A stretch of 64,000 nt of DNA from NCBI GenBank assembly GCA_049304055.1, contig JBAQNT010000007.1, positions 55,370-119,369 on the forward strand, written 5' to 3'. The notes under the pieces were generated by a model. The model worked only from the letters and a program-made list of their open reading frames with translations. It had not been told where the DNA came from and did not search any database. Shown in pieces: positions 1-64,000 of this stretch. Both the position numbers and the translations under genes were made by a program. Numbering within the stretch: position 1 is the first letter of the stretch; each line of letters begins with the position of its first letter. Source of the stretch: Microgenomates group bacterium (GTDB lineage: Bacteria > Patescibacteriota > Microgenomatia > UBA1406 > GWC2-37-13).

Positions 1-983
1 TCTTTTCCACCGAATGGACTGGTATTGGGGCCGACACTGATTTTGATTGTCGGATCCTCAACTGTGATATGAGGCATGCTTTGTGGGAATGCAGGATCAC
101 AGACGGTCTGACCAATCGTCAAGATTGGGATACCTGCGATTGTCGCAATATCTCCCGCAACGGCCTCATCAACCTCGACTCTGTTGAGTCCTGAGGTCGT
201 GAAAAGTTTTGCGATTTTATATGATCCTAATACTTTATCGTTTTCTCCAACGACAGCAACCGTTTGATCTTTCTTAAGCGTGCCTTGAGAAATCTTTCCG
301 ATACATAATCTTCCGACATAATTATCATAATCAAGTGTCGATATCTGCATCTGGAGTGGTTTATCTGAGTTCACGTCAACATTCGGGAATTCTTTGAGAA
401 TGGTTTCAAACAGCGGAGAAAGATCACCTTCCATATCTGCTGAATACTTTTCAGGAAGCTTGTAAAATGCCTTTCCATCACGGCCAACTGCGAACAATGT
501 TATGAATTCAAGTGAGGAATCATCTTCGGCAAGGTCCAAGAAAAGACTTTCTATTTCTGAAATGATTTCTTCTGGGCGTGCGTCTCTTTTATCGATTTTA
601 TTGATGACAAGTACGATCTTGAGACCTGCTTGCAGCGCTTTTTTAAGGACGAATTTTGTCTGAGGAAGTGGACCTTCAGCAGCATCTACCAAGAGTATGG
701 CACCTGAGGCCATGGTGATGGTGCGTTCTACTTCACCACCAAAGTCAGCATGTCCCGGTGTGTCGATGATGTTGATTTTTGTATCCTTATAGAAAACGGA
801 GGTATTCTTTGCCAAAATGGTGATTCCACGCTCTCGTTCAAGATCATTTGAGTCCATGATAAGCTCTTGGCTCATTTCTTTCTGGTTGTCACGGAATGAA
901 TGTGTTTGCTTCAAAAGAGCATCAACCAATGTTGTTTTCCCGTGATCGACGTGAGCGATGATAACGATATTACGAATCTCCAT
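1..983 (-). CDS. typA: Translational GTPase TypA/BipA, N-terminal ~327 aa (rest lies left of the window)
   Basis: My own reverse-strand translation from ATG at 983-981 gives [26 protein letters not shown]...[19 protein letters not shown]...[16 protein letters not shown]...[13 protein letters not shown]. These are the G1-G4 GTPase motifs plus the TypA-type [14 protein letters not shown] stretch. The frame is open to position 1. It is absent from the ORF track because it is truncated. Confidence 0.85.
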
Positions 984-1115
984 AAGATATATAGTGTGTG
1001 GAATCTTTCAACGCAAAAAATAATGAGTCGAAGAAGCTCCAAATTATGAACATACTCTTATACACCATTTCTTCGCTCTTTTGGGGGAAACAGGGATTTC
1101 TTTCGCATCATCCTA

Positions 1116-1124
1116 TGATAGAAT
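1116..1124 (+). promoter_or_regulatory. Candidate extended -10 promoter for tRNA-Gln
   Basis: TGaTAGAAT at 1116-1124, 12 nt upstream of the tRNA 5' end. No good -35 element. Confidence 0.3.
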
Positions 1125-1136
1125 ATACCATAGGCT

Positions 1137-1210
1137 TGCCCGGTCGTCTAACGGTAGGACATCAGACTCTGAATCTGATTATCTTGGTTCAAATCCAGGC
1201 TGGGCAACCA
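1137..1210 (+). tRNA. tRNA-Gln (anticodon CUG), CCA encoded
   Basis: Hand-folded cloverleaf. Acceptor TGCCCGG/CTGGGCA (one G-U pair), D-arm GTCT..GGAC, anticodon stem TCAGA/TCTGA with loop CTCTGAA (anticodon CTG). T-arm CTTGG/CCAGG with loop TTCAAAT, discriminator A, then CCA. Confidence 0.85.
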
Positions 1211-4200
1211 ACACAAAATTACAAATCCTCCCCTTCACATAGATAAGCTTGTAAGTATTTCCTGTTATATATTTTGCTATTCCTTCTGATTTAAGAGCGG
1301 CTTTCTCTATGTCGGCTTGCGTTGAAGCTACAGGAACGACAACAGTTCCGCGGAATTTGCCATTTACCTGGACCGGGACCTCAACGATAGTTTCTCTGAC
1401 ATCAACGGCAGTCTGCATGGGCCAATTGCTTAAGTGCACCGATTTTTTTTCATTAAAGATATCTCTCCATATCTTTTCAGATACAAATGGTGCGAAGGGT
1501 GCCAAAATCTGTATGAATTTTCGTGATTCATCCCTGGATAACTCAGGCTTTGACTCATACATATTAAGAAACTCCATCATGGCGGCAATCGCTGTGTTGA
1601 ATTTTGTCTGTGAAATGTCATCTCCCACTTTCTGTATTGTCTTATTGAGCTTGTTTACTAATTCTGGATTTGATGATTGAGTAAACGACTGAGTCGCATA
1701 CAGGCTCCAAACACGCTTCACGAAACGGTGTGCGCCTTGGAGGGCTTTCATCGACCAAGCGATTTCCATGTTGAACGGCGCCATAAACATCTCATACAGT
1801 CGAAGAGTGTCTGCCCCATACTGCGCCACCACATCATCTGGGTTGATGGTGTTTCCCCATGACTTACTCATTTTTCTATGATCTTCTGCTAAAACCATCC
1901 CAACATTACGGAGTCTTAAGAATGGTTCTGGATAATTAAGAAGCCCCAAATCGCGCAATGCCTTAACCCAAAAACGTGCATAGAGAAGGTGTAAGACCGC
2001 GTGTTCCGCTCCTCCCAGATACCAATCAACTGGCATCCATTTATTTTCTTTCAAGCTAAGTTTGAACTCTTCCAAAGATTCATTCCTCGTATCCTGTCCA
2101 AAACGAAGGAAATACCAACAACTCCCCGCCCAGTTAGGCATGGTGTCAGTTTCTCTTTTTGCACTTCCCCCACAAACAGGACAGACTGACTTTGAGAATC
2201 CAGCGATCTTTGATAATGGAGACTCACCTGTGTCTGTCGGCTCATATGATTCCGTATAGGGCAGTTCAAGAGGAATGTCTTTTTCATCAATCATCGTCCA
2301 TCCACCAACCATACGTGTTTCGATAAATCTCAACAGCTCAAACTGTTCTGGTGCATCTTTTGTGCCGGCACTGAAATGTGCTTTTCCTGGCATAACATAT
2401 ACATTTGCTTTCCCAAATTGTTTTTCGGCAAACAGCTTCATTTCTTTGGGCAGATAGGGGTCATTTTCTCCGAAAACGACAGTTATTTTACGAACGTTCT
2501 TTTTTATCTTATCCCAATCTATTGGATGTGCATTATAAAGAGTAGCCATAGCATCAGCAGTTTCTTGATTGAATGCTTTTGCCAATACCGGCTTATACGC
2601 TTCATCCACATAGAGGACTGGAGCAACGAGCACCAATTGATCAATTTTTTGGTTTTGAGCAATATGGAGTGCCGTTCCTGCACCACTTGAGTGCCCAATG
2701 ATGATTGAAGATGTTCCTATGAAATCCTTATAGTTATCTTGCAGAAATGCCTGTCGCGTTTCATAGCTTGGCATACGCGCATCAGGAAGTGTTGGACTGA
2801 CCGTCTTTACTCCTGCTGACTCCATATGGTTACGAAGCCATGGAAACCAATTCCCCTCGCCATTCCCCCATGTACCGTGGATAATCATCATGTTCGTATC
2901 ATTTCCTTTCTTTTCACAGGCATCGCAATGAACCATCGGAATAGGTTCACCCCAGTATCTCTGACGTGAAAAAATCCAATCACGGAGATGATATGTCGTA
3001 ATGCGCTTTCCCCACTTCTTCTCTTCGATATGATCCATAATCTTCGCTGTGGCAGTATGTATATCCATATCGTTTAGGAATCCTGAATTCATCATCACAC
3101 CTTCCTCTTCCTGAACCTGTTCACGCTTCGTAATTGGTGAAACGTCTCCATCTTTGCCCTTCACGACACGGATTATTTCTATTCCAAACGTCTGTGCAAA
3201 ATCAAAGTCTCGCAAATCATGTGCTGGTACACCCACTACCGCACCCGTCCCAAAGCCCATAAGGACAAAGTCAGATGTCCAAACAGGTAGTTTCTTCCCG
3301 TTCAGATTATTGATAGCATAAAGTCCGGTGAAGGCGCCTGTTTTCTTCTTCCCTTCCGATTCCCGCTCCATTTCGCTTTTTGATGCAGTTTTGGTGCGAT
3401 ATTCCTCCAATCCCTGCGCGATTTTTGCGTCAACGGATATTTTCCCCGTGATGATATCCGTTATGAGTTTATGTTCCGGAGCTAAGACAATGAATGTTGC
3501 CCCAAAATTGGTATCGGGCCGTGTTGTGAAGCATGTTATTGACTCATTGGTATTTTCTATCGCATAAACGATATTGATGCCTGATTTTTTTCCGATCCAA
3601 TTCTTTTGCATTTCAAGAATGCCCTTTGGCCAATCGAGCAGTTTGAGGTCCTCAAGGAGCTGTTCTCCGTATGCTGTTATGCGAAATATCCATTGTGGGA
3701 GCTCTTTTTTTGTTATTTCGCTTCCACATCTCTCATGAGTGCCATTTGCAAGCACTTCTTCTTCTGCCAGACCGGTTTTACATTTGGGACACCAATGGAT
3801 GGGAGTGTTTCTTTTATACAACAGACCCATCTTAAAGAACTGCATGAAGAGCCATTGTGTCCATTTATAGTAACTAGGATCGGTCGTTGCGAATTCACGC
3901 TTCCAGTCATACGATAACCCAAGCATATTCATCTGCCTTTTGAAGTTGAGTATGTTTCCTGGTACCATGTCGAGCGGGTTCTTATGCGCTTTGATTGCGG
4001 CATTTTCTGCAGGTAATCCGAATGCATCCCATCCCATGGGGTGCAGTACCTGTTTTCCTGACATCTTGAAGTATCTCGCCATGACATCTGTGCCTGTATA
4101 TATACGAACGTGCCCAACATGAAGACCGGCACCTGATGGATATGGAAACATCGAAAGGCAATATGCTTTATTCTCGTTATTCTTTTCACTAGACCCTGCG

Positions 4201-4283
4201 GTCAGATAGACCTGTTCTTTCCCCCATAACTCTGTCATCTTTGATTCAAATTCTGATGGGTTATATTTCGCTTTATCGTCCAT
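1179..4283 (-). CDS. leuS: Leucyl-tRNA synthetase (1034 aa) with a ~200-aa alpha/beta-hydrolase-like insertion
   Basis: Class I motifs PYPSGAGLHVGH (HIGH) and KMSKS. The CP1 editing region contains TTRPDTNFGATF. Zn-knuckles HCDAC and CPVCGG..KRETDTM are present. The extra domain lies between the knuckles (see finding). Confidence 0.93.
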   Translation of the reverse strand: MDDKAKYNPSEFESKMTELWGKEQVYLTAGSSEKNNENKAYCLSMFPYPSGAGLHVGHVRIYTGTDVMARYFKMSGKQVLHPMGWDAFGLPAENAAIKAHKNPLDMVPGNILNFKRQMNMLGLSYDWKREFATTDPSYYKWTQWLFMQFFKMGLLYKRNTPIHWCPKCKTGLAEEEVLANGTHERCGSEITKKELPQWIFRITAYGEQLLEDLKLLDWPKGILEMQKNWIGKKSGINIVYAIENTNESITCFTTRPDTNFGATFIVLAPEHKLITDIITGKISVDAKIAQGLEEYRTKTASKSEMERESEGKKKTGAFTGLYAINNLNGKKLPVWTSDFVLMGFGTGAVVGVPAHDLRDFDFAQTFGIEIIRVVKGKDGDVSPITKREQVQEEEGVMMNSGFLNDMDIHTATAKIMDHIEEKKWGKRITTYHLRDWIFSRQRYWGEPIPMVHCDACEKKGNDTNMMIIHGTWGNGEGNWFPWLRNHMESAGVKTVSPTLPDARMPSYETRQAFLQDNYKDFIGTSSIIIGHSSGAGTALHIAQNQKIDQLVLVAPVLYVDEAYKPVLAKAFNQETADAMATLYNAHPIDWDKIKKNVRKITVVFGENDPYLPKEMKLFAEKQFGKANVYVMPGKAHFSAGTKDAPEQFELLRFIETRMVGGWTMIDEKDIPLELPYTESYEPTDTGESPLSKIAGFSKSVCPVCGGSAKRETDTMPNWAGSCWYFLRFGQDTRNESLEEFKLSLKENKWMPVDWYLGGAEHAVLHLLYARFWVKALRDLGLLNYPEPFLRLRNVGMVLAEDHRKMSKSWGNTINPDDVVAQYGADTLRLYEMFMAPFNMEIAWSMKALQGAHRFVKRVWSLYATQSFTQSSNPELVNKLNKTIQKVGDDISQTKFNTAIAAMMEFLNMYESKPELSRDESRKFIQILAPFAPFVSEKIWRDIFNEKKSVHLSNWPMQTAVDVRETIVEVPVQVNGKFRGTVVVPVASTQADIEKAALKSEGIAKYITGNTYKLIYVKGRICNFVLVAQPGFEPR

Positions 4284-4322
4284 TTTATTTAAATTTAAAA
4301 TTTTTTAATTTTTAATTAAAAA

Positions 4323-5345
4323 TTAATCAAATCGCTTCAGTAAATTATACACCTTCTCTTTTATCTTTTCAGTCACGAGAACACGCACGGCTCCGACACT
4401 CTGTTGACCATACCACACCGCTGATCCAAGCGGAGCAAGTAGGATTGTCGGGAGCGTCAACAGGTCTTCCTCCCCTGTAATGAATAGCTGTTTTGTGGCC
4501 TTATTATGCCCTGAATGAATTAGTGAAGATATCTTGATTATTGCTTCTCTTTGGATTGTCCCTTTTTCATTTAAAGCATATTGACAATCTAATTGCTGTA
4601 TTTTTTTGAGAATAGTCTTATTTAGGGCTTTTCGCTGTGTTTTTCCGTCAATCACCGAAATGGATGGGAATTTTCCATTTTTTTGGAGTTCACTCGTTAC
4701 GACGTCTCCTATCGAAATATCCAAAGGTATATCGCTATTAGCTTCAGATTCGAACTCTTTACTCGCACCTTCTGCAAATTGATGAGGGAACTGCGAAAAT
4801 GAAGAAAAAATGCGGCCCAATGGATGCCTTAAACCCCCTCTAAGCGATTCTGGCAGAATAAATACTTTTCTGCTAATTAGGAACGAATAATAGCCTCTCC
4901 CTGTTCGGGTGATCAACCCTTGCCGAATACGTTCTGATGAGATAACCTCTCCATTCTCATCTTCAACAAGGGGAACTATGTATATAAAAAGGGGCTTCAT
5001 ACCAAGCTTTAGTCTCATATCATTGATCTTCTTTCCACCTATAGATGTGTCTTTTGTGAGAAAAAGAGCTTCAAAGTCGTTTTTTTTGATAGTAGGACCA
5101 AAAATATCATGCAGTTTCACTATTTCCACCGTTTTCTTGTGCAGTGTCGCAAATTGGAGGACTGTTTTTTTTCGGACAACATATGATTGAATGGAGTGAC
5201 TATATCGTTTATGCCTTACCATTGCCCCATCTGTGATACCTATCGTTACTTTTTCTCCTGCTCTAAAAGCACTCAGAAGCAACTGTTCATGACCCTTATG
5301 GAAATGGTCAAATGTTCCTCCGCAAACCACATGATGCAGTTTCAT
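4323..5345 (-). CDS. Fusion of archaeal-type phosphopantetheine adenylyltransferase (N-terminal) and DUF359-type GTP-dependent dephospho-CoA kinase (C-terminal)
   Basis: N-terminus HVVCGGTFDHFHKGHEQLL is the cytidylyltransferase GGTFDxxHxGH signature. The C-terminal half has LRHPLGRI...ISIGDVVTSEL...ISVIDGKTQRK, which is typical of the DUF359 family. Confidence 0.7.
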   Translation of the reverse strand: MKLHHVVCGGTFDHFHKGHEQLLLSAFRAGEKVTIGITDGAMVRHKRYSHSIQSYVVRKKTVLQFATLHKKTVEIVKLHDIFGPTIKKNDFEALFLTKDTSIGGKKINDMRLKLGMKPLFIYIVPLVEDENGEVISSERIRQGLITRTGRGYYSFLISRKVFILPESLRGGLRHPLGRIFSSFSQFPHQFAEGASKEFESEANSDIPLDISIGDVVTSELQKNGKFPSISVIDGKTQRKALNKTILKKIQQLDCQYALNEKGTIQREAIIKISSLIHSGHNKATKQLFITGEEDLLTLPTILLAPLGSAVWYGQQSVGAVRVLVTEKIKEKVYNLLKRFD

Positions 5346-5353
5346 ATCAAGAT

Positions 5354-5362
5354 ACTATACCA
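5354..5362 (-). promoter_or_regulatory. Extended -10 promoter (TGgTATAGT) 8 nt upstream of the ATG at 5345
   Basis: The reverse complement of 5354-5362 reads TGGTATAGT. The gap to the start codon is 8 nt (5346-5353). Confidence 0.45.
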
Positions 5363-5449
5363 CAGCTACGTCTTAAACTCTAAACCCTATATCCCTTTTA
5401 GCTATAAGGTTGAATGTTTAAGCCTGCAGATTTGTAGTATATTTAATCT

Positions 5450-6544
5450 ATGCCCCCAATTCATCCCCGCGTCCGTATAGTGATAGTATTAGTGCTTTCT
5501 TTTGCCTTAAGTGGAATTTTGATGAAATATACACAGGAATCCCCTCAAGATGGGACACCATCCATCCAAATCCAAAATATCGCTTCCGATTTCTCCCGTT
5601 CCATTTCAGACTCCAGTGCTGGCATCCTGAGTACCTTACAGTCTGTCCGCATCCCTACCCTTATATCCCTTTCGCCTTCCACACCTGTGGATCCTGTCGA
5701 TACTGCACCTGAGCCGACTCCTGATGAATGGTTGATAGAACCCACCTCTCCTCCCGAAGCTCCTACTTCCACCCCCGCCATCCTTAACCCTGCTGAGCCC
5801 ACCTCGCCTCCCTATACAACCCAAGCTCCTCCTAAAAATCCAACAATTCGCCCAACCGCTCCTCCTCAGCCGACAAAAGTGCCAAAACCGACGAAAGTTC
5901 CCAAACCAACGGAGGCTGTCTATCCACCGATAAATGATGATGTCCGACCCGGAACAAGCATCGAGGAAATCATGAAAGATGTTGAAAAGAGAGCGTGTGT
6001 TCCGTATAAGCTCCTTATGGCCATACGTACTCTTGAAGCGGGAAATTGGTTTAAAAATATGAGTGCAACAACCGCAAAGATGTATAACACCTATGGATGG
6101 TGGAAAACAGCGGATAAGGGGACTGTGTGTGCTGGATTGGGCTATTATACTCAATCTGGGATTATTCCTCCTGATAGTGCTGGGGCAGGTGAAACATGTA
6201 GCAGTAAAATAGGCCTTCAAACATATGATCTTAAGATTATGGGTATTATGCAAATCTCAGAACAAGAAGAGCAGGTTACTCGAAAATACACGATAAAAAC
6301 ATTGCCTAAAAATATAGATAGACGTGTGTTATTTGATAACATGCTCATATTTGGAATAGCCACAAAAAATAGAGCTGGAAAATTTCCCCAACCCAGTTGC
6401 TCTGACTGGCCACAAGAAACAGTTAAGGAAGTGGCGCGTATTCATGCATCAGGAAGTTCTGGATCCTGTAATTACACTTACTCACAGAACGGCAAGTCAG
6501 GAAATTACTGTAATGAAGTGTGGGATCTCTATAAATCCTACTAA
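5450..6544 (+). CDS. Membrane-anchored protein with a Pro/Thr-rich linker and a C-terminal SLT-like lytic transglycosylase domain
   Basis: N-terminal TM segment IVIVLVLSFALSGILM. The PT-rich stretch includes a PTKVPKPTKVPKPTE mini-repeat. LMAIRTLEAGNWF and GIMQISEQE resemble the catalytic-Glu and GLMQ motifs of SLT domains. Confidence 0.5.
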   Translation: MPPIHPRVRIVIVLVLSFALSGILMKYTQESPQDGTPSIQIQNIASDFSRSISDSSAGILSTLQSVRIPTLISLSPSTPVDPVDTAPEPTPDEWLIEPTSPPEAPTSTPAILNPAEPTSPPYTTQAPPKNPTIRPTAPPQPTKVPKPTKVPKPTEAVYPPINDDVRPGTSIEEIMKDVEKRACVPYKLLMAIRTLEAGNWFKNMSATTAKMYNTYGWWKTADKGTVCAGLGYYTQSGIIPPDSAGAGETCSSKIGLQTYDLKIMGIMQISEQEEQVTRKYTIKTLPKNIDRRVLFDNMLIFGIATKNRAGKFPQPSCSDWPQETVKEVARIHASGSSGSCNYTYSQNGKSGNYCNEVWDLYKSY

Positions 6545-7639
6545 TTACCTGGTTATCTGATAGCTTTTGACTGTTTCTAGAAGTTTTTTCGCTTCTTCAC
6601 TATCTTCAAAATGCTTTCTGACGGGCTGCAATAATTTATCAATAAGTATAACGACCGTATTTTTTAAGTCCATTGGGTGCAACTTCTTTTCAGCAAATGC
6701 CGCTTCCAGTTCTGCGTAGGTTTTAAATCGCAGTGTCCCGCCCCATTTTTCCGGGCGTTCGACAACGAACTCAGTGATGCTAAGTCGCTCAAAAGACTCA
6801 AATATAATGTATTTGCAATATTCAAGCACTGGATTTTCCTTTACATCCCCCTCCAAACAATATGCCTTATTAATTTTTCGCTGTACATCTTCTTTCGTAT
6901 CGGTCATGAATATCGCGGTATCGGGCTTTGACTTGGACATCTTCAGTTCGATGGTCCTTTGGAGTGCGTCCTGCTCATTTGAGACAGGTTTTGCCAGCCC
7001 GCGAAGCATGTGATGGCTGACGACAACCGGTTTCCAGTATCCCAACTGTTGCCCGACTTCCCGCGCCAACATATTCACTTTGCGTTGATCCATGCCAAGT
7101 TGGGTAATTTTCGCACCCAACATGAAAATGTCAGCAACTTGCATACAGGAGTAGATGATATGTGCGCCAGTAAGCTTTTCAAGTGACTCCTCACGTCCCA
7201 TCATCTCGGCAGTCCGGATGAACCGTTTCAACGCATTTGATTTTCCGACCTGCACGACAAGTTTCCAGTATTCTGGATTCTTTGCCATATCAGACGCCCA
7301 CATGAACTCAACGTTATCAAGGTCCATGCCGCTCGCCCGCCAGACCTCAATAAAATATTTTCCGACAGTCTTTATCTTTTCCAAGTCCCCACCCATCTTG
7401 TTGTTCGCCATCGCGTGCCAATCCGCAACCCACATACGGAACTTGACTCCAGCCTTGATCATTTTATTCACGTTGATCGCACGAAGAAGACCTTGTGCAA
7501 TATGAATTTGTCCAGACGGTTCAAATCCGTCATATGCAATAAGCTGTTCGCCGCTTTCAAGAAGGGATTTCAGTTCCTCTCCTCCGATTATTTCTTCACC
7601 CACCTCGTTAATAAGATTCAGCTTATCTTCTGTATTCAT
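6545..7639 (-). CDS. tyrS: Tyrosyl-tRNA synthetase, archaeal/eukaryal type
   Basis: YDGFEPSGQIHIAQG (HIGH region) and KMSKSKPD (KMSKS). The C-terminal RPEKWGGTL...KKLHPMDLKNTV closely parallels the Methanocaldococcus-type TyrRS as I recall it from memory. Confidence 0.85.
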   Translation of the reverse strand: MNTEDKLNLINEVGEEIIGGEELKSLLESGEQLIAYDGFEPSGQIHIAQGLLRAINVNKMIKAGVKFRMWVADWHAMANNKMGGDLEKIKTVGKYFIEVWRASGMDLDNVEFMWASDMAKNPEYWKLVVQVGKSNALKRFIRTAEMMGREESLEKLTGAHIIYSCMQVADIFMLGAKITQLGMDQRKVNMLAREVGQQLGYWKPVVVSHHMLRGLAKPVSNEQDALQRTIELKMSKSKPDTAIFMTDTKEDVQRKINKAYCLEGDVKENPVLEYCKYIIFESFERLSITEFVVERPEKWGGTLRFKTYAELEAAFAEKKLHPMDLKNTVVILIDKLLQPVRKHFEDSEEAKKLLETVKSYQITR

Positions 7640-7686
7640 ATGTTTTATTATACATCGTCAGAAATAAATGGTATTATAGTTTTAAT

Positions 7687-8298
7687 ATGGTATGGCCAGC
7701 AAACAGTGAAATAACTTCCAATGTCGTCAAGTCAAAAATACAGGTCAACCTCCCTAGCTCCGATAAACCATTCCTTATTCCCGCAACGGAAAAAATGCCG
7801 GAATTTCCTGATATGACTAATTGTTCGACAATAAAGCTCCCCGATTGTACGCCTGCGGGATCTATCGTCCTTGCCTATTCCGGATCTCCTCAGTTTGATG
7901 CAAATTTTACAAGTTCAACTACCGAACGACGCAACGTAAAGGTAAGAAGATATGTCGTCGGAAAAAATGGAGACGCCTTCACGCTGACTGAAGAGCCTTT
8001 TGCGCCAGACAGAACCCCCGAAAATGATTCTTTCCTTGAACTTGCGGAAACTGAACTTCTTCCCATCCTTGACCTTCAGCAGGACAATAAAATCCCCATA
8101 AAGAAAAGGCTTGAGCAGATTGATGCAAAGTTCCCTGGGATCGCAATCGGACAAGATCTTAAACCTCCAGCAGGTCATGCACTCATGTTACTTGGGACAA
8201 CTCACCATCAAGTCGTTTCAGGACTCCTCACTCCCAAAACACTTGCTGACTATAAAAACTCATTGGGTGCACCAAAACCAATACTATCTCATCAATAA
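7687..8298 (+). CDS. Hypothetical protein (203 aa)
   Basis: Long ORF with no competing frame. TGgTATTAT extended -10 at 7669-7677, 9 nt before the ATG. No recognisable domain. Confidence 0.5.
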   Translation: MVWPANSEITSNVVKSKIQVNLPSSDKPFLIPATEKMPEFPDMTNCSTIKLPDCTPAGSIVLAYSGSPQFDANFTSSTTERRNVKVRRYVVGKNGDAFTLTEEPFAPDRTPENDSFLELAETELLPILDLQQDNKIPIKKRLEQIDAKFPGIAIGQDLKPPAGHALMLLGTTHHQVVSGLLTPKTLADYKNSLGAPKPILSHQ

Positions 8299-8642
8299 AA
8301 CGCTCCTTGGACCCATTTTTTAGGCAACTCCTCTACTTTCCTATCTTCTGGATGCGTAAATGCATAAAACTGTTCCCCTGTGTGTTTGTGGACAACCATA
8401 TCTTCTCGCCCGTCGTCAAATCTGTAGAGCGTGTCAAAGTCGCCCCACGCCTCAAACAGACCCATGCTTTTATGTTTCCCTTTTGTATATGCTTCCAATA
8501 AACGAGCTTGAAAAGGCGATTGTATGATAACCCACTTAAGAAGGTGTTGATGAGTAAAAACCTGAACGCTCGCCCCAGGATGGATTATGTGAGTGGGAGT
8601 GTCTTTCTGTATCTCTGATCTGAAAACATCTCTTTCGACCAT
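8292..8642 (-). CDS. Hypothetical protein (116 aa)
   Basis: ORF preceded by TATAAT (reverse complement of 8651-8656) 8 nt upstream of the ATG. No recognisable domain. Confidence 0.45.
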   Translation of the reverse strand: MVERDVFRSEIQKDTPTHIIHPGASVQVFTHQHLLKWVIIQSPFQARLLEAYTKGKHKSMGLFEAWGDFDTLYRFDDGREDMVVHKHTGEQFYAFTHPEDRKVEELPKKWVQGAFY

Positions 8643-8651
8643 TGTGCCCTA

Positions 8652-10718
8652 TTATACACCGCCTAGTGTCGTGTCAACCATCATACGGCCGTCAACTATA
8701 TGGATACCCGCTTCCGAAACAAGCGTAGGATTCAGGTCTATTTCCTGGATTTGGCCATATGTATTCATGAGTATGCCCAATGAGTCAAGAAGCTCATAAA
8801 GCTTTTCTTCATCAACCGGAGCGGAACCTCTAAATCCTTGGATTATTTTCTGCACTTTAGACGAACGTATTTTTTTCACCATATATTCGAAAGAGAAAGG
8901 ATAGATAAAACTAACCGCAGTTTTTAGTAGCTCTGCATATATCCCGCCCAATCCCAAGAGGAGTACTATGCCAAATTGTCGATCCCGTTTTGCTCCGATG
9001 ATCAACTCACTTCCCTTCATCATCTTCTGTAGATACACATGTGGTTCGTTTGTCGTTTCAGCAAGATCCCTATACTCATGTACCAATTCTTGTTCGTTTT
9101 GGATATTTACACGCACTCCTTTTACCTCTGTCTTATGCGTAATGGTCTCTGATGCTATTTTCATGACGATTGGATAGCCTATCTCATTTCCCAGTCGTAG
9201 AACTTCTTCGGGAGACGATGCTTGGATGAGTGAGACTGGCGAGATATTAGCACTCATGAGGACCGTATTTGTTTCAGATGGCGTCAGCACATTCTTTTTT
9301 GGTATTGATACGCGTTTTTGTGGTTCTATTTCCTTTTTGGTATGAATGACTTGGTGTTGGATGTGGTCCTGGTAATGCGTTATTTTTGCCAAAGCAGACG
9401 GAAGGAAGTCATAGGTAAAAAAGCTTGCCATCTTTTCTTTCTCAAAGAGAAAGTGGGACTGTCCTACCGATTTTTCTCCCATGAAAATGGGGAATATGGG
9501 TTTTGAGAAAGAAGATTGTGCCTCAGTCAATGCTTTTGCCGTCTCTTCCACCTCCGTGTTTGCCTGTGGTGTAAGCATCACGATTACTCCTCCTATGTGC
9601 TTTTGTTGTATCGTTGCCGCAATTGCCTGGCGGTAATGGAAGGCACTCGCGTCTCCCAGGAGGTCAATGGGGTTATGAATCGTAACCTTGTCCCCACCCA
9701 TATTCTTTTTTATCGTCTCTTTCACATCCTCCGGTACGGTCACGAGCTCTAATCCATTTTTAATAAGTTCGTCCGTGAGCAATACACCAATACCTCCTGC
9801 ATTAGAAAGAATCAGTATGTCTTTTGATGTTGGCTGTCTTCCGAAACTGAATATCTTGAGTATCGACATGAACTCAAAGAACTGTCCAGCGCGAATAGCC
9901 CCACACTGTTCAAATACCGTAGAATAGACCATATCGTCGCCCACCATGCTTCCCGTATGGGAACCTGCCGCTTTTGATCCTTCAGCGGTTGATCCAGATT
10001 TCAGTATCACTACCGGTTTTATTTTTGTCGTCTCTTCCAGTATCCGTTTGAACTCCTCGCCCCGCTTCACGTCTTCCAAATACATCGCGATCACTTTTGT
10101 ATCTGGATCATCCTTCAGGAAAGAAAGCAGATCGCATTCATCCAAGACCGCCTTATTCCCCAAGCTCATGAAATAAGAAAAGCCAAAATTTTCATGTCCA
10201 ACCAGATAATCAACCATGAGGCTTCCCAATGCTCCAGATTGAGATATGAATCCCATATTACCCTTAGGAGCTGGATGCTTCAGGAACGTGACATTTGCCC
10301 CTGAGATGGTGCTCACGTATCCGATACAGTTTGGTCCAAGGAGAGTCATTCCGTATTGCTTACATTTCATAACCAAATTTTGTTCTTTTTGTGCACCTTC
10401 AACTCCAGCTTCTTTGAATCCGGCTGCATATAAGACAATGTTTTTTATGCCAAGCGTATGCAAATCGTCCAATAAATGCATAGCGGCGTCTGCTGGAACC
10501 GCTAAAACAACGAGGTCTATCGGTTTACCAATATCCGCGACTGTTTTATAGACTGGCCTATCGAACATTTTTTCATACTTGGGATTAACCAGATATATTT
10601 CTCCTTTGTAACCTTGTTTGATTATGTTTTCAACCACTAGATATCCTACTTTTTTGGGGTTGTCAGATACACCGATTATTGCGATTGAAGATGGATTGAA
10701 GAATGTTTGTAGTGACAT
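8652..10718 (-). CDS. ADP-forming acetyl-CoA (acyl-CoA) synthetase, fused alpha and beta domains
   Basis: N-terminal CoA-binding fold SIAIIGVSDNPKKVGY, a succinyl-CoA-ligase-like middle region with the GSHTGSM phosphohistidine loop, and a C-terminal ATP-grasp domain. Confidence 0.8.
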   Translation of the reverse strand: MSLQTFFNPSSIAIIGVSDNPKKVGYLVVENIIKQGYKGEIYLVNPKYEKMFDRPVYKTVADIGKPIDLVVLAVPADAAMHLLDDLHTLGIKNIVLYAAGFKEAGVEGAQKEQNLVMKCKQYGMTLLGPNCIGYVSTISGANVTFLKHPAPKGNMGFISQSGALGSLMVDYLVGHENFGFSYFMSLGNKAVLDECDLLSFLKDDPDTKVIAMYLEDVKRGEEFKRILEETTKIKPVVILKSGSTAEGSKAAGSHTGSMVGDDMVYSTVFEQCGAIRAGQFFEFMSILKIFSFGRQPTSKDILILSNAGGIGVLLTDELIKNGLELVTVPEDVKETIKKNMGGDKVTIHNPIDLLGDASAFHYRQAIAATIQQKHIGGVIVMLTPQANTEVEETAKALTEAQSSFSKPIFPIFMGEKSVGQSHFLFEKEKMASFFTYDFLPSALAKITHYQDHIQHQVIHTKKEIEPQKRVSIPKKNVLTPSETNTVLMSANISPVSLIQASSPEEVLRLGNEIGYPIVMKIASETITHKTEVKGVRVNIQNEQELVHEYRDLAETTNEPHVYLQKMMKGSELIIGAKRDRQFGIVLLLGLGGIYAELLKTAVSFIYPFSFEYMVKKIRSSKVQKIIQGFRGSAPVDEEKLYELLDSLGILMNTYGQIQEIDLNPTLVSEAGIHIVDGRMMVDTTLGGV

Positions 10719-10756
10719 ATATTCAGTGTACCATGTATCTGTACGAAGAAATGCTA

Positions 10757-12655
10757 CTAGTTTTCAATCAGTGCGGATAATGTCTTGATTACTTTTGCTC
10801 GCGCCTGCGCAAACTCTTCTGTCACCTTAAAATCATTTCCATCCACAGTTGCGTCGAGTAAGTCCATTGAATGGAATAGGGTGTTACCGCTCAGCGAAAG
10901 CGCATCAGTTACACGCTCCACCTTGCGCTTACCTCTAAAGAATTGGGCGTAAAGGACGTCTTTACTCATTTTTGAATAGTCAGCACCTGGGTCCTCGGTA
11001 AGTTCCATCATCGCCATGCGCTCCATACTACCAGGTGAATCGAGTTCCATATGTGCCATATCTTTCACGATATTGCTATAAAATCTCAGATCGTTTATCT
11101 TCAACATATTCCTTAAATTCTTATTTTCTTCTGTCCGCCAGTTGGAAACACCAAGCGGCACTGAAACTTCGACACCATTTTTCTCATAAATGGGGAATGA
11201 TGAGTGACCCATATCTGTCAACATTGCCTCTGTCTCACCCCCCAATCTCGATCCTTCACGCACCCCTATAACAAATGTTCCTCCAAACCGGGAAATGAAA
11301 AGCTTGCCGCGCTCTTCCGGAGGTATACATGACTTTATTTTTTTCCATACGTTCGTTATTGCATTGTCTGCATCAGCATAACTCATATGTTCATTCATCT
11401 CTTTCATGAATTTCAAATCAATAATCATGACGTTTGAGAAGTCTCCATGCTGAAGATGTTCCTGGAAGTCGAAACGGGTATAGATTGCCTCACCAATCAG
11501 TGGATCAAAGACGGATCGTTCTATCAGATTCAAGACAACCTCTTGGCGGGTTGTCCCCCCTCCGCTTTGATGGTCAAACAGATATGCAAGATCAAAGTAC
11601 AAGGCCAATTCGGGATGTTGTGACTGGATGAATGCTATTTTATCTTCAAAAGTCACCGTTTCCTTGGGATAAAGACTCCGTGAGGTTGGATAGTCTCTTT
11701 TATATGCATCCATATCGAAGTTTTTTCCATCTGTCGTGTATTTATTCCTTATTTTGATTAACTCCTTCGTATCAAGCAATAATCCTCGCTCAAAATACTC
11801 ATGGAACAGCATTTTGTCTGTCTCATCTTGAGGAATTTCTATCCACTTTGCTTTTTTTCCGTCCGGATTCTTTTTTAATCGGATGCTGTCCTCTTCTATG
11901 ATAAAATCCTTTCCTTCGGGCCGACGGTAATATCCCTTCTGCTCTCCCAAATGTCTTTCTATCGCTTCCAATATCCGTTCCTTTTGGTTCTGTGTATAGT
12001 TCCCGATAAGAGCAAACATGAATTCATCTCCTCCATATCTTCCTACCTCATAAGACAACTTTGAATTGTCGCGTAGCCCGATTGTCGGATCATTCCAGAC
12101 CTCATGAAGAGCACTACGCAGGGCAAAAGCAGCTTTGTTAATAAGCACGTCGCCTGGATTATGCTTTTGTCCTTCTAGATTAAAGTCGGCACTGCGCAAA
12201 TCCTGCAGATCGATGAGACCTATCTCAACCTGACTCCCTTGTGCATCATGTTCGAGAAGATTGTTTATGAGTGAAGCGCGAGAATGGATCGGCACTGGTT
12301 CAGAAGTGTATGTCACCTTTTCCATTGCTCCATCCTTGTTTTTTGCCGTAAACGTACAATCAACTTTTCTGTTGGTTCCAGCATCAAAAACATGGTCAAA
12401 CAATCCTTCAAAAAGTGCAGTTGCGTTCTCCACACCCTCAGATTCTGGATCTTTCAATATATCTATCTGACTCTTAAAAAGCCTATGCAGTGCCTTTTTT
12501 TCTTCACTGTTGCCAAGTACCTTCATCTGTCTCTCAAACACATGACCGACTGCATGATTGTAGGAATCCAATCCTTTTATTGGCATAATACCCTGTTCCT
12601 GAGCTAGTTGTAATTTGGTAAGGACACTTGCGATGTCCGCGACATATTCTGCCAT
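10757..12655 (-). CDS. Protein with two tandem GGDEF-like (palm) domains, one intact (GGDEF) and one degenerate (GGTF)
   Basis: VGRYGGDEFMFAL is encoded at about 12014-12052. The second domain has DPLIGEAIYTRFDFQEHL...MIIDLKFMKEMNE...ISRFGGTFVIGV. The track start at 12724 overlaps tkt. The ATG at 12655 (MAEYVADI) leaves a 46-bp divergent spacer, so the start remains uncertain. Confidence 0.6.
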   Translation of the reverse strand: MAEYVADIASVLTKLQLAQEQGIMPIKGLDSYNHAVGHVFERQMKVLGNSEEKKALHRLFKSQIDILKDPESEGVENATALFEGLFDHVFDAGTNRKVDCTFTAKNKDGAMEKVTYTSEPVPIHSRASLINNLLEHDAQGSQVEIGLIDLQDLRSADFNLEGQKHNPGDVLINKAAFALRSALHEVWNDPTIGLRDNSKLSYEVGRYGGDEFMFALIGNYTQNQKERILEAIERHLGEQKGYYRRPEGKDFIIEEDSIRLKKNPDGKKAKWIEIPQDETDKMLFHEYFERGLLLDTKELIKIRNKYTTDGKNFDMDAYKRDYPTSRSLYPKETVTFEDKIAFIQSQHPELALYFDLAYLFDHQSGGGTTRQEVVLNLIERSVFDPLIGEAIYTRFDFQEHLQHGDFSNVMIIDLKFMKEMNEHMSYADADNAITNVWKKIKSCIPPEERGKLFISRFGGTFVIGVREGSRLGGETEAMLTDMGHSSFPIYEKNGVEVSVPLGVSNWRTEENKNLRNMLKINDLRFYSNIVKDMAHMELDSPGSMERMAMMELTEDPGADYSKMSKDVLYAQFFRGKRKVERVTDALSLSGNTLFHSMDLLDATVDGNDFKVTEEFAQARAKVIKTLSALIEN

Positions 12656-12685
12656 GGGTGTAATTGTCTCATTGTACAGAAAATA

Positions 12686-12694
12686 TGCTACACT
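12686..12694 (+). promoter_or_regulatory. Extended -10 promoter (TGcTACACT) 7 nt upstream of the tkt ATG
   Basis: TGCTACACT at 12686-12694, with the ATG at 12702. Confidence 0.4.
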
Positions 12695-12701
12695 CAGGGA
12701 T

Positions 12702-14534
12702 ATGAATACAGTATCAACACTCATAACCCTTGCAAAACGCGTCCGTCACGGCATTATTACTTCCACCACATCGGCAGGATCAGGACACCCCTCTTCCTCC
12801 CTTTCTGCAGTTGAACTCATCACAGCACTTTTTTTTGGCGGATACTTCAAGCAAGACACCTCTAAATTTACATCGATCACGAACGATAAATTTGTCCTGT
12901 CTAAAGGACATGCGGCTCCTCTTCTCTACTCACTCTATGAAACAGCGGACGTGATAACAAAAGATGAACTATTGACTTTGAGGAAATTTGATTCGCGCCT
13001 ACAAGGGCATCCCACACCCGAAGTGCCATTCGTTGATGTGACGACCGGAAGTTTAGGTCAAGGATTGTCGGTTGGCGTTGGGATGGCTATTGGATTACAA
13101 CGTAAATCTAAAACTTCTAATGTGTATGTCCTTTTGGGGGATTCAGAATTCGCTGAAGGGCAAAACTACGAAGCCCTCCAGCTGGCTGGACACTATAAAC
13201 TTAATAATCTCATCGGTATCTTGGATGTGAACCGTCTTGGCCAACGAGGAGAGACACAGATAGCATGGGATACGGAAACATATAAGAAGCGTGTTGAGTC
13301 ATTCGGCTGGGACACAGAGGTTATCGAAAACGGAAACGACATGGAATCCGTTCTTTCTGCATTCGAAAAAAAGTTGGGTTCACCACGCACAAAACCGTTG
13401 ATGTTTATTGCGAAAACCAAAAAAGGTGCGGGCGTTTCTTTTATGGAAGATGCAGATAATTGGCATGGCAAACCCATTCCACAAGACAAATTGCAACAAG
13501 CACTTCAAGATATAGGAGATGTCGATTTTTCTGTTACCGGAACAATTGATAAACCAAAAGAAAGCGCGAGTGAGCGCATCGCAACCAAAAAACCTGTCCA
13601 ATTCAAGCTGCCAAATAGCGCAATGTCGACTCGTGAAGCATACGGACACGCACTTGCCGAACTTGCAAAGACAAATAAAGATATTGTCGCGCTTGACGCA
13701 GAGACATCAAACTCTACCTATGCTGAGTTTGTCAAGAAAGAAACACCTGACCAATTTGTCGAGTGTTATATCGCCGAACAGAATATGGCGAGTATGGCTC
13801 TTGGCCTTTCAAAAGTGGGATACGTCCCATTCGCATCAAGTTTCGCCGCATTTTTAAGCCGTGCATTTGACCAAATAAGGATGAGCCAATATTCACGTCC
13901 GAGACTGAACATCGTGGGGTCACATGCAGGCTGTTCCATCGGAGTGGATGGCGCATCCCAGATGGCGCTTGAAGATATCGCGATGATGAGAAGCATACGG
14001 GAAAGTGTCGTTCTCTATCCGTCCGACGCGATTTCAACTTATAAACTTACCGAACAAATGGTTGCAAAAACCGGCATCCATTATCTTAGAACGACAAGAG
14101 AAAAGACACCTCTATTATATGGAGTCGATGAACAGTTCCCAGTAGGTGGATGTAAAGTACATTATTGTGCAGATCAACAGTTTGATACCGTCATTATCAC
14201 CGCAGGAATAACGCTTCATGAGGCACTCAAAGCTCAAAAACAACTTGAAGAGAAGCAAATTCATACGGCCGTTGTTGATTTATACTCCATAAAGCCGCTT
14301 GATGGAGGAAAAATAAATGAACTACTGACAAAAGCAAAACACCTGATAGTGGTGGAGGATCACCATGAAGCAGGAGGCATCGGTGAGGCCGTCCTTACCT
14401 CAGTTGGACTTAAGAAAAGCATGAAGTTCACCCATCTATGTGTACGGAAAGAGCCTCGTTCAGGTAGCCCTGAAGAGCTTATGAGATATGAGGAGATAGA
14501 TGCGCAAGCAATCGTAAACGCGATCACAAAGTAA
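12702..14534 (+). CDS. tkt: Transketolase (610 aa, short single-chain form)
   Basis: SGHPSSSLSAVELITALFF, GSLGQGLSVGVGMA (ThDP binding) and DGASQMALEDIAMMRS. The track start at 12615 is a TTG inside the divergent gene region. The ATG at 12702 is preferred. Confidence 0.9.
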   Translation: MNTVSTLITLAKRVRHGIITSTTSAGSGHPSSSLSAVELITALFFGGYFKQDTSKFTSITNDKFVLSKGHAAPLLYSLYETADVITKDELLTLRKFDSRLQGHPTPEVPFVDVTTGSLGQGLSVGVGMAIGLQRKSKTSNVYVLLGDSEFAEGQNYEALQLAGHYKLNNLIGILDVNRLGQRGETQIAWDTETYKKRVESFGWDTEVIENGNDMESVLSAFEKKLGSPRTKPLMFIAKTKKGAGVSFMEDADNWHGKPIPQDKLQQALQDIGDVDFSVTGTIDKPKESASERIATKKPVQFKLPNSAMSTREAYGHALAELAKTNKDIVALDAETSNSTYAEFVKKETPDQFVECYIAEQNMASMALGLSKVGYVPFASSFAAFLSRAFDQIRMSQYSRPRLNIVGSHAGCSIGVDGASQMALEDIAMMRSIRESVVLYPSDAISTYKLTEQMVAKTGIHYLRTTREKTPLLYGVDEQFPVGGCKVHYCADQQFDTVIITAGITLHEALKAQKQLEEKQIHTAVVDLYSIKPLDGGKINELLTKAKHLIVVEDHHEAGGIGEAVLTSVGLKKSMKFTHLCVRKEPRSGSPEELMRYEEIDAQAIVNAITK

Positions 14535-14546
14535 ACTTACTCTAAC

Positions 14547-14580
14547 AAAAAACCTCCGATTTTCATCGGAGGTTTTTTTT
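14547..14580. terminator. Bidirectional intrinsic terminator between the convergent tkt and giant genes
   Basis: 10-bp stem aacctccgat/atcggaggtt with loop tttc, flanked by an A-run (14547-14552) and a T-run (14573-14580). Confidence 0.8.
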
Positions 14581-14591
14581 CATGTTAAATG

Positions 14592-17500
14592 TTATTGTGC
14601 GTTTGTTTGGCTAAATAAGTCTTCTTGTTGGTAATCCTTTAATCCCATATTGTTCAATAAAACAACTGGATCAAGGGATAAATGTTCAAAATTAAGCGTT
14701 TCTCCGGCTGCTGCATACCCGGCAAACCATTGCATGTATTTGAATGCACGTTTTCCCAGTTTTCCGTTTGGCGCAGAGACATTGTGGAAAAATTGCAAAG
14801 CAGCTGTCTTTTCTTCAGCAGATGCTGCAAGACGCTGATCAAGGTTTTTTCCATACGCTTTCGTCACATCACCATACGTTTTTAATTCTTCTACAGCATC
14901 GCCAGCAGCTTTATAAACCTGGTCTCTTATGGATTTAAGGCCGTCTATTTCAGCCTTTATCTGGTCGATTGCGATTCTATCTGCCTTCTCTCCCAAAGCG
15001 CTCATCTCATTTGTCAATTTTTCTTCTATGGCAAGGAGACTTTGCAACTCTAATCCACGTTTTTCCGCAACCGCCGTTCTCATTCCCATTATTTTTTCCA
15101 CCTGGTCGGCATCTCCCGAGATTATTTTGGTAAACATGTCAACATATGTCTTAACCAATGTCTCAACGCTTGTTGATGACTCTCCAAGACCTGTTTTTTG
15201 CATGATTTCAGCAAACTTTGCCATTACCTCAGTGCGCTGCTCCATCGTTATATTAACGATCTTTGCCAGTGAGCTAGCCATCGCTTCTGCACCGCTTTGG
15301 ATTGCACTAAGGACTGCTCCTGTCTGATTCCTGCTTACTTGGAACATATTTGGCTGTGTCATATTTCCCCCTTTTCCTGCACTTTTCTTTGCAGTTTCCG
15401 TCAACACATGGAGGAATTCCTGCATCGATTCTATTACTTTCACTTCAAAATTCTCTCCCCCTCCTGAAATACGGGCCTGTTTTACCATCTCCTCAAAGAC
15501 AGCAAACGATCCGCGTTCTTTCAGTATCTTTTCTAGGTCAGCAGCTGATTTCATTTGGTCTCTTTTTCCTTGAATATCCATTTTTGCCTCAAGTTCACTT
15601 ATCCATCCTTCACCTCTTGCCTTCAACTGTGCAAGCAGAACTGAATCCTGGCCTAAACCTTCAATACTGACCACTTGTCCGTTTTCGATACGGATAAGAG
15701 GTTTCAATCCACCCATCATTGTCTTCAGGGCTTCTTCATATTTCTTTTCGATAACAGTCAGTTCTCCAGCTAACTCATCCATGAGTCCACCAGTTTTGCT
15801 TAAGTATTTTTGTGCATTTCCTGGTATCTCATCCTGGTTGAATGTCGCGATATATGTGCTTAAGTCTTTTCTTCCCAAATCCTCCAAAATCTTTTTCATT
15901 TCTTTCTTCTGTTCTTCATCACCGAGTGCATAGGTTATACGGACGGCCTGTTCGATAAAGTTTCCCTCTTGGTCAACCTTCATGACGCCTCGTATTTTAT
16001 CCTTAAATTGATCGGTGTCTTCGTTCGTAACAATGGAAATCGCCATTCTCTTTCCACCTCTTCCCCCTAAGAACATGTATCCTCTTAACATTTCAAGAGT
16101 TGCGTCAACTGCCATCCTGGATGACTTTGTATAAATAAGCTGAGAAGCTGCCTCACTGCTTTCCGTTTGTCCCCTGAGGAGATCTCCTATATAGGTATGC
16201 TCTGGCACGACACCCGCACCAAAGGCAATTCCCGTCCAATTATGATGCTCAATCCATTTTATATAGTCTCCATAGGAGTTTGCTTTGGCGACAAATCCAT
16301 CAAAGAATTTGTGCATCATCTCATCTGACCACAGTGGCAACTCATTCTGCAGCACATGTTGCGCTGCAAGACGTATATCTTCATGGTATTTGTACGCACC
16401 TGACTTGTCATTATCCGTCAATATGTCGTGCAATAAATTGACATAGGCAGATCCGATTGTGCCAACCGCTTTAACATCTTCATTTTCTCCAAAATCCTTA
16501 AATGCTTTACCAAGTAATACCAAATGTGCCGCATTAACATCTGCAAGACTTGTTCGTTGTGCCTCGTTAGCACCTGTTGCAGGTCCTGACATCTCCAGAT
16601 CTTCAATCTGGTGGATGAGATTATATGCAAAACTTTCCCAAGCACTTCTCTTATCTCCATCTAAGGTTGTCCAGTCTTTATCGAACATGAAAGATGTTCC
16701 TGGCAATGTTGCAACCTGTCCGAAATCATCCAAGAATGCCAAAACCAACTCAAGAGCATTCTTTGAGTCTTCTGGCTTATCGCTCAATGGAATATCAAGA
16801 GCGTTCAGTATAATCTTTGTTAACGCTGGACTTACAGATGTTTCTGTATCTGCGTTAAAGAGATATTTACCTGTTGCCTTATAGACTTTATTTAGTTTTT
16901 CATACCATCTATCATCCTTCTTTTCATCTCGGAGAAGATTATATACCTGTTCACGGACCTTATTCCATTTTGATTGTCCGAATTTACGTTTATTCTTAAT
17001 AAGTCTTGTTCGCATTTCTCCTGTCACAGCAAGCTCCATAAGGATACGTGGACTGAAATTCCCCCATGCGGCAATTTGCTCAAGGATAGATAGTCTGTCG
17101 CCTTTTTTAATCATCTTTGATGATGTTTCGATTGATGATTCCAAACCATGCGTTGCGTTTGAGATAGATTTTGGATCTTGTCCAAAATCAACATCCTTTG
17201 CTTCTAGCGAGTTTACATCCTTTCCTTCATATGGGTTTTTTCCGGCAAATGTTCTGCCGAATTTTGCATACCGATAGCTAAAGAGAAGTTCAATACAAAG
17301 CAATTTTTCTTTTGGTATTACATTCTTTTCTGCCAGATTGGTTTCGATATATGTCGTAAAATCACCCAATCTGTTTCTGTTTGTAACACTCTCATCAATG
17401 ATTCGTTTTATGAATTCCACCTGTATCGAGCCTATCGTACGGACAGATTTTGCACCTTGATACTCATTTTCCCCAGCTCTTCTTTTTTCTCTCGCAGCAA

Positions 17501-20500
17501 GTTCAATTGCCACAGGTGACACTGAAAGGAAATTGAAGAATTCAAACGCCATTCTCTGTCGAAGATCTGGATCTTCAACCTTGTCCAAAGCCTTAAACAT
17601 CTCATCGACTCCCGCTCGAAGAAATGCTCCTACATATCGGAAATCTCGTGTCTTGAGCGCGTCCATGAACTTCTCATGATTTGAGTCGGCGATGACCGAA
17701 AGGTCTCCTTGGTTCCCTTGTGTTGTGTTGCCTTCGTACTTTAATGCAAGATATGTTCTCCAATAGTTACCGAATTCATTTTGAGCAGCTTCGACTCCTT
17801 CTATGACTGCGCTTCCCATTATTTCATCTATTTCTTTCTGCAATTTTTCTTTTTCGTCTGCTTGATCGCTCCCTGTACCTAACGCTTTAAGCTGTTCTCT
17901 GAGTGTATCTGCACTTTTTTCCTTTGCTTTTTGCGCTACATCTCCCTTCAGAACTGCGCTCAGCGATAACTTTTCTGCGGCATATTCTGCAGCATCAGCA
18001 CCGAGCACTTCTGAAATTCGTCCGAATAAGGTTTTGAGTGTGCTCAATGATTTTATTGTCTGTTCATTTGTTGAGGCACTATCAATTGCTGTCTTTATTG
18101 CATCTTGAACGTTCGTAAGTAATTTATAGCAAATTTCAGGAAATGCAGATTTGACCTCCTCTGGCTTTTGCTCTTTTTTCATCGGCTTGAGGAGATTAAT
18201 CATCCCATCTACCTGAAGCATAAGGGACTGGACCACATTAAATTCACTCCCAATACCATAGTGTGGATTCTGAATATGACTTACCAATCTTTTACCGAAT
18301 TCTGGATCACTGGCTTGATCGAAATAGAACTTAACCATACCCTCAACAAAAGTAGGCTTACCATCACTTTCTCTTTTGAGAGTTTCTTGTACAAATGAAT
18401 TAAACTCATCTGCCACCACATGTTTTTGTTTTGTGTCAAGATTTGCGACAGATAGTGGAAGTATGCCTCCAGTTATGTCGGTTGAATCCAACCATAGTAA
18501 TAACTGCTTAAATCCAACTTCTATAAACTTCTGTTGCATCTCTGGAGCAAGTAATTTTACTGTATCTTTTACTGACGTAAAATGTGCTTTCGTATCTTCA
18601 AGAATCTGTTTTACGCTTGCCGTATGCAATCCTCCATGCCCAAACTTTTTGTCGACTATGTCTGAAATATATGTGTTCCAGAATTCGATCAGAGGTTGTT
18701 CAACCAGTTGATTATTTGTCTCAACTCGCAATGTGTTTAGTTCATCCTTTGTTATCTTTCCATGTTCTTGGATGAATACTGCAAGTCGTCCTCCTATCTG
18801 GAGCGTGCCATTTTGAGTCAACACATTGTATTCTGCACTACTTATTTCGCCTGTTTCCTCTATTTTTTTTGCTATTTCAGCATATAATTTACCCTTTCCA
18901 AAGATCTCTTCTGTGAGACCTGTTTCTGTTACTGACGTGAATAATGATTGACTTTCAGAAGTAGAAAATGCACCTTTTAACTCATCTGTAGCTGCGTGAT
19001 GGATTTCTCCCAATTTTTTTACTACAGTCGTATCTAATGTGCGAGCTTCGCGTATTGTGGCCTTGATTTTATCTACTGTGACTTCATATACCTGAGCTTG
19101 TTTGTCGTTACCTTGTCTTTTTGCACGGCTGATCAGATCTTTTGCTTGCTTAACGAAAGTGTCAGCTAGACTAAATTGTCCAGCATCAGCTCCATAATCT
19201 GCGTCCTGTATTCTTGCAACAAGCTTATCTAAGAATGCTTTTGTAGACTCAGGGGTTTCTATTTGCTGATCATAAAAGTCAGTTTGACCAGTTACTACTT
19301 CAGGGTTGACGCTAGTAAACACTGCTTCCGCTGTGTTTTTGTATAGATCTCGAATTGCAGGGTTTTTTGTCTTCTTATATGCATCAAGTAGTTTTTCTTG
19401 TACGACCTCAAACATTCCTGCCTGAAGAGATACGTTGGCTCTTCGTTCATATGCGCTAAACAGACCGCCAATGACTCCAGCAATTGCCGATGTGGCCTCT
19501 TCTGACTTACCTCCCAATCCATATCCAGGATTAGATATCATATCAACCCACATGGTCAGTTCAGCATGTAGTTGATCGCTTTTTGCTAATTTTCGTCTTT
19601 CTATTTCATCATCTCCTAGTCTGTGTTTTGCAACTAGATCAAATCGCTCGGTAAGACTGTTGACTTGTGTATCAAAGTAAGCAGTATCTATCGTATGTTT
19701 TGCGACATCTGCAAATACACGACCTAACGAAAGAGCCGCTCTTCCGTCCACCTGAGTTCTAAGACCTTCAAGTAATTGTCTTTTTGCGGCATTCATTATC
19801 TGATATCTAGTCTTTGAGGGGAGCTCTTGATATGCATCGCTTTCTAAAAACGCCTTTAGTTCGACTTCGATTATGCTTTTTGTCTCTCTGCCGTCTTCAA
19901 CAGTAAATGGATGGGTTCCACCTATACCGTAAGTTGCATTTTCTATCCCTGTTCTCGTTCCTATGAACATGTTAGGAATCATCGATCCCGTTTCTTTTGC
20001 AGCTTCATCTGCGATATTCGCAGTGATATTGTGCCAATATTGTTTTCTCCCGTCTGCTAGGTTTTCATTATCTAAAATAAGATCTTTGTAGTAATCTCTT
20101 AATTCTTCTCGCTCTCTTTCATTTACGTGCTCCCTATCAAATCCTGAAAGCAACATTTCACGTCCAACTTCTATAAATCGTGATGCATAGTCACTCCACC
20201 CGCGATCATGCAATGATCCAACAACCTCATTATAGAAATTTTTTATTTCTTTGGTCGTCGGCTTATGTTTACCTTCTCCATATTTTCCATGCGTTATCTG
20301 TGATACCATAAAGGACCAAAACTCTTCAGGCTCCAATTGCCCCGCTTTTGTCACTTTTTCGTTCAAAATCAAACCCATTCCAGTGAGACGTCGGGAGAAG
20401 AATGGGAGAAGTTCGCGTGCAGCATGAAGGTATGCTGTTCCAATCGATGCGCCTTCGCTAGGGATATATGGCACACGTGATAATTCACGAGAACCGGCAC

Positions 20501-20531
20501 CTTGGTTACTGAGAGATATGAGTTTGGACAT
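14592..20531 (-). CDS. Giant orphan protein (1979 aa), predicted cytoplasmic and helix-rich
   Basis: Uninterrupted 5.9-kb ORF with its own promoter. No signal peptide or TM segment. Charged and coiled-coil-like composition. No catalytic motif that I can recognise. Confidence 0.85.
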   Translation of the reverse strand: MSKLISLSNQGAGSRELSRVPYIPSEGASIGTAYLHAARELLPFFSRRLTGMGLILNEKVTKAGQLEPEEFWSFMVSQITHGKYGEGKHKPTTKEIKNFYNEVVGSLHDRGWSDYASRFIEVGREMLLSGFDREHVNEREREELRDYYKDLILDNENLADGRKQYWHNITANIADEAAKETGSMIPNMFIGTRTGIENATYGIGGTHPFTVEDGRETKSIIEVELKAFLESDAYQELPSKTRYQIMNAAKRQLLEGLRTQVDGRAALSLGRVFADVAKHTIDTAYFDTQVNSLTERFDLVAKHRLGDDEIERRKLAKSDQLHAELTMWVDMISNPGYGLGGKSEEATSAIAGVIGGLFSAYERRANVSLQAGMFEVVQEKLLDAYKKTKNPAIRDLYKNTAEAVFTSVNPEVVTGQTDFYDQQIETPESTKAFLDKLVARIQDADYGADAGQFSLADTFVKQAKDLISRAKRQGNDKQAQVYEVTVDKIKATIREARTLDTTVVKKLGEIHHAATDELKGAFSTSESQSLFTSVTETGLTEEIFGKGKLYAEIAKKIEETGEISSAEYNVLTQNGTLQIGGRLAVFIQEHGKITKDELNTLRVETNNQLVEQPLIEFWNTYISDIVDKKFGHGGLHTASVKQILEDTKAHFTSVKDTVKLLAPEMQQKFIEVGFKQLLLWLDSTDITGGILPLSVANLDTKQKHVVADEFNSFVQETLKRESDGKPTFVEGMVKFYFDQASDPEFGKRLVSHIQNPHYGIGSEFNVVQSLMLQVDGMINLLKPMKKEQKPEEVKSAFPEICYKLLTNVQDAIKTAIDSASTNEQTIKSLSTLKTLFGRISEVLGADAAEYAAEKLSLSAVLKGDVAQKAKEKSADTLREQLKALGTGSDQADEKEKLQKEIDEIMGSAVIEGVEAAQNEFGNYWRTYLALKYEGNTTQGNQGDLSVIADSNHEKFMDALKTRDFRYVGAFLRAGVDEMFKALDKVEDPDLRQRMAFEFFNFLSVSPVAIELAAREKRRAGENEYQGAKSVRTIGSIQVEFIKRIIDESVTNRNRLGDFTTYIETNLAEKNVIPKEKLLCIELLFSYRYAKFGRTFAGKNPYEGKDVNSLEAKDVDFGQDPKSISNATHGLESSIETSSKMIKKGDRLSILEQIAAWGNFSPRILMELAVTGEMRTRLIKNKRKFGQSKWNKVREQVYNLLRDEKKDDRWYEKLNKVYKATGKYLFNADTETSVSPALTKIILNALDIPLSDKPEDSKNALELVLAFLDDFGQVATLPGTSFMFDKDWTTLDGDKRSAWESFAYNLIHQIEDLEMSGPATGANEAQRTSLADVNAAHLVLLGKAFKDFGENEDVKAVGTIGSAYVNLLHDILTDNDKSGAYKYHEDIRLAAQHVLQNELPLWSDEMMHKFFDGFVAKANSYGDYIKWIEHHNWTGIAFGAGVVPEHTYIGDLLRGQTESSEAASQLIYTKSSRMAVDATLEMLRGYMFLGGRGGKRMAISIVTNEDTDQFKDKIRGVMKVDQEGNFIEQAVRITYALGDEEQKKEMKKILEDLGRKDLSTYIATFNQDEIPGNAQKYLSKTGGLMDELAGELTVIEKKYEEALKTMMGGLKPLIRIENGQVVSIEGLGQDSVLLAQLKARGEGWISELEAKMDIQGKRDQMKSAADLEKILKERGSFAVFEEMVKQARISGGGENFEVKVIESMQEFLHVLTETAKKSAGKGGNMTQPNMFQVSRNQTGAVLSAIQSGAEAMASSLAKIVNITMEQRTEVMAKFAEIMQKTGLGESSTSVETLVKTYVDMFTKIISGDADQVEKIMGMRTAVAEKRGLELQSLLAIEEKLTNEMSALGEKADRIAIDQIKAEIDGLKSIRDQVYKAAGDAVEELKTYGDVTKAYGKNLDQRLAASAEEKTAALQFFHNVSAPNGKLGKRAFKYMQWFAGYAAAGETLNFEHLSLDPVVLLNNMGLKDYQQEDLFSQTNAQ

Positions 20532-20542
20532 ATTTTTTCTGT

Positions 20543-20571
20543 ATTATAACATATAACTATAGGTTTGTAAA
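20543..20571 (-). promoter_or_regulatory. Sigma70-type promoter TTTACA-17-TATAAT (with TG extension), 11 nt before the giant-gene ATG
   Basis: The reverse complement of 20566-20571 is TTTACA and of 20543-20548 is TATAAT. TGT sits immediately upstream of the -10. Confidence 0.6.
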
Positions 20572-20646
20572 ACTAAACCTAAATTTATAAATTTATAGCC
20601 TTAATATATATTAAAATTGATAATTTAATACTTATAATAATTTTTA

Positions 20647-23106
20647 TTAATCCTTTTTAATACCAATATATGAACTCACTTCTCTCAATCTTTCAACTGT
20701 TTTTGGTACATATTCTGTCCCATGTTTTTGAAATATACTGAGGACGTCTGTAACTGTTTTGATCCTATGGCCTCCTTCTAGGTGCCGCATATTTGCAATC
20801 AGAATCGTTTCTAATGCTTCCTTATTTATATGGGGATATTGTCTTACTTGACCGCGTAGACCGCTTGGATATGTTCGGGCTGTTTTCCAAAACCAACTTT
20901 CTGCTTTTTCTTGACGATGTTCTTGCTTACAAAGTTCAAACGCAAGTTGCATCACTTCCTTTCCAATTAATTCTTTACGGACGTGTGCAACACGAAGATC
21001 GTTCTCTATTTGAGTGCTAATACCGTTCTGAGCAAGTATATCCTCGAGTTTTTGCATTTGATTTCTTGTTTCTCCGTCCCACCATAGTTTTACCTCATCA
21101 ACCCTTTTTGAAAGATTCTCATATACAATATTCCGCTCATCTTTTTTATTCTGGCTTGCTTGTTTTTTTCTAAAATCAGCCTCGATAGTCGCAAAATCAG
21201 GTCTTTGCACCATATCAAGAAGTCCACCTAAATCTTTATGTTCTCTTGCTCTATGCGCTCGTTCGGTTATGGTAAGCAGCGTCTGCATATCATGCCATTC
21301 ATTTGAGTTGAAATCGGCATTTTGTTCCTGTGCAACAAGTGCAGCGTACACCTTTAACGTTCTGTGTTTCTTAAGTATTTCTTGAATCTCAGGATGAGAT
21401 GCATTTATGAGATTATGTATCGCATGGTGGGCAAAGGAGTTTCTACGATCCATTGCCTTTTGTTCATTGTGGTCTTTTATCCTTAACCTCACTACATTTA
21501 GCCCAACGAGGGCTGCTCCTATCAGACCAAGAAATGAAAAGCCATTATATGCCCGCTCAGCAAATATTGGGTATGTTGGTTTGTCTATTTGCCCAGCAGA
21601 AAGTTCATATACGTCCAGAGGCATCGTCTGGCTATAACCATTCTTATCTGTCATTGTTAGGCTCATATCATTTACCAATCCCATTTGACCATAGGGAACC
21701 TCACAATTAAATGTGTTTACCTGGGCAACCGGTGCGACCGGATTACAGTTAATCGTGGTATCAGAACCGTTTACCATTTTTTCAATTCCTTGCCATAAAC
21801 TTCCTGGACTCATCGCAGTACTTTGATGACCTTTTACTTCTATCGTTTCTACGCTTTGAGTTGAGTCGTTTGAGGTTATTGTTATTCGCAGATCTTTACC
21901 CTTCCATGCGTCGACATGTGCCCCATATGCAAATGGATTATAGATAGGTTGTTGGGTTGTTGCAGTAGTTGACCTATGCGCAGGATCAGAAACAGCAAAT
22001 TGAATCGGTTGATTGTTCATATCGACTCGGGCAGCCCCAAGTGGGACACTTCCTGTTTGACCTTCTGGAATATGTACTCCATTTACTACACAATCAGCGT
22101 CATATGCAACTTCAACACAAGTAAATCCGTCCAATATGATTTGTCCCTTCAGGATTTTTACTGTGCCCGAATACATGAATTGTGGACTCCCTTCCAGTCC
22201 AAGAGTTGGCGCAACAAAAGTAGTATGTGTTTGAAAGCCATTACTTTCTGCCGTGATGAGTGTTGATTCCCCATCTCCTGCTTTTACTGGGACATTCAAG
22301 GCTTCACCCTGTTGTTGGGTTGCTCCAACTTTTATTGAATCAGCTGAAAGTTCACATGCTGTGTCACATGCAACAGCCACACTGTATTGATCGTTTTTAT
22401 AAACGATACCTGATTGGACAGTTGGATTGGCTCCAATCGCAACATCAATCTGTGATGTATTACCTGCGATATCTTTCATGGTCGCAACCGCTCTGTGCGA
22501 TGGGTCATTTATCACAGCAGACACCTGACCATTCACTATGGGAGATGTAATTCCTTCAACTGTGAACATCCCATCTTCACTACAGTTTGCCTGAATTGTA
22601 TTGCCAGAAAACCCTGTTTGAGTGCAGGCGATTTCTTGTGTGTCGAATGTAGCAGATCCACTTGCACTCCCCGCAGTCACACATGAACCGCTTGAGTCAA
22701 CTGCTTGTATTTCCATCATGATAGATGCGACCCCCTGCACCCCATCTTGCGGTGTCAAATTGACCGTCATTTCACCTGTTATTGGATTATATGAAACATT
22801 AGCGGTTACAAGCTGTGCATTAGAAATTTCGATGTTTGGTGGACATTTGACTAAGTCTATTGAATCGCTAAACGCAGCGGGGATTGTTATAGATTGTTGA
22901 AACTGTTCTGAAACAAACTGAGGAAGGTTTAATGCATATTGTTGGGGAGGTGCTTCTGACCCACACGCTGTCAAGACAGCCTCGGCAATACCAAGTGCAA
23001 GGAATGTCGCGATGTTTTTTGATGTAAGGAGTGTGTGATGTTCAGGCATGCGAGCAGACATCCGATGTTCCATCTTACGACGTCTATGCTCTTGCTTGGC
23101 AGACAT
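20647..23106 (-). CDS. Bitopic envelope protein (819 aa): lipoprotein-like signal, ~480-aa extracytoplasmic beta-rich region, one TM, ~275-aa cytoplasmic helical tail
   Basis: The lipobox-like ALGIAEAVLTAC follows a basic N-terminus. The second TM, FSFLGLIGAALVGLNVVRL, is encoded at 21481-21540. The track start at 23145 is a TTG. The ATG at 23106 sits 10 nt after a TATAAT. Confidence 0.75.
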   Translation of the reverse strand: MSAKQEHRRRKMEHRMSARMPEHHTLLTSKNIATFLALGIAEAVLTACGSEAPPQQYALNLPQFVSEQFQQSITIPAAFSDSIDLVKCPPNIEISNAQLVTANVSYNPITGEMTVNLTPQDGVQGVASIMMEIQAVDSSGSCVTAGSASGSATFDTQEIACTQTGFSGNTIQANCSEDGMFTVEGITSPIVNGQVSAVINDPSHRAVATMKDIAGNTSQIDVAIGANPTVQSGIVYKNDQYSVAVACDTACELSADSIKVGATQQQGEALNVPVKAGDGESTLITAESNGFQTHTTFVAPTLGLEGSPQFMYSGTVKILKGQIILDGFTCVEVAYDADCVVNGVHIPEGQTGSVPLGAARVDMNNQPIQFAVSDPAHRSTTATTQQPIYNPFAYGAHVDAWKGKDLRITITSNDSTQSVETIEVKGHQSTAMSPGSLWQGIEKMVNGSDTTINCNPVAPVAQVNTFNCEVPYGQMGLVNDMSLTMTDKNGYSQTMPLDVYELSAGQIDKPTYPIFAERAYNGFSFLGLIGAALVGLNVVRLRIKDHNEQKAMDRRNSFAHHAIHNLINASHPEIQEILKKHRTLKVYAALVAQEQNADFNSNEWHDMQTLLTITERAHRAREHKDLGGLLDMVQRPDFATIEADFRKKQASQNKKDERNIVYENLSKRVDEVKLWWDGETRNQMQKLEDILAQNGISTQIENDLRVAHVRKELIGKEVMQLAFELCKQEHRQEKAESWFWKTARTYPSGLRGQVRQYPHINKEALETILIANMRHLEGGHRIKTVTDVLSIFQKHGTEYVPKTVERLREVSSYIGIKKD

Positions 23107-23116
23107 ATAGTCACGT

Positions 23117-23145
23117 ATTATATCAAAAACTATAGGTTTTTTCAA
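23117..23145 (-). promoter_or_regulatory. Sigma70-type promoter TTGAAA-17-TATAAT (TG-extended), 10 nt before the ATG at 23106
   Basis: The reverse complement of 23140-23145 is TTGAAA and of 23117-23122 is TATAAT. Confidence 0.55.
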
Positions 23146-23253
23146 GAAGATGTATGAGTTTAGAAGTTATCCCTCTATAATATACTATATAGGGAAATTA
23201 CTCATTTTTTTTCATTTGCTATAAGTAGCAATAAGGAAATTACACCTTATATA

Positions 23254-25758
23254 TCAAATATGTATAATTTTCTTGACTCCCCGTATTCCGATAAGAACAG
23301 ATGCGGCAAGAACGATGAATATACCGAATTGGCTATAACTTACCTGGGAAACATTGAATATCGCAGCGATAGACGGAATACGTACGATAGCAAATTGCGT
23401 CATGAATGGAAACAGGAATGATGCCAAGAATACGGGCGAAATAAGCCTTTTAAGATGTGTGTGTAGTGATCTGTGGGATAACCACAGATCAACGTATATG
23501 AATGACTGGATAAGCGTAAGGACTGAAAATACTGCAGCTTTTGCGACTCCATCAGATACACGTAAGAACAACGCATATGTCGTAAGCGTAATTATGCTTG
23601 AAATGATGCCTACAGCCAAAATATAATGGCGTTCCTTATTTTGCAGTAATTCCAGTTCCTTTTGCGGCTTTTCCTTCATCAAATGTCCCGAACGTGGAGA
23701 AAATGAGAGTGATAGCGCTGGAACTCCATCAGTCACTAGATTGATATACAGGAGCTGTATGGGAAATAGTACATGATTGAATCCCAACATCAGGCCGCCA
23801 ATAAGCGTTATTGCTTCCGATACATTACAGGAAAGTAGGTATTGAATAGCATTTTTGAGGTTTTTTATGATATTCCTTCCCTCTTCAACCGCATTAACGA
23901 TTGATGCGAAGTTGTCATCTGTAATGACCATATCGGCTGTTTCACGCGCGACGTCCGTTCCCACAAGACCCATAGCGACGCCTACGTCAGCTTGTTTAAG
24001 CGCAATTGCATCATTTACCCCATCTCCTGTTACCGCTACCACCTCTCCTAGTTTTTGGAACAACGTAACGATCCTATGCTTATGGAAAGGGGTCGTACGT
24101 GCAAAAATAGCCGTGGTCGGTAATACTTTCATCAGTTCTTCATCTGAATATTCTTCCAATTGCTTTCCAGTCAAGATATCGTCCCCTTCTTTCATTATTC
24201 CCGCTGTAACGCCGATCGCCTCAGCTGTCCTTTCGTTATCTCCCGTTATCATGATGACACGAATGCCTGCCGTCTGTGCGCGTTCTACTGCTTCTCTCAC
24301 CTCTGGACGAGGCGCATCGTGGATAGCGACCATACCAAGGAACACTGAGTCATTGAAGTCTCCTACGTTATCGACACCTGTTTTGTATGAAAAAGCAAGG
24401 ACCCGCAATCCTTTGCGCGCCCATGCATCCATCTGGTCTTCTATTTTTTTTCGCTCTTCCTTTGTTAACGGATGCACCTGTGTCCCCTTTTGGATCGATG
24501 ATGTTATCTCAAGGATCGATTCAGGAGCTCCTTTTGTATAGATTGTTTTCTCCTGACCTATTAATACACTCATCCTTTTTGTCACACTATCAAATGGGGA
24601 TTCTTCAATGAGTGTATGTTTTTTTCGTTCTGTCTCTATGACTATGCCTATTTCCTTCGCCATGAAAAGCAAGGCTCCCTCTGTTGGATCGCCCAATACG
24701 TCGCTTGAGCCATGGTCATGCTTATAGACCAATGACGCGGTTGAACACAGGATGCCATTCTGGACAAGATGCATGAATGGGTGATTCTCAAGGTTCGGTA
24801 ACTCCTCGACATATGTCTTATCATCCACAAATACTTCCTTTACCTTCATCCTGTTTGTCGTCAGTGTGCCTGTCTTGTCGGTTGCGATAAGGGTAATACT
24901 TCCCAGCGCTTCAATAGCCGACAGCTTGCGAACTATGGATTTTTTCTTACTCATCTCATTGACTCCGATCGCCAAAGTGATTGTCATGACAGCTGGAAGC
25001 CCCTCAGGGACTACTGCGACAGCAAGCGAGATGGAGAGCAAAAATGCAGGGAAATACATTTCCCCTTGAAGGAGTGAGACTACAAATACTATTACCGCCG
25101 AGACCACTCCCACTATTCCAATAGTTCTCGTCAGTTGTTTTAGCTTTTTTTGCAGCGGGGTTTCAGTGTCAATGATCGTGCTCAGTTCGTGGGCAATATG
25201 TCCAAACTTTGTCTGCATTCCCGTGTGTGTTACCTGGATCACTCCTCTTCCCTTCGAAACGATTGTTCCTGAAAATACCTCTTCGCCTTTTTGTTTGGCT
25301 ACTGGAAGGGATTCACCTGTTAACGCTGATTCGTTGAGTTCGATATTCCTGCTTTCAAGCAATATTCCGTCAGCAGCAATTTTTACCCCTTCTTCAACGA
25401 TGCAAATGTCCCCCGGAACAACTAGGTTGCTCGTTATCTCCTGTTCCATCCCATCCCTCAAAACTCTCACTTTTGCCACCGACATCTTCTTCAGAGCGGC
25501 AATTGATTCTTCTGCTTTTGCTTCTTGGTAGATGCCGAAAAGTGCGTTTAAAATGACGATTGCAATGATAAGCCCACCATCAACTGCCTCACCTATAATA
25601 AATGAGAGTCCCGCCGCGCCTAAAAGGAGTAATGTCAAAAAATTATTAAATTGTTCAATAAATTTCATGAAGAATGTCTTCTTTTTACCTTCCGATAATA
25701 CATTTTCGCCATGTTCTAATAAAAGTTCAGTTGCTTGTTTTAAAGTTAATCCTTGCAT
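23254..25758 (-). CDS. P-type ATPase, Ca2+-transporting (type IIA-like)
   Basis: DKTGTLT phosphorylation site, the PEGLPAV TM4 motif, TGDN, and the GDGVNDAIALKQADVG hinge. Confidence 0.9.
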   Translation of the reverse strand: MQGLTLKQATELLLEHGENVLSEGKKKTFFMKFIEQFNNFLTLLLLGAAGLSFIIGEAVDGGLIIAIVILNALFGIYQEAKAEESIAALKKMSVAKVRVLRDGMEQEITSNLVVPGDICIVEEGVKIAADGILLESRNIELNESALTGESLPVAKQKGEEVFSGTIVSKGRGVIQVTHTGMQTKFGHIAHELSTIIDTETPLQKKLKQLTRTIGIVGVVSAVIVFVVSLLQGEMYFPAFLLSISLAVAVVPEGLPAVMTITLAIGVNEMSKKKSIVRKLSAIEALGSITLIATDKTGTLTTNRMKVKEVFVDDKTYVEELPNLENHPFMHLVQNGILCSTASLVYKHDHGSSDVLGDPTEGALLFMAKEIGIVIETERKKHTLIEESPFDSVTKRMSVLIGQEKTIYTKGAPESILEITSSIQKGTQVHPLTKEERKKIEDQMDAWARKGLRVLAFSYKTGVDNVGDFNDSVFLGMVAIHDAPRPEVREAVERAQTAGIRVIMITGDNERTAEAIGVTAGIMKEGDDILTGKQLEEYSDEELMKVLPTTAIFARTTPFHKHRIVTLFQKLGEVVAVTGDGVNDAIALKQADVGVAMGLVGTDVARETADMVITDDNFASIVNAVEEGRNIIKNLKNAIQYLLSCNVSEAITLIGGLMLGFNHVLFPIQLLYINLVTDGVPALSLSFSPRSGHLMKEKPQKELELLQNKERHYILAVGIISSIITLTTYALFLRVSDGVAKAAVFSVLTLIQSFIYVDLWLSHRSLHTHLKRLISPVFLASFLFPFMTQFAIVRIPSIAAIFNVSQVSYSQFGIFIVLAASVLIGIRGVKKIIHI

Positions 25759-25780
25759 ATCCTGTAGTTTAAAACTTAAA

Positions 25781-26326
25781 TTAATTAATGCTGAGTGCCT
25801 TAAGCTTATGCATCACTTTCATTTTGCCAAGCGCTGCATATGCTATCTCCATTGTTTCCAAAATACTTGCAACCGTCCTGTTTGCTTCATCAAATGTCAC
25901 TGCCCGGACATTATGAGGAAAATAGTGGAAGATTTCGTTTCTCCCCAATTTCCAGGTTTTCCATACACGGTCTGCCAACTCTCTTGATCCATTCTGTCTC
26001 ATTTTTTCAAATAATGACCTATTTCCCAGCTTCATTATTAAATGAGGTGAGAGTAATTTACCAAGACGCAAATGGTCGGAAATATAATCAAGATGAGAAA
26101 TGAATCCGATATCCTTGAACATCTGCTTCAAGAACCCTTCATATGCTTTTGCGAAGGGAAAAATAAGGAAAGAGTAATCTTTGAAACGATAGGCGTGGTC
26201 CTGGATCACTTCGTTCATGAGGTATTGACCCTCATCGATAAGGTCCCGTTGTGTCTGTGAGAGATATGCCCACAACATTCCCTTTGTTGATTCTTCCACG
26301 ACTTGAGGTTGAGTTTGACCCAGCAT
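25781..26326 (-). CDS. Hypothetical protein (181 aa) with a HEPN-like Rx4H motif
   Basis: All-helical composition. GRNEIFH (R-x4-H) lies near the C-terminus. The gene has its own promoter and sits 22 nt upstream of the ATPase gene. Confidence 0.4.
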   Translation of the reverse strand: MLGQTQPQVVEESTKGMLWAYLSQTQRDLIDEGQYLMNEVIQDHAYRFKDYSFLIFPFAKAYEGFLKQMFKDIGFISHLDYISDHLRLGKLLSPHLIMKLGNRSLFEKMRQNGSRELADRVWKTWKLGRNEIFHYFPHNVRAVTFDEANRTVASILETMEIAYAALGKMKVMHKLKALSIN

Positions 26327-26332
26327 ATATTA

Positions 26333-26361
26333 AATATACAACAAAAGAGAGACAGTGTAAA
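26333..26361 (-). promoter_or_regulatory. Sigma70-type promoter TTTACA-17-TATATT, 6 nt before the ATG at 26326
   Basis: The reverse complement of 26356-26361 is TTTACA and of 26333-26338 is TATATT. Confidence 0.55.
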
Positions 26362-26373
26362 CCAGTTTGGAGA

Positions 26374-26394
26374 AATCCTAAACTCTAAACCCTA
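26374..26394. repeat. Left array of CTAAA-type heptad repeats; left arm of a 16-nt perfect inverted repeat
   Basis: Reads tcctaaa/ctctaaa/ccctaaa. The segment 26374-26389 (aatcctaaactctaaa) is the exact reverse complement of 26466-26481. Confidence 0.7.
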
Positions 26395-26465
26395 AACAAA
26401 ACTCAAACAGAACTAAATCATAAATAGTTACATTTTTATTCTTTTTTTTCCTATTTTATTTAGAA

Positions 26466-26490
26466 TTTAGAGTTTAGGATTCAGGGTTTA
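26466..26490. repeat. Right array of TTTAG-type heptad repeats; right arm of the inverted repeat
   Basis: Reads aatttag/agtttag/gattcag/ggttta. There are 76 nt of AT-rich spacer between the arms. Confidence 0.7.
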
Positions 26491-26528
26491 ATCTTAGTAG
26501 CATCTTATACTACTTATAGTAATTACTA

Positions 26529-26556
26529 TTGCAATAGTGAACTTATTTGATATACT
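26529..26556 (+). promoter_or_regulatory. Candidate promoter TTGCAA-16-TATACT for the TrmB-led operon
   Basis: TTGCAA at 26529-26534 and TATACT at 26551-26556, about 30 nt upstream of the ATG at 26587. Confidence 0.35.
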
Positions 26557-26586
26557 TATATTGGTAGCATTTCAAACAACTAACAT

Positions 26587-27369
26587 ATGAATACATTACT
26601 TGAGACTGTTGGATTGACCCAAAATGAAAGCGCAATTTATCTTTCTCTCCTCAAACATAAGGAAAAGACAGCAGCTGAGATCGCACGGACCCTTCATATG
26701 GATAAATCTTCCTGCTATCGAGCTGTTGATTCGCTCATCGAGAAGGGATTACTCATCGCAAATCCAAGGAAAAGAGGGACAACTCACTCGGCAGTATCAC
26801 CGGACGTGCTAAAAGAGTTACATGAACAGAAGATTCGGGAGTTGGAAAATAAACGGTCTGAGTTGGATACGTTCATTGTTCATTTGCTGAAGCAGGAAGA
26901 ATCCAAACGCAGCACCTTCATCAAGGTCGAGACTGGGATTGAAGCGATACGAAACGGGATGGAACAAAACCTTGATGCTGCTGTCCATGCTCCAAATAAG
27001 ATGATTAAGGAGTTCTATCGTCTGTCATTCCCCTATTTTAAAGATAGAGAGCACGCAAAATGGGTCAATGAGTTCGCAAAACGCCGCATTGCAGCTGGGG
27101 TTGCCATCCGCCAAATTGTTGACTTTGCGGACCTTGATGTATTTGCACCCATTATGAAAACGGATAAGAAATTGCTGAAGGAAATCCATCTCATGCCGAA
27201 AGAAATGAAAGGACTATACGGCGTACGCATATCAGGCGATATCACTCACATCATCAGTTTCGATACTGATCAAAATTATATTGACATAACTATAAAAGAC
27301 ACGTACGTTACATTACTTATGAATTCGCTCTTCGATTTCATGTGGGAGCACAGTAAAAAATACATATGA
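26587..27369 (+). CDS. TrmB-family transcriptional regulator
   Basis: N-terminal winged helix LTQNESAIYLSLLKHKEKTAAEIARTLHMDKSSCYRAVDSLIEKGLL plus a C-terminal effector-type domain. Confidence 0.7.
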   Translation: MNTLLETVGLTQNESAIYLSLLKHKEKTAAEIARTLHMDKSSCYRAVDSLIEKGLLIANPRKRGTTHSAVSPDVLKELHEQKIRELENKRSELDTFIVHLLKQEESKRSTFIKVETGIEAIRNGMEQNLDAAVHAPNKMIKEFYRLSFPYFKDREHAKWVNEFAKRRIAAGVAIRQIVDFADLDVFAPIMKTDKKLLKEIHLMPKEMKGLYGVRISGDITHIISFDTDQNYIDITIKDTYVTLLMNSLFDFMWEHSKKYI

Positions 27370-28223
27370 ACTGGATTGCTGCAAGTATGCTCATGTTCAT
27401 CTCTTCAATCGTATATTATCTCACCATTCGTTTGGGACAAAAAAGAGGGGTAACGGTAAAGGAATACATGGCCATAAACTACCCGCTTCCTGCTCTTGTC
27501 TTTTTTTTGATGATCCTATGGCGAGGTAGTTCTTTTGCCGTGTCATTTACCGTCATTCCGCTCATCCTGTTCCATGGAATAATACTCGAATATATCGGAG
27601 GAACCCTTTCATATAAAGCTATTCATGCTGCTCCAAATGCAGGATACAGTCTTGTCATCCAAAAAAGTTATGCTATTTTTACGAGCATTGCGGCTATTTT
27701 TCTTTTTAATGCTCCCCTGCCCGTATGGAAGTTTGGGACAATTGTCATGATTATCGTGTTTGCCGGTATATTATCCATTGACCCAAAAGGCACACACAAG
27801 ACAAAATCTCATTGGTTCGTACTTTCACTTATTCCCTTCCTCTTTTTCGGATCAAATTCACTGGTAAGTAAGTATGCCGTTTCGATTGCGGGAACAGAAC
27901 TTATTGTATATTTGTTTTGGTTATTTCTTCTGATGAGCATAATCACCACAATCGACATCCTTCGCGGAAAACATGCTCTCACATTCACTAAATCCCACTG
28001 GAAAACACTTGCGCTTATTGGAGTAAGCGGGACCTCCTTTTATTACTTCAAAAATGTTGCACAAATTGCGGCTCCTAATGTCGGCTATGTGGGAGCTATA
28101 AATACCGCTTCAAATGCTTTTGTCGCATTACTTGTGGCCTTTCTTTATAAGGAACATATGTCCTGGATCAAGTTTATCGCTGTAGTCGGTGTCGTTGTTG
28201 GAATTATTTTTATCATCTTATAA
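27366..28223 (+). CDS. EamA/DMT-family transporter
   Basis: About 10 hydrophobic segments in two halves. Overlaps the regulator gene by 4 bp. Confidence 0.6.
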   Translation: MNWIAASMLMFISSIVYYLTIRLGQKRGVTVKEYMAINYPLPALVFFLMILWRGSSFAVSFTVIPLILFHGIILEYIGGTLSYKAIHAAPNAGYSLVIQKSYAIFTSIAAIFLFNAPLPVWKFGTIVMIIVFAGILSIDPKGTHKTKSHWFVLSLIPFLFFGSNSLVSKYAVSIAGTELIVYLFWLFLLMSIITTIDILRGKHALTFTKSHWKTLALIGVSGTSFYYFKNVAQIAAPNVGYVGAINTASNAFVALLVAFLYKEHMSWIKFIAVVGVVVGIIFIIL

Positions 28224-28231
28224 CCCATCAT

Positions 28232-29914
28232 ATGATTAAAGCTCTTGTTTTTGATTTTGGAAATGTCATCGTGACAAATGACTGGAACTATACGTGTCTA
28301 GAAAAAGACCGGGAGTTTACCTCCTATTTTGGCGTGACGATGCAAGATTTCAAAAAAGGATGGGATGTGGCATGGCCACTCATACGAGTTGGAGATGTAT
28401 CAGAGGATGAATTTTGGAGATTGTTCTTGAAAGAATCAGGCGTGCAGAATATCGACATACCCCATGCTAAAATGCTCTGGAGAAAATATCAAAGTACTCT
28501 TCCTGGGATGATCGACCTTATTATCCGTCTTCGCAATCGATATGTGCTTGTAGGTTGTACTGACAACGGAAAAGAGTGGGTTGAATATTATAAACAGACG
28601 TACTATTTAGATAGTTATTTTGATGCGATTGTATGCTCAGCTGAGGTCAAAGATCACAAACCAAACCCAAAGATATATGAGGTGGCCATTCATAAAACAG
28701 GCGTCAATCCGGATGAAATTTTATTCATTGATGATTCAAACAAACCACTTGAAGGAGCGAAAAAGGCAGGAATGCAGACTCTTCGATTTGTAAATGCTAT
28801 TCAACTGGAACAGGACCTGAAAAAATATAATATTAATACGGACGTACTAGATGTATCATCACGAGCGCATTCCTTTTACTGGCAGACTGATAGACAGATA
28901 TCCGAGCTACAAGTTAAACACATTTTCCAGGACAGACACTCCTTCTTCAACGAAAAAAGTGCACGGAGCGCAATTGAACAGAGTATGGGAAAGAAAGTTG
29001 CCAGCATCATCCCTCCCATCAAATCGGGAAGCATTAATAGTGTCGTCAAAGCGACACTTGACGATGGGACCGATATCATCATGCGTATGCATCCAAATGG
29101 CCTTAAAAATGGATATTTCTGGGCAGAAAAGGCAGTGGCAGATGCCGCCCGCCAAATAGGTGTTCCCACCTACTGCACTTATGCTATCGGAGACACAAAA
29201 GAGCATGTGCCGTTTGATTACATGATTATTTCCTGTGAACCGGGAAAAAATATCCACAACAGTGGCCCGTATGAAAAAAGTGTCGAAAAAGCTCTTGTTC
29301 AGGATACAGGTAAGCTTCTTGCACTCACTCATTCCGTTCATACCATAAACTATGGTTTTTTTGATAACGCTATCGCAAAGAAAAGCGGAAACCTCATGGG
29401 GATCCACGAACAATGGAAAGATCATATCTATTCTTCGCTTGAGGCAAATCTCGCATATTTATTAGATAAAAAATCTATATCACATAACGAACGTGAAATA
29501 ATAAATAAAATATTTACTGATCACGACAACATTATTTCCTGTGCTTCACCTCGCCTTATTCACAATGATATGGCAGATTGGAATGCACTCACCGATGGAA
29601 CGAAGATAACAGCATTCATCGATTGGGATGAAAGTTTCTCAGGTGACCCAGTATGCGATTTTTCTGCTTATTCTGTCTTTTATGATGACAATAGGCTTGC
29701 CAATCTCATTACCGGATATGAAACCATTACCAAACTCCCAATAGATTTTGAGGCTAAATTTCACCTATATCGCTTACGATATATCATTTCGAAATTGACA
29801 CTCAGGACAAAGCGTTCGATATATGATCAAACCGATTTCTTAAGACAAAATCTTGTATTCGCTCAACAGTTACTAAAAAAAGAGTTCAATTGGTATGGAT
29901 ACAAACAAATATAA
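28232..29914 (+). CDS. Fusion protein: HAD-superfamily hydrolase (N-terminal) plus aminoglycoside/choline-kinase-like phosphotransferase (C-terminal)
   Basis: LVFDFGNVIV and FIDDS are HAD motifs. LIHNDMADWN...FIDWDESFSGDPVCDFS corresponds to the HxDxxxxN catalytic loop and DxD of APH-type kinases. Confidence 0.7.
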   Translation: MIKALVFDFGNVIVTNDWNYTCLEKDREFTSYFGVTMQDFKKGWDVAWPLIRVGDVSEDEFWRLFLKESGVQNIDIPHAKMLWRKYQSTLPGMIDLIIRLRNRYVLVGCTDNGKEWVEYYKQTYYLDSYFDAIVCSAEVKDHKPNPKIYEVAIHKTGVNPDEILFIDDSNKPLEGAKKAGMQTLRFVNAIQLEQDLKKYNINTDVLDVSSRAHSFYWQTDRQISELQVKHIFQDRHSFFNEKSARSAIEQSMGKKVASIIPPIKSGSINSVVKATLDDGTDIIMRMHPNGLKNGYFWAEKAVADAARQIGVPTYCTYAIGDTKEHVPFDYMIISCEPGKNIHNSGPYEKSVEKALVQDTGKLLALTHSVHTINYGFFDNAIAKKSGNLMGIHEQWKDHIYSSLEANLAYLLDKKSISHNEREIINKIFTDHDNIISCASPRLIHNDMADWNALTDGTKITAFIDWDESFSGDPVCDFSAYSVFYDDNRLANLITGYETITKLPIDFEAKFHLYRLRYIISKLTLRTKRSIYDQTDFLRQNLVFAQQLLKKEFNWYGYKQI

Positions 29915-30917
29915 TCGTGTTGGACTAGGAACATTCCCTCTTTCTGGAGTATATAATCCTATTTCCCATCAACAAGCGCTGTCGTTGGTTGAATGTTTTT
30001 TAGAGCAGGGAGGGTATTACATTGATACCGCGCCTATGTATGGATGTACACAAGTTGAATCTCTTCTTGGTGCCATTCTTCCCAAAAAAAGAAGGGATAC
30101 TTTTTACCTCGTGTCAAAGTGTGGAAAGGAAATGTATCCATCGCAGCATACATGGGAAGCAAAAGCAAAATATGCGGACGTTATAAAACAGTGCGATGAT
30201 TCACTCAAGAGGCTAAAATTGGATTATATAGACCTCTATCTTATTCATTCACCTGATAAAGAAACCCCATTCGAAGAAACACTGCGCGCGATGAGCGACC
30301 TCAAAAAGAGCGGGAAAATACGAGAAATAGGTGTATCAAATGTGACGCTTGACGAACTGAAACAGTATCGCGCCTACGCAGATATTCACTATGTACAAAA
30401 CCGTTTTAGCTTTATAAACAGAAGCATCTCACCGGAATACTCAACTTATCTCAAACAAAACAATATCTTCCTTATCCCATATGAAGTACTTGAGCTTGGG
30501 CTTCTTACCGGATCGGTAGTCGAAGAAGATCAATTGGGCCAACACGATGTGCGTGGGACAACGGGTTTTTTTCAAGGGGACCCCCTTGCTGAAACCCGGA
30601 ATTTAGTAAAAGACGCAGTATTCCCGCTTGCCCGTGAATATGGCTTTACGGTAGCTCAGACAATGATTGCTTGGACTCTTTTGCAGCCTCAAGTATTTTT
30701 TCCGATTGTGGGAACGACAAAACCTGATTATGTTGAAATTAATCTGAAGGCAGAAAGTATTGAGTTGAGTAGTGATATGCTCCAAAAATTGGATTCAGCC
30801 TATCAAGCACTAGTTGAAGTTGTCAAAACAAAGTTTCATACCACAATAAAAGACTTTAGAGGACTCAATAATAGATATTATTCAGACTTCGATTTTAAAA
30901 AGTATAATATTTTTTAA
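29895..30917 (+). CDS. Aldo/keto reductase
   Basis: GLGTFPLSG, IDTAPMYG, LDYIDLYLIHSPD and IGVSN motifs. Confidence 0.85.
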   Translation: MDTNKYNRVGLGTFPLSGVYNPISHQQALSLVECFLEQGGYYIDTAPMYGCTQVESLLGAILPKKRRDTFYLVSKCGKEMYPSQHTWEAKAKYADVIKQCDDSLKRLKLDYIDLYLIHSPDKETPFEETLRAMSDLKKSGKIREIGVSNVTLDELKQYRAYADIHYVQNRFSFINRSISPEYSTYLKQNNIFLIPYEVLELGLLTGSVVEEDQLGQHDVRGTTGFFQGDPLAETRNLVKDAVFPLAREYGFTVAQTMIAWTLLQPQVFFPIVGTTKPDYVEINLKAESIELSSDMLQKLDSAYQALVEVVKTKFHTTIKDFRGLNNRYYSDFDFKKYNIF

Positions 30918-30981
30918 AGTGGCTTTTTTATTACTGTTTACATAATTAATAACCATACTCATTTGTTACAATAAATCCCCT

Positions 30982-31575
30982 ATGACCCTTGAACAGTATT
31001 TAGCCCAACACCCAAAAAAATACCTCATTTTTGACCTTGATGATACGCTTGCTCATCTCAACATAAACTGGAATACCATACGTCAGGGAGTTTTTGATAT
31101 TGTCGCACAACAGGATGAACAGCTTGTCGCAGATACTGTAAATGAGCGCTTTGCGACAATCTATCTTGCAAATCGAGCGGTTACAAAACATGGGGAAAAA
31201 ATGAAGGACGAAATCACGAAGTTCTGGACAGCATATGAAAAAAATAATTACTCAGGATATATACCAAATAGTGGACTGATCACAACACTCAAATCACTAG
31301 ACCTCCGTTACAAAAAATATATCTGGACCACAAATACTGAGTTTCCTATTAATGACTTCATACAGAAGGAAGGATTAGGCAGTCAATTTAAAAAGATTGT
31401 TTCCCATAAGACATCGTTATACCTCAAGCCTGAGGCCGATGGATTTAAAGACATATATGTCCCTGGTACACCGCTTTCTGATTATCTTATGATTGGAGAC
31501 AGTATCAATGATATGGGAGCAGCAAAAAATGCGGGTATTGATTTCTTTGAAATCGACTATTTTACGCGTCAATAA
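30982..31575 (+). CDS. HAD-superfamily hydrolase
   Basis: LIFDLDDTLA (motif I) and IGDSINDMGAAKNAGI (motif IV). TGtTACAAT extended -10 at 30964-30972, 9 nt before the ATG. Confidence 0.75.
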   Translation: MTLEQYLAQHPKKYLIFDLDDTLAHLNINWNTIRQGVFDIVAQQDEQLVADTVNERFATIYLANRAVTKHGEKMKDEITKFWTAYEKNNYSGYIPNSGLITTLKSLDLRYKKYIWTTNTEFPINDFIQKEGLGSQFKKIVSHKTSLYLKPEADGFKDIYVPGTPLSDYLMIGDSINDMGAAKNAGIDFFEIDYFTRQ

Positions 31576-31591
31576 AGCCCGTCCGTTGGCA

Positions 31592-31620
31592 TTGACATTG
31601 GATATTGGGAGGGTTACAAT
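31592..31620 (+). promoter_or_regulatory. Sigma70-type promoter TTGACA-17-TACAAT, 11 nt before the ATG at 31632
   Basis: TTGACA at 31592-31597 and TACAAT at 31615-31620. Confidence 0.6.
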
Positions 31621-31631
31621 TGGCAATACCT

Positions 31632-32306
31632 ATGAAGAGACTCTTCGAACTCATAAATAGAAATTTCGAAAACACCTTTCTCCTCCACTCTGGTCAGTAT
31701 AAACACAACACCCTTCCCATCATAACCATATCCAGAGAAAGAGGTTCAGGTGGTCGGCCTATCTCATATCTGGTCGCAAAAAAACTAGGTAACCCATGGC
31801 AGGTATATCATAAGGATATTGTGGACGAGATTGCGAATGAAACCTCCCTTGATCCTGAGCTCATCAAACAGTTGGATGAATCGAAGGGTTCCGTGATTCA
31901 AGAGCTTCTCAACACCATATTCGGGAAAAAAATGCTAACGATGAATGCCTACTACAAGCATCTCCTGCACATACTGGCATCGATCGGCTCAAAGGGGTAT
32001 GCTATTATCATAGGACGTGGCGCCAATTTCCTTTTTCCGAATGCGCTCAAAGTGCGTATCGTGTCGGATATGCAGTTTCGTGAGCAGTCGATGATCAAAT
32101 ATGAGCATATCTCCCTTAAAGAAGCGCGTAAACAGATAGCTGATTCGGACAAAGAAAGAAATGAGTTTAGCATATCCCTGTTCCAACATGATCAACGCAA
32201 GGCCCATCATTATGATGTCGTCATTCGCACAAGCGGACATATTAATGTTGAGGAAGCTGCAGACGTCATCGTCTATCTCGCAAAAAAGAAGTTTAACCTC
32301 AAATAA
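31632..32306 (+). CDS. Cytidylate-kinase-like family protein
   Basis: ITISRERGSGGRPISYLVAKKLG P-loop-like N-terminus, typical of the cytidylate kinase-like 2 family. The track start at 31605 is a TTG lying inside the promoter. Confidence 0.6.
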   Translation: MKRLFELINRNFENTFLLHSGQYKHNTLPIITISRERGSGGRPISYLVAKKLGNPWQVYHKDIVDEIANETSLDPELIKQLDESKGSVIQELLNTIFGKKMLTMNAYYKHLLHILASIGSKGYAIIIGRGANFLFPNALKVRIVSDMQFREQSMIKYEHISLKEARKQIADSDKERNEFSISLFQHDQRKAHHYDVVIRTSGHINVEEAADVIVYLAKKKFNLK

Positions 32307-32337
32307 AAAAAAGAGCGGGATAAACCGCTCTTTTTTT
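32305..32337. terminator. Bidirectional intrinsic terminator between convergent operons
   Basis: Stem gagcgg/ccgctc extended by A/T pairs, loop gataaa, with an A-run on the left and a T-run on the right. Confidence 0.75.
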
Positions 32338-32355
32338 GTTATTTTCTATAAGTGA

Positions 32356-33114
32356 TTAGGCCGCTTCTTCTATTTCGACTCCGACAGAAAGTCCCATCGA
32401 AGACGCTATAAAGACATTCTTGATTTGTGCTTTTCCAACTGCATCGATAAATGCTTGCGCATTTTCTGTCAGCTGTTTGGAATCATAGCTTAATTTACCG
32501 ATCATCTGGTGGATGATAGGGAATTTTGGCTCTGTCTTCCAACGTAACGTTCCTTTCATGAATTTCTTTGCGACCTCATCTGGGGTTGCGGAAACTGTAC
32601 CTGCTTTTGGATTTGGCATAAGTCCCTTTGGTCCCAATACCTTTGCAAATCGTGCCAACTTTGACATGAATGAAGGATGAGTGATGAGGACATCAAACTC
32701 GATCTTACCTTGTGCGAGCTGCTCAAGGACCGTGTCATTTACTATTGCGACTCTTACTGTTTTTCCTGTTGAATGAGGAAGTTCCACTTCACCACGAAGA
32801 CCTGTCTTCACCACATTCATATGAAGGTCGACAGATTCATCAAATGATGCATATTTTGCCTTTTTGAGAAGTTCTATTGCCTCGGCGAGTTTCATCATCT
32901 TCTTTTCTCCCATCTTCTTTTTTGCCTCAAGATATTTCTTTCCTCTTACTTTTTTTGATACATTCTTTTTTGGTGTTGCAGCCTCCACTTTTACCTCTTT
33001 TTCACTTTTCTTTGATTCTACGACGACATCATTTTCTGTCTGCTCAGTAGATTCTGCCTTATGTTGTTTGTCGATATCGGCGAGTCCCACTATTTGTTTG
33101 CGATTTTTTCCCAT
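32356..33114 (-). CDS. rplA: 50S ribosomal protein L1 with a ~55-aa Lys/Glu-rich N-terminal extension
   Basis: The L1 core runs from RGKKYLEAKKK...FDESVDLHMNV...GKTVRVAIV...LGPKGLMPNPKAGTV. It is preceded by MGKNRKQIVGLADIDKQHKAESTEQTENDVVVESKKSEKEVKVEAATPKK. Confidence 0.9.
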   Translation of the reverse strand: MGKNRKQIVGLADIDKQHKAESTEQTENDVVVESKKSEKEVKVEAATPKKNVSKKVRGKKYLEAKKKMGEKKMMKLAEAIELLKKAKYASFDESVDLHMNVVKTGLRGEVELPHSTGKTVRVAIVNDTVLEQLAQGKIEFDVLITHPSFMSKLARFAKVLGPKGLMPNPKAGTVSATPDEVAKKFMKGTLRWKTEPKFPIIHQMIGKLSYDSKQLTENAQAFIDAVGKAQIKNVFIASSMGLSVGVEIEEAA

Positions 33115-33139
33115 GGATTAAATTCTGTAAATATAATAA

Positions 33140-33565
33140 TTATAATTCTGAGTCAATACCCATGCTGCGCGCAGTACCAGCAACCACTTTTTTTGCGGCC
33201 GCCATATCGTTTGCGTTCATGTCAGGCATCTTGTCTTTTGCAATCTGCTCAAGTTGAGCGGATGTAAGCTTTCCGACCTTTTCAGTGTTTGGCTTTCCGG
33301 ATGCTACTGTCAATCCAAGAGTCTTTTTTATCATTGCTGAGACTGGAGGAAGTTTTGTGATGAAGGTAAATGATCTGTCTTCATACACAGTGATGACTGC
33401 TGGGATAACATTACCTTTTAATTTTGCCGTTCGTGCATTATATTCCTTAATAAAGTCCATGATTGGGACACCGTGCTGACCTAATGCTGGTCCGACTGGT
33501 GGCGCGGGTGTTGCTTCACCTGCAGCCAAATTAAGTTTGAGTTGTGTTTTTATTTTTTTTGCCAT
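33140..33565 (-). CDS. rplK: 50S ribosomal protein L11
   Basis: [35 protein letters not shown]. Confidence 0.95.
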
Positions 33566-33579
33566 ATATGTCTACCAAA

Positions 33580-34170
33580 TTATAACTTTGCGACCTGTAG
33601 GAAGTCGAGTTCCACAGGAGTCTCACGATCGAAGATTGATACCAGAACACGAACCTTGCCCCGTTCGTCATCCACTGCTTCAATCGTTCCAAGGAAATCA
33701 GCAAATGGACCTTCCGTTATCTTAACTGCTTCTCCAACGCTAAACTTCGTCTTAAATTTCGGTTGCTCTTGCTGGACGAACTTCATGATAGCTTCAACCT
33801 CTTTATTTGAGATAGGGGTTGGCTTGAGTCCTGCTCCAACAAAACCGGTAACGCCTTCTGTCGTACGAACAACGAGCCATGAATCATCATTCAAGATCAT
33901 CTTTATCAAGATATATCCTGGAAATACTTTTTCTGTTGCTTTTGCTTTTTTTCCTTTTTTGATCACGACGATATCTCTCATCGGAACGACAATATCGAAG
34001 ATACTATCCTCAACTCCCAAGCTTTTTATGCGTTGAAGAAGTGCTTGTTTAACCTTGTTTTCATACCCAGTCTGGATGTGAATAACATACCACTTAGCAT
34101 CAGCTCCCATTGCAGTAGCTGTTTTTAGTGCTTCTTTTTGTTCCTGTTGGACTGTTGTGTCCATATCCAT
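33580..34170 (-). CDS. nusG: Transcription termination/antitermination factor NusG
   Basis: NGN domain KWYVIHIQTGYENKV plus KOW motif FSVGEAVKITEGPFADFLGTIEAV. Confidence 0.9.
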   Translation of the reverse strand: MDMDTTVQQEQKEALKTATAMGADAKWYVIHIQTGYENKVKQALLQRIKSLGVEDSIFDIVVPMRDIVVIKKGKKAKATEKVFPGYILIKMILNDDSWLVVRTTEGVTGFVGAGLKPTPISNKEVEAIMKFVQQEQPKFKTKFSVGEAVKITEGPFADFLGTIEAVDDERGKVRVLVSIFDRETPVELDFLQVAKL

Positions 34171-34203
34171 TCAAAAAATAAATAAATAAAACTATATGAG
34201 AAA

Positions 34204-34401
34204 TTATCGTGATTTTGCTAAGACTTCAAGACCTTTCGTCAATAGAACATCAATTATACCCACATACACCCCAATAATCAAGGATATGCCTATGACTATT
34301 ATGGTGAGCCTTGTTGTTTGTTCCCGAGTTGGCCAAGTGACCTTCTTGAGTTCTTCAACAATTCCATTTGCAAATTGCGTTTTAAGCACAGGTTTTGCCA
34401 T
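34204..34401 (-). CDS. secE: Preprotein translocase subunit SecE
   Basis: 65 aa with ELKKVTWPTREQT followed by a single TM. Canonical position upstream of nusG. Confidence 0.85.
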   Translation of the reverse strand: MAKPVLKTQFANGIVEELKKVTWPTREQTTRLTIIVIGISLIIGVYVGIIDVLLTKGLEVLAKSR

Positions 34402-34409
34402 ATGTGCTT

Positions 34410-34418
34410 ATTGTAGCA
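34410..34418 (-). promoter_or_regulatory. Extended -10 promoter (TGcTACAAT) 8 nt before the secE ATG
   Basis: The reverse complement of 34410-34418 is TGCTACAAT. Confidence 0.5.
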
Positions 34419-34430
34419 TACATTTTCCAT

Positions 34431-34436
34431 TATAAT
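34431..34436 (+). promoter_or_regulatory. -10 element TATAAT 8 nt before the ATG at 34445
   Basis: TATAAT at 34431-34436. The track start at 34439 is a TTG between the -10 element and the ATG. Confidence 0.4.
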
Positions 34437-34444
34437 GATTGAAT

Positions 34445-35098
34445 ATGACTGCAGAATTGGTTCATTCATTCATTCTAATAGTATGTATAGTCGTTTCCTT
34501 TATTTTTCCCCAGACAACTCTGGCTGCATATAATATTGAGCTTGCTGCATTGCTCTTAGTTATATTCTTCATAGCGCGAAGGTTTTCCTTTTTTTCACGA
34601 AGGACCCGCCTATTTGAATCGGTCATATTCACGCTTATCGTGCTTGGCACAGTCAATACCACAGGAGGCCTTCAATCTCCCTTCTTTTTCCTGGTCGATT
34701 TCCTTCTTTTTGCACTAGCACTCCTTCTGGAGCCCATTATCCCTATCATCGTGACGTTGGTTTTGATGTTGTTCTTCCTTGTTGGTGCCGAACAGACATC
34801 ATTCAATCAGCTTCTTCCCATTTTCTCTCTCGCACTCATGACGCCGTTTGCCATGATATTAGGGAACGAATATGAGGAAACAAAACAACTTAAAAAGACC
34901 ATCAGCTCCCAAACAGAAAATACGTTCCTGTTCATGTCCCTCATGCTCAAAAACCACCTCAAGGAGATGTCAACCCTCATCGATAACTTCAGAGGTGAAC
35001 ATGAGCTCAATTCACTGAGACGCCATATAACCAACGTTGAACGGCTTATAGACATGTTTGAAAAGCAAGAGCCAGGCGTGGATGGAGAAAAGAAATAA
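34445..35098 (+). CDS. Polytopic membrane protein with a C-terminal cytoplasmic helix (sensor-kinase-like N-terminal module, no ATPase domain)
   Basis: About 6 TM segments, a TGGLQSPFFFL motif, then a helical tail LKNHLKEMSTLIDNFRGEHELNSLRRHITNVERLIDMF. Confidence 0.5.
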   Translation: MTAELVHSFILIVCIVVSFIFPQTTLAAYNIELAALLLVIFFIARRFSFFSRRTRLFESVIFTLIVLGTVNTTGGLQSPFFFLVDFLLFALALLLEPIIPIIVTLVLMLFFLVGAEQTSFNQLLPIFSLALMTPFAMILGNEYEETKQLKKTISSQTENTFLFMSLMLKNHLKEMSTLIDNFRGEHELNSLRRHITNVERLIDMFEKQEPGVDGEKK

Positions 35099-35135
35099 TC
35101 AAATTGCAGGAGTTATCACCATTTACTGAATTCAC

Positions 35136-35960
35136 ATGCATCGCGGATCCATTCTATCGAAGTTCTCCATAATCTTTGCCCTCGTCTCTCTGTCTGTTTA
35201 TGCAGCTGCACTCGTTTCACCTGTTTTTGCCATCAACATGAATTCGGATGAGTATCGCATCCAGTTTGGCACGGTAAACAGTGGAGGAAAGAAGATGACC
35301 GATTCAAGCTATAAATTAAGCACGTCCGTAGGTCAAGCCGCAGCAAAAGAGTTCCAATCAAACGGATATATCGTCAAGGCGGGGTTTCAATATATCTATT
35401 CCCGAATTCCTTTTACCTTTTCCCTTTCGACTGTCCGGGTCGATTTAGGGACCCTTATCCCGAATACCCCTTCAACTGGTACTGTGGGATTGGAAGTCTC
35501 TTTTGGTGGAGCCGGTCAATATTTGGTAACCGCACGAGCTGATAGTCCCTTATCGACAAACGCGTACACCAGCACCATCCCGTTTACCAGTTGTGATGGA
35601 GGCATTAATACCTGTACCATAACCGTAGCGAAGCCGTGGACAAGCACTTCACTCTACGGGTTTGGATACAATATGACAGGTGAGGATATTCCGACTGATT
35701 TTATTGACGGTACCTATTATCGTCCATTTTCCAATTTAGTGACTCCGGAGACTCCTGCCGTAGTCATGCAGAGCACCAATGTCACAGCAGATATCTCACC
35801 GACTCCCAATCCAGCCTTTACCCCTGCTCCCGTCCTTACCGGAGTCCCACGGGATACTGTCCATCAATCAACAATGACGATGAAGGTCAATATTTCCAGT
35901 ATCCAGCCCGCCGGTACCTATGCAACGATTGTGCGTTTTCTAGCAACACCATCGTTTTAA
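35136..35960 (+). CDS. Secreted beta-rich surface subunit (274 aa), paralogous in its C-terminal domain to the 517-aa protein at 40263
   Basis: Signal peptide ending SPVFA. N-terminal SxxYxL triplet pattern (SDEYRIQFG..SSYKLSTSVGQ..SNGYIVKAGFQYIY). The C-terminus is ISSIQPAGTYATIVRFLATPSF. Confidence 0.7.
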   Translation: MHRGSILSKFSIIFALVSLSVYAAALVSPVFAINMNSDEYRIQFGTVNSGGKKMTDSSYKLSTSVGQAAAKEFQSNGYIVKAGFQYIYSRIPFTFSLSTVRVDLGTLIPNTPSTGTVGLEVSFGGAGQYLVTARADSPLSTNAYTSTIPFTSCDGGINTCTITVAKPWTSTSLYGFGYNMTGEDIPTDFIDGTYYRPFSNLVTPETPAVVMQSTNVTADISPTPNPAFTPAPVLTGVPRDTVHQSTMTMKVNISSIQPAGTYATIVRFLATPSF

Positions 35961-35976
35961 ATAAAAATGTCAAATT

Positions 35977-37002
35977 ATGTTTAATAATCAAATCAAGATG
36001 AATTGTGCATTCAAGATTCCAAATTTGAGACATGTCATTGTATTGGTCTATTTGTTTATTGGTCTATTTGTTTATTCTGGCAGTGTGTTTGCCCAGCAGG
36101 TCACCCTTTCAATTGACCCCCCCATCGTCCAAGCAAAGATAAAACCTGGAAAATCAATATTGGTTGCCTATACCGTTGAAAATAAAGGCGACCCAACCAA
36201 TCTGCAGTTTCTTATTCGCCCCTTTATACCGGTAGGACAAAATGGGTCTCTCACTCTTGTCCCTCAGTTGGAAGGCCCCGTTCAATTCAATTTGGAAAAT
36301 GCCGACGTTATCCTTGAAAAGCCTTTTTTCTTTGCATCAAAAGAAAAAAGACAAGCAGTCGTGCGGATACACATCCCCAAAGGAATCCCTGATGGGGACT
36401 ACTACTACATGATAATCGCCGAAACAGTCCCTGCTTTTTCGCTTGCAGGCCAGTCAACAGGCGTTGCATCTGCATCGTTGGGTGCACCACTTCTCATCTC
36501 CGTGACTGAGTCCGGAATAACAGACATCCAAGCACAAATCGCTGAATTTTCATTCAAACCTAACACCATCGTCTCTCTTGGTAAACGGACGTTTCATATC
36601 GTAGACAGTGCTGACACTGTTACTGTTACTGGATCGGCGCGTAATATGGGTAAACACATGGTCCAACCAAATGGGATTATCACCCATCGATATGGAAGTA
36701 CAAAAAAGAACTATTCGATTGTTCCACAGAATATACTCAGCAATTCTCAACGTCTGCTCAAAGTAGATGGAGAGATCCAGGGGGACAGTACCACTACCGT
36801 ATCACTCCCCCATCTGACAATCGGTAAACATATTGTCACAGCGGCTATTTCATTTAATGACGATTCCTCCGTCCACTACAAAACCATTGAATTTATTGTT
36901 TTACCTATTCGGTTGTTGAAAATAGTGATGGTTTCATTTGGCTTGGTTGCTCTCTATTTTCTCTTGCGTCGTAAGAATAACCGAAATTCCCAAAAAAAAT
37001 AA
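35977..37002 (+). CDS. Secreted Ig-like protein with a C-terminal TM anchor and basic tail (341 aa)
   Basis: Signal peptide ending VFAQQ, then LSIDPPIVQAKIKPGKSILVAYTVENKGD. C-terminal VMVSFGLVALYFLLRRKNNRNSQKK. Confidence 0.7.
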   Translation: MFNNQIKMNCAFKIPNLRHVIVLVYLFIGLFVYSGSVFAQQVTLSIDPPIVQAKIKPGKSILVAYTVENKGDPTNLQFLIRPFIPVGQNGSLTLVPQLEGPVQFNLENADVILEKPFFFASKEKRQAVVRIHIPKGIPDGDYYYMIIAETVPAFSLAGQSTGVASASLGAPLLISVTESGITDIQAQIAEFSFKPNTIVSLGKRTFHIVDSADTVTVTGSARNMGKHMVQPNGIITHRYGSTKKNYSIVPQNILSNSQRLLKVDGEIQGDSTTTVSLPHLTIGKHIVTAAISFNDDSSVHYKTIEFIVLPIRLLKIVMVSFGLVALYFLLRRKNNRNSQKK

Positions 37003-37108
37003 AGAGCGCTAATGACACTATTTAGCCCTTCTGATTGATATATATCACCTCACTTGTTGCTTATAGTCCCTTGTGTCCCCTCTACTCCTTTGATATCTCT
37101 TTATAGAT

Positions 37109-37750
37109 ATGAACGGATTTATTGAATCCTGCAAACCCATCATAAAAAAATATCTATTTGAATGCACACTCCTTCTGGTTGCCTTCTGTATAGGATCCGT
37201 TTCTTTGTTATTGTTTATAAATGATTCGGACGTTGAAGTTTCAACTAAAACCCAAGTGGAAAGTGTGAAACCTGAGCAAAAGAGGGAAATCGTTGTTGAT
37301 GTTTCTGGTGCAGTCCACAAGCCATTCGTTTATACATTCACTCCATCAGCCCGTTTTATCGATGCGATTCAAAAAGCAGGAGGATTGACCGATGAGGCAG
37401 ATAAGGCATTTGTCTCAAGAAATATTAATTATGCACGTATCCTTTCGGACCAGGAAAAAATATATATCCCCACCCTCAGCGATACGACAAACGGGGTGAT
37501 TGGCGAAAATAAACGCATAATCGAATATATCCTACCCAACGCCTTTTCAAGTGTGACAAACGACACAAAGAAGACGAATATCAACACAGCTTCAGCTCTC
37601 CAATTGGATCAACTCCCTGGAGTCGGAAAAGTACAGGCAGAATCTATTATCCAGGGTAAACCTTATTATTCTTTGGAAGATCTGATTGACAAAGAAGTTG
37701 TCTCAAAGTCTACGTATGAAAAAATTAAGGACCTGATTAGTGTGTATTAA
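37109..37750 (+). CDS. comEA: Competence protein ComEA (DNA receptor)
   Basis: N-terminal TM, an SLBB-like region VDVSGAVHKPFVY, and the helix-hairpin-helix NINTASALQLDQLPGVGKVQAESII. Confidence 0.8.
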   Translation: MNGFIESCKPIIKKYLFECTLLLVAFCIGSVSLLLFINDSDVEVSTKTQVESVKPEQKREIVVDVSGAVHKPFVYTFTPSARFIDAIQKAGGLTDEADKAFVSRNINYARILSDQEKIYIPTLSDTTNGVIGENKRIIEYILPNAFSSVTNDTKKTNINTASALQLDQLPGVGKVQAESIIQGKPYYSLEDLIDKEVVSKSTYEKIKDLISVY

Positions 37751-37756
37751 AACAAC

Positions 37757-38554
37757 ATGAATCACCTCCTTGTAAATGCACTGATCGGAATCGATAACAC
37801 GCTCCATGAACCATATGCCTCTCTTTTAAAAGGGCTTGTATATGGCATTCCGATTCAAATAGATCCCCATTTAAAGTCGGCAATCGTTCAAAGCGGGCTT
37901 GCCCATCTGGTCGTTCTCTCGGGTACTAATATAACTCTCCTTGCATCGCTCACTGAGAGGATATTTTTCTTTTTGGGAAGAAAGATGGGAACTATGTTAC
38001 AGTTAGTATTTTTGGGCATGTTTACCGGTATGGTAGGGGCGCAACCACCTTTGATGCGGGCTATATTTATGTTTTTATGCACGACCGTTTGTTATATGAC
38101 TGGACGCCCCTCTTATGCACTCTGGAATTTATTTCTTTCGCTTCTCTGTATAGCTTTCATTTGGCCGCAGTGGCTGGAAACCGTTTCCCTCCATCTTTCC
38201 GTTGCGGCAACTATCGGCATCATCATATCTACACGATTGAAAAATCTCCTACCGATGAAGACACCTATATGGATTGATGTCCTTTTTGAGTCATGGATAG
38301 TATTTATTATTACCACCCCTCTTACTTTCTTTCATTTCAGGACCATCTCTTTGATAAGTCCAGTGAGTACAGCGCTTGCTTCGTGGATCATTGTCCCATT
38401 GATGATTGGAGGATTGTTTATATCTCTTGCATACCGACTTTTGCCCGTTGTCACCATCCCCATTTCAAGCGGTGTGTTCGCTGGATTAAGATATCTTCTC
38501 TGGGTCATAGAGATAACAAGTAGCATCCCTTTTGGGTACTTACAATTCAAATGA
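37757..38554 (+). CDS. comEC: ComEC/Rec2 membrane (competence channel) domain protein
   Basis: LLKGLVYGIPIQIDPHLKSAIVQSGLAHLVVLSGTNITLLA is the signature start of the Competence domain. Several TM segments follow. Confidence 0.75.
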   Translation: MNHLLVNALIGIDNTLHEPYASLLKGLVYGIPIQIDPHLKSAIVQSGLAHLVVLSGTNITLLASLTERIFFFLGRKMGTMLQLVFLGMFTGMVGAQPPLMRAIFMFLCTTVCYMTGRPSYALWNLFLSLLCIAFIWPQWLETVSLHLSVAATIGIIISTRLKNLLPMKTPIWIDVLFESWIVFIITTPLTFFHFRTISLISPVSTALASWIIVPLMIGGLFISLAYRLLPVVTIPISSGVFAGLRYLLWVIEITSSIPFGYLQFK

Positions 38555-38561
38555 AATACAT

Positions 38562-39302
38562 ATGCTCAGGATAGGAACCAGCATACTTTCTATTATCGTT
38601 TTATTATATTTTCAATCTGCGGTAACTCGTACCTCGCATATCATCTTTTGCGACATCGGACAAGGTTCAGCTACTTTTGTCACAGTCGGAAGCGTACAGA
38701 TACTTATAGATACCGGCCCCAATATGAGGACGCTCGCTTGTATTGGGAAACATATGCCATTCTTCGATCATACTATTGAATTTGTCATCATCTCTCATGA
38801 TCAAAAGGATCATGCGGGAGCACTTCCTGCTCTCCTTAAAAAATATAAGATTGGTCATATCATTGGTCCTCCTGAAATAGCCAAAAGAAACGGAAACATA
38901 CCCTTCACCACAGTGACGAACACCGTCAGATTCACGATTAATTCTCTTCAATTAATCATAATCAGGGCTTCTCAAAGCTCTACTGATTTGAACGAAGCAG
39001 CGAATGTTGTCACCATACGGTCCCCACTCCACGTCATATTCCTCACATCGGACATCAATGGATTTGAATTACAAAGGTTGATACCCACAGATACCACTAT
39101 CCTATCGATTCCCCATCATGGCTCCAAATATGGTCTCTATCCAGATTCACTTGGATTAGCACGTCCCACCCATGCAGTGATAAGTGTCGGAAAAAAGAAC
39201 ACATATGGCCATCCTTCGAAAGAGGTGTTGGATATATTGAAAGCCAAGAAGATACATCTATGGAGAACGGATGTGCAGGGAGAACTGGTGATTGACTTGT
39301 GA
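38562..39302 (+). CDS. ComEC-type metallo-beta-lactamase domain protein (separate ORF)
   Basis: One TM, then IIFCDIGQGSATFV, VIISHDQKDHAGAL and SIPHHGSKYG as found in ComEC C-terminal MBL domains. The track start at 38532 is a TTG that overlaps the previous ORF. Confidence 0.7.
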   Translation: MLRIGTSILSIIVLLYFQSAVTRTSHIIFCDIGQGSATFVTVGSVQILIDTGPNMRTLACIGKHMPFFDHTIEFVIISHDQKDHAGALPALLKKYKIGHIIGPPEIAKRNGNIPFTTVTNTVRFTINSLQLIIIRASQSSTDLNEAANVVTIRSPLHVIFLTSDINGFELQRLIPTDTTILSIPHHGSKYGLYPDSLGLARPTHAVISVGKKNTYGHPSKEVLDILKAKKIHLWRTDVQGELVIDL

Positions 39303-40049
39303 TTATGAAAGCAAGATCCCCTGGATTTCCTTGAATATATTCATTGCCTCAAAACCAATCCAGCTTTCGCCGATAAGTTCCTTGGGAAGTCCTGGGTCTT
39401 CTCTGAGGATTGATACATACTCTTTGAGAACGTTGGTGAATTTCTCCACCTTCTCTCCATCCCCCGATAATATGCTGTGCCATTTTTTGAACAGTTCCCG
39501 ATATTTCTTATCAAGAGAGGACTTGCCCCAAACCTTTTCGATGAGGGTAGCCTTGTCACCAAAAACATGATCTGCTTCAAATGACTGCATATACTGCTCT
39601 TCTTGTTTTCCTGATACGAGTTCACGAAGCGGCTCGATGATTGGGTGTGGAGTTAACCAAAAAGACCTATGCCAAGGCCCTAAACCCCATCCTTGCATCT
39701 CGCGTCTTAATCTGTCTCGCAACTCCCGTTTTGATTCCGGGATTTCATAGGAAATGATTCGAAGTTTTCCGTCCCATTGTTCTTTGAGGAATCGAAATGA
39801 TGGAAATTCGAGACTGAGTGCTCTAAATCCTTTCAGGGTCAATTTATAGGCAGGGACTTCATCCCGACTTGTACCCTTTTCTATCTCACCAACTTTGATG
39901 AGTGAAGAAAGGGTCGATTGTGTTTTTTGATTAAGTGTGAAGTCGAAGAGTTGTTGTGTTTTTTCATCCAACAAGACTTCGCTAAAGTCAACGTTTGATA
40001 AAAGAAAAAGAGCGAGTAATATTTTCGTCCGACGTTCTTTTATTCCCAT
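39303..40049 (-). CDS. PaaX-like transcriptional regulator family protein
   Basis: QWDGKLRIISYEIPESKRELRDRLRREMQGWGLGPWHRSFWLTPHP matches the PaaX C-terminal pattern. The ATG at 40049 was chosen because a near-consensus promoter ends 10 nt upstream of it. Confidence 0.6.
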   Translation of the reverse strand: MGIKERRTKILLALFLLSNVDFSEVLLDEKTQQLFDFTLNQKTQSTLSSLIKVGEIEKGTSRDEVPAYKLTLKGFRALSLEFPSFRFLKEQWDGKLRIISYEIPESKRELRDRLRREMQGWGLGPWHRSFWLTPHPIIEPLRELVSGKQEEQYMQSFEADHVFGDKATLIEKVWGKSSLDKKYRELFKKWHSILSGDGEKVEKFTNVLKEYVSILREDPGLPKELIGESWIGFEAMNIFKEIQGILLS

Positions 40050-40059
40050 ATATGCCACC

Positions 40060-40088
40060 ACTATAACAGACGGAAAAATACATGTCAA
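40060..40088 (-). promoter_or_regulatory. Sigma70-type promoter TTGACA-17-TATAGT, 10 nt before the ATG at 40049
   Basis: The reverse complement of 40083-40088 is TTGACA and of 40060-40065 is TATAGT. Confidence 0.6.
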
Positions 40089-40207
40089 TATGTAAATTGA
40101 AAATAATTGCGTCAATTTTTTAAAACAAAATAAGATGCAGATATGCTGCGGTAGAAGTTGGTGAGGTGACGTAAGCAAAAACAAACTAGAAACACATTAA
40201 AATACAT

Positions 40208-40236
40208 TTGACATTAGATGTGAAATCATCTTTAAT
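40208..40236 (+). promoter_or_regulatory. Sigma70-type promoter TTGACA-17-TTTAAT for the second surface cassette
   Basis: TTGACA at 40208-40213 and TTTAAT at 40231-40236, 26 nt upstream of the ATG at 40263. Confidence 0.5.
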
Positions 40237-40262
40237 GAAACTAATACCTTTAAGTTACTTAT

Positions 40263-41816
40263 ATGAAACTCATACCAAATATGAACAGAAATACGAAGCG
40301 ATGTTTTTCTTCCGTTGTATTGTTTTTCTTCTTGATTATGCAGGCACTTCCCTTCCTCCCTGCGTCTGTACTAGATATACCATTAATAAAAAAACTAAAT
40401 CAAAACAACCTGTCGTTTTTCCGTCCACATATGCTTGATGCAGCAGGACTTTCCTCAGCATCAGCAACGTTATCCAATCCACGTCTGTCATATCAAGCAG
40501 GTATCAGTACCACGATTGCAGCAGGAAACACAGTCATGACGATTACGGGATCCGGTAATGCAGACAATGATACAAATCACTTGTTCCCAAACGATCCTAT
40601 CGCTGTTGGGACGAATATGGGCATCAAGGTAACTTCGATAGTGGATGCGACGACTTTTACGATTGATACAGGACTTGCCACGGGCGTAACAAACACAAGC
40701 AAGGTCTATGCAACACAGTCAGGAACACTTACTACATCCTTTTATACTGCAAGCGCTATCCCAGTTGGAGGAAGTATCCGCATCGCAGTCCCTGCATCTG
40801 CGGGAAGTGTTTCCGGTAGTCCAAATGATGGTGCTCCAGATACTGCAACCTTAGCAAATAACGGATTTGATTTGAACTTTATCACAGCGAGTGATGTCAC
40901 CTGTCCTGGTGGATTTGCCGCAGGAACTCTTACGGCTGGTACTGGAGGACCTTCAAATCCACATATAATCACCTGTAATTGGTCAAACGGTACATCAGCT
41001 CTTCCTGCTGGAGCGAATCTCTCGGTGACAATCGGAACAGCTTCAAAAGGACTTGTTAACCCAGCACCTGCTGCAAGCCATGTCCAAGGACAAGCGGATT
41101 CCTATACTATTGACATCTCCACGAAAAGCACCGCAAACGGTGGTGGATCAACAATCGAAGATATTGGTACGAAAGTAGCTCCAGTTGAAGGAGTGTTGGT
41201 GTCTGCAACTATTGATGAAACGCTTAATTTTACCGTTGCAGCCGTAACTTCAGCGAACTTACCTACCACATGTGGCTTCACGCCAGCTGGTAACTTGATT
41301 ACCTCAACGGCCACGACAGTGCCTTTTGGAAACAGCATCACGGCAAATACGTTTTATAATGCCGCACAGCAATTGACGGTTTCAACGAATGCTCCTGGAG
41401 GATACAGTGTGAAAGTTGAGGAAAACGATCAAATGGGAAAAGAAGGTAAAGTTTGTACCGGAGCTGCGGCAGGAGAGTCAACAAACTGTATCAAGGATAC
41501 GACATGTGATGGCTCATCGTGTACGGAATCGACATCTGGCGATTGGGCAACAGGTACCAATAACGGTCTTGGTTATTCACTTGCTAATGTTTCAGGAACA
41601 AATGCGAGCTTTCTTTATAATGAATCTGCAAGAACATTCTCTGCAAAGCAATTCTCAGACCAGGAAGTTCCAGAGACAAAGCAGAATATCATGGCCTCGT
41701 CCGGCGTTGTAAGTGGTGATTCTGCCTGCATCATATACAGACTCTCTGTATCGGGTACACAGCCTGCAGGATACTACTACAACAAGGTTAAGTATACAGC
41801 CAGTGCAACATTTTAA
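40263..41816 (+). CDS. Secreted beta-rich surface subunit (517 aa)
   Basis: Signal-like N-terminus and a Thr/Gly/Ala-rich beta composition. The C-terminal domain ...TVSTNAPGGYSVKV...NNGLGYSL...SVSGTQPAGYYYNKVKYTASATF parallels the 274-aa protein. Confidence 0.75.
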   Translation: MKLIPNMNRNTKRCFSSVVLFFFLIMQALPFLPASVLDIPLIKKLNQNNLSFFRPHMLDAAGLSSASATLSNPRLSYQAGISTTIAAGNTVMTITGSGNADNDTNHLFPNDPIAVGTNMGIKVTSIVDATTFTIDTGLATGVTNTSKVYATQSGTLTTSFYTASAIPVGGSIRIAVPASAGSVSGSPNDGAPDTATLANNGFDLNFITASDVTCPGGFAAGTLTAGTGGPSNPHIITCNWSNGTSALPAGANLSVTIGTASKGLVNPAPAASHVQGQADSYTIDISTKSTANGGGSTIEDIGTKVAPVEGVLVSATIDETLNFTVAAVTSANLPTTCGFTPAGNLITSTATTVPFGNSITANTFYNAAQQLTVSTNAPGGYSVKVEENDQMGKEGKVCTGAAAGESTNCIKDTTCDGSSCTESTSGDWATGTNNGLGYSLANVSGTNASFLYNESARTFSAKQFSDQEVPETKQNIMASSGVVSGDSACIIYRLSVSGTQPAGYYYNKVKYTASATF

Positions 41817-41833
41817 TAATTACGCCCTATAAC

Positions 41834-42844
41834 ATGAAAAACACCATGCATACGATCAGAAGAACCTTTTTCGCTCTCTTAATAAGTGTCGTATGCTTTG
41901 CATCATATACCACCTACTCAATGGCTCAATCGGTGCTTCCTTTCACCATAAGTCCCGCACGACAACAGATCACCATCAATCCTGGAGAAGAAGCGCAGAT
42001 ATCAGTTAAATTTTATAATCAAAGCGATATTCCCGTAGCGGGAGTGGTAAAAGTAGCTGACTTTATCGTTGATGACGATAAGGGTACCCCACGTATCGTT
42101 GAAGATGTAACTCAAGCGTCCCCAAAATACTCCGCATCAGAATGGGTTACATTGCCATTTGATCGGATGGGTATCGCTGCAAACGATAAGACAGTCGTAC
42201 AAGCAACACTCAAAGTCCCCCAAGATGCACGACCGGGTGGAAGATATGCAGCTATTTATTTTGAACCCACCACAGCCGTTGCACAACCTGTTGGAGAAGC
42301 GGGCGCAAGTATCACCCCTCGTATAGCATCCCTCCTCTATATCCGTGTACAAGGACCTATGACTGAGTATGCTTTTATTTCAAATATGTTCGCACGTTCG
42401 TTTTATGAATATGGACCTATTGAAGTGACCGCACAAATCACCAATAAGGGAGATTATCATGTTCGCCCTCGTGGCACATTCACCCTGAGTAATACGTTTG
42501 GTGGAATGATAGAACAGACGAGCGTCAAGGAAGCAAATATCTTTCCAGATGCACTGCGCACATTTACGGCAACAGTGGGAACAAAATGGATGGCTGGCAG
42601 ATATAAGATAAGTCTTAATACATTGTATGGTGAACAGATGAAAGCAGCGGATAGATCCGTTTACGTCTGGGTATTTCCATGGAGAGCGGCAATAGTCGTA
42701 GCGCTCAGCCTGCTTATTCTTTGGATCATAGGGAGATCAATCTATAAGAATATCGTCATGAAGGAAGTAACACTCGAACAAGAGCTGTCCCATGACCGAG
42801 AAGAAATAGAAAAACTAAAGAAGCAACTGAACAAACGTGAATAA
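41834..42844 (+). CDS. Secreted Ig-like protein with a C-terminal TM anchor (336 aa), paralogue of 35977..37002
   Basis: Signal peptide, then FTISPARQQITINPGEEAQISVKFYNQSD. C-terminal TM AAIVVALSLLILWIIG plus a charged coiled tail. Confidence 0.75.
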   Translation: MKNTMHTIRRTFFALLISVVCFASYTTYSMAQSVLPFTISPARQQITINPGEEAQISVKFYNQSDIPVAGVVKVADFIVDDDKGTPRIVEDVTQASPKYSASEWVTLPFDRMGIAANDKTVVQATLKVPQDARPGGRYAAIYFEPTTAVAQPVGEAGASITPRIASLLYIRVQGPMTEYAFISNMFARSFYEYGPIEVTAQITNKGDYHVRPRGTFTLSNTFGGMIEQTSVKEANIFPDALRTFTATVGTKWMAGRYKISLNTLYGEQMKAADRSVYVWVFPWRAAIVVALSLLILWIIGRSIYKNIVMKEVTLEQELSHDREEIEKLKKQLNKRE

Positions 42845-42860
42845 CAGTCTGTCTAGTCAT

Positions 42861-43841
42861 ATGAGGACTATTCTATCCCTCACTATATTCTTCCTCATGT
42901 CGTCTATCCCAAGAGCTGTTTCTGCAGCTGTTATCAATCCAGTGGATAAGGAAGTAACCGTATCGGTGACCATCAGCAACAGTGTTGATGTGACCCCTAC
43001 CCCACCACCAAACGATAATCGTCGGTTTAGTATTTTTGGCAACACATCACCGAATGCAAAAGTGGTCATCCAGAATCCAGGGATACATAGTGAGACATAT
43101 GCCAATGCAGAAGGAGTTTTTAATTTTGAATATCTCTTCCTCGCACTCTTCCGTGAAGATATCTGTATCATTGCTCATGATACTGAGAACAGGAGCACCC
43201 CACCTCTGTGTATTCCACCCCCCCTCGATCAAGAAAACAAGAAAATTGGTCCTATACTATTACCTCCTTCAACCTCAATAAGCAGTGGAAACGCATATAT
43301 CGGAGATACTGTTACATTGACTGGTCAAACAATACCTAATGCAGACGTGAAGCTTTCAATGTTCACGGATGAATTGAAACAAAACAAAAAGCTGTCCCTT
43401 ATTCCATCTGCTTATGCTTATACCTTACCTCAGTTTGCCCTCAATTCAAACAAAAAAGGTGAATATTCCCTTACGCTGCCCACTGCTAGCTCGCAATTCT
43501 TAAGGATGTTCACACGGGCGATTTATGAAGGAAATTCAACACCTAAAGGTCTTACTCTCATCCTGGACATCTTCCCGCTCTGGATGATTCTTTTCAAATT
43601 TTTTTCGACCTATCTGACACTTCTTAAGAATCATCTTGTCGAGCTCATTATCCTTCTCCAGCTTTACTTCCTTCTCATGTACTTCCTCAAACATTATTTC
43701 CATCCACACACCATCAGTAATCATAGGAAAAACTGGCTTGCGCTGCGTCAGACGACACTCATGAGTATGCCACACGAGCTTGCGATGAAGGAACATCGCG
43801 AGTTGGTTATCCGCTCGGTCGCTCTCGCTCTGTCTTATTGA
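42861..43841 (+). CDS. Secreted protein with two Ig-like segments and a hydrophobic C-terminal region
   Basis: Signal peptide MRTILSLTIFFLMSSIPRAVSAA. FGNTSPNAKVVIQNPG.. and GDTVTLTGQTIPNADVKL are beta-sandwich-like. TM-like LILDIFPLWMILF... The track start at 42837 is a GTG. Confidence 0.6.
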   Translation: MRTILSLTIFFLMSSIPRAVSAAVINPVDKEVTVSVTISNSVDVTPTPPPNDNRRFSIFGNTSPNAKVVIQNPGIHSETYANAEGVFNFEYLFLALFREDICIIAHDTENRSTPPLCIPPPLDQENKKIGPILLPPSTSISSGNAYIGDTVTLTGQTIPNADVKLSMFTDELKQNKKLSLIPSAYAYTLPQFALNSNKKGEYSLTLPTASSQFLRMFTRAIYEGNSTPKGLTLILDIFPLWMILFKFFSTYLTLLKNHLVELIILLQLYFLLMYFLKHYFHPHTISNHRKNWLALRQTTLMSMPHELAMKEHRELVIRSVALALSY

Positions 43842-44251
43842 TAGAAAGATAATCTCGCCTTTTGAGGTAGTTTAAGTTCGTCTATGCTGATTTCTAGGTA
43901 ATATTCTCCAGGTGTGGTCGAAGAGAGATCGAACTGAGCCTTACCCGTAGCATCTGTTGCCTCTTGTACCGCAGTAAGCACCAATCGTGGATCCTGACTG
44001 AGTAGGACTTTCTTTCCGAAAACTCCAAGTCCCTGACTGTTCAACACGAAGACGGTAACTCGTATTTTTTCTTTTCCGTCAGATTGGGCCTTCAATGGAT
44101 TGGTGAACACATAGGAATTGTCAACGGAGATGTCCACCTTTACACTACTTGCCCTACTTCCAAAGAACTGTGTCTCATAAAAAAAGAAGAAGAGAGAGAA
44201 CGAAATAAGGACAAGGAAAAATAAAATGGCTGATAACAAGAACTTCTGCAT
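43835..44251 (-). CDS. Membrane-anchored Ig-like (Big-type) domain protein (138 aa)
   Basis: N-terminal TM LLSAILFFLVLISFSLFFFF, then KIRVTVFVLNSQGLGVFGKKVLL...TDATGKAQFDLSSTTPGEYYL. TGcTATACT extended -10 lies 6 nt before the ATG. Confidence 0.6.
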   Translation of the reverse strand: MQKFLLSAILFFLVLISFSLFFFFYETQFFGSRASSVKVDISVDNSYVFTNPLKAQSDGKEKIRVTVFVLNSQGLGVFGKKVLLSQDPRLVLTAVQEATDATGKAQFDLSSTTPGEYYLEISIDELKLPQKARLSFYQ

Positions 44252-44616
44252 ATGATGAGTATAGCAAATTTACCAATAGCAAGCCGTAACAACTTTTTTC
44301 CAAATACACAGAAAGCCGTTCGCATACGCCACTTCATTTACCTTTCTTATCATGAAGCCCTAATCTGAAAATTCAGGCATAGAATATTCATTGATTAAAT
44401 ATGCTTAAACTTAAGCAATGTATCAAAGTTCGGTTATTACTTCCAATTTTGATCACAGGCAATTACTATAGGAGATATGATATAGATTGATACTATAAGG
44501 TAGGTTAAATTTAAATGCGGTAATTAAATTAAATCAACTTAAATACTCTTAATTGAGGCTTCTCACACCTTTGGGGATCGATGAAAAACTATATCAAAAC
44601 ATACAACAACTACCTC

Positions 44617-44644
44617 TTGACACTATTATTATTATTGTTATATG
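44617..44644 (+). promoter_or_regulatory. Sigma70-type promoter TTGACA-16-TATATG (TG-extended), 9 nt before the ATG at 44654
   Basis: TTGACA at 44617-44622 and TGtTATATG at 44636-44644. The track start ATG at 44642 lies inside the -10 element. Confidence 0.5.
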
Positions 44645-44653
44645 CTGAGATAT

Positions 44654-45115
44654 ATGTCGAATAGGTATAATTTTTTTTATTTCGAGGCTACATTTAAAAA
44701 ATACCTTCATGCGGGAAACGCAGGAGCCGCCACTATCAAGAGCTATCTCTCAGATCTCCATTTTTTCTTTACGTGGATGCAAAATGAAAAGGAAATTAGT
44801 GAATTAGACCTATATGACGCTCCAAACATATTTACTCACTCATTGGTTCACGAATATCATTCATTCCTTCTAGCCTCGAAAACCCCCTCCTCTACGTATG
44901 ATAGGCGCCTCTCAAGCCTCAGACAGTTCTTTGCCTTCTGCGTGGCCCAGGCGTGGCTAAAATCCAACCCTGCACATGAGTTTGATAGATACACCAAGAC
45001 AGACCAACTGAACGACATTATTACTAGATTCAAAGATCACTTGAAGACCAAAAAGGTCAGTGATGACGTATTAGCGCGTCACATCAATACGATTAGAAAC
45101 CTTATTATCAATTAA
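44654..45115 (+). CDS. Stand-alone phage-integrase N-terminal SAM-like (core-binding) domain protein, with no catalytic domain
   Basis: TIKSYLSDLHFFFTWM and YDRRLSSLRQFFAFCVAQAWLKSNPA fit the tyrosine-recombinase core-binding domain. The ORF stops after about 153 aa without an R..HxxR..Y catalytic domain. Confidence 0.6.
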   Translation: MSNRYNFFYFEATFKKYLHAGNAGAATIKSYLSDLHFFFTWMQNEKEISELDLYDAPNIFTHSLVHEYHSFLLASKTPSSTYDRRLSSLRQFFAFCVAQAWLKSNPAHEFDRYTKTDQLNDIITRFKDHLKTKKVSDDVLARHINTIRNLIIN

Positions 45116-45123
45116 TTAATACT

Positions 45124-45309
45124 ATGAGCTATTTAAATAAAGGTCTTTCAGCTTCAAAAATGGGTGCCTTATTGGCTTTTGAACGCCTTAAAATATGGTT
45201 TGATCCTGCCGTTACAGGCTCCCCTTATGAGTCAGAAGGCCCACGAAACAAGCCACAGACCCAAAAAAGATACCCATTTATACCGAGAAAACTAAGCATG
45301 CGGATGTAA
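45124..45309 (+). CDS. Small hypothetical ORF (61 aa)
   Basis: Only positional support, between the SAM-like gene and the giant gene. No motif found. Confidence 0.2.
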   Translation: MSYLNKGLSASKMGALLAFERLKIWFDPAVTGSPYESEGPRNKPQTQKRYPFIPRKLSMRM

Positions 45310-45395
45310 GTAAGGAACCAATATTAGCAGAGCAATGCATAGTCTGCTAGTTTCAGTATAATTCATATTTGGCCTGTCAGGACAATCTAAACTAA

Positions 45396-48300
45396 ATGAA
45401 GATACTAACAAATAAGACAATTAGCTCCTTCCTCTCCAAACTCACCCTTGACTCTATTCCTGTGCATGAAAAAGTAGAAAAGATCCAATTTGTCGTCCAG
45501 TTCATTGATTGGTTGACCGACAGTAAAGAACTCTCTCCTGGAGACGCGATACGATTTCGCAACGAATTATATAAGAAAAAGAGAGAGTTATCATATAAAC
45601 AGGCTCCAAAACTCTCATTACCTTTAAAATATGTTGGATTTAGCCTCGGAATACTATCGTTACTCCTGGTCGTGGGAGGTATATATATCCGCTTTTTCCG
45701 CAATACCAATACGCCGTTTGCTTATTCTACGGCTCCCGTACAGGCTGGACGTACCATATCATTCCAAGGTCGCCTGACTGACTCACTGGGTAACCCCATC
45801 AACGCCCCCATTGACATTACCTACAACTTTTATACTGCTCCAACCGGTGGAACTCCTATAACCGGATCAACAAGAGTCTGTACTGCAGGACCAGACCAAG
45901 ATGGCGTATTCTCATCCTTAATCGGTAATGATTCAGGACCAAGCTGTAATACGGAACTCCCCAACTCCATATTCACTGAGAATACAACGGTATATTTGGG
46001 TGTTACTGTTGGAACTGAACCAAGCGAGATGACCCCCAGACAGCAGATTGCGAACGTAGGATATGCAATCAATTCAGAGACACTGCAGGGCATGCCGCCA
46101 GGCCAATCTGTCTCCAACGTCCCCTTTATCAATCAGGATGGTAACATGCTAATCGGCGCCTCAAACCCAGGTATACGTTCTACCTATGCAAGCTCTAACT
46201 TCACCATATCGAGCGCTCAGGCAACAACCATACAATCAGCAGGAAGTGGGGATATTACCCTCTCTGCAAGTGAGGGAGGAAGCTTACGATTCAAGGCATA
46301 TAACGGTACGCTAGAGGAGGTTATGACCATCCTCAACACCGGGAGAGTCGGTATTGGCATAACTGCCCCACGAGCGCTACTTGACGTAAATGGAGATGCA
46401 ACTGTATCGGGAAGCCTTATCGCAGGAGGTCAAATCAAGGTTGGAGAGTTTACCTCCCCACCCACGAATCTGGGAAATGGCTCTTTATACTATGACAGCA
46501 ATACAAACAAGATATATTTCTGGAACGGCACTGCTTGGGCAGATATGGGATCAGGGACAACCCAGTACTTTCAACGAACACTGGGAAGCTTGGCTCCCAC
46601 CTACATCACCGATGATATCAACCTTGGAGCTGTGGCAACAGGAAGCGCTATAGTACATCTTCCTGGAACTAACAATCAGAATGCATGGTTCAATTTGGGA
46701 ACGGGAAATGTGGGAATTGGAACGACTGCTCCTCTATCCAAATTCAGTATTGGAGCAAGTGGGGATCCAAGTTATACTGCGTACATATCTAACGGCGATG
46801 ATTACGGTATATTTGGAAGTGGTAATAACTATGGAGTGTATGGATCAGGTGGCAGTGCCGGCGTTTATGGTTTTAGCTCAACCAATAATGGAGTACTTGG
46901 TTCTGCTGCGGGCACGGGTACTGGTCTATATGGCACAAATAGCGGAGGTGGATTTGGTGCATATGCCACTTCCGTATCTGGAACCGGAGGTTATTTTGCT
47001 TCAACAAATGGTGTCGCACTTATTACAGGTACTGGCAATGTCGGTATCGGAAATCCTTCCCCTACAGCTAAACTTGATGTGAGCGGTAACTTAAAAGTAA
47101 GTACTTATGCCACTGTGTCTGGTTCGTTAGCCCTAGGTACATCTAACGCAGCTGCAGGTCCTGGCAACTTAAGTATGTCCGGAAATCTCCTCACGGATGG
47201 AAGTATAACGTTCTCATCGTTAGCCACCGGTATCGTACGGAGCACTTCCGGATTACTGTCATCATCTGCAATCAATCTTGCAAGTGCAGATGTCACAGGC
47301 CTTCTTTCATCAACAAATGGAGGAACAGGTGCAGACAATTCAAGTGCAGCACAATACAGCGTTCCATATTACTCCTCAACGGGAGTGCTTGGTGGAATTC
47401 TCACACCCGGATCAGTTGGATATGTACTCTCCACCAATGGCGCAGGAGGCGCTCCTTCATGGATAAATGCATCTGGAGTAGGTACGAACTATTGGGAAAT
47501 CGCAAACGGCGCACTTTATCCAGTAAATGCTACGCTCGACGCTTTTATAGGAGGTGCAGCGTCTGCATCAGCTAAATTTGCATTCCTTAATGTCAGCTCC
47601 GGCACTCCTACCGCTTCGATATCTGGCACAACTGCAAACGTAAATACTTTCATTGATGGAAATGGAAATATAGGGACGACAAATAGGACTTCGCTCGTAC
47701 TGGGAAACTCAGCCACATATGACTCAACAGGCAATATCTTACTCAACCCGAACGGGACGGGAAATGTAGGTATTGGGACAACTAATCCGGACTATGCATT
47801 GGATGTTGCAGGAAATGTGGGGATCAATGAATACATCTATCATAATGATAATAATCAGCGTGATTACTTCAGATTCTTGAATGATAGGGCGATATTGGTA
47901 ACAGGCAATAGTGTAATATTCGACACACAAAGTGAAAATTTCAACGTGAAAAGCGGTACATTATTTGTACAGAATTCGTCAAGCAATGTAGGTATCGGAA
48001 ATATCACTCCTGCACAAAAGCTTGATGTTGTCGGCAATGCCACTGTTTCTGGTGACTTGATGGCAGGTGGGCAGCTTCAAATCGGACGTTTTGGCTCTGA
48101 GCCAACCGCAGTAGGTGTCGGATCCTTCTACTTCAACACGACAGATAATACACCTTATTATCATAATGGGACAACATGGACTGCTTTTTCTTCAGGTGGC
48201 GCAAACTATTGGAACATCTCAAGCGGTGCTATATATCCGATAAACTCCACACTCGACATGCTTATCGGCGGTACGGCCTCTGCATCCGCTAAGTTTGCAT

Positions 48301-51300
48301 TCCTCAATGTGGGTGGTGGCACACCCACTGCATCGGTCGCCGGCTCATTGGCAAATGTGGCTACCTATCTGACAGGAGATGGAAACTTAGGCACAACTAA
48401 TATGGCAGCCCTAACTGTAGGTGGCGCATCGACCGGGTCTATCCAACTATCACCAAAAGGCACGACGGGACTGTTTGTTGATGGGAGTGGAAATGTGGGA
48501 GTTGGAACGACTGCTCCTGCTAATCCTCTTGAAATAGCCTCAACAAACAATCAATTAAGATTATCCTATACGAGTGGAAGTGTTTACTCTACCCTCTACA
48601 CGGATAGTTCTGGTTATACTCACCTCTCAGGAACCGGTGGCAGAACAATTAATGATAATGGTATATTCCGCTCAAATTATCTTTGGGATAACGGAACAAG
48701 TCTCAGCATCCAAACTGTAGGTACCGGCAGAAATATCATTGTGTCCACGTCAGATGTCGCAGATGACATCCAATTACAACCAAGCGGGGGTAATGTAGGA
48801 ATAGGGATAGCAAGCCCTAATTATGTACTTGATGTAGTGGGCGACATCAACCTCACAGGAGCCATCCGCGCCAATGGCGATGCAGGAACGAGTGGTTATA
48901 TCCTCACATCAGCTGGAGGTGGAGTAAATACATGGACCGATCCCTCCACTTTAGGAAGTGGCGCCAATCTATGGAAGATAACGAATGGCGCTCTTTATCC
49001 CGTGAATGCGACACTTGACGCATTTATCGGCGGTACGGCCTCTGCATCAGCTAAGTTTGCATTCCTGAATGTGAACTCAGGTACCCCTACCGCATCGGTC
49101 GCCGGCTCATTGGCAAATGTGGCTACCTATCTGACAGGGAACGGTAATTTAGCTACAACCAACATGGCAGCCCTAACTGTAGGTGGCGCATCGACCGGGT
49201 CTATCCAACTATCACCAAAAGGCACGACGGGACTAAATATAAATGGAAATGGAGATGTGGGGGTTGGGATAGTTCCAGATTCAACAGCCAGATTGCAAAT
49301 ATATAAATACAATGGAACAAATAATGCAGCAACGACCGGAACGCTCAGTAATATCTTGTTGTACCAAACCGCCTCATCTGACTTTAATAATAACGCTTTC
49401 CAATACAATCTTCAGACCGCTGCAAATACAGGTGTTACAAACAACTGGTCACAAATAGGATTTGGTGGAGGTGTACAGATTGGCGCCAGTCATTTGGGTA
49501 CATTTGGAACGGTTACCGGAATTAATAACTGGAACTACATCCTTGCAGGAGCTGCAGGTACTGTTTCTTCAATGAATGGGATGTGGATAAATCAAACAAG
49601 CACTGGTGCTAATACTACCAGTATTACCAATAGCAGAGGTATATATATAAGTACACCAACACTCAATGGTGCCACATTGGCAAACAACTATGGAATATAC
49701 TTGGAGGATCAATCTTCAATTGGAGGTACCAGCAACTACTCTATATATTCAGCGGGTGGAGCTAATTATTTCGCTGGAAATACAGGTATTGGAATTTCTC
49801 CAACTTATAAATTAGATGTTTCAGGCGATATTAATCTCACTGGCGCCCTTCGTGCAAATGGAAGCGCAGGTACAACCGGATACATTCTCACATCAGCTGG
49901 AGGTGGAGTAAATACATGGACCGATCCTGCGTCGCTTATAACTGGTGGAGAAACGCTCTGGACAATCCTCAATGGTGCACTCTATCCTGTAAATGCTACG
50001 GTCGATACATTTATAGGAGGAACAGCGTCTTCATCAGCTAAATTTGCATTCCTGAATGTGAACTCAGGTACTCCTACTGCCTCCATATCGGGAACTACTG
50101 CTAATGTGAATACATTCATCGATGGTAATGGAAATATTGGGACAACAAACAGAAAGACTCTGACTATTGGCAACAGTACGACATATAATACGACAGGAAA
50201 TGTGTTGATAAACCCAAACGCTGCAAGCAATGTTGGAATCGGTACGATTGATCCACAGACATTATTCCACGTCCAGCAAGTAGCAGTGACATCCACCGCT
50301 GAGGAGATTGCACGATTCAATGTGAGCGATGATGCGACGGCCTATTTCTCACTCAGAAACGGATCAACAACGGACGGACTTTTTTCACCACAGATGAGAT
50401 TCCGTGGCTCCGGCTCAACAACTGCTGGAAACATACAAGCGATGATTACAACTGATACCGGCACCTCTCCAGCACTTGTCTTTACCTCCCAACTGGCCAG
50501 TAGTGCACTCGCCACCCGCCCTGTGCTCGCTATCCGAAATTACACGACCGACCTTATGACAGTCCTTGCAAACGGGAGTGTCGGGATTGGGACAACTTCC
50601 CCACTTGCGGCACTTGATATCCGCAAGACCTCTGGGACCACTCCTGTCGCATCCATCTCTGGAGCTACATCCAAGTCCACGTTAGTCGTTGACCAATCGG
50701 GAGTAGGAGATATTATGACCGCTTCCTCATCGGGCGAGACACGCTTTGTGGTCAAGAATAATGGCAATGTGGGCATTGGTCTTACCAATCCAACTTACAA
50801 ACTTGATGTCAACGGAACCGTGCGAGGTGATATATTCACCGATACAGTAGGCAGCGGAGCATACTATGTCGATCCATCAGGTGACTCGGTGTTCGGCGGA
50901 GGCTTAAGCTTAGTGGGTGGCTTTACGGCATCTTCTGCATCGGTATCAGGCAATCTTACCATGGGATATGGTGGACAGTTGCGCTCAGCATATGGCCCCC
51001 TTAACCTTGCCTATAAATCAGGTCTCAATACCTGGTCTACCGGACTGATTCTGCAGGATACTACGGGAAATGTGGGAATAGGAACGATTGCGCCTGTTGC
51101 AAATCTCCATGTATTCTCTGCCGCAAATGCACAGATGCGACTGGAAACAGGTGCTAATGCAGATGGAGCATTTAATATCTTGGAAGATGGTGGCGCTAAT
51201 GACCATGGCGCATCCTTTGCTCTTGATGGTACTAATAATGTTGTTTCTTGGCAAAGCGTGCTTTCAGGAGTAGGTACGAATGTACTTTCTATTCCTTATG

Positions 51301-53957
51301 CGGGAACCTATGCTAACAGAATTGGGATAAACACAACAACCCCTCTTGCAAGTCTTGATCTTCGATCGATGTTGGGGACTATCCCTGTGGCATCCATCTC
51401 AGGAAACACGAGTCAGGCCGCACTCATTGTCGATCAATCAGGCATTGGGGATATTTTCACAGCATCCTCATCGGGCGAAACGCGATTCGTTATAAAGAGC
51501 AATGGAAATGTCGGTATTGGAGTGTCCGATCCGACCAGTAAGCTGTCGATTGCAGGCACCAGTTCCACTATTTCAAACTTGAGTGGTGACATCGTCTTTG
51601 ACTCCGCTTCAAATAATATTTCTTTCTCTAACGATAATCTTATTAATGTGGGGAATATTGCCTCGATTGGACAGATACAAGTGGGTGGCTTTGCAAGTCC
51701 ACCTACTTCGATCGGAAATGGTGCGATGTATTATGACACGGTAAACAATAAGATATTCTATTGGGATGGGAGCGTCTGGTCTGAGATGGGTTCAAAATAT
51801 TGGCAAAGAACTTTGGGGAGTCTTTCGCCACAATATATAACGGACGCGCTTAATTTGGGAGCGATTGCGAGTGGAAGTGCACTTGTCCACTTGCCTGGAA
51901 CCAACAATCAGGATGCATGGTTTAATCTGGGAACAGGAACTGTGGGTATCGGGACCACGACTCCTGATTCAGGCGGATATGGATATAAATTGGATGTCAC
52001 GGGCACAATGGTTGCCGATCAGTATTTTGACTCGGCATCAAATTCCTATTATGTCGATCCCGCGGGAGACTCGGTGTTGGGTGGTAACGTCACATTGGGT
52101 GACATTTTCATGATCGATGGCACGCCTCTCATATCCTCCCTTAATGCAGGCTCTTATAGCACGATAACCATCAAAGGATCGGGAGACACGACAACTGCAT
52201 CGCTCTGTGTGGATGAGGGTACAGGTTCTGCATGTGACGGTAAAATCAATGCCGGCACCATCGACCCTCCGTATACCATTAATGGGAAAAAATACGCCAC
52301 ATACCTCCCTTCTATGACCGGCGTTAAAGAAGAGACGACCGGAAAGGTCATGTTGACCGAGCGAAACGAAGAAGCAAAGGCATATATCAAACGCATAGCG
52401 CTTGGAAACCAGCACGAAGATTCAGACTTGTGGCTTTTTGCAAAAGCGACAAACCTGAAAGACCAAATACAGGATATGACTGTCCTTCTTTCTTCAAATA
52501 CCAATGGAAAAACATGGTACTCCGTGGACCCAGCAACAATGGTGCTCACGTTCTATTCATCAACCCCAAGCGAAGTGTCCTATCGCCTCACTGCTCCTCG
52601 ATTTGATGCAGGTCGATGGGCCAATACCAGACATGAGAGTGATTTTGGCACTGGTTTTATCCTGAATGACAGGGGGAATATCCTTGCCGGAGATGCACCT
52701 ACTTATACTGCGCCAAAGATAGTAGCTCAAGGGACTGTATTCACTCTTATCGGAAACTTTATCGAAGAATTCACCGCCGCAAACCAAGCACTGTTCGCAA
52801 ACATTACCGCAGGTATTATATCGACCCAGAAAATAATATCCCCAATTGCTGAAATCGATACATTGAATGTAAGTAATAAAATACAGTCGAAAGAAATTAA
52901 TACAGAGCTCTTGAAAGCCTCAAACACCATTGAAACCCCGCGATTGAATACGAATGTTATCGATATTGGGACACAGTCGGGACAGCTTGCAAAACTCGTC
53001 ATCAATGGACTGTATAATACGCCAGTCGTAACGATAGATGCAGAAGGATCGGCTACGTTTGCAGGAACATTGACCGCAGAGGCTGTCCAAACAGAGAATG
53101 CGTCGATCTCAGGGACACTCATCGCAAAAGAGATACAATCTGAAACGATTGACGCGCTTTCTACCCAACTTGCAAGCAATTCATCCACTCTCGCCTCTTC
53201 ATATCAGGAACTGAGTGGCGATATCAATGCTGTACAACAAGAGTTGGCGGCATTAAGAACTTCACCACTTCCAAATGCATCGTATTATCAAAATCTGGAT
53301 GCAACATATAATTCACTATCTATTACAGATACAGCAAACATCTATAAAGCATACATATCAGACTCATTGGTTGTTGGCTCCCTCTTTATGGAGGATCACT
53401 CGATACTTGCGCTCGCCTCCGATCTCTCCATCTCATCGCTTGGCACGATAACGTTTTTTGATGGATCAGTTATCATGGCAAAAAATGGAAATATCACATC
53501 AAAAGGTGAGATTTCAGCCTCCTCTCTTGCTATTAAGAACAAGGAGGGTGTTACCGTTGCTGAGATTGACGCATCAGGCTCCGCTCGATTCAACGAAGTA
53601 ATTGCAAAGAAATTTTCCCTTGAGTCGATCGCGACGCAAGGGGCTCTTATTGCCGATTCAGGGATAGTAAATAATATCAATGTCCCAATACCAGCCATCA
53701 AGACAAATGCTGAGGTCGCTGGAATTGGGGCTGTACCTCAAGACGCCAAAGAAGTCATCATTTATAATGACAATGTTACGGAAGATTCCCTCATCTATCT
53801 GACTCCAACTTCTGACAACATGCAAGGTCAACTTTCTGTAAGTAAAAAGGTGACCTGTGCACCAAACGCAACACTTCCCTGCACGCCTTATTTCATCGTA
53901 TCTTCCAGTCTGTTGATACACACTGAAACTCCCTTTAACTGGCTTATCATCAATTAA
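45396..53957 (+). CDS. Giant membrane-anchored fibre/adhesin-like protein (2853 aa) built from tail-fibre-like repeat modules
   Basis: The N-terminal cytoplasmic ~75 aa are followed by the TM GFSLGILSLLLVVGGIYI. There are dozens of GNVGIGTT.P..KLDV motifs and recurrent G(N/S)GxxYYDxxxNKxxxWxGxxW motifs. Gly/Thr/Ser/Asn-rich beta composition. Confidence 0.9.
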   Translation: MKILTNKTISSFLSKLTLDSIPVHEKVEKIQFVVQFIDWLTDSKELSPGDAIRFRNELYKKKRELSYKQAPKLSLPLKYVGFSLGILSLLLVVGGIYIRFFRNTNTPFAYSTAPVQAGRTISFQGRLTDSLGNPINAPIDITYNFYTAPTGGTPITGSTRVCTAGPDQDGVFSSLIGNDSGPSCNTELPNSIFTENTTVYLGVTVGTEPSEMTPRQQIANVGYAINSETLQGMPPGQSVSNVPFINQDGNMLIGASNPGIRSTYASSNFTISSAQATTIQSAGSGDITLSASEGGSLRFKAYNGTLEEVMTILNTGRVGIGITAPRALLDVNGDATVSGSLIAGGQIKVGEFTSPPTNLGNGSLYYDSNTNKIYFWNGTAWADMGSGTTQYFQRTLGSLAPTYITDDINLGAVATGSAIVHLPGTNNQNAWFNLGTGNVGIGTTAPLSKFSIGASGDPSYTAYISNGDDYGIFGSGNNYGVYGSGGSAGVYGFSSTNNGVLGSAAGTGTGLYGTNSGGGFGAYATSVSGTGGYFASTNGVALITGTGNVGIGNPSPTAKLDVSGNLKVSTYATVSGSLALGTSNAAAGPGNLSMSGNLLTDGSITFSSLATGIVRSTSGLLSSSAINLASADVTGLLSSTNGGTGADNSSAAQYSVPYYSSTGVLGGILTPGSVGYVLSTNGAGGAPSWINASGVGTNYWEIANGALYPVNATLDAFIGGAASASAKFAFLNVSSGTPTASISGTTANVNTFIDGNGNIGTTNRTSLVLGNSATYDSTGNILLNPNGTGNVGIGTTNPDYALDVAGNVGINEYIYHNDNNQRDYFRFLNDRAILVTGNSVIFDTQSENFNVKSGTLFVQNSSSNVGIGNITPAQKLDVVGNATVSGDLMAGGQLQIGRFGSEPTAVGVGSFYFNTTDNTPYYHNGTTWTAFSSGGANYWNISSGAIYPINSTLDMLIGGTASASAKFAFLNVGGGTPTASVAGSLANVATYLTGDGNLGTTNMAALTVGGASTGSIQLSPKGTTGLFVDGSGNVGVGTTAPANPLEIASTNNQLRLSYTSGSVYSTLYTDSSGYTHLSGTGGRTINDNGIFRSNYLWDNGTSLSIQTVGTGRNIIVSTSDVADDIQLQPSGGNVGIGIASPNYVLDVVGDINLTGAIRANGDAGTSGYILTSAGGGVNTWTDPSTLGSGANLWKITNGALYPVNATLDAFIGGTASASAKFAFLNVNSGTPTASVAGSLANVATYLTGNGNLATTNMAALTVGGASTGSIQLSPKGTTGLNINGNGDVGVGIVPDSTARLQIYKYNGTNNAATTGTLSNILLYQTASSDFNNNAFQYNLQTAANTGVTNNWSQIGFGGGVQIGASHLGTFGTVTGINNWNYILAGAAGTVSSMNGMWINQTSTGANTTSITNSRGIYISTPTLNGATLANNYGIYLEDQSSIGGTSNYSIYSAGGANYFAGNTGIGISPTYKLDVSGDINLTGALRANGSAGTTGYILTSAGGGVNTWTDPASLITGGETLWTILNGALYPVNATVDTFIGGTASSSAKFAFLNVNSGTPTASISGTTANVNTFIDGNGNIGTTNRKTLTIGNSTTYNTTGNVLINPNAASNVGIGTIDPQTLFHVQQVAVTSTAEEIARFNVSDDATAYFSLRNGSTTDGLFSPQMRFRGSGSTTAGNIQAMITTDTGTSPALVFTSQLASSALATRPVLAIRNYTTDLMTVLANGSVGIGTTSPLAALDIRKTSGTTPVASISGATSKSTLVVDQSGVGDIMTASSSGETRFVVKNNGNVGIGLTNPTYKLDVNGTVRGDIFTDTVGSGAYYVDPSGDSVFGGGLSLVGGFTASSASVSGNLTMGYGGQLRSAYGPLNLAYKSGLNTWSTGLILQDTTGNVGIGTIAPVANLHVFSAANAQMRLETGANADGAFNILEDGGANDHGASFALDGTNNVVSWQSVLSGVGTNVLSIPYAGTYANRIGINTTTPLASLDLRSMLGTIPVASISGNTSQAALIVDQSGIGDIFTASSSGETRFVIKSNGNVGIGVSDPTSKLSIAGTSSTISNLSGDIVFDSASNNISFSNDNLINVGNIASIGQIQVGGFASPPTSIGNGAMYYDTVNNKIFYWDGSVWSEMGSKYWQRTLGSLSPQYITDALNLGAIASGSALVHLPGTNNQDAWFNLGTGTVGIGTTTPDSGGYGYKLDVTGTMVADQYFDSASNSYYVDPAGDSVLGGNVTLGDIFMIDGTPLISSLNAGSYSTITIKGSGDTTTASLCVDEGTGSACDGKINAGTIDPPYTINGKKYATYLPSMTGVKEETTGKVMLTERNEEAKAYIKRIALGNQHEDSDLWLFAKATNLKDQIQDMTVLLSSNTNGKTWYSVDPATMVLTFYSSTPSEVSYRLTAPRFDAGRWANTRHESDFGTGFILNDRGNILAGDAPTYTAPKIVAQGTVFTLIGNFIEEFTAANQALFANITAGIISTQKIISPIAEIDTLNVSNKIQSKEINTELLKASNTIETPRLNTNVIDIGTQSGQLAKLVINGLYNTPVVTIDAEGSATFAGTLTAEAVQTENASISGTLIAKEIQSETIDALSTQLASNSSTLASSYQELSGDINAVQQELAALRTSPLPNASYYQNLDATYNSLSITDTANIYKAYISDSLVVGSLFMEDHSILALASDLSISSLGTITFFDGSVIMAKNGNITSKGEISASSLAIKNKEGVTVAEIDASGSARFNEVIAKKFSLESIATQGALIADSGIVNNINVPIPAIKTNAEVAGIGAVPQDAKEVIIYNDNVTEDSLIYLTPTSDNMQGQLSVSKKVTCAPNATLPCTPYFIVSSSLLIHTETPFNWLIIN
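47481..50272 (+). repeat. Four copies of a ~110-aa intragenic module arranged A-B-B-A
   Basis: Copies lie at 47481-47810 (A), 48195-48536 (B), 48954-49305 (B) and 49941-50272 (A). All begin (N/L)xW.I.NGA(L/I)YP(V/I)N(A/S)T(L/V)D..IGG(T/A)AS(A/S)SAKFAFLNV. The two B copies share exact stretches of 47 and 71 nt (48402-48472 = 49164-49234). Confidence 0.85.
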
Positions 53958-53979
53958 ATTTAATACAGCAATTTGACCC

Positions 53980-54008
53980 TTGACATGATATAAAAATTCC
54001 TCTACATT
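53980..54008 (+). promoter_or_regulatory. Sigma70-type promoter TTGACA-17-TACATT, 9 nt before the ATG at 54018
   Basis: TTGACA at 53980-53985 and TACATT at 54003-54008. The track start at 54012 is a TTG. Confidence 0.55.
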
Positions 54009-54017
54009 GAATTGTAT

Positions 54018-54641
54018 ATGAGCGACGAAATGAAGGAAGAAACCAACACAAAAAATGCCAAACATACTAGTGTTGACGCGATAATCCTCGTTGCGTTGGT
54101 TGTCGTATTGGGTGCTCTCGGCGGATATTATTTGATGAATCGCTCACCAAAACAAACTAATGTCCCGACATCCGTATCCCCTTCTCCTGTAGTGACACAA
54201 GAACAAAGTGTTCCTACAACAATCAAGGAGCCAGCATCCACAACCACAACTGTAACCACAAAACCTGTCAATTCACCTACCCCATCCCCAAAACCGATTC
54301 CTCATGGATCCAAGAATTTTTATGTTTCAATCGGTAGTGAAGTCAAAGGTCCTCGAATGGGGAAAGGAACGATTGACCCATATGATCCAGTCGTTGGTGG
54401 GAAACAAAGACTTACCATTGAAGTCAATGATACTGTCCCTGTCCAGAAAGTCGTGGCGATAATCAAAACCGATAAAAAAACCTCTGAACCTCATATGTTG
54501 ACGGCAGGTGCAGGAGTCACCAACAAGGGCAACTGGTCTGGAGAATGGACGATGGATGATTCATATCTATACACATATATATTATCCATTCAAGCAACAA
54601 GCGCTAGCGGAACATCGAGTGTTGACATTACACTCAGATAA
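54018..54641 (+). CDS. Membrane-anchored protein with a PT-rich linker and a small C-terminal beta domain
   Basis: TM AIILVALVVVLGALGGYYL, linker SPSPVVTQEQSVPTT..SPTPSPKP, then a ~110-aa domain. Confidence 0.6.
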   Translation: MSDEMKEETNTKNAKHTSVDAIILVALVVVLGALGGYYLMNRSPKQTNVPTSVSPSPVVTQEQSVPTTIKEPASTTTTVTTKPVNSPTPSPKPIPHGSKNFYVSIGSEVKGPRMGKGTIDPYDPVVGGKQRLTIEVNDTVPVQKVVAIIKTDKKTSEPHMLTAGAGVTNKGNWSGEWTMDDSYLYTYILSIQATSASGTSSVDITLR

Positions 54642-54643
54642 GT

Positions 54644-55645
54644 ATGAATATACTATTTAACTTTGTTCTTGCAACACTTCTTTTGTTTGTTCCTTCTTTG
54701 GCATTCGCAGGATGTACATACAACACGGTCGGCACAACAAGCACCATAACCTCTTCATGTTCATTTGATAACACCGTTGATGGATTTGATACCGGAACAG
54801 GGCTTGAAAATACAAGTGAACTTCGTATTTCAGGCGGAACATTGACGATTGGAGGGAATCAGGCTATTGCACTTGGAAAATTGACTCTTACCGGAGGGGC
54901 TCTTGCCATCATCGATGGTGGAAAACTCCTCCTGAATCGAGTCTTATGGTACACGGACGCAGATAATGATGGATATGCGACAACCGCACTCCCGAAGTCA
55001 GACCCATTACCAGGACCACTCACTCCGACCCCAACTGGATTCAAGAGAAGAGTTGCATTTACTCCGACAGGAGTTGACTGTAATGATTTGGCTAGCGAGG
55101 TGAAGATTTCACATACACAATGCTATGCAGATGCTGATGCCGATACATATACGAATGGTTTAGCGCCAAATTCCACTTGTTTGAGTCACGCTACATGCCC
55201 ACTTTCGACTAGCACAAGTGCATCAACACACGGTGCGTCAGTCGTTAGCCATACCTCACCCAATGAGTTAAGGGACGCGGCAACCACTAATGACTGTGGT
55301 GATACAGTGGCAAATGCAAAACCAGGGCAAACAGCTTACTTCTCTACGCCATTCTTGAATAATTCTGGAGTCTCACAATATGACTATGACTGTTCCGGAA
55401 ATGGTACAGCTGCGGGCGAAACAAAAGATCCATCCCAACCACTCTATGTATGTAATGTTACTGGCTGTGCATCCCATTATTTCACGATAAGCGCAGGATT
55501 TACAACGGCTACAGCTTGTGGAGCGACCGGTACATGGAAAACATATGCAGGTGCAGGAGGCGCCGCTTGTACAATCAATATCGCAGGGGCTGGTGTCACC
55601 TGTCCTGCTGGAACAACATCCTCAGTTGTTCAGAAATGTAAGTAA
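54644..55645 (+). CDS. Secreted Cys-rich protein with DADxDGY-type motifs
   Basis: Signal peptide ending LAFAGC, WYTDADNDGYATT and CYADADADTYTNG motifs, and many Cys residues in the C-terminal half. Confidence 0.6.
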   Translation: MNILFNFVLATLLLFVPSLAFAGCTYNTVGTTSTITSSCSFDNTVDGFDTGTGLENTSELRISGGTLTIGGNQAIALGKLTLTGGALAIIDGGKLLLNRVLWYTDADNDGYATTALPKSDPLPGPLTPTPTGFKRRVAFTPTGVDCNDLASEVKISHTQCYADADADTYTNGLAPNSTCLSHATCPLSTSTSASTHGASVVSHTSPNELRDAATTNDCGDTVANAKPGQTAYFSTPFLNNSGVSQYDYDCSGNGTAAGETKDPSQPLYVCNVTGCASHYFTISAGFTTATACGATGTWKTYAGAGGAACTINIAGAGVTCPAGTTSSVVQKCK

Positions 55646-55647
55646 AA

Positions 55648-57381
55648 TCATTCTTGGGATTGTTCTTGAAGTGACTTAATCTTCTTTTGAACGGCATTAT
55701 ACGTGTCCTGTTGTATCTTTTTTGGGTCTTTCAAAAGGATTCTTTCATAGTTTTCTAAGTATGCAGTAGCATATCTATCAGCTGCCTTTTGGCCCTCAAG
55801 GTCTCTTTTTAGGGTATATAGCTTCTCCATACGGTCAACCAAGCTATCACCATAGATATACCCGCCCCACAGGAAGCTTTCTTCATATGCCTGAAGCGCC
55901 TTCTTGTCGTAGTATCGGCTCCCGAACTCCGTATATTTATCTCCTACATATTCCAACCGGAAGGCATCGATGCTGAAGGCGTTTTGATACTGATTAATGT
56001 ATGATGCAATCGTAAAGCGGCTTTCATATTTATGACTTTTTTCAATGAGTGTCTCCATATTCTCACGATCAAACGGATAAATTGCTTGAGCTATTTTATA
56101 CTGACCACTTTTTATGAGAAATGAATGCGTAAAAAGGAGTTGGATATACACAACTCCTATGCTTGTGACTATCAAAAGCGCCTTTTTGGGCATTGAGAAT
56201 ACCCGCACTTTATCGTTTGATGCAAGCGCCAGACCTCCGAGTATAAAAAATAACATCCATAACTGTGTATATGTATACGTGGAAAACCCCAGGAAACTGA
56301 TACATAATGAACTGAAAAGCAGAAAGGATAGGCTTTTTTTATCGGCGGCGACAATGATATAGCACACCAACAGAACAAGACCCGCGGCAGCAAAAATTCC
56401 CTGCTCAGCAAGCATGTCGATTATCAGATTGAAGCTCGTTATGGTTGAAACAAAAAGTTCGTCCGTAAATCTATAAGATAAATAGGGAAAATTACCCTGA
56501 CCAATCCCTACAAATGGCTCCAGAAGGAACCCTTTTATTCCCATAATCCAATATGGCGAACGTGAAAATATAAGTGGACGAGCGTGCAACATCCCCTGTA
56601 TCGAACTGTTATTTTGCAGGAGTGTAAGCGTTTCGTTATTGACCCTTGTGACAAAAAGCATACATGCTCCCAATATGAAAAGCCCATTCACTCCAAGAGA
56701 AATTACCAATGATAAGGATTCCTTCTTGATAAGGGCGCGATGCGAGTAGAAAAGAATAAGAAGACTTACTGCAAGTGTGATGTATGCTGTTCTGGAAAAA
56801 GAAAGGAGAAATATAGGGAGCAATAATATGAATGGAACAAGCCATATTTTCTTTCTTTTGACAAAAAAAGTGTAGATAGAAATCAGTAAGGGAAACACTA
56901 AATAGTCGCCGATTGTCTTATGGAGATATGCGGGATTGAAGAGGAGATTGAGCCTGACACCCTTTATAAATTCACGTCCGTATGGGGTGTATAGACAGAA
57001 TAACGAGACCGCAACAAACACCACCGCCAATGCCACAATCAATCTTGGCAATTGTTTTTTTATGAGCTTTGCATGTTGAAAAACATACAAAAACAAAAGC
57101 ACCAAACTCAAGTCTCTCAGGAATAATTCTATAGATACTCCTATCTGTTTTGAATTGATGAGGGAAATAAATGAACTCCCCATATAGACGATGGATAACC
57201 CTAAAAACACCTTCGGGATCGAATAGTGTTTTTTGGGATCAAACAAAAAAAGAAAAAGCGGAAGGGCGAAAATGAAAAAATACAGAAACCGCAAATCCAG
57301 TATGAAATGGATACCTTCAACGAGTGAAATTGCCAAAAAAGTAACGTAAAAAACACCAAGATGTAGTTTGTGCCGAACCAT
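55648..57381 (-). CDS. O-antigen ligase/polymerase-like (Wzy_C-type) polytopic membrane protein with a C-terminal soluble helical domain
   Basis: About 12 TM segments. LLSFSRTAYITLAVSLLIL, a large loop and VGIGQGNFPYL fit the O-antigen ligase family pattern. The ATG at 57381 is supported by TGtCATAAT 6 nt upstream. The track start at 57561 overlaps the pilin gene. Confidence 0.55.
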   Translation of the reverse strand: MVRHKLHLGVFYVTFLAISLVEGIHFILDLRFLYFFIFALPLFLFLFDPKKHYSIPKVFLGLSIVYMGSSFISLINSKQIGVSIELFLRDLSLVLLFLYVFQHAKLIKKQLPRLIVALAVVFVAVSLFCLYTPYGREFIKGVRLNLLFNPAYLHKTIGDYLVFPLLISIYTFFVKRKKIWLVPFILLLPIFLLSFSRTAYITLAVSLLILFYSHRALIKKESLSLVISLGVNGLFILGACMLFVTRVNNETLTLLQNNSSIQGMLHARPLIFSRSPYWIMGIKGFLLEPFVGIGQGNFPYLSYRFTDELFVSTITSFNLIIDMLAEQGIFAAAGLVLLVCYIIVAADKKSLSFLLFSSLCISFLGFSTYTYTQLWMLFFILGGLALASNDKVRVFSMPKKALLIVTSIGVVYIQLLFTHSFLIKSGQYKIAQAIYPFDRENMETLIEKSHKYESRFTIASYINQYQNAFSIDAFRLEYVGDKYTEFGSRYYDKKALQAYEESFLWGGYIYGDSLVDRMEKLYTLKRDLEGQKAADRYATAYLENYERILLKDPKKIQQDTYNAVQKKIKSLQEQSQE

Positions 57382-57403
57382 GTTATCATTATGACATATA
57401 TCC

Positions 57404-58108
57404 ATGAAAAAGAATAGAATAGCCATGACTCTTCTTGAAATACTTATCGTGATCACTGTATTTGCCGTATTGGCGGTCAGCGTTATCATTCTTATGGATC
57501 CGGCAAAAATGTATGGGCGGGCGCTTGATACCACAAAAAAAACCGATTTGGCAAAATTCAAGAAAGCAATGGAGGAATATTTTAATGATAAGGGATGTTA
57601 CCCGTCCCCCAATATGGTGTGCTATACGGGAGGAGATAACGCGACCCCTGCCGGAAACCCCTGCTATATCTGTGGAGACGAAGCCACATCCCCTCAATTA
57701 AAGCCATATCTTGAAACTCTTCCCTGCGATCCAAGCCACCCCAAGCAAAAATTTTATTATTCAGTCGACACATATGCGTGTCCCAAAATGTATCGTATCT
57801 ATGCAAAATTCAATATCCAGAATGATGAATCAAGTTTGGATGTCGGATGTGCACAGTCTGGATGCGGTCCTTCCCTTCCGTGGGGATACGACTATGGTGA
57901 ATCAAGCCCCAATATCTGGCTGAATAGATCCGGAGTCTACAACTGTTATACCCGAGACGCAAAATGCAATAATTGTGGAGGTCCTGGAAACTTAGGAACC
58001 GATGCATATACCAACTGCCTCAAGAGCGTGGAAACAGGTGCCTGTATCACTATCTATAGCTCTCATGAGGCATGTTGTACTGATAACCCCAATGTTGGAT
58101 GTACCTGA
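57404..58108 (+). CDS. Type IV pilin/pseudopilin-like protein with an N-terminal prepilin cleavage/methylation motif and a Cys-rich globular domain
   Basis: MKKNRIA/MTLLEILIVITVFAVLAV has a basic leader, Glu at +5 and a hydrophobic helix. The C-terminal domain has about 16 Cys. Confidence 0.7.
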   Translation: MKKNRIAMTLLEILIVITVFAVLAVSVIILMDPAKMYGRALDTTKKTDLAKFKKAMEEYFNDKGCYPSPNMVCYTGGDNATPAGNPCYICGDEATSPQLKPYLETLPCDPSHPKQKFYYSVDTYACPKMYRIYAKFNIQNDESSLDVGCAQSGCGPSLPWGYDYGESSPNIWLNRSGVYNCYTRDAKCNNCGGPGNLGTDAYTNCLKSVETGACITIYSSHEACCTDNPNVGCT

Positions 58109-58126
58109 TAGTAAAATCGTCTCCTG

Positions 58127-58156
58127 TTGACACCTCATTTTTGTTACACTGAATAT
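58127..58156 (+). promoter_or_regulatory. Candidate promoter TTGACA-18-GAATAT, 12 nt before the ATG at 58169
   Basis: TTGACA at 58127-58132 and GAATAT at 58151-58156. Confidence 0.4.
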
Positions 58157-58168
58157 ATCTCATTTTAT

Positions 58169-61100
58169 ATGGTAAAAAAGACTCATTCATTACTCCAAAA
58201 GTGGTACATTGCCGGTATTGCCGTTTTACTTGTTGTGACAGCCTTTTTTATTGTTTCTCGTATCCCAAAAAAGCCGGAGCTCGGATTCAGTCGGCAACTC
58301 TTTAATCCAGGTGAATTTCACGGGACAATTCCGAATGTTTTGGATACGACGATTTCTCGCTCAGAACAGCAGGTTGAAGTCGTCGTGAAACGCGAGAATG
58401 TCTCACTCTCTTTTCAGCTGCCGATTGAGGGAACCAAAATCAAAGAAAGCGAGAATCTCCTTGCCTTTTCCTCCCCCAATGGAGAAATTACGACAGAGTA
58501 TAGTATGCGTCGGGATGGACTCAAAGAAAACATCATCCTGAATAAGGTCCCGAAAGAAAATATCTTCCCCAGCACCCTCAAGACTGAAGGGCTTATCACC
58601 AAAATATCCGCAGAAGGTATTCCTGTCTTTTTTGATAAAAATAATACCTATCAATTCCATTTTGAACGTCCGTATGTGAAGGATGCTGCCGGTGCTGTGA
58701 GCTATGCCGTGAGTTATCGGGTTGTCGGACAGGAAGAAGAGAATGTCAAGAAAACTCAGGAGCAATTTGCGACAGAACTTCTTTCTCGTTTAAAGACAAT
58801 AAAGCAAATAGGTCAGTCATACGTTTTGCAAGTCGTCGTTGACCCTACTTGGCTTCACGACCCAAAACGTGTCCTCCCAATAACTATAGATCCGACGGTC
58901 GTCCACAATACATCAAGCACTTTTGCGACGGGGACACTGGATAATTCGTATGATTCAGGCTCCGGTGCATCCCCTATTCTTGGGAGTGGTTATCAGGAAC
59001 TTGCAGCAGACGCCAACACAGTTGGTTTGTGGCATATGAATGAGGCGAGTGGGAATGTGTTGGACTCATCTGGTAATGGAATAACAGGAACTCCAACTGG
59101 TACGACGGTTGTTGCTGGAAAAATGGGAAATGGAAGGAGTTTTAACGGAACAACCAACTATATTGAGTTTGGAGATGTGACTATATTGGATCAAGCACTC
59201 CAGGGAACTATATCTGTTTGGATAAAACCAAATTCATTACCAACCGCATCGGATTATAACAGTATTATTGCGAAAGCAGATTTCGCAGCTGCGGGGAATG
59301 CATTCTTTATTAGATTAGGTGGTGCAGAAGGCATTCGTTTCGCGGTCAGAGATGCGGCAAGTAACCAGATAAATTGTGATACTATCACATTTCCTCCTGT
59401 TGGAGAATGGACTCTTGTTACTGGAGTATTTACAAACAATCAGTGTCATGTCTATTTCAATGACGATTTAAAAGTAAGTAGTAGTGTAACTAGTTTCACT
59501 GGCATACAGAATACCACTACAACACTAAGAATTGGATCGAGTAATTATGCTTCCGAGTTATTTTTTGATGGATTAATTGACGAGGTTCGAATCAGTAATA
59601 TTGCCCGATCATTAGAAGATATAAAAGCCTCTGCATCCCGCCGCCCTAATGCTACCTATACCTCCCCCGTCATTGACCTGGGCACAAAGGCAACTGCGTG
59701 GAGCGGTCTTTCATGGGTTGAAACTGGAGTTGCAACTGGTTTTGGAGAAACTCCTTATAGTTCAACTGGCTTGATTGCTCAATGGAACCTGAACGAACGT
59801 GGAACTGCTATTGCAGCAAATTATGCTGGAACATGTGGGACATCGTGTAATGCGACTCTTACTGGATTTAGTAATACAAATGGACCAGATTTAGTTCTTG
59901 GTTCTGGGTGGACTGCCCAAAATCAACGATGGGGAGCAGGCGCTATTATGTTCAATGGAACAAGCGATTACTTAAGTGTTCCAAACCATTCATCTCTAAA
60001 TGTTACAGGTGGCCCGTTCACTATTGAAAGCTGGGTCAAACCAAGGAATCTCACTGCAAGATATACTGTGTTCAGTACAAGGACGACTAATGCCGCCGGA
60101 GGTTGGCAACTGGAAGTTGGAACGGGAAATGGTGGGACCGGAAGAGTGTCTGTTACTGGCCTTAATACCTGGATTTTTGATTCAGTTGATAAAGTTATAG
60201 AGGCAGAACAATGGAGTCATATCGTCTACACTCGAGCCTCAAATAGCGATACAGGAAAGGTGTATGTAAATGGGAAAGAAGTGCGGTCTATTACAACAGC
60301 TGCCTATACAATAGCTAATAATACTGATGTTAAATTAATTGGAGCGGGCACCTTAATAACATCGTTTTTTCCAGGGGTTATAGATTCTACAAGGTTTTAT
60401 GGAAGAGTGCTGGATGCCAATGAAATTCTATCCAACTATAATGCAACGAATGTTGAATTTCAAACGCGCGTAGGAAATACGGCAGATCCCACAGACGGCA
60501 CTTGGGAAGCATGGAAACCTATCACAAATGAAGCAACAGTCGATTCATTTGATTCCTCTCCTCTTCCTAGTTGTACCGCAAATGGCGGAGTGACGACTGA
60601 TGGAGGTAAGACATATATGTTCACCACAGGCGATCGCGCTGTGTATTTAGGTACTGAAGTAGATCAAAAGTATACTGTGCCTGAAGGCGTTACTTCAGTT
60701 ACCGTAAAAATGTGGGGTGGTGGAGGTGGAGGTGGAGCGGTAGGTGGATGGACCTATGGATATGCAGGAGGAGGTGGTGGATACACAACAGGAACAATCG
60801 CAGTTACTCCTGGCCAAGTGCTTGATGTGATGGTTGGAGCGGGAGGAGCTCCTGGGTATCTAAATTATGAAAGCTCAACAAACTCATATGGAGGTGGAGG
60901 GCGGAACTGTAATTCAGACTGCCGTTATTCAGGCCAAGGTGGAGGACGATCAGCTATTAGGTATGGAGGGGTTGATTTGTTAACTGCGGGTGGTGGAGGC
61001 GGTGGTGGCTCTACATTAACAACATCAAGTAGCTCAGCTGGAGGCGCTGGAGGAGGGACATCTGGTGCTGCTGGTTCTGCCGCTGCAAGTCCAGCTGCTG

Positions 61101-64000: not shown

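Follow-up and report, generated by a model that had tools for sequence, protein, structure and literature searches.

Does the right-hand part of the window (the whole 64 000-nucleotide stretch of DNA that was analyzed), in which almost every gene encodes a secreted or membrane-anchored protein, represent a single machine, a mobile island, or a neighborhood of separate envelope operons? Our analysis indicates that it is probably a vertically inherited neighborhood of cell-envelope gene modules in a Roizmanbacteria-like CPR bacterium, and neither a single machine nor a mobile island (close homologues come from sources named Ca. Roizmanbacteria or Microgenomates). Such a neighborhood would comprise four modules: a Pam-type pilus locus, a comE operon, a tail-fiber-like adhesin with its SAM-like module, and a genus-specific accessory segment.

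Between 35.1 kb and the end of the window there are 17 genes, 15 of which encode a hydrophobic leader or transmembrane (TM) segment. The first-pass annotation had counted about 20 genes; its coordinates and inventory are correct, and the number has to be lowered. Leaders and TM segments were assigned with a Kyte–Doolittle (KD) hydrophobicity heuristic, and the N-termini were inspected by eye. The scan flags every gene of the block except the SAM-like one, but the PaaX-like ORF was flagged spuriously, as its TTG start had been called too far upstream (translation begins at 40046, behind a conserved promoter), so the earlier statement that all but two genes carry a leader or anchor is right, the PaaX-like and SAM-like genes being the exceptions. 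In the genome as a whole (1.13 Mb), 43% of ORFs have a leader or TM segment, and the best run of the genome is this region (18 of 20 genes; p ∼0.007 for the genome-wide maximum by gene permutation, which overstates the significance because like genes cluster in operons). When 30-kb windows are ranked by bases, flagged genes account for 97.6% of the coding bases of the top window, compared with a mean of 50.5% (sd 15.4) and 87% in the next-best window. The reported concentration of surface genes was therefore confirmed, as this is the densest 30-kb stretch of the genome; at least one other TM-rich cluster is comparable (contig C1, 303–321 kb, 16 of 18 genes). Strand switches and gaps of 216, 390 and 280 nt divide the block into at least seven transcription units. 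In a promoter/terminator scan of the block, counts equaled the shuffle expectation, with the exception of the promoter of the PaaX-like gene. An Rfam scan returned tRNA only (the sole one at 1137–1210), and an LPxTG-like motif is absent near the C-termini of all block proteins.

The two cassettes of a subunit and a partner gene appear to be Pam-type pilus genes that encode pilins and anchored PapD/WxLIP-like chaperones, and they are the only pam-like pilin/chaperone pairs in the genome. The pam unit opens with TM219 (34439–35098, + strand), which has four TM segments in the KD scan, a cytoplasmic C-terminal helical tail, and no match in Pfam or NCBIfam. Class-wide, it is always located directly 5′ of the PamT-like pilin gene and is co-inverted with it. 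Its start precedes the boundary at 35136 set in the first-pass annotation, yet the gene belongs to the pam unit. The subunit of cassette A (35136–35960, +) is a PamT-like small pilin that is secreted and β-rich, with a signal peptide ending in SPVFA. It matches NF058579 (CPR_pilus_PamT; E = 1.2e-10, 41 bits) and NF058581 (CPR_Pam_pilin_C; E = 1.7e-4, 21.7 bits), in both cases below the curated cut-off (240 and 55, respectively). Its partner, the membrane-anchored, PamC/D-like chaperone A (35977–37002, +), carries a signal peptide, is anchored by a TM segment near its C-terminus (residues 306–324) and is a full-length paralogue of chaperone B from the second cassette (A2 profile match, E = 3.9e-7).

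Cassette B, which is absent from four of the related genomes (G017, G019, G039 and G119), starts with pilin B (40263–41816, +), a PamA-like two-domain major pilin according to its AlphaFold2 (AF2) model, Foldseek and family matches to NF058581. The model (pLDDT 84.8) consists of an N-terminal β-sandwich (residues 66–305), a low-confidence linker (residues 311–318) and a C-terminal domain (residues 321–517), and the two-domain pilin architecture of the Pam system, in which a donor-strand linker connects an N-terminal β-sandwich to an open, Ig-like C-terminal domain, thus appears to be present in the predicted structure. Foldseek matched it to chaperone–usher subunits (CfaB, CfaE, CupB6 and PapG) and to MSCRAMMs, with low TM-scores (0.1–0.25) because the matches are domain-wise. 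NF058581 is matched by 16 of the 36 members of the pilin B family (best E = 9.8e-6), though not by 40263–41816 itself, which places the similarity at the level of remote homology. The C-terminal domains of the two pilins are homologous to each other. Neither pilin matches any Pfam family at E up to 0.01 or contains a WxL domain, and sequence searches with both against a PDB copy that lacks the solved Pam structure gave nothing useful. The membrane-anchored, PamC/D-like and WxLIP-like chaperone B (41834–42844, +) was modeled with a pLDDT of 83.5 as two β-sandwich domains followed by a C-terminal helix (residues 283–335; TM 285–303 in the KD scan). Its Foldseek matches include WxLIP (9i1y/9i25; E = 4e-14, TM-score 0.50–0.55), RbmA, and CfaA, CsuC, YadV and CupB2 (E ∼1e-9, TM-score ∼0.5), and in Pfam it matches WxLIP_PGBD (E = 2e-4). 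Chaperone B therefore has the PapD/FimC-like fold with a retained C-terminal TM helix by which Pam chaperones are recognized. Directly after it, class-wide, lies B3 (42837–43841, +), a secreted Ig-like protein with a signal peptide and a TM region (residues 238–280), which is a candidate PamR-like base or anchor of the pilus; its profile matches the Ig-like domain of Bap (7dm0, E = 3.9e-4). B3 was also considered as a third chaperone, but it showed no relationship to the chaperone profile and this assignment was rejected. The gene next to B3 across the class encodes a small N-terminally anchored Ig-like protein with a Big_1 domain (43835–44251, − strand; PF02369, E = 4.7e-12).

Pam pili of CPR bacteria, for which NCBIfam has the models NF058579 and NF058581, were first identified in 2026 in one cultured Saccharimonadia species, Ca. 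Mycosynbacter amalyticus, in work that lists Microgenomatia as Pam-positive and already reports a tail-fiber-like neighbor of the Pam genes (Troman et al. 2026, preprint, PMC13278184). As in that system, the locus described here encodes a pair of PapD-like chaperones that both retain a TM helix at the C-terminus, lacks an usher, has a nearby tail-fiber-like protein and carries, where PamR would be expected, an Ig-like protein anchored at its C-terminus, and it falls within the CPR groups (Saccharimonadia and Microgenomatia) to which the system is restricted. The first-pass annotation had stated that the components as a set are not a described system, which is not supported for the cassettes. 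Unlike the Pam locus, however, this one contains only two pilin genes, with PamB or PamE not evident; its operon is headed by a 4-TM protein and, in this order, is interrupted by comEA–comEC and the PaaX-like gene; and it is surrounded by secE–nusG/leuS/comE rather than by ATP synthase/CorB/MFS genes. Neither competence genes nor PaaX are mentioned in the Pam preprint (PMC13278184). Against the assignment, it can be held that the HMM scores are sub-threshold and the folds are predicted. Chaperone B has its best structural match in WxLIP (PDB 9i1y, 9i25), the DUF916/DUF3324 chaperone of the donor-strand-exchange Elr/WxL pilus, which is reported to be confined to Bacillota (bioRxiv 10.64898/2026.10.17.759780). 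The two systems also share a membrane-anchored chaperone, a single-membrane cell and a pilin gene beside the chaperone gene in the operon. They differ in that the pilins described here have no WxL domain and no LPxTG anchor subunit is present, so only the chaperone fold is common. By analogy with M. amalyticus Pam and enterococcal Elr/WxL pili, the pilins would be exported via Sec, held by the membrane-anchored PapD/WxLIP-like chaperone through donor-strand complementation, and polymerized by donor-strand exchange without an usher.

Between the two cassettes lies the comE operon, which would import DNA. ComEA (37109–37750, +) has an N-terminal TM segment, SLBB (E = 6.4e-10) and HHH_3 (E = 7.7e-11) domains and a match to TIGR01259 (E = 4.9e-15), and thus the membrane anchor, SLBB and HHH domains of ComEA from transformable bacteria. 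The Competence (channel) domain of ComEC is encoded by a gene of its own (37757–38554, +; PF03772, E = 2.7e-30), as is the metallo-β-lactamase (MBL) domain (38562–39302, +; N-terminal TM segment, Lactamase_B family, match to positions 423–663 of TIGR00361 with E = 1.5e-30). Both domains of ComEC/Rec2 are therefore present in the canonical order; in contrast to ComEC/Rec2, they are distributed over two adjacent genes, and this split is kept across the order and in most of the class. The DUF4131/OB domain of ComEC was undetected at this locus. A pseudogenized ComEC was rejected since the split is conserved with intact frames: orthologues of the channel gene are open frames of ∼260–310 aa in all 30 relatives with a match, nearly all of the class-wide ComEC frames listed are shorter than 520 aa, and the MBL gene always follows the channel gene in comparisons from genus to class. 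The split ComEC is thus a lineage variant in architecture that is predicted to work as ComEC. Unlike in classical DNA-uptake systems, the comE operon is located apart from the type IV pilus (T4P) genes.

The gene that separates comE from cassette B encodes a candidate PaaX-like transcription factor (39303–40046, −; PaaX_M, E = 1e-17; PaaX_C, E = 2e-7). It is present in a single copy and, with 74–89% identity within the genus, exceeds every other gene of the block in conservation. Its promoter-like site (40060–40088, −; TTGACA-17-TATAGT with TG) is kept in 10 genomes with an invariant ACAGACG in the spacer, and in the alignment of the intergenic region between the PaaX-like and pilin B genes this PaaX-side promoter alone is conserved. 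A search for an operator shared among the intergenic regions of the block found trivial 9-mers only. PaaX-like genes also occur within the cluster in unrelated families, such as those of G168 and G215. Outside the order they are multi-copy and paralogous, which makes the gene unusable as a class-level synteny anchor.

The Big_1 gene is followed by genes for a 157-aa SAM-like protein of the tyrosine-recombinase core-binding type (44642–45115, +; PF02899, E = 3e-9) and for an N-terminally anchored (TM 80–98) tail-fiber-like adhesin of 2853 aa (45396–53957, +). The fiber matches phrog_9942 (tail fiber, E = 3e-12) and Bd2133 (PDB 8ond, E = 3.4e-4), and a GNVGIGT-type motif occurs 13 times in it, alongside internal repeats that are 74–82% identical; its ends are conserved and its shaft varies between species. 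In five relatives (G017, G039, G099, G138 and G215) the SAM-like protein is fused in frame to the fiber, with two PF02899 domains followed by a TM helix and then the fiber. Among the best 150 database representatives, all 19 long proteins have this SAM–TM–fiber arrangement (each with SAM domain(s), one TM helix and a long region, and most with fiber motifs), and the remaining ones are small proteins or tandem SAM-like proteins. The fusion proves a functional linkage for this pair. In this genome the cytoplasmic module of the fiber is detached and encoded as the SAM-like protein, which is not an independent regulator. Of the two local regulators that had been proposed, the PaaX-like protein thus remains plausible and the SAM-like protein does not, being a split-off fiber domain. 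A tyrosine recombinase was likewise rejected, as the protein has the N-terminal SAM-like domain only, without the C-terminal catalytic R-K-H-R-H/W-Y residues, and none of the 19 long proteins is recombinase-like. The repetitive modular shaft and the similarity of its modules resemble Bd2133, the mosaic adhesive fiber of Bdellovibrio, and phage tail fibers, with which the protein shares the presumed role of binding another cell. It differs from them in its N-terminal TM anchor, in its pairing with, or fusion to, a SAM-like domain in the cytoplasm, and in its length (2853 aa here and from ∼800 aa upward in relatives).

Comparison with related genomes, which the first-pass annotation had suggested as a check, showed that the block is syntenic, being collinear in the genus and conserved in its core across the class. 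Full collinearity was found in three genomes (G002, G004 and G008), and in three more it extends to the contig ends (G001, G005 and G006). Elsewhere in the order, across further genera and families, the core is retained with whole units inverted, and in G020 the block persists where the left flank is not kept. The chaperone and ComEC genes are at most 20 kb apart in 35 of the 36 genomes that have both on one contig (median 8.6 kb); chance alone would place two genes of a 1-Mb genome this close in ∼4% of cases. The order comEC←comEA←(leuS) | TM219→pilin→chaperone→pilin→chaperone→B3→Big1→SAM→fiber recurs in at least nine families; since the housekeeping LeuRS gene lies inside the neighborhood in many families, the conserved order may in part reflect low rearrangement rather than function. 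In most Microgenomatia, comE is divergent beside one contiguous pam operon. The pam genes were ancestrally one operon, and in this order comE and the PaaX-like gene lie between the pilin/chaperone pairs.

Horizontal acquisition of the block, as a genomic island or prophage remnant, might be suspected from the PHROG tail-fiber and virion-protein matches of the fiber and the LamG giant protein described below, from the integrase-type N-terminal domain and from the replacement of pilin B/chaperone B alleles across lineages. However, the composition is native (GC 0.430 compared with 0.431 for the genome, GC3 of 0.398 equal to that of the left half of the window, and an ordinary codon-usage distance), the block contains neither a catalytic recombinase domain nor capsid, terminase or portal genes, it is flanked by neither a tRNA nor direct repeats, and the block occupies the same site throughout the class. 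This origin is therefore extremely improbable and was rejected on composition and synteny. The island of the first-pass annotation, if taken to mean a mobile, acquired or strain-specific element, has accordingly to be corrected to a vertically inherited core block that belongs to the core genome, with the 54–66 kb segment alone being lineage-specific. The signs of internal recombination that it had reported are genuine and correspond to the fiber repeats and to the pilin B/chaperone B allele replacement.

A single integrated attachment-and-uptake apparatus, with all genes under local PaaX-like (and SAM-like) control and forming one new system, had also been proposed. It would agree with the strong class-wide linkage of comE, pam and fiber genes, with the recurrence of PaaX-like genes in the cluster in unrelated families, and with the conservation of this gene and its promoter. 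We nevertheless consider it unlikely, as the block divides into no fewer than seven transcription units, which lie on both strands, and no common operator was found in its intergenic regions, another contig carries the genes for eight pilins and the T4P motor ATPases, a third of the block (54–66 kb) is restricted to the genus and four genomes lack cassette B, LeuRS lies within the neighborhood in other genomes, and the SAM-like protein is a fiber domain. Conversely, unrelated surface operons might have come together through the slow rearrangement of small CPR genomes, so that their clustering would be functionally meaningless. The flanking secE–nusG–rplKA and GDH, TrxR and Rho genes are indeed as collinear in the genus and family, in many families LeuRS separates comEA from the pam operon, and contig C1 carries a TM-rich cluster of similar density. 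At the class level, however, the flanks change and comE, pam and SAM–fiber remain together through whole-unit inversions; linkage in 35 of 36 genomes far exceeds the random expectation, and the SAM–fiber fusion is a functional link for at least that pair, which makes a purely neutral arrangement rather unlikely.

Within the inherited neighborhood of envelope modules that we favor, and beyond the gene identities, folds, synteny, fusion, native composition and allele replacement established above, we infer that the genes jointly serve host contact and DNA scavenging. For the pam and fiber modules functional coupling appears reasonably probable, and for pam and comE it can be proposed tentatively. 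A bolder and rather improbable idea is that the fiber and its SAM-like module form a membrane-tethered DNA-binding adhesin that acts like one-component transmembrane regulators of the ToxR/CadC type. A basic recombinase-type DNA-binding domain on the cytoplasmic side would be joined by one TM helix (here through non-covalent association) to a giant extracellular tail-fiber-like receptor binder, and host contact would be relayed straight to DNA, with the neighboring pam and comE genes as possible targets. If this were true, the comE/pam/SAM–fiber linkage would be the footprint of a contact-triggered program of attachment and DNA import in Microgenomatia. To our knowledge, this class has no cultured members, and the locus shows the form that the Pam system takes in it. 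In the literature searched, we found no report of class-wide linkage of pam to split comEA/comEC, of the fusion, in several lineages, of a tail-fiber-like adhesin with a recombinase-type SAM-like domain on the cytoplasmic side, or of a major pilin and chaperone swapped as a unit between lineages, as would be expected of a host-specificity determinant. The linkage, the fusion and the allele swap are testable candidates for host finding and nucleotide acquisition by ultrasmall episymbionts.

The accessory segment (54–66 kb) begins with two proteins found in the genus only: p209, an anchored Pro/Thr-rich protein (54012–54641, +; TM 24–42), and a secreted protein with 14 Cys residues (54644–55645, +), which is possibly a lipoprotein (LAFA followed by GC) and has no family match. 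In two genomes (G195 and G039) the segment is absent, and the fiber gene is immediately followed by genes for a TPR membrane protein and a LysM–M23 peptidase. The giant LamG/Gly-rich surface protein at the right end (58127–64000, +; TM 28–46; Laminin_G_3 in four stretches, E = 8e-81; Gly_rich_2, E = 1.9e-15) is genus-specific and variable; its full length is 2574 aa, and its gene ends 1851 nt past the window (window-equivalent position 65851). Between these lie divergent genes, 19 nt apart, for a polytopic Wzy_C protein similar to O-antigen ligases and O-oligosaccharyltransferases (55648–57384, −; PF04932, E = 2.1e-8, 34.5 bits against a cut-off of 31.7; 12 TM segments) and for an orphan type IV pilin-like protein with 16 Cys residues (57404–58108, +; N_methyl, E = 5e-4, 19.9–22.2 bits around the cut-off of 21.2, with 22.2 in the genome search). 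This is the only pilin encoded outside the T4P cluster (contig C8). The Wzy_C gene is present in G004 and G008, and the pair is missing in G002. TfpO/PilO and PglL are pilin O-oligosaccharyltransferases encoded beside pilin genes in Pseudomonas and Neisseria. As in those pairs, a polytopic Wzy_C protein adjoins a type IV pilin with a class III leader, and by analogy the two proteins probably represent a pilin O-glycosylation system; unlike those pairs, the genes are divergent and genus-specific, and the pilin is an orphan located far from the T4P machinery. The Wzy_C protein also shows marginal similarity to a downstream 10-TM/TPR protein (E = 0.024).

ORF listing and domain searches reproduced the inventory reported for the surface-gene block that extends from ~35.1 kb to the end of the window. 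It contains two cassettes of a secreted subunit and an anchored partner (35136–37002 and 40263–43841), ComEA, a ComEC whose Competence and MBL domains are encoded by separate genes, a minus-strand PaaX-like gene, a Big_1 protein identified by domain search, a SAM-like protein of 157 aa (44642–45115) and a 2853-aa fibre (45396–53957) with a single TM helix at residues 80–98. Downstream of the fibre, the genes encode a Pro/Thr-rich protein with a membrane anchor, a secreted protein with 14 Cys, a Wzy_C protein and, divergent from it, a type IV pilin with 16 Cys at 57404, and a LamG/Gly_rich_2 giant with a full length of 2574 aa that ends 1.85 kb beyond the window. The start of the PaaX-like gene was placed at 40046 because of a conserved TTGACA-17-TATAGT promoter, and the TM flag on this ORF was an artefact of an over-extended start codon. 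The first-pass annotation had counted ~20 genes, all but two with leader or TM segments; our count is 17, and 15 of these carry a hydrophobic leader or TM segments, so the two exceptions stand. Genome-wide (1.13 Mb, 10 contigs, 43% GC), such segments occur in 43% of ORFs. The block is the genome maximum both by genes (18/20, p about 0.007 in a gene-wise permutation, which ignores operon structure) and by bases (such genes account for 97.6% of the coding sequence over 30 kb; mean 50.5%, sd 15.4, next-best 87%). The concentration of surface genes is thus real; a cluster of comparable leader/TM density is located on contig C1. All five of the genome's longest genes (1558, 2387, 1979, 2853 and 2574 aa) are clustered within about 95 kb, at C7:28–121 kb, i.e. 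the window (C7:55370–119369) and 27 kb upstream. The MAGs that contain close homologues of the window proteins carry the names Candidatus Roizmanbacteria, Microgenomates or Patescibacteria, and the organism is accordingly assigned to the CPR, class Microgenomatia.

The block had been proposed to be an island; composition and gene order do not indicate an acquired element. Its GC content is 0.430 (genome, 0.431), its GC3 of 0.398 is identical to that of the 1–34 kb half, and its codon-usage distances are in the ordinary range; the composition is native. With ComEC as the anchor in 30 relatives and the flanks fetched, three genomes of the genus (G002, G004 and G008) show the whole series collinear, as do G001, G005 and G006 as far as their contigs reach. 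It comprises secE–nusG–rplKA, the 4-TM protein gene TM219 (34439–35098), both cassettes, the comE genes (comEA and the two comEC genes), PaaX, Big_1, SAM and fibre, followed by accessory genes, a LysM–M23 peptidase, a 10-TM/TPR protein, GDH, TrxR and Rho. Other genera and families within the order retain the core with whole units inverted, for example the TM219–pilin A–chaperone A block; cassette B is lost in four genomes (G017, G019, G039 and G119), and the 54–66 kb segment is absent. The block therefore belongs to the core genome. The peptidase and the TPR protein may also be part of the conserved core, because they directly follow the fibre in other genera (G195 and G039). In locus L026 (7959–11045, minus strand; window-equivalent 65989–69075), the LysM–M23 peptidase and the 10-TM protein, which has a PilW/Tgl-like TPR tail, are located after the block.

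The left half of the window is collinear within the genus and not in G020, from another family, where the block persists. A short candidate secE-like ORF (34196–34435, minus strand; MAKPVLKTQF...VTWPTREQ...) was read from the sequence upstream of nusG, and the block would then start directly after a secE–nusG–rplK–rplA operon. A 1979-aa ORF, without a TM segment or Pfam match, and an 832-aa ORF (14592–23145, minus strand) occupy an 8.5-kb slot between a transketolase-like gene and a P-type ATPase; this variable spot is empty in G002 and contains unrelated sequence in G004 and G008, in otherwise collinear genomes. Between a TrmB-like gene and rplA lie five genes at 27366–32306 (a DMT-type transporter, an HAD–APH kinase fusion, an aldo-keto reductase-like protein, an HAD protein and a 233-aa protein); G002 and G005 lack them, and there TrmB and rplA are about 2.2 kb apart. 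Adjacent to the P-type ATPase, both in the genus and in G195, is a conserved protein of 181 aa (25781–26326, minus strand) with weak HEPN/RNase LS-like matches.

Structure predictions and family models point to pilin-plus-chaperone pairs of a single-membrane donor-strand-exchange pilus as the probable identity of the cassettes. NCBIfam has models for 'CPR-type pilus', and the small subunit (pilin A, 35136–35960) matches the PamT model (E 1.2e-10) and the Pam pilin C-terminal domain model (E 1.7e-4), both below the curated cut-offs; the latter domain is matched by 16 of the 36 members of the large subunit's family. The AF2 model of the large subunit (pilin B, 40263–41816; pLDDT 84.8) has a beta-sandwich (residues 66–305), a low-confidence linker (311–318) and a second beta domain (321–517), and Foldseek retrieved the chaperone-usher subunits CfaB, CfaE, CupB6, PapG and SafD among Ig-like adhesins. 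Its partner (chaperone B, 41834–42844; pLDDT 83.5) is modeled as two beta-sandwich domains and a long C-terminal helix. The best Foldseek match was Enterococcus faecium WxLIP (E 4e-14, TM 0.50–0.55), followed by RbmA and then the chaperones CfaA, CsuC, YadV and CupB2. In a Gram-positive pilus, the WxLIP-type protein ElrE serves as donor-strand chaperone and is anchored in the membrane (October 2026 preprint, bioRxiv 10.64898/2026.10.17.759780). WxLIP shares its chaperone fold with the cassettes, in which neither WxL domains (Pfam, pilins) nor LPxTG motifs were found.

The closest known system, with family matches below curated cut-offs, is the Pam pilus. PamA and PamB, identified by cryo-EM of Ca. 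Mycosynbacter amalyticus filaments, are two-domain pilins linked through donor-strand exchange; they are encoded with the PapD/FimC-like chaperones PamC and PamD, which retain a C-terminal TM helix, and with the tip pilin PamT and the RbmA-like anchored terminator PamR (PMC13278184, a 2026 preprint). [quoted passage not shown] The A and B pairs (chaperone A, 35977–37002) are distant paralogues, and the genome contains no further pair of this type. B3 (42837–43841), with an Ig-like segment and C-terminal TM segments, is at the position expected for PamR, which suggests it as a positional candidate; it is unrelated to the chaperones.

The association of these genes with DNA uptake and the fibre extends across the class. 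In a sample of 201 Microgenomatia genomes, the chaperone B profile detected its gene in 81, and ComEC was found in 176. When both were on one contig (36 genomes), they were within 20 kb in 35 (median 8.6 kb; for two genes placed at random in 1 Mb, the expectation is about 4%), and in the sole exception, G069, TM219 and a chaperone-A-type gene are still beside leuS–comEA–comEC. In 15 fetched loci from 11 families, the recurrent order is comEC-MBL ← comEC ← comEA ← (leuS), followed by TM219 → small pilin → chaperone → large pilin → chaperone → B3 → Big_1 → SAM-like → fibre. This recurrent gene order indicates that the pam genes ancestrally formed a single operon. Two cassettes flanking the DNA-uptake genes, with comE and the PaaX-like gene in between, are a derived arrangement of the taxonomic order to which the window's genome belongs. 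The LeuRS gene leuS lies between comEA and the pam operon in many families (L050, L054–L060, L062–L064 and L066); in the window's genome it is at 1179–4283, 30 kb away. Its presence inside the neighborhood is a warning that some of the conserved gene order may be neutral. Each of the 30 relatives with a match has the split ComEC (37757–39302 in the window) as two intact frames, one for the channel and one for MBL, and across the class almost all ComEC open frames are <520 aa, with only three at about 615–635 aa. The conserved split with intact frames rules out decay and identifies a lineage architecture.

Signs of recombination, proposed earlier, were found as internal fibre duplications and as replacement of the pilin B/chaperone B pair. 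In trees of comEA/comEC/PaaX/NusG, and likewise of cassette A, the window's genome groups with G001 and G006, but in that of pilin B and chaperone B it groups with G004 and G008, and the G001 pair with G020 from a different family (L002 and L016; support 1.0). The window's pilin B is 30–32% identical to those of G001 and G006 and 68–74% to those of G008 and G004. Over the pair (40263–42844), identity to these closest relatives, G001 and G006, is only 30–38%. The trees and identities of the pair conflict with those of the other genes, and the major pilin and its chaperone have thus been exchanged as a unit within an otherwise vertically inherited locus.

The SAM-like protein, previously listed as one of two candidate local regulators, consists solely of the N-terminal core-binding domain of tyrosine recombinases. 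It shares a single open frame with the fibre in five relatives: G099 and G138 (family f43), G215 (f30), and G017 and G039 from the window's own family. The fusions of G099, G138 and G215 contain two PF02899 domains each (Pfam, E 1e-12 to 1e-16), and in G138 and G215 a TM helix was detected ahead of the conserved fibre start (..SFQGR..). When the 157-aa protein was used for an exhaustive search, 896 relatives were retrieved; the best 150 representatives comprise 115 small stand-alone, 16 tandem and 19 long (515–2079 aa) proteins, and in each of the 19 long ones the SAM-like domain precedes one TM helix, with fibre motifs after the helix in most. The fusions and this architecture argue that 44642–45115 is the split-off cytoplasmic module of the fibre and not an independent regulator. 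The family is basic (median pI 9.1). For this domain of DNA-binding type, located at the inner end of a surface fibre, ToxR-like contact-to-DNA signaling by SAM–TM–fibre would be the most interesting of the readings compatible with the data, though an unlikely one. The fibre itself includes modules of the tail-fibre type (phrog_9942, E 3e-12), is similar to Bd2133, a fibre protein of Bdellovibrio (PDB 8ond; E 3.4e-4), and contains 13 GNVGIGT-type motifs, with internal duplications at 74–82% identity. The shaft varies from species to species and the ends are conserved; the complete G039 fibre has only about 800 aa.

The PaaX-like gene remains the one credible candidate for a local regulator; it is the best-conserved gene of the block (74–89% in the genus vs 30–80% for its neighbors), and such genes also occur inside the cluster in unrelated families (G168 and G215). 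The block has at least seven transcription units, consensus promoters and terminators are as frequent in it as expected from shuffled sequence, and a search for a motif common to its intergenic regions found none. The stretch is thus modular and not one integrated apparatus, as had been proposed; a host-interaction toolkit is a reasonable interpretation. It had also been considered not to be a described system, whereas the Pam-type pilus at its center, together with the neighboring fibre, is already known (PMC13278184); new here are the class-wide pam–comE–fibre linkage, the SAM–TM–fibre architecture and the replacement of pilin/chaperone alleles. The type IV pilus cluster is located on contig C8 with PilB/PilT-type ATPases; the pilin at 57404 is the sole pilin-like gene outside it, and the pairing of this pilin with the Wzy_C enzyme suggests that this enzyme putatively serves pilin O-glycosylation.

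Follow-up and report, generated by a model that had tools for sequence, protein, structure and literature searches.

A predicted membrane-anchored surface fibre with tail-fibre-like units and swappable internal cassettes in a Microgenomates group bacterium

A large part of bacterial diversity belongs to the Patescibacteria, or CPR bacteria, which live attached to other cells. To our knowledge, hardly anything beyond type IV and Pam pili has been learned about host recognition in this group. The window studied here, the whole 64,000-nucleotide stretch of DNA from a Microgenomates group bacterium, raises the question of what such a cell uses a 2853-residue, repeat-rich protein for. The gene encoding this protein (P0001) is one unbroken open reading frame (ORF) in the assembly, is present as a single copy, and takes up 0.75% of the 1.13-Mb genome (Table 1). 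The whole protein gave no significant match in Pfam or NCBIfam. Judged from its sequence and from that of its relatives, P0001 appears to be a real membrane-anchored surface fibre, composed of tail-fibre-like units with swappable internal cassettes.

The original prediction described a cytoplasmic head of about 75 residues, one transmembrane (TM) helix, and an ectodomain dominated by Gly, Thr, Ser, Asn, and Ala, all of which we recovered. In a Kyte-Doolittle scan, the only 19-residue windows exceeding 1.8 start at aa 75-83, giving a single hydrophobic peak, and the K/R-rich stretch just ahead of it places the N-terminus inside according to the positive-inside rule. P0001 is thus predicted to be a type II (N-in, C-out) membrane-anchored protein. 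The five residues named above account for 52% of the protein. A cysteine pair had been noted in the C-terminal part, where we located it at 2271/2280, and two further pairs lie at 162/184 and 2821/2829; an extracytoplasmic location of the ectodomain fits these three pairs, each of which falls inside a single extracellular domain. Of the 250 family proteins compared, 100 have the base domain directly after their TM helix, and its alignment (A5) holds 24 invariant columns. Its AF2 model has a mean pLDDT of 73.6, and its Foldseek matches were generic Ig-like sandwiches alone (E>=0.013).

Beyond the base domain, the shaft consists of about 16 units of 63-242 aa that are linked and bounded by the connector GNVGIG..P..KLDV. 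More than 20 copies of this connector had been claimed, a number that a position-specific scoring matrix (PSSM) scan lowers to 17: 15 copies scored 16.8-31.5 and two degenerate copies scored 6.1 and 8.0, compared to a best score of 9.7 and a 95% null of 5.9 in 200 shuffles. Self-repeats were found by chunked blastp, as whole-protein self-BLAST gave the identity match alone. The three repeated modules of the original prediction were all in place, namely a three-copy module (aa 307-434, 864-965, and 2028-2178), a pair at aa 361-434 and 2108-2178 (66% identity), and a pair at aa 1729-1800 and 1976-2047 (71% identity). In addition, we observed a fourfold module of ~130 aa that had not been listed (aa 662-805, 927-1048, 1164-1295, and 1482-1626), the copies of which are 52-88% identical to each other in pairwise chunked alignments.

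The idea that this protein is built like a tail fibre is supported by profile and structure comparisons. The PHROG tail-fibre family phrog_9942 matches P0001 with an E value of 3e-12, and PHROG 18345 matches as well. When P0001 was searched against the PDB with phmmer, we found a weak but specific match to 8OND_A, the Bd2133 MAT fibre (E 3.4e-4), in two stretches (aa 436-569 and 2025-2072) that pass through the connector motif and a Gly-rich beta-helix unit. Moreover, 56 structural matches in BFVD at E<=1e-3 are mostly to tail fibres, tailspikes, and K1-lyase C-terminal domains. A tblastn search of the shaft and C-terminus against 50,697 phage genomes gave no match, and the similarity between P0001 and phage fibres is at the profile or structure level only. 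Specifically, the phage fibres and tailspikes of PHROG 9942/18345 share with P0001 the connector motif and beta-rich repetitive units, and the C-terminal sandwiches of the K1-lyase, the K64-1 depolymerase, and the Sf6 and Pam1 tailspikes resemble P0001 structurally over ~90 residues. Unlike these phage proteins, P0001 has no virion context, is TM-anchored, and carries no S74/G2 chaperone.

The MAT fibres of Bdellovibrio (Bd2133, PDB 8OND; Caulton et al., 2024) are, like P0001, cell-encoded tail-fibre-like surface fibres, and have been described as trimers displayed on the cell surface for adhesion, in which a constant N-terminus is combined with mosaic domains (PMC10769870). Bd2133 and P0001 have the connector GN(V/L)G(I/L)GT..P..KL.V in common, their shaft units are homologous (GNxGIGT..P..KLxV beta-helix repeats), and both combine a constant cell-proximal N-terminal part with mosaic domains. 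Peptidase_S74 occurs in some CPR relatives of P0001, as it does in the S74 subgroup of MAT fibres. The two systems differ in several respects. P0001 is about three times longer, is linked genetically to a protein with an integrase core-binding (CB) domain, and belongs to a monoderm-type CPR cell rather than to a predatory proteobacterium. It is anchored by a TM helix with a cytoplasmic head, whereas MAT fibres have a secreted N-terminal docking domain; its N-terminal side comprises the TM anchor and a CPR-specific base domain, while 8OND covers residues 662-1031. MAT fibres vary at the C-terminal tip, whereas P0001 varies in internal cassettes and keeps its C-terminal ~620 aa conserved, with neither a variable tip nor an S74 chaperone at this end.

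This distribution of variation became apparent when comparing P0001 to the protein of a sister strain (P0002, locus L007), which comes from the assembly of a different sequencing run. The two loci are collinear, with 91.5% identity over 7.2 kb that includes the repeat-rich 3' half, and the DNA of the fibre gene is 82-93% identical except for four blocks without similarity (cassettes 1-4, Table 1). The cassette 1 proteins are 24-32% identical in 50-residue windows. Among 250 family proteins, the four cassettes are almost without relatives: cassette 1 has one weak homologue, and for cassette 2 we found none. No ligand-binding domain (lectin, TNF-like, etc.) was recognized in the cassettes. At seven of the eight cassette breakpoints, a connector is no more than 13 aa away, for which we estimate a chance probability of ~2e-4. 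Relative to the sister strain, which is otherwise near-identical, the variation of the fibre sits in four internal cassettes that are swapped whole. The connector motif may serve as a dedicated joint at which whole recognition cassettes are exchanged between strains by recombination.

Comparing genomes had been proposed as a check for hypervariability of the distal domain, and the comparison instead places the variation in the internal cassettes and finds the C-terminus conserved. The C-terminal ~650 aa are indeed unique within the protein, as had been predicted, but they do not form a variable or lineage-specific tip: in 50-residue windows, the last ~620 aa are 92-100% identical to P0002, and a search for this module at E<=1e-3 gave 1250 clusters (50% identity), in every case at the C-terminus. 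Of the 250 family proteins compared, 198 carry it, and it occurs in 33 of the 301 genomes that were sampled over the whole phylum. Its alignment holds 42 invariant columns, and a GK.DAGT(I/V)DPPYTI segment in it is invariant. The last ~620 aa are the most conserved module of the fibre family. The terminal beta-sandwich of ~90 aa with its FNWLIIN end also recurs without the rest of the module in many other giant proteins of Patescibacteria, again at the C-terminus; these proteins reach 11,716 aa in open-frame length. The AF2 monomer model of the module is poor overall (pLDDT 54.7), with low confidence for both shaft and stalk, and the stalk that had been expected in this part is represented in it by a long helix predicted with low confidence. 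In Foldseek, the module resembles C-terminal domains of tailspikes and, in BFVD, tail fibres, with matches in the PDB that are not significant (E>=0.07).

We found no match for the C-terminal module in Pfam, PHROG, PDB sequences (profile search), or phage genomes (tblastn). Its 619 residues gave no Pfam match even at E<=10, so that neither of the intramolecular chaperones S74 and G2, a class for which a search had been suggested, was detected. An auto-chaperone of the phi29 gp12/G2 type or of the S74 type at the C-terminus was rejected on these Pfam and PDB profile results, and the corresponding fold is absent from the top 50 Foldseek PDB matches. Peptidase_S74 or G2 is present in some paralogous family members; in one of these (P0046), S74 precedes a region with homology to the stalk and terminal sandwich of P0001, and a match to domain D1 was not found. 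As a separate observation, close homologues carry weak or faint precomputed matches to PF26696 ('PTL_trimer').

Table 1. Positions of the fibre gene, its parts, and adjacent genes in the window
Feature	Coordinates	Strand	Basis
CB gene P0121, 157 aa, predicted soluble integrase SAM-like core-binding protein	44642..45115	+	Pfam Phage_int_SAM_1, 3e-9
Conserved 61-aa ORF between CB and fibre genes	45124..45309	+	Motif FDPA..G(S/T)PYE, basic C-terminus
Fibre gene P0001	45396..53957	+	Intact ORF, 2853 aa
Cytoplasmic head, aa 1-77, predicted helical hairpin, K/R-rich before TM	45396..45626	+	hhalign, head HMM
Predicted single TM helix, ~aa 78-100, signal anchor, N-in/C-out	45627..45695	+	Kyte-Doolittle scan, positive-inside rule
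Base domain, aa 101-300, predicted Ig-like beta-sandwich with Cys162-Cys184 pair, then beta-rich segment	45696..46295	+	Homologues, AF2
Mosaic shaft, aa 301-2234, 17 connectors, modules A (x4), B (x3), C (x2), D (x2)	46296..52097	+	Motif scan, chunked blastp, 8OND and PHROG matches
Variable cassette 1, aa 445-544, Gly/Tyr-rich	46727..47027	+	No DNA similarity to L007, flanks 86-93% identical
Variable cassette 2, aa 797-863	47783..47984	+	DNA and protein comparison with L007/P0002
Variable cassette 3, aa 1040-1144	48512..48827	+	Comparison with L007/P0002
Variable cassette 4, aa 1259-1467	49170..49798	+	Comparison with L007/P0002
Conserved C-terminal module, aa 2235-2853	52098..53954	+	Family conservation, AF2 model, Foldseek
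Predicted alpha/beta domain D1, aa 2310-2404	52323-52607	+	Within C-terminal module, AF2 model
Predicted stalk with long helix, aa 2583-2622, low confidence	53142-53261	+	AF2 prediction
Predicted terminal beta-sandwich, end FNWLIIN, aa 2753-2853	53652-53954	+	Within C-terminal module
Two small predicted secreted or anchored proteins, 209 and 333 aa, after the fibre gene	54012..55645	+	Position

P0001 has 203 homologues at E<=1e-3, and its family counts more than 1000 sequence clusters, whose members are labelled in databases as 'hypothetical' or, wrongly, as 'site-specific integrase' or 'MerR family'. Counting from the precomputed Pfam annotations of 119 listed homologues, we found that ~68 carry a SAM-like (~55) or MerR/HTH_17 (13) domain N-terminal to the TM helix. 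The same position is taken here by two DNA-binding folds that are unrelated to each other, and some of the fused homologues carry two CB (SAM-like) domains where others carry one. Such CB/MerR-TM-fibre giants share with P0001 the base domain after the TM helix, the connector shaft, and the C-terminal module, all of which are found, as in P0001, in the 2238-aa protein P0029. Conversely, P0001 has the single TM helix, the ~200-aa base domain, and the ~620-aa C-terminal module ending in FNW(L/W)I(I/V) that mark this family. In the giants the CB or MerR domain is inside the polypeptide, whereas here the CB domain is encoded by a separate upstream gene (P0121), which a conserved 61-aa ORF separates from the fibre gene, and the fibre itself keeps only a half-CB-like hairpin. 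Pfam gave no match for the 82-aa head, and thus no CB/SAM-like domain or MerR HTH within the P0001 polypeptide. In hhalign, aa 3-56 of the head align to CB positions 63-116 (66% probability, E 5.8e-5), and a head HMM matches the juxtamembrane region of fused homologues; by these profiles, the head resembles the C-terminal half of the CB domain.

The upstream CB gene, which the original prediction had missed, probably starts at the ATG at 44654. Its product matched the SAM-like domain alone, and the tyrosine recombinase catalytic domain (R-K-H-R-H/W-Y) was not found in it; when the genome was queried with P0121, no second copy was found. With phmmer, 63 family proteins out of 250 are matched by P0121 at their N-termini, and in tblastn fused homologues map collinearly across the CB and fibre ORFs, with residues 108-301 of one of them (P0028) aligning to the fibre ORF from aa 17. 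By these alignments, P0121 is the cytoplasmic domain of the fibre family in detached form. P0121 orthologues occupy the same position in four related loci (L001, L008, L009, and L010), in all of which an ORF of 58-59 aa is called at the position of the 61-aa ORF (11 invariant columns in the alignment). The order of CB gene, small ORF, and fibre is hence kept in four out of four relatives, whose fibres are 41-68% identical. The split form comprises a clade of at least 16 proteins, and P0001 is a split form of a large unpublished family with a recombinase-type domain on its cytoplasmic end; we did not find the CB-fibre architecture in the literature searched. Two ideas about the split form were tried and rejected. 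The 61-aa ORF is not a relic of the fused-protein linker, as none of the 250 relatives has FDPA..GSPYE within its first 600 residues, and a split through a second CB domain into complementary halves is contradicted by hhalign, in which the P0121 tail (aa 124-154) and the fibre head (aa 3-56) both align to the C-terminal half of the CB domain.

The fibre gene lies ~1.5 kb downstream of a Pam pilus gene cassette, as it does in L008, L009, and L010. Its other neighbours are ComEC, Wzy (Wzy_C), pilin, and LamG giant protein genes; no phage genes were found near it, and synteny of the locus is kept in L001, L008, L009, and L010. This cell-surface neighbourhood in a CPR genome agrees with the suggestion that P0001 is a giant CPR surface protein. 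A preprint on Pam pili reported a tail fibre-like protein consistently beside pam operons in CPR (PMC13278184), which is named there in a similarity network only, without architecture, topology, or function. It is likely that this protein belongs to the family described here.

Taken as a whole, we consider it reasonably probable (roughly 60%) that P0001 is the membrane-anchored, trimeric host-attachment fibre of a Microgenomates-type CPR cell, with cassettes that are exchanged at the connectors. Phage fibres zip up from the C- to the N-terminus. We propose that P0001 would be exported by Sec via its signal anchor and that the C-terminal module (D1, helical stalk, and terminal beta-sandwich), emerging last, would trimerize and register the three chains, which would then zip up in the manner of phage fibres. 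The fibre would project from the cell, by roughly 100 nm if it is packed like the MAT fibres of Bdellovibrio, and its variable cassettes would bind host or partner surfaces. Binding of a host is suggested by this analogy and by the fact that cultivated Patescibacteria live as episymbionts. Recombination at the DNA of the conserved connectors could then exchange cassettes and thereby change specificity, while the CB and 61-aa proteins may act with the cytoplasmic head of the fibre in regulation or tethering.

Adhesins do not usually have a conserved distal module, and the C-terminus of P0001 could therefore dock back onto the cell's own envelope. Extending this, the fibre might be a structural part of the envelope (an S-layer-associated spacer, sheath, or cell-cell tether) with both ends on its own cell rather than a host-specific adhesin. 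Conserved ends around a variable middle fit such a role, the lone terminal sandwich on other giant proteins behaves like a sorting or anchoring tag, and one homologue is annotated as 'S-layer family protein'. We nevertheless regard this alternative as doubtful, because the replacement of whole cassettes between near-identical strains is a signature of diversifying surface recognition and because the homology of P0001 runs to receptor-binding fibres. It is very improbable that the gene is a prophage or phage-derived tail-fibre gene on a mobile element: the weak PHROG matches, the adjoining gene for an integrase-like SAM domain, and the GC content of 0.46 (0.39-0.44 in the flanks) might point to this, but the neighbours are cellular, the 'integrase' has no catalytic domain, the fibre carries an N-terminal TM anchor, and the raised GC fits the Gly/Ala/Thr-rich composition. 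A prophage origin is effectively refuted by these neighbours, by the synteny in four other genomes, and by the tblastn result against phage genomes. We give equally little weight to an assembly artefact, i.e. a repeat collapse or a chimeric ORF. The fibre gene does contain exact internal repeats of 71 and 47 nt, yet the longest of these is shorter than a typical read, the collinearity with L007 extends through the repeat-rich half, and independent assemblies yield intact orthologues (2893, 3017, 2164, 3793, and 2004 aa) with the same ends and synteny.

The remaining alternatives concern the cytoplasmic side. The fibre could primarily be a sensor arm that passes contact or tension through the TM helix to a putative CB/MerR DNA-binding module and so regulates genes or tethers DNA, with the split CB protein docking on, or leaving, the half-CB-like head; adhesion would be compatible with this, and regulation would be the key function. 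The many homologues with SAM-like or MerR domains ahead of the TM helix, the alignment of P0121 to these domains and the collinearity of fused proteins over both ORFs, and the gene order kept despite diverged fibres all favour this alternative, as does a TTAAAT cluster upstream of the CB gene (at -118/-113/-103) that is common to L001 and L008. This cluster is missing in L010 and sits in AT-rich DNA, however, and a promoter/terminator consensus scan was not above shuffled expectation. Moreover, the split form shows that covalent coupling is dispensable, the idea of complementary CB halves was rejected, and CB domains could equally be protein-protein modules, all of which make a primary sensor role unlikely. 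In a bolder and tentative version, which we would still bet against, the CB protein, the 61-aa protein, and the fibre would form a dissociated single-pass transmembrane coupling device: a phage-derived contact fibre wired to a putative domesticated recombinase CB/MerR module that reports host contact to the chromosome. The split clade would then allow partner switching, with the soluble CB protein held at, or released from, the half-CB-like head. The family now yields testable hypotheses on host-range determination and on a possible coupling of contact to DNA, based on the concentration of variation in internal cassettes exchanged at connectors, on a C-terminal module that would be a conserved assembly or tip unit, and on a recombinase-type DNA-binding domain that either forms part of the fibre protein, at its cytoplasmic end, or is encoded alongside; the naturally split form supplies separable parts for experiments.

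Finally, the 209-aa and 333-aa proteins encoded after the fibre gene, for which Pfam gave no match, may be accessory proteins. Compared by position, two genes also follow the fibre in L001, L007, L009, and L010, and in L008 genes for 178-aa and 1166-aa proteins are found there instead.

The fibre gene (45396-53957, + strand) is one unbroken ORF of 2853 aa with a sole transmembrane (TM) segment at about aa 78-100, and the Lys/Arg-rich stretch ahead of this segment places the ~75-aa head in the cytoplasm and the other ~2750 aa outside. ORF reading and hydropathy thus confirm the original prediction of an uninterrupted 2853-aa frame with a ~75-aa cytoplasmic head and one TM helix. The proposed richness in G, T, S, A and N is borne out as well (52% of residues), and the six cysteines are paired locally (162/184, 2271/2280 and 2821/2829). 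By chunked self-comparison of the fibre, we recovered the three predicted module families, each where it had been placed, and found an additional fourfold module of ~130 aa (aa 662-805, 927-1048, 1164-1295 and 1482-1626). The connector between shaft units is also real, with a count of 17 instead of the more than 20 copies claimed: a PSSM derived from this GNVGIG..P..KLDV motif scored 15 copies at 16.8-31.5 and two degenerate copies at 6.1 and 8.0, against a top score of 9.7 in 200 shuffles.

To locate the variable part, we compared the fibre with its sister P0002, encoded on a contig from another sequencing run (L007). At the DNA level, the two loci align collinearly with 82-93% identity, save for four blocks without similarity, which we call cassettes. 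Outside these blocks, the proteins share 66-100% identity in 50-residue windows, mostly 86-100%, and values of 66-80% are confined to windows touching block edges. Seven of the eight cassette breakpoints lie at most 13 aa from a connector, for which we estimate a chance of ~2e-4, given that ~22% of the shaft is that close to the motif. The DNA that encodes the connector, a family of 55-nt repeats, is likely to be the crossover site. Relatives of the cassettes are almost absent among 250 family proteins. A test for hypervariability of the distal domain had been suggested, and its outcome was negative: in 50-residue windows the C-terminal module shares 92-100% identity with P0002, and it is the internal units that are hypervariable. 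What is new at this locus is the demonstration that variation is sited in internal cassettes bounded by connectors. Separately, identical tracts of 47 nt and 71 nt link copies 2 and 3 of the fourfold module (module A) (48330-48472 versus 49092-49234), consistent with recent intragenic gene conversion.

Coordinates of the exchanged cassettes and of the genes following the fibre gene
Feature	Position	Strand
Cassette 1, no DNA similarity to L007	46727-47027	+
Cassette 2, no DNA similarity to L007	47783-47984	+
Cassette 3, no DNA similarity to L007	48512-48827	+
Cassette 4, no DNA similarity to L007	49170-49798	+
Two small genes after the fibre gene	54012-55645	+

The AF2 model of the C-terminal module, built from an 18-sequence alignment, has a mean pLDDT of 54.7 and contains two confident domains: an alpha/beta domain, D1 (aa 2310-2404, pLDDT 81-92), and a terminal eight-strand beta-sandwich (aa 2753-2853, pLDDT 64-88). 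A long helix at aa 2583-2622 is predicted with low confidence in the monomer. A profile search of the PDB gave no sequence relative of the module, and neither did Pfam or PHROGs. With Foldseek, all matches in the PDB were weak and local (E>=0.07, ~90 residues), to C-terminal domains of phage tailspikes and depolymerases (K64-1 S2-4, K1 lyase, Pam1 and Sf6) and to the R2 pyocin fibre; in BFVD there were 56 matches at E<=1e-3, most of them to tail fibres or to proteins with a K1-lyase C-terminal domain. The alignment contains 42 invariant columns, including K..D.PYTI.G....T......G.KEE..G, SDLW.F and RL..PRFD, which point to a putative conserved functional site. In the homologue P0046, a Peptidase_S74 domain lies upstream of the region homologous to the stalk and terminal sandwich, and no match to D1 was found; this layout would fit an assembly or chaperone role of the module and does not prove it. 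The base domain (pLDDT 73.6) is modelled as an Ig-like sandwich of generic type with a beta-rich segment after it, and none of its fold matches was significant.

With a word-seeded search we retrieved 203 giant homologues of the fibre. Domain mapping in Python revealed a family plan of an optional cytoplasmic domain, one TM, a ~200-aa base domain (100 of 250 proteins), a variable shaft and a C-terminal ~620-aa module (198 of 250). By our count of Pfam matches, ~68 of the 119 homologues listed carry one or two integrase SAM-like (core-binding, CB) domains or MerR/HTH_17 ahead of the TM. When the C-terminal 619 aa were used as query in an exhaustive HMMER search, 1250 clusters at 50% identity matched (944 of them at E<=1e-10), in every case at the protein end, and the module occurs in 33 of 301 genomes spread across the phylum. 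Its last ~90 residues, a beta-sandwich ending in FNW(L/W)I(I/V) (here aa 2753-2853, 53652-53954), also stand alone at the C-termini of many other giant Patescibacteria proteins, with open-frame lengths of up to 11,716, 8,840 and 6,425 aa, and appear to behave like a shared C-terminal tag or domain. The family is very large in CPR, and in the literature searched we found no description beyond a passing mention (PMC13278184). Some homologues (P0095, P0102 and P0074) have precomputed Pfam matches to Hint, PT-HINT or intein-type domains (PF07591, PF01079, PF14890), which hint at self-cleaving or toxin-releasing variants.

The gene upstream belongs, by its sequence relationships, to the same system. 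Its ORF (44642-45115, +) encodes P0121, a 157-aa protein with a Phage_int_SAM_1 domain and without a catalytic domain, which directly matches the N-terminal domains of 63 of 250 family proteins. Moreover, single fused proteins align collinearly to both ORFs: residues 1-108 of P0028 match 44654-45001 (E ~1e-24) and residues 108-301 match 45444-45998 (E 5e-30). The fibre head (aa 3-56) is similar to the second, C-terminal half of a CB domain (hhalign E 5.8e-5) and corresponds to the juxtamembrane segment of the fused proteins. A 61-aa ORF (45124-45309, +) separates the two genes; it has a basic tail and an invariant FDPA..G(S/T)PYE motif, occurs in all four related loci (58-61 aa) and was not found in fused family members. 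All four relatives examined keep this order of CB gene, small ORF and fibre gene, at 41-68% identity of their fibres to the present one, and a 'head-only' N-terminus is common to 16 proteins; the split form is thus a stable feature of the clade and not a fresh pseudogene. This split CB gene with its conserved small ORF is likewise new here. The start of the CB ORF is probably the second ATG (44654) instead of 44642, as conservation begins at Met5, where the L009 orthologue also begins, and a promoter-like TTGACA-N18-TATGCT (44617-44646) overlaps the first ATG.

No match to the shaft was found in Pfam or NCBIfam. In PHROGs it matches tail-fibre and virion-protein families (phrog_9942, E 3e-12). 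The sole PDB sequence match of the fibre is Bd2133 (8OND), a Bdellovibrio MAT fibre, aligned through the connector and a Gly-rich unit. MAT fibres are trimeric mosaic adhesins on the cell surface with a constant N-terminal part (PMC10769870). This protein resembles a MAT or phage tail fibre in its way of working; unlike MAT fibres, it has neither a variable nor an S74 C-terminal tip, and its anchor is different. Because 370 aa of Bd2133 span 142 Å (PMC10769870), the ectodomain may, as a rough scaling, reach the order of 100 nm. The data show the topology of the fibre, its modular build, the exchange of cassettes at connectors, the conservation of the ends and the genetic link to the CB protein. 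Beyond this, we propose that the fibre would be exported Sec-dependently via its signal anchor, trimerise at the C-terminus and zipper from C to N as in phage fibres. A ~100-nm fibre would then project from the cell and bind host surfaces through the variable cassettes, and the CB and 61-aa proteins would act in the cytoplasm together with the fibre head.

Rival readings are a signalling or coupling device, a self-anchored structural fibre, an assembly artefact and a prophage gene. On the artefact, the longest exact repeats inside the gene are only 71 and 47 nt. A prophage origin is effectively excluded, since no phage genes were found nearby and synteny of the locus extends to four other genomes; a tblastn search of 50,697 phage genomes gave no match either, so phage fibres are only distant kin. 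The genes around the fibre gene are of cellular type (LeuRS, transketolase, P-type ATPase, Pam-type pilus cassettes, ComEC, a Wzy_C protein, a pilin-like gene and a LamG giant protein), the fibre gene is single-copy in a 1.13-Mb, 95%-complete Patescibacteria assembly, and a close homologue carries the label 'Microgenomates group bacterium'. The arrangement matches a remark in passing in a Pam-pilus preprint, according to which pam operons of CPR genomes are consistently accompanied by a co-located 'tail fibre-like protein' (PMC13278184).

Two genes occupy the same position 3' of the fibre in the related loci L001, L007, L009 and L010 (same place only), and not in L008. The first has weak PHROG matches, including a Zot-like family (E 1.5e-3) that may reflect only TM or N-terminal similarity. 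A TTAAAT cluster lies at -118/-113/-103 from the CB gene start (window 44395-44552; L001 3786-3936; L008 upstream of 3205), with six copies in this region versus 0.6 expected. The cluster is conserved in L001 and L008 and partly so in L009, and L010 lacks it; it may be an operator or an AT-rich promoter element, and is a lead only. Two large ORFs, 14592-20531 (-; 1979 aa) and 20647-23145 (-; 832 aa), have no Pfam match at all. We also observed that the LeuRS ORF (1179-4283, -; 1034 aa) has an alpha/beta-hydrolase insert at about aa 465-640, beyond the editing domain (Ser_hydrolase, 2.4e-8; Abhydrolase_6; Hydrolase_4), a fusion or insertion that is unusual for LeuRS.
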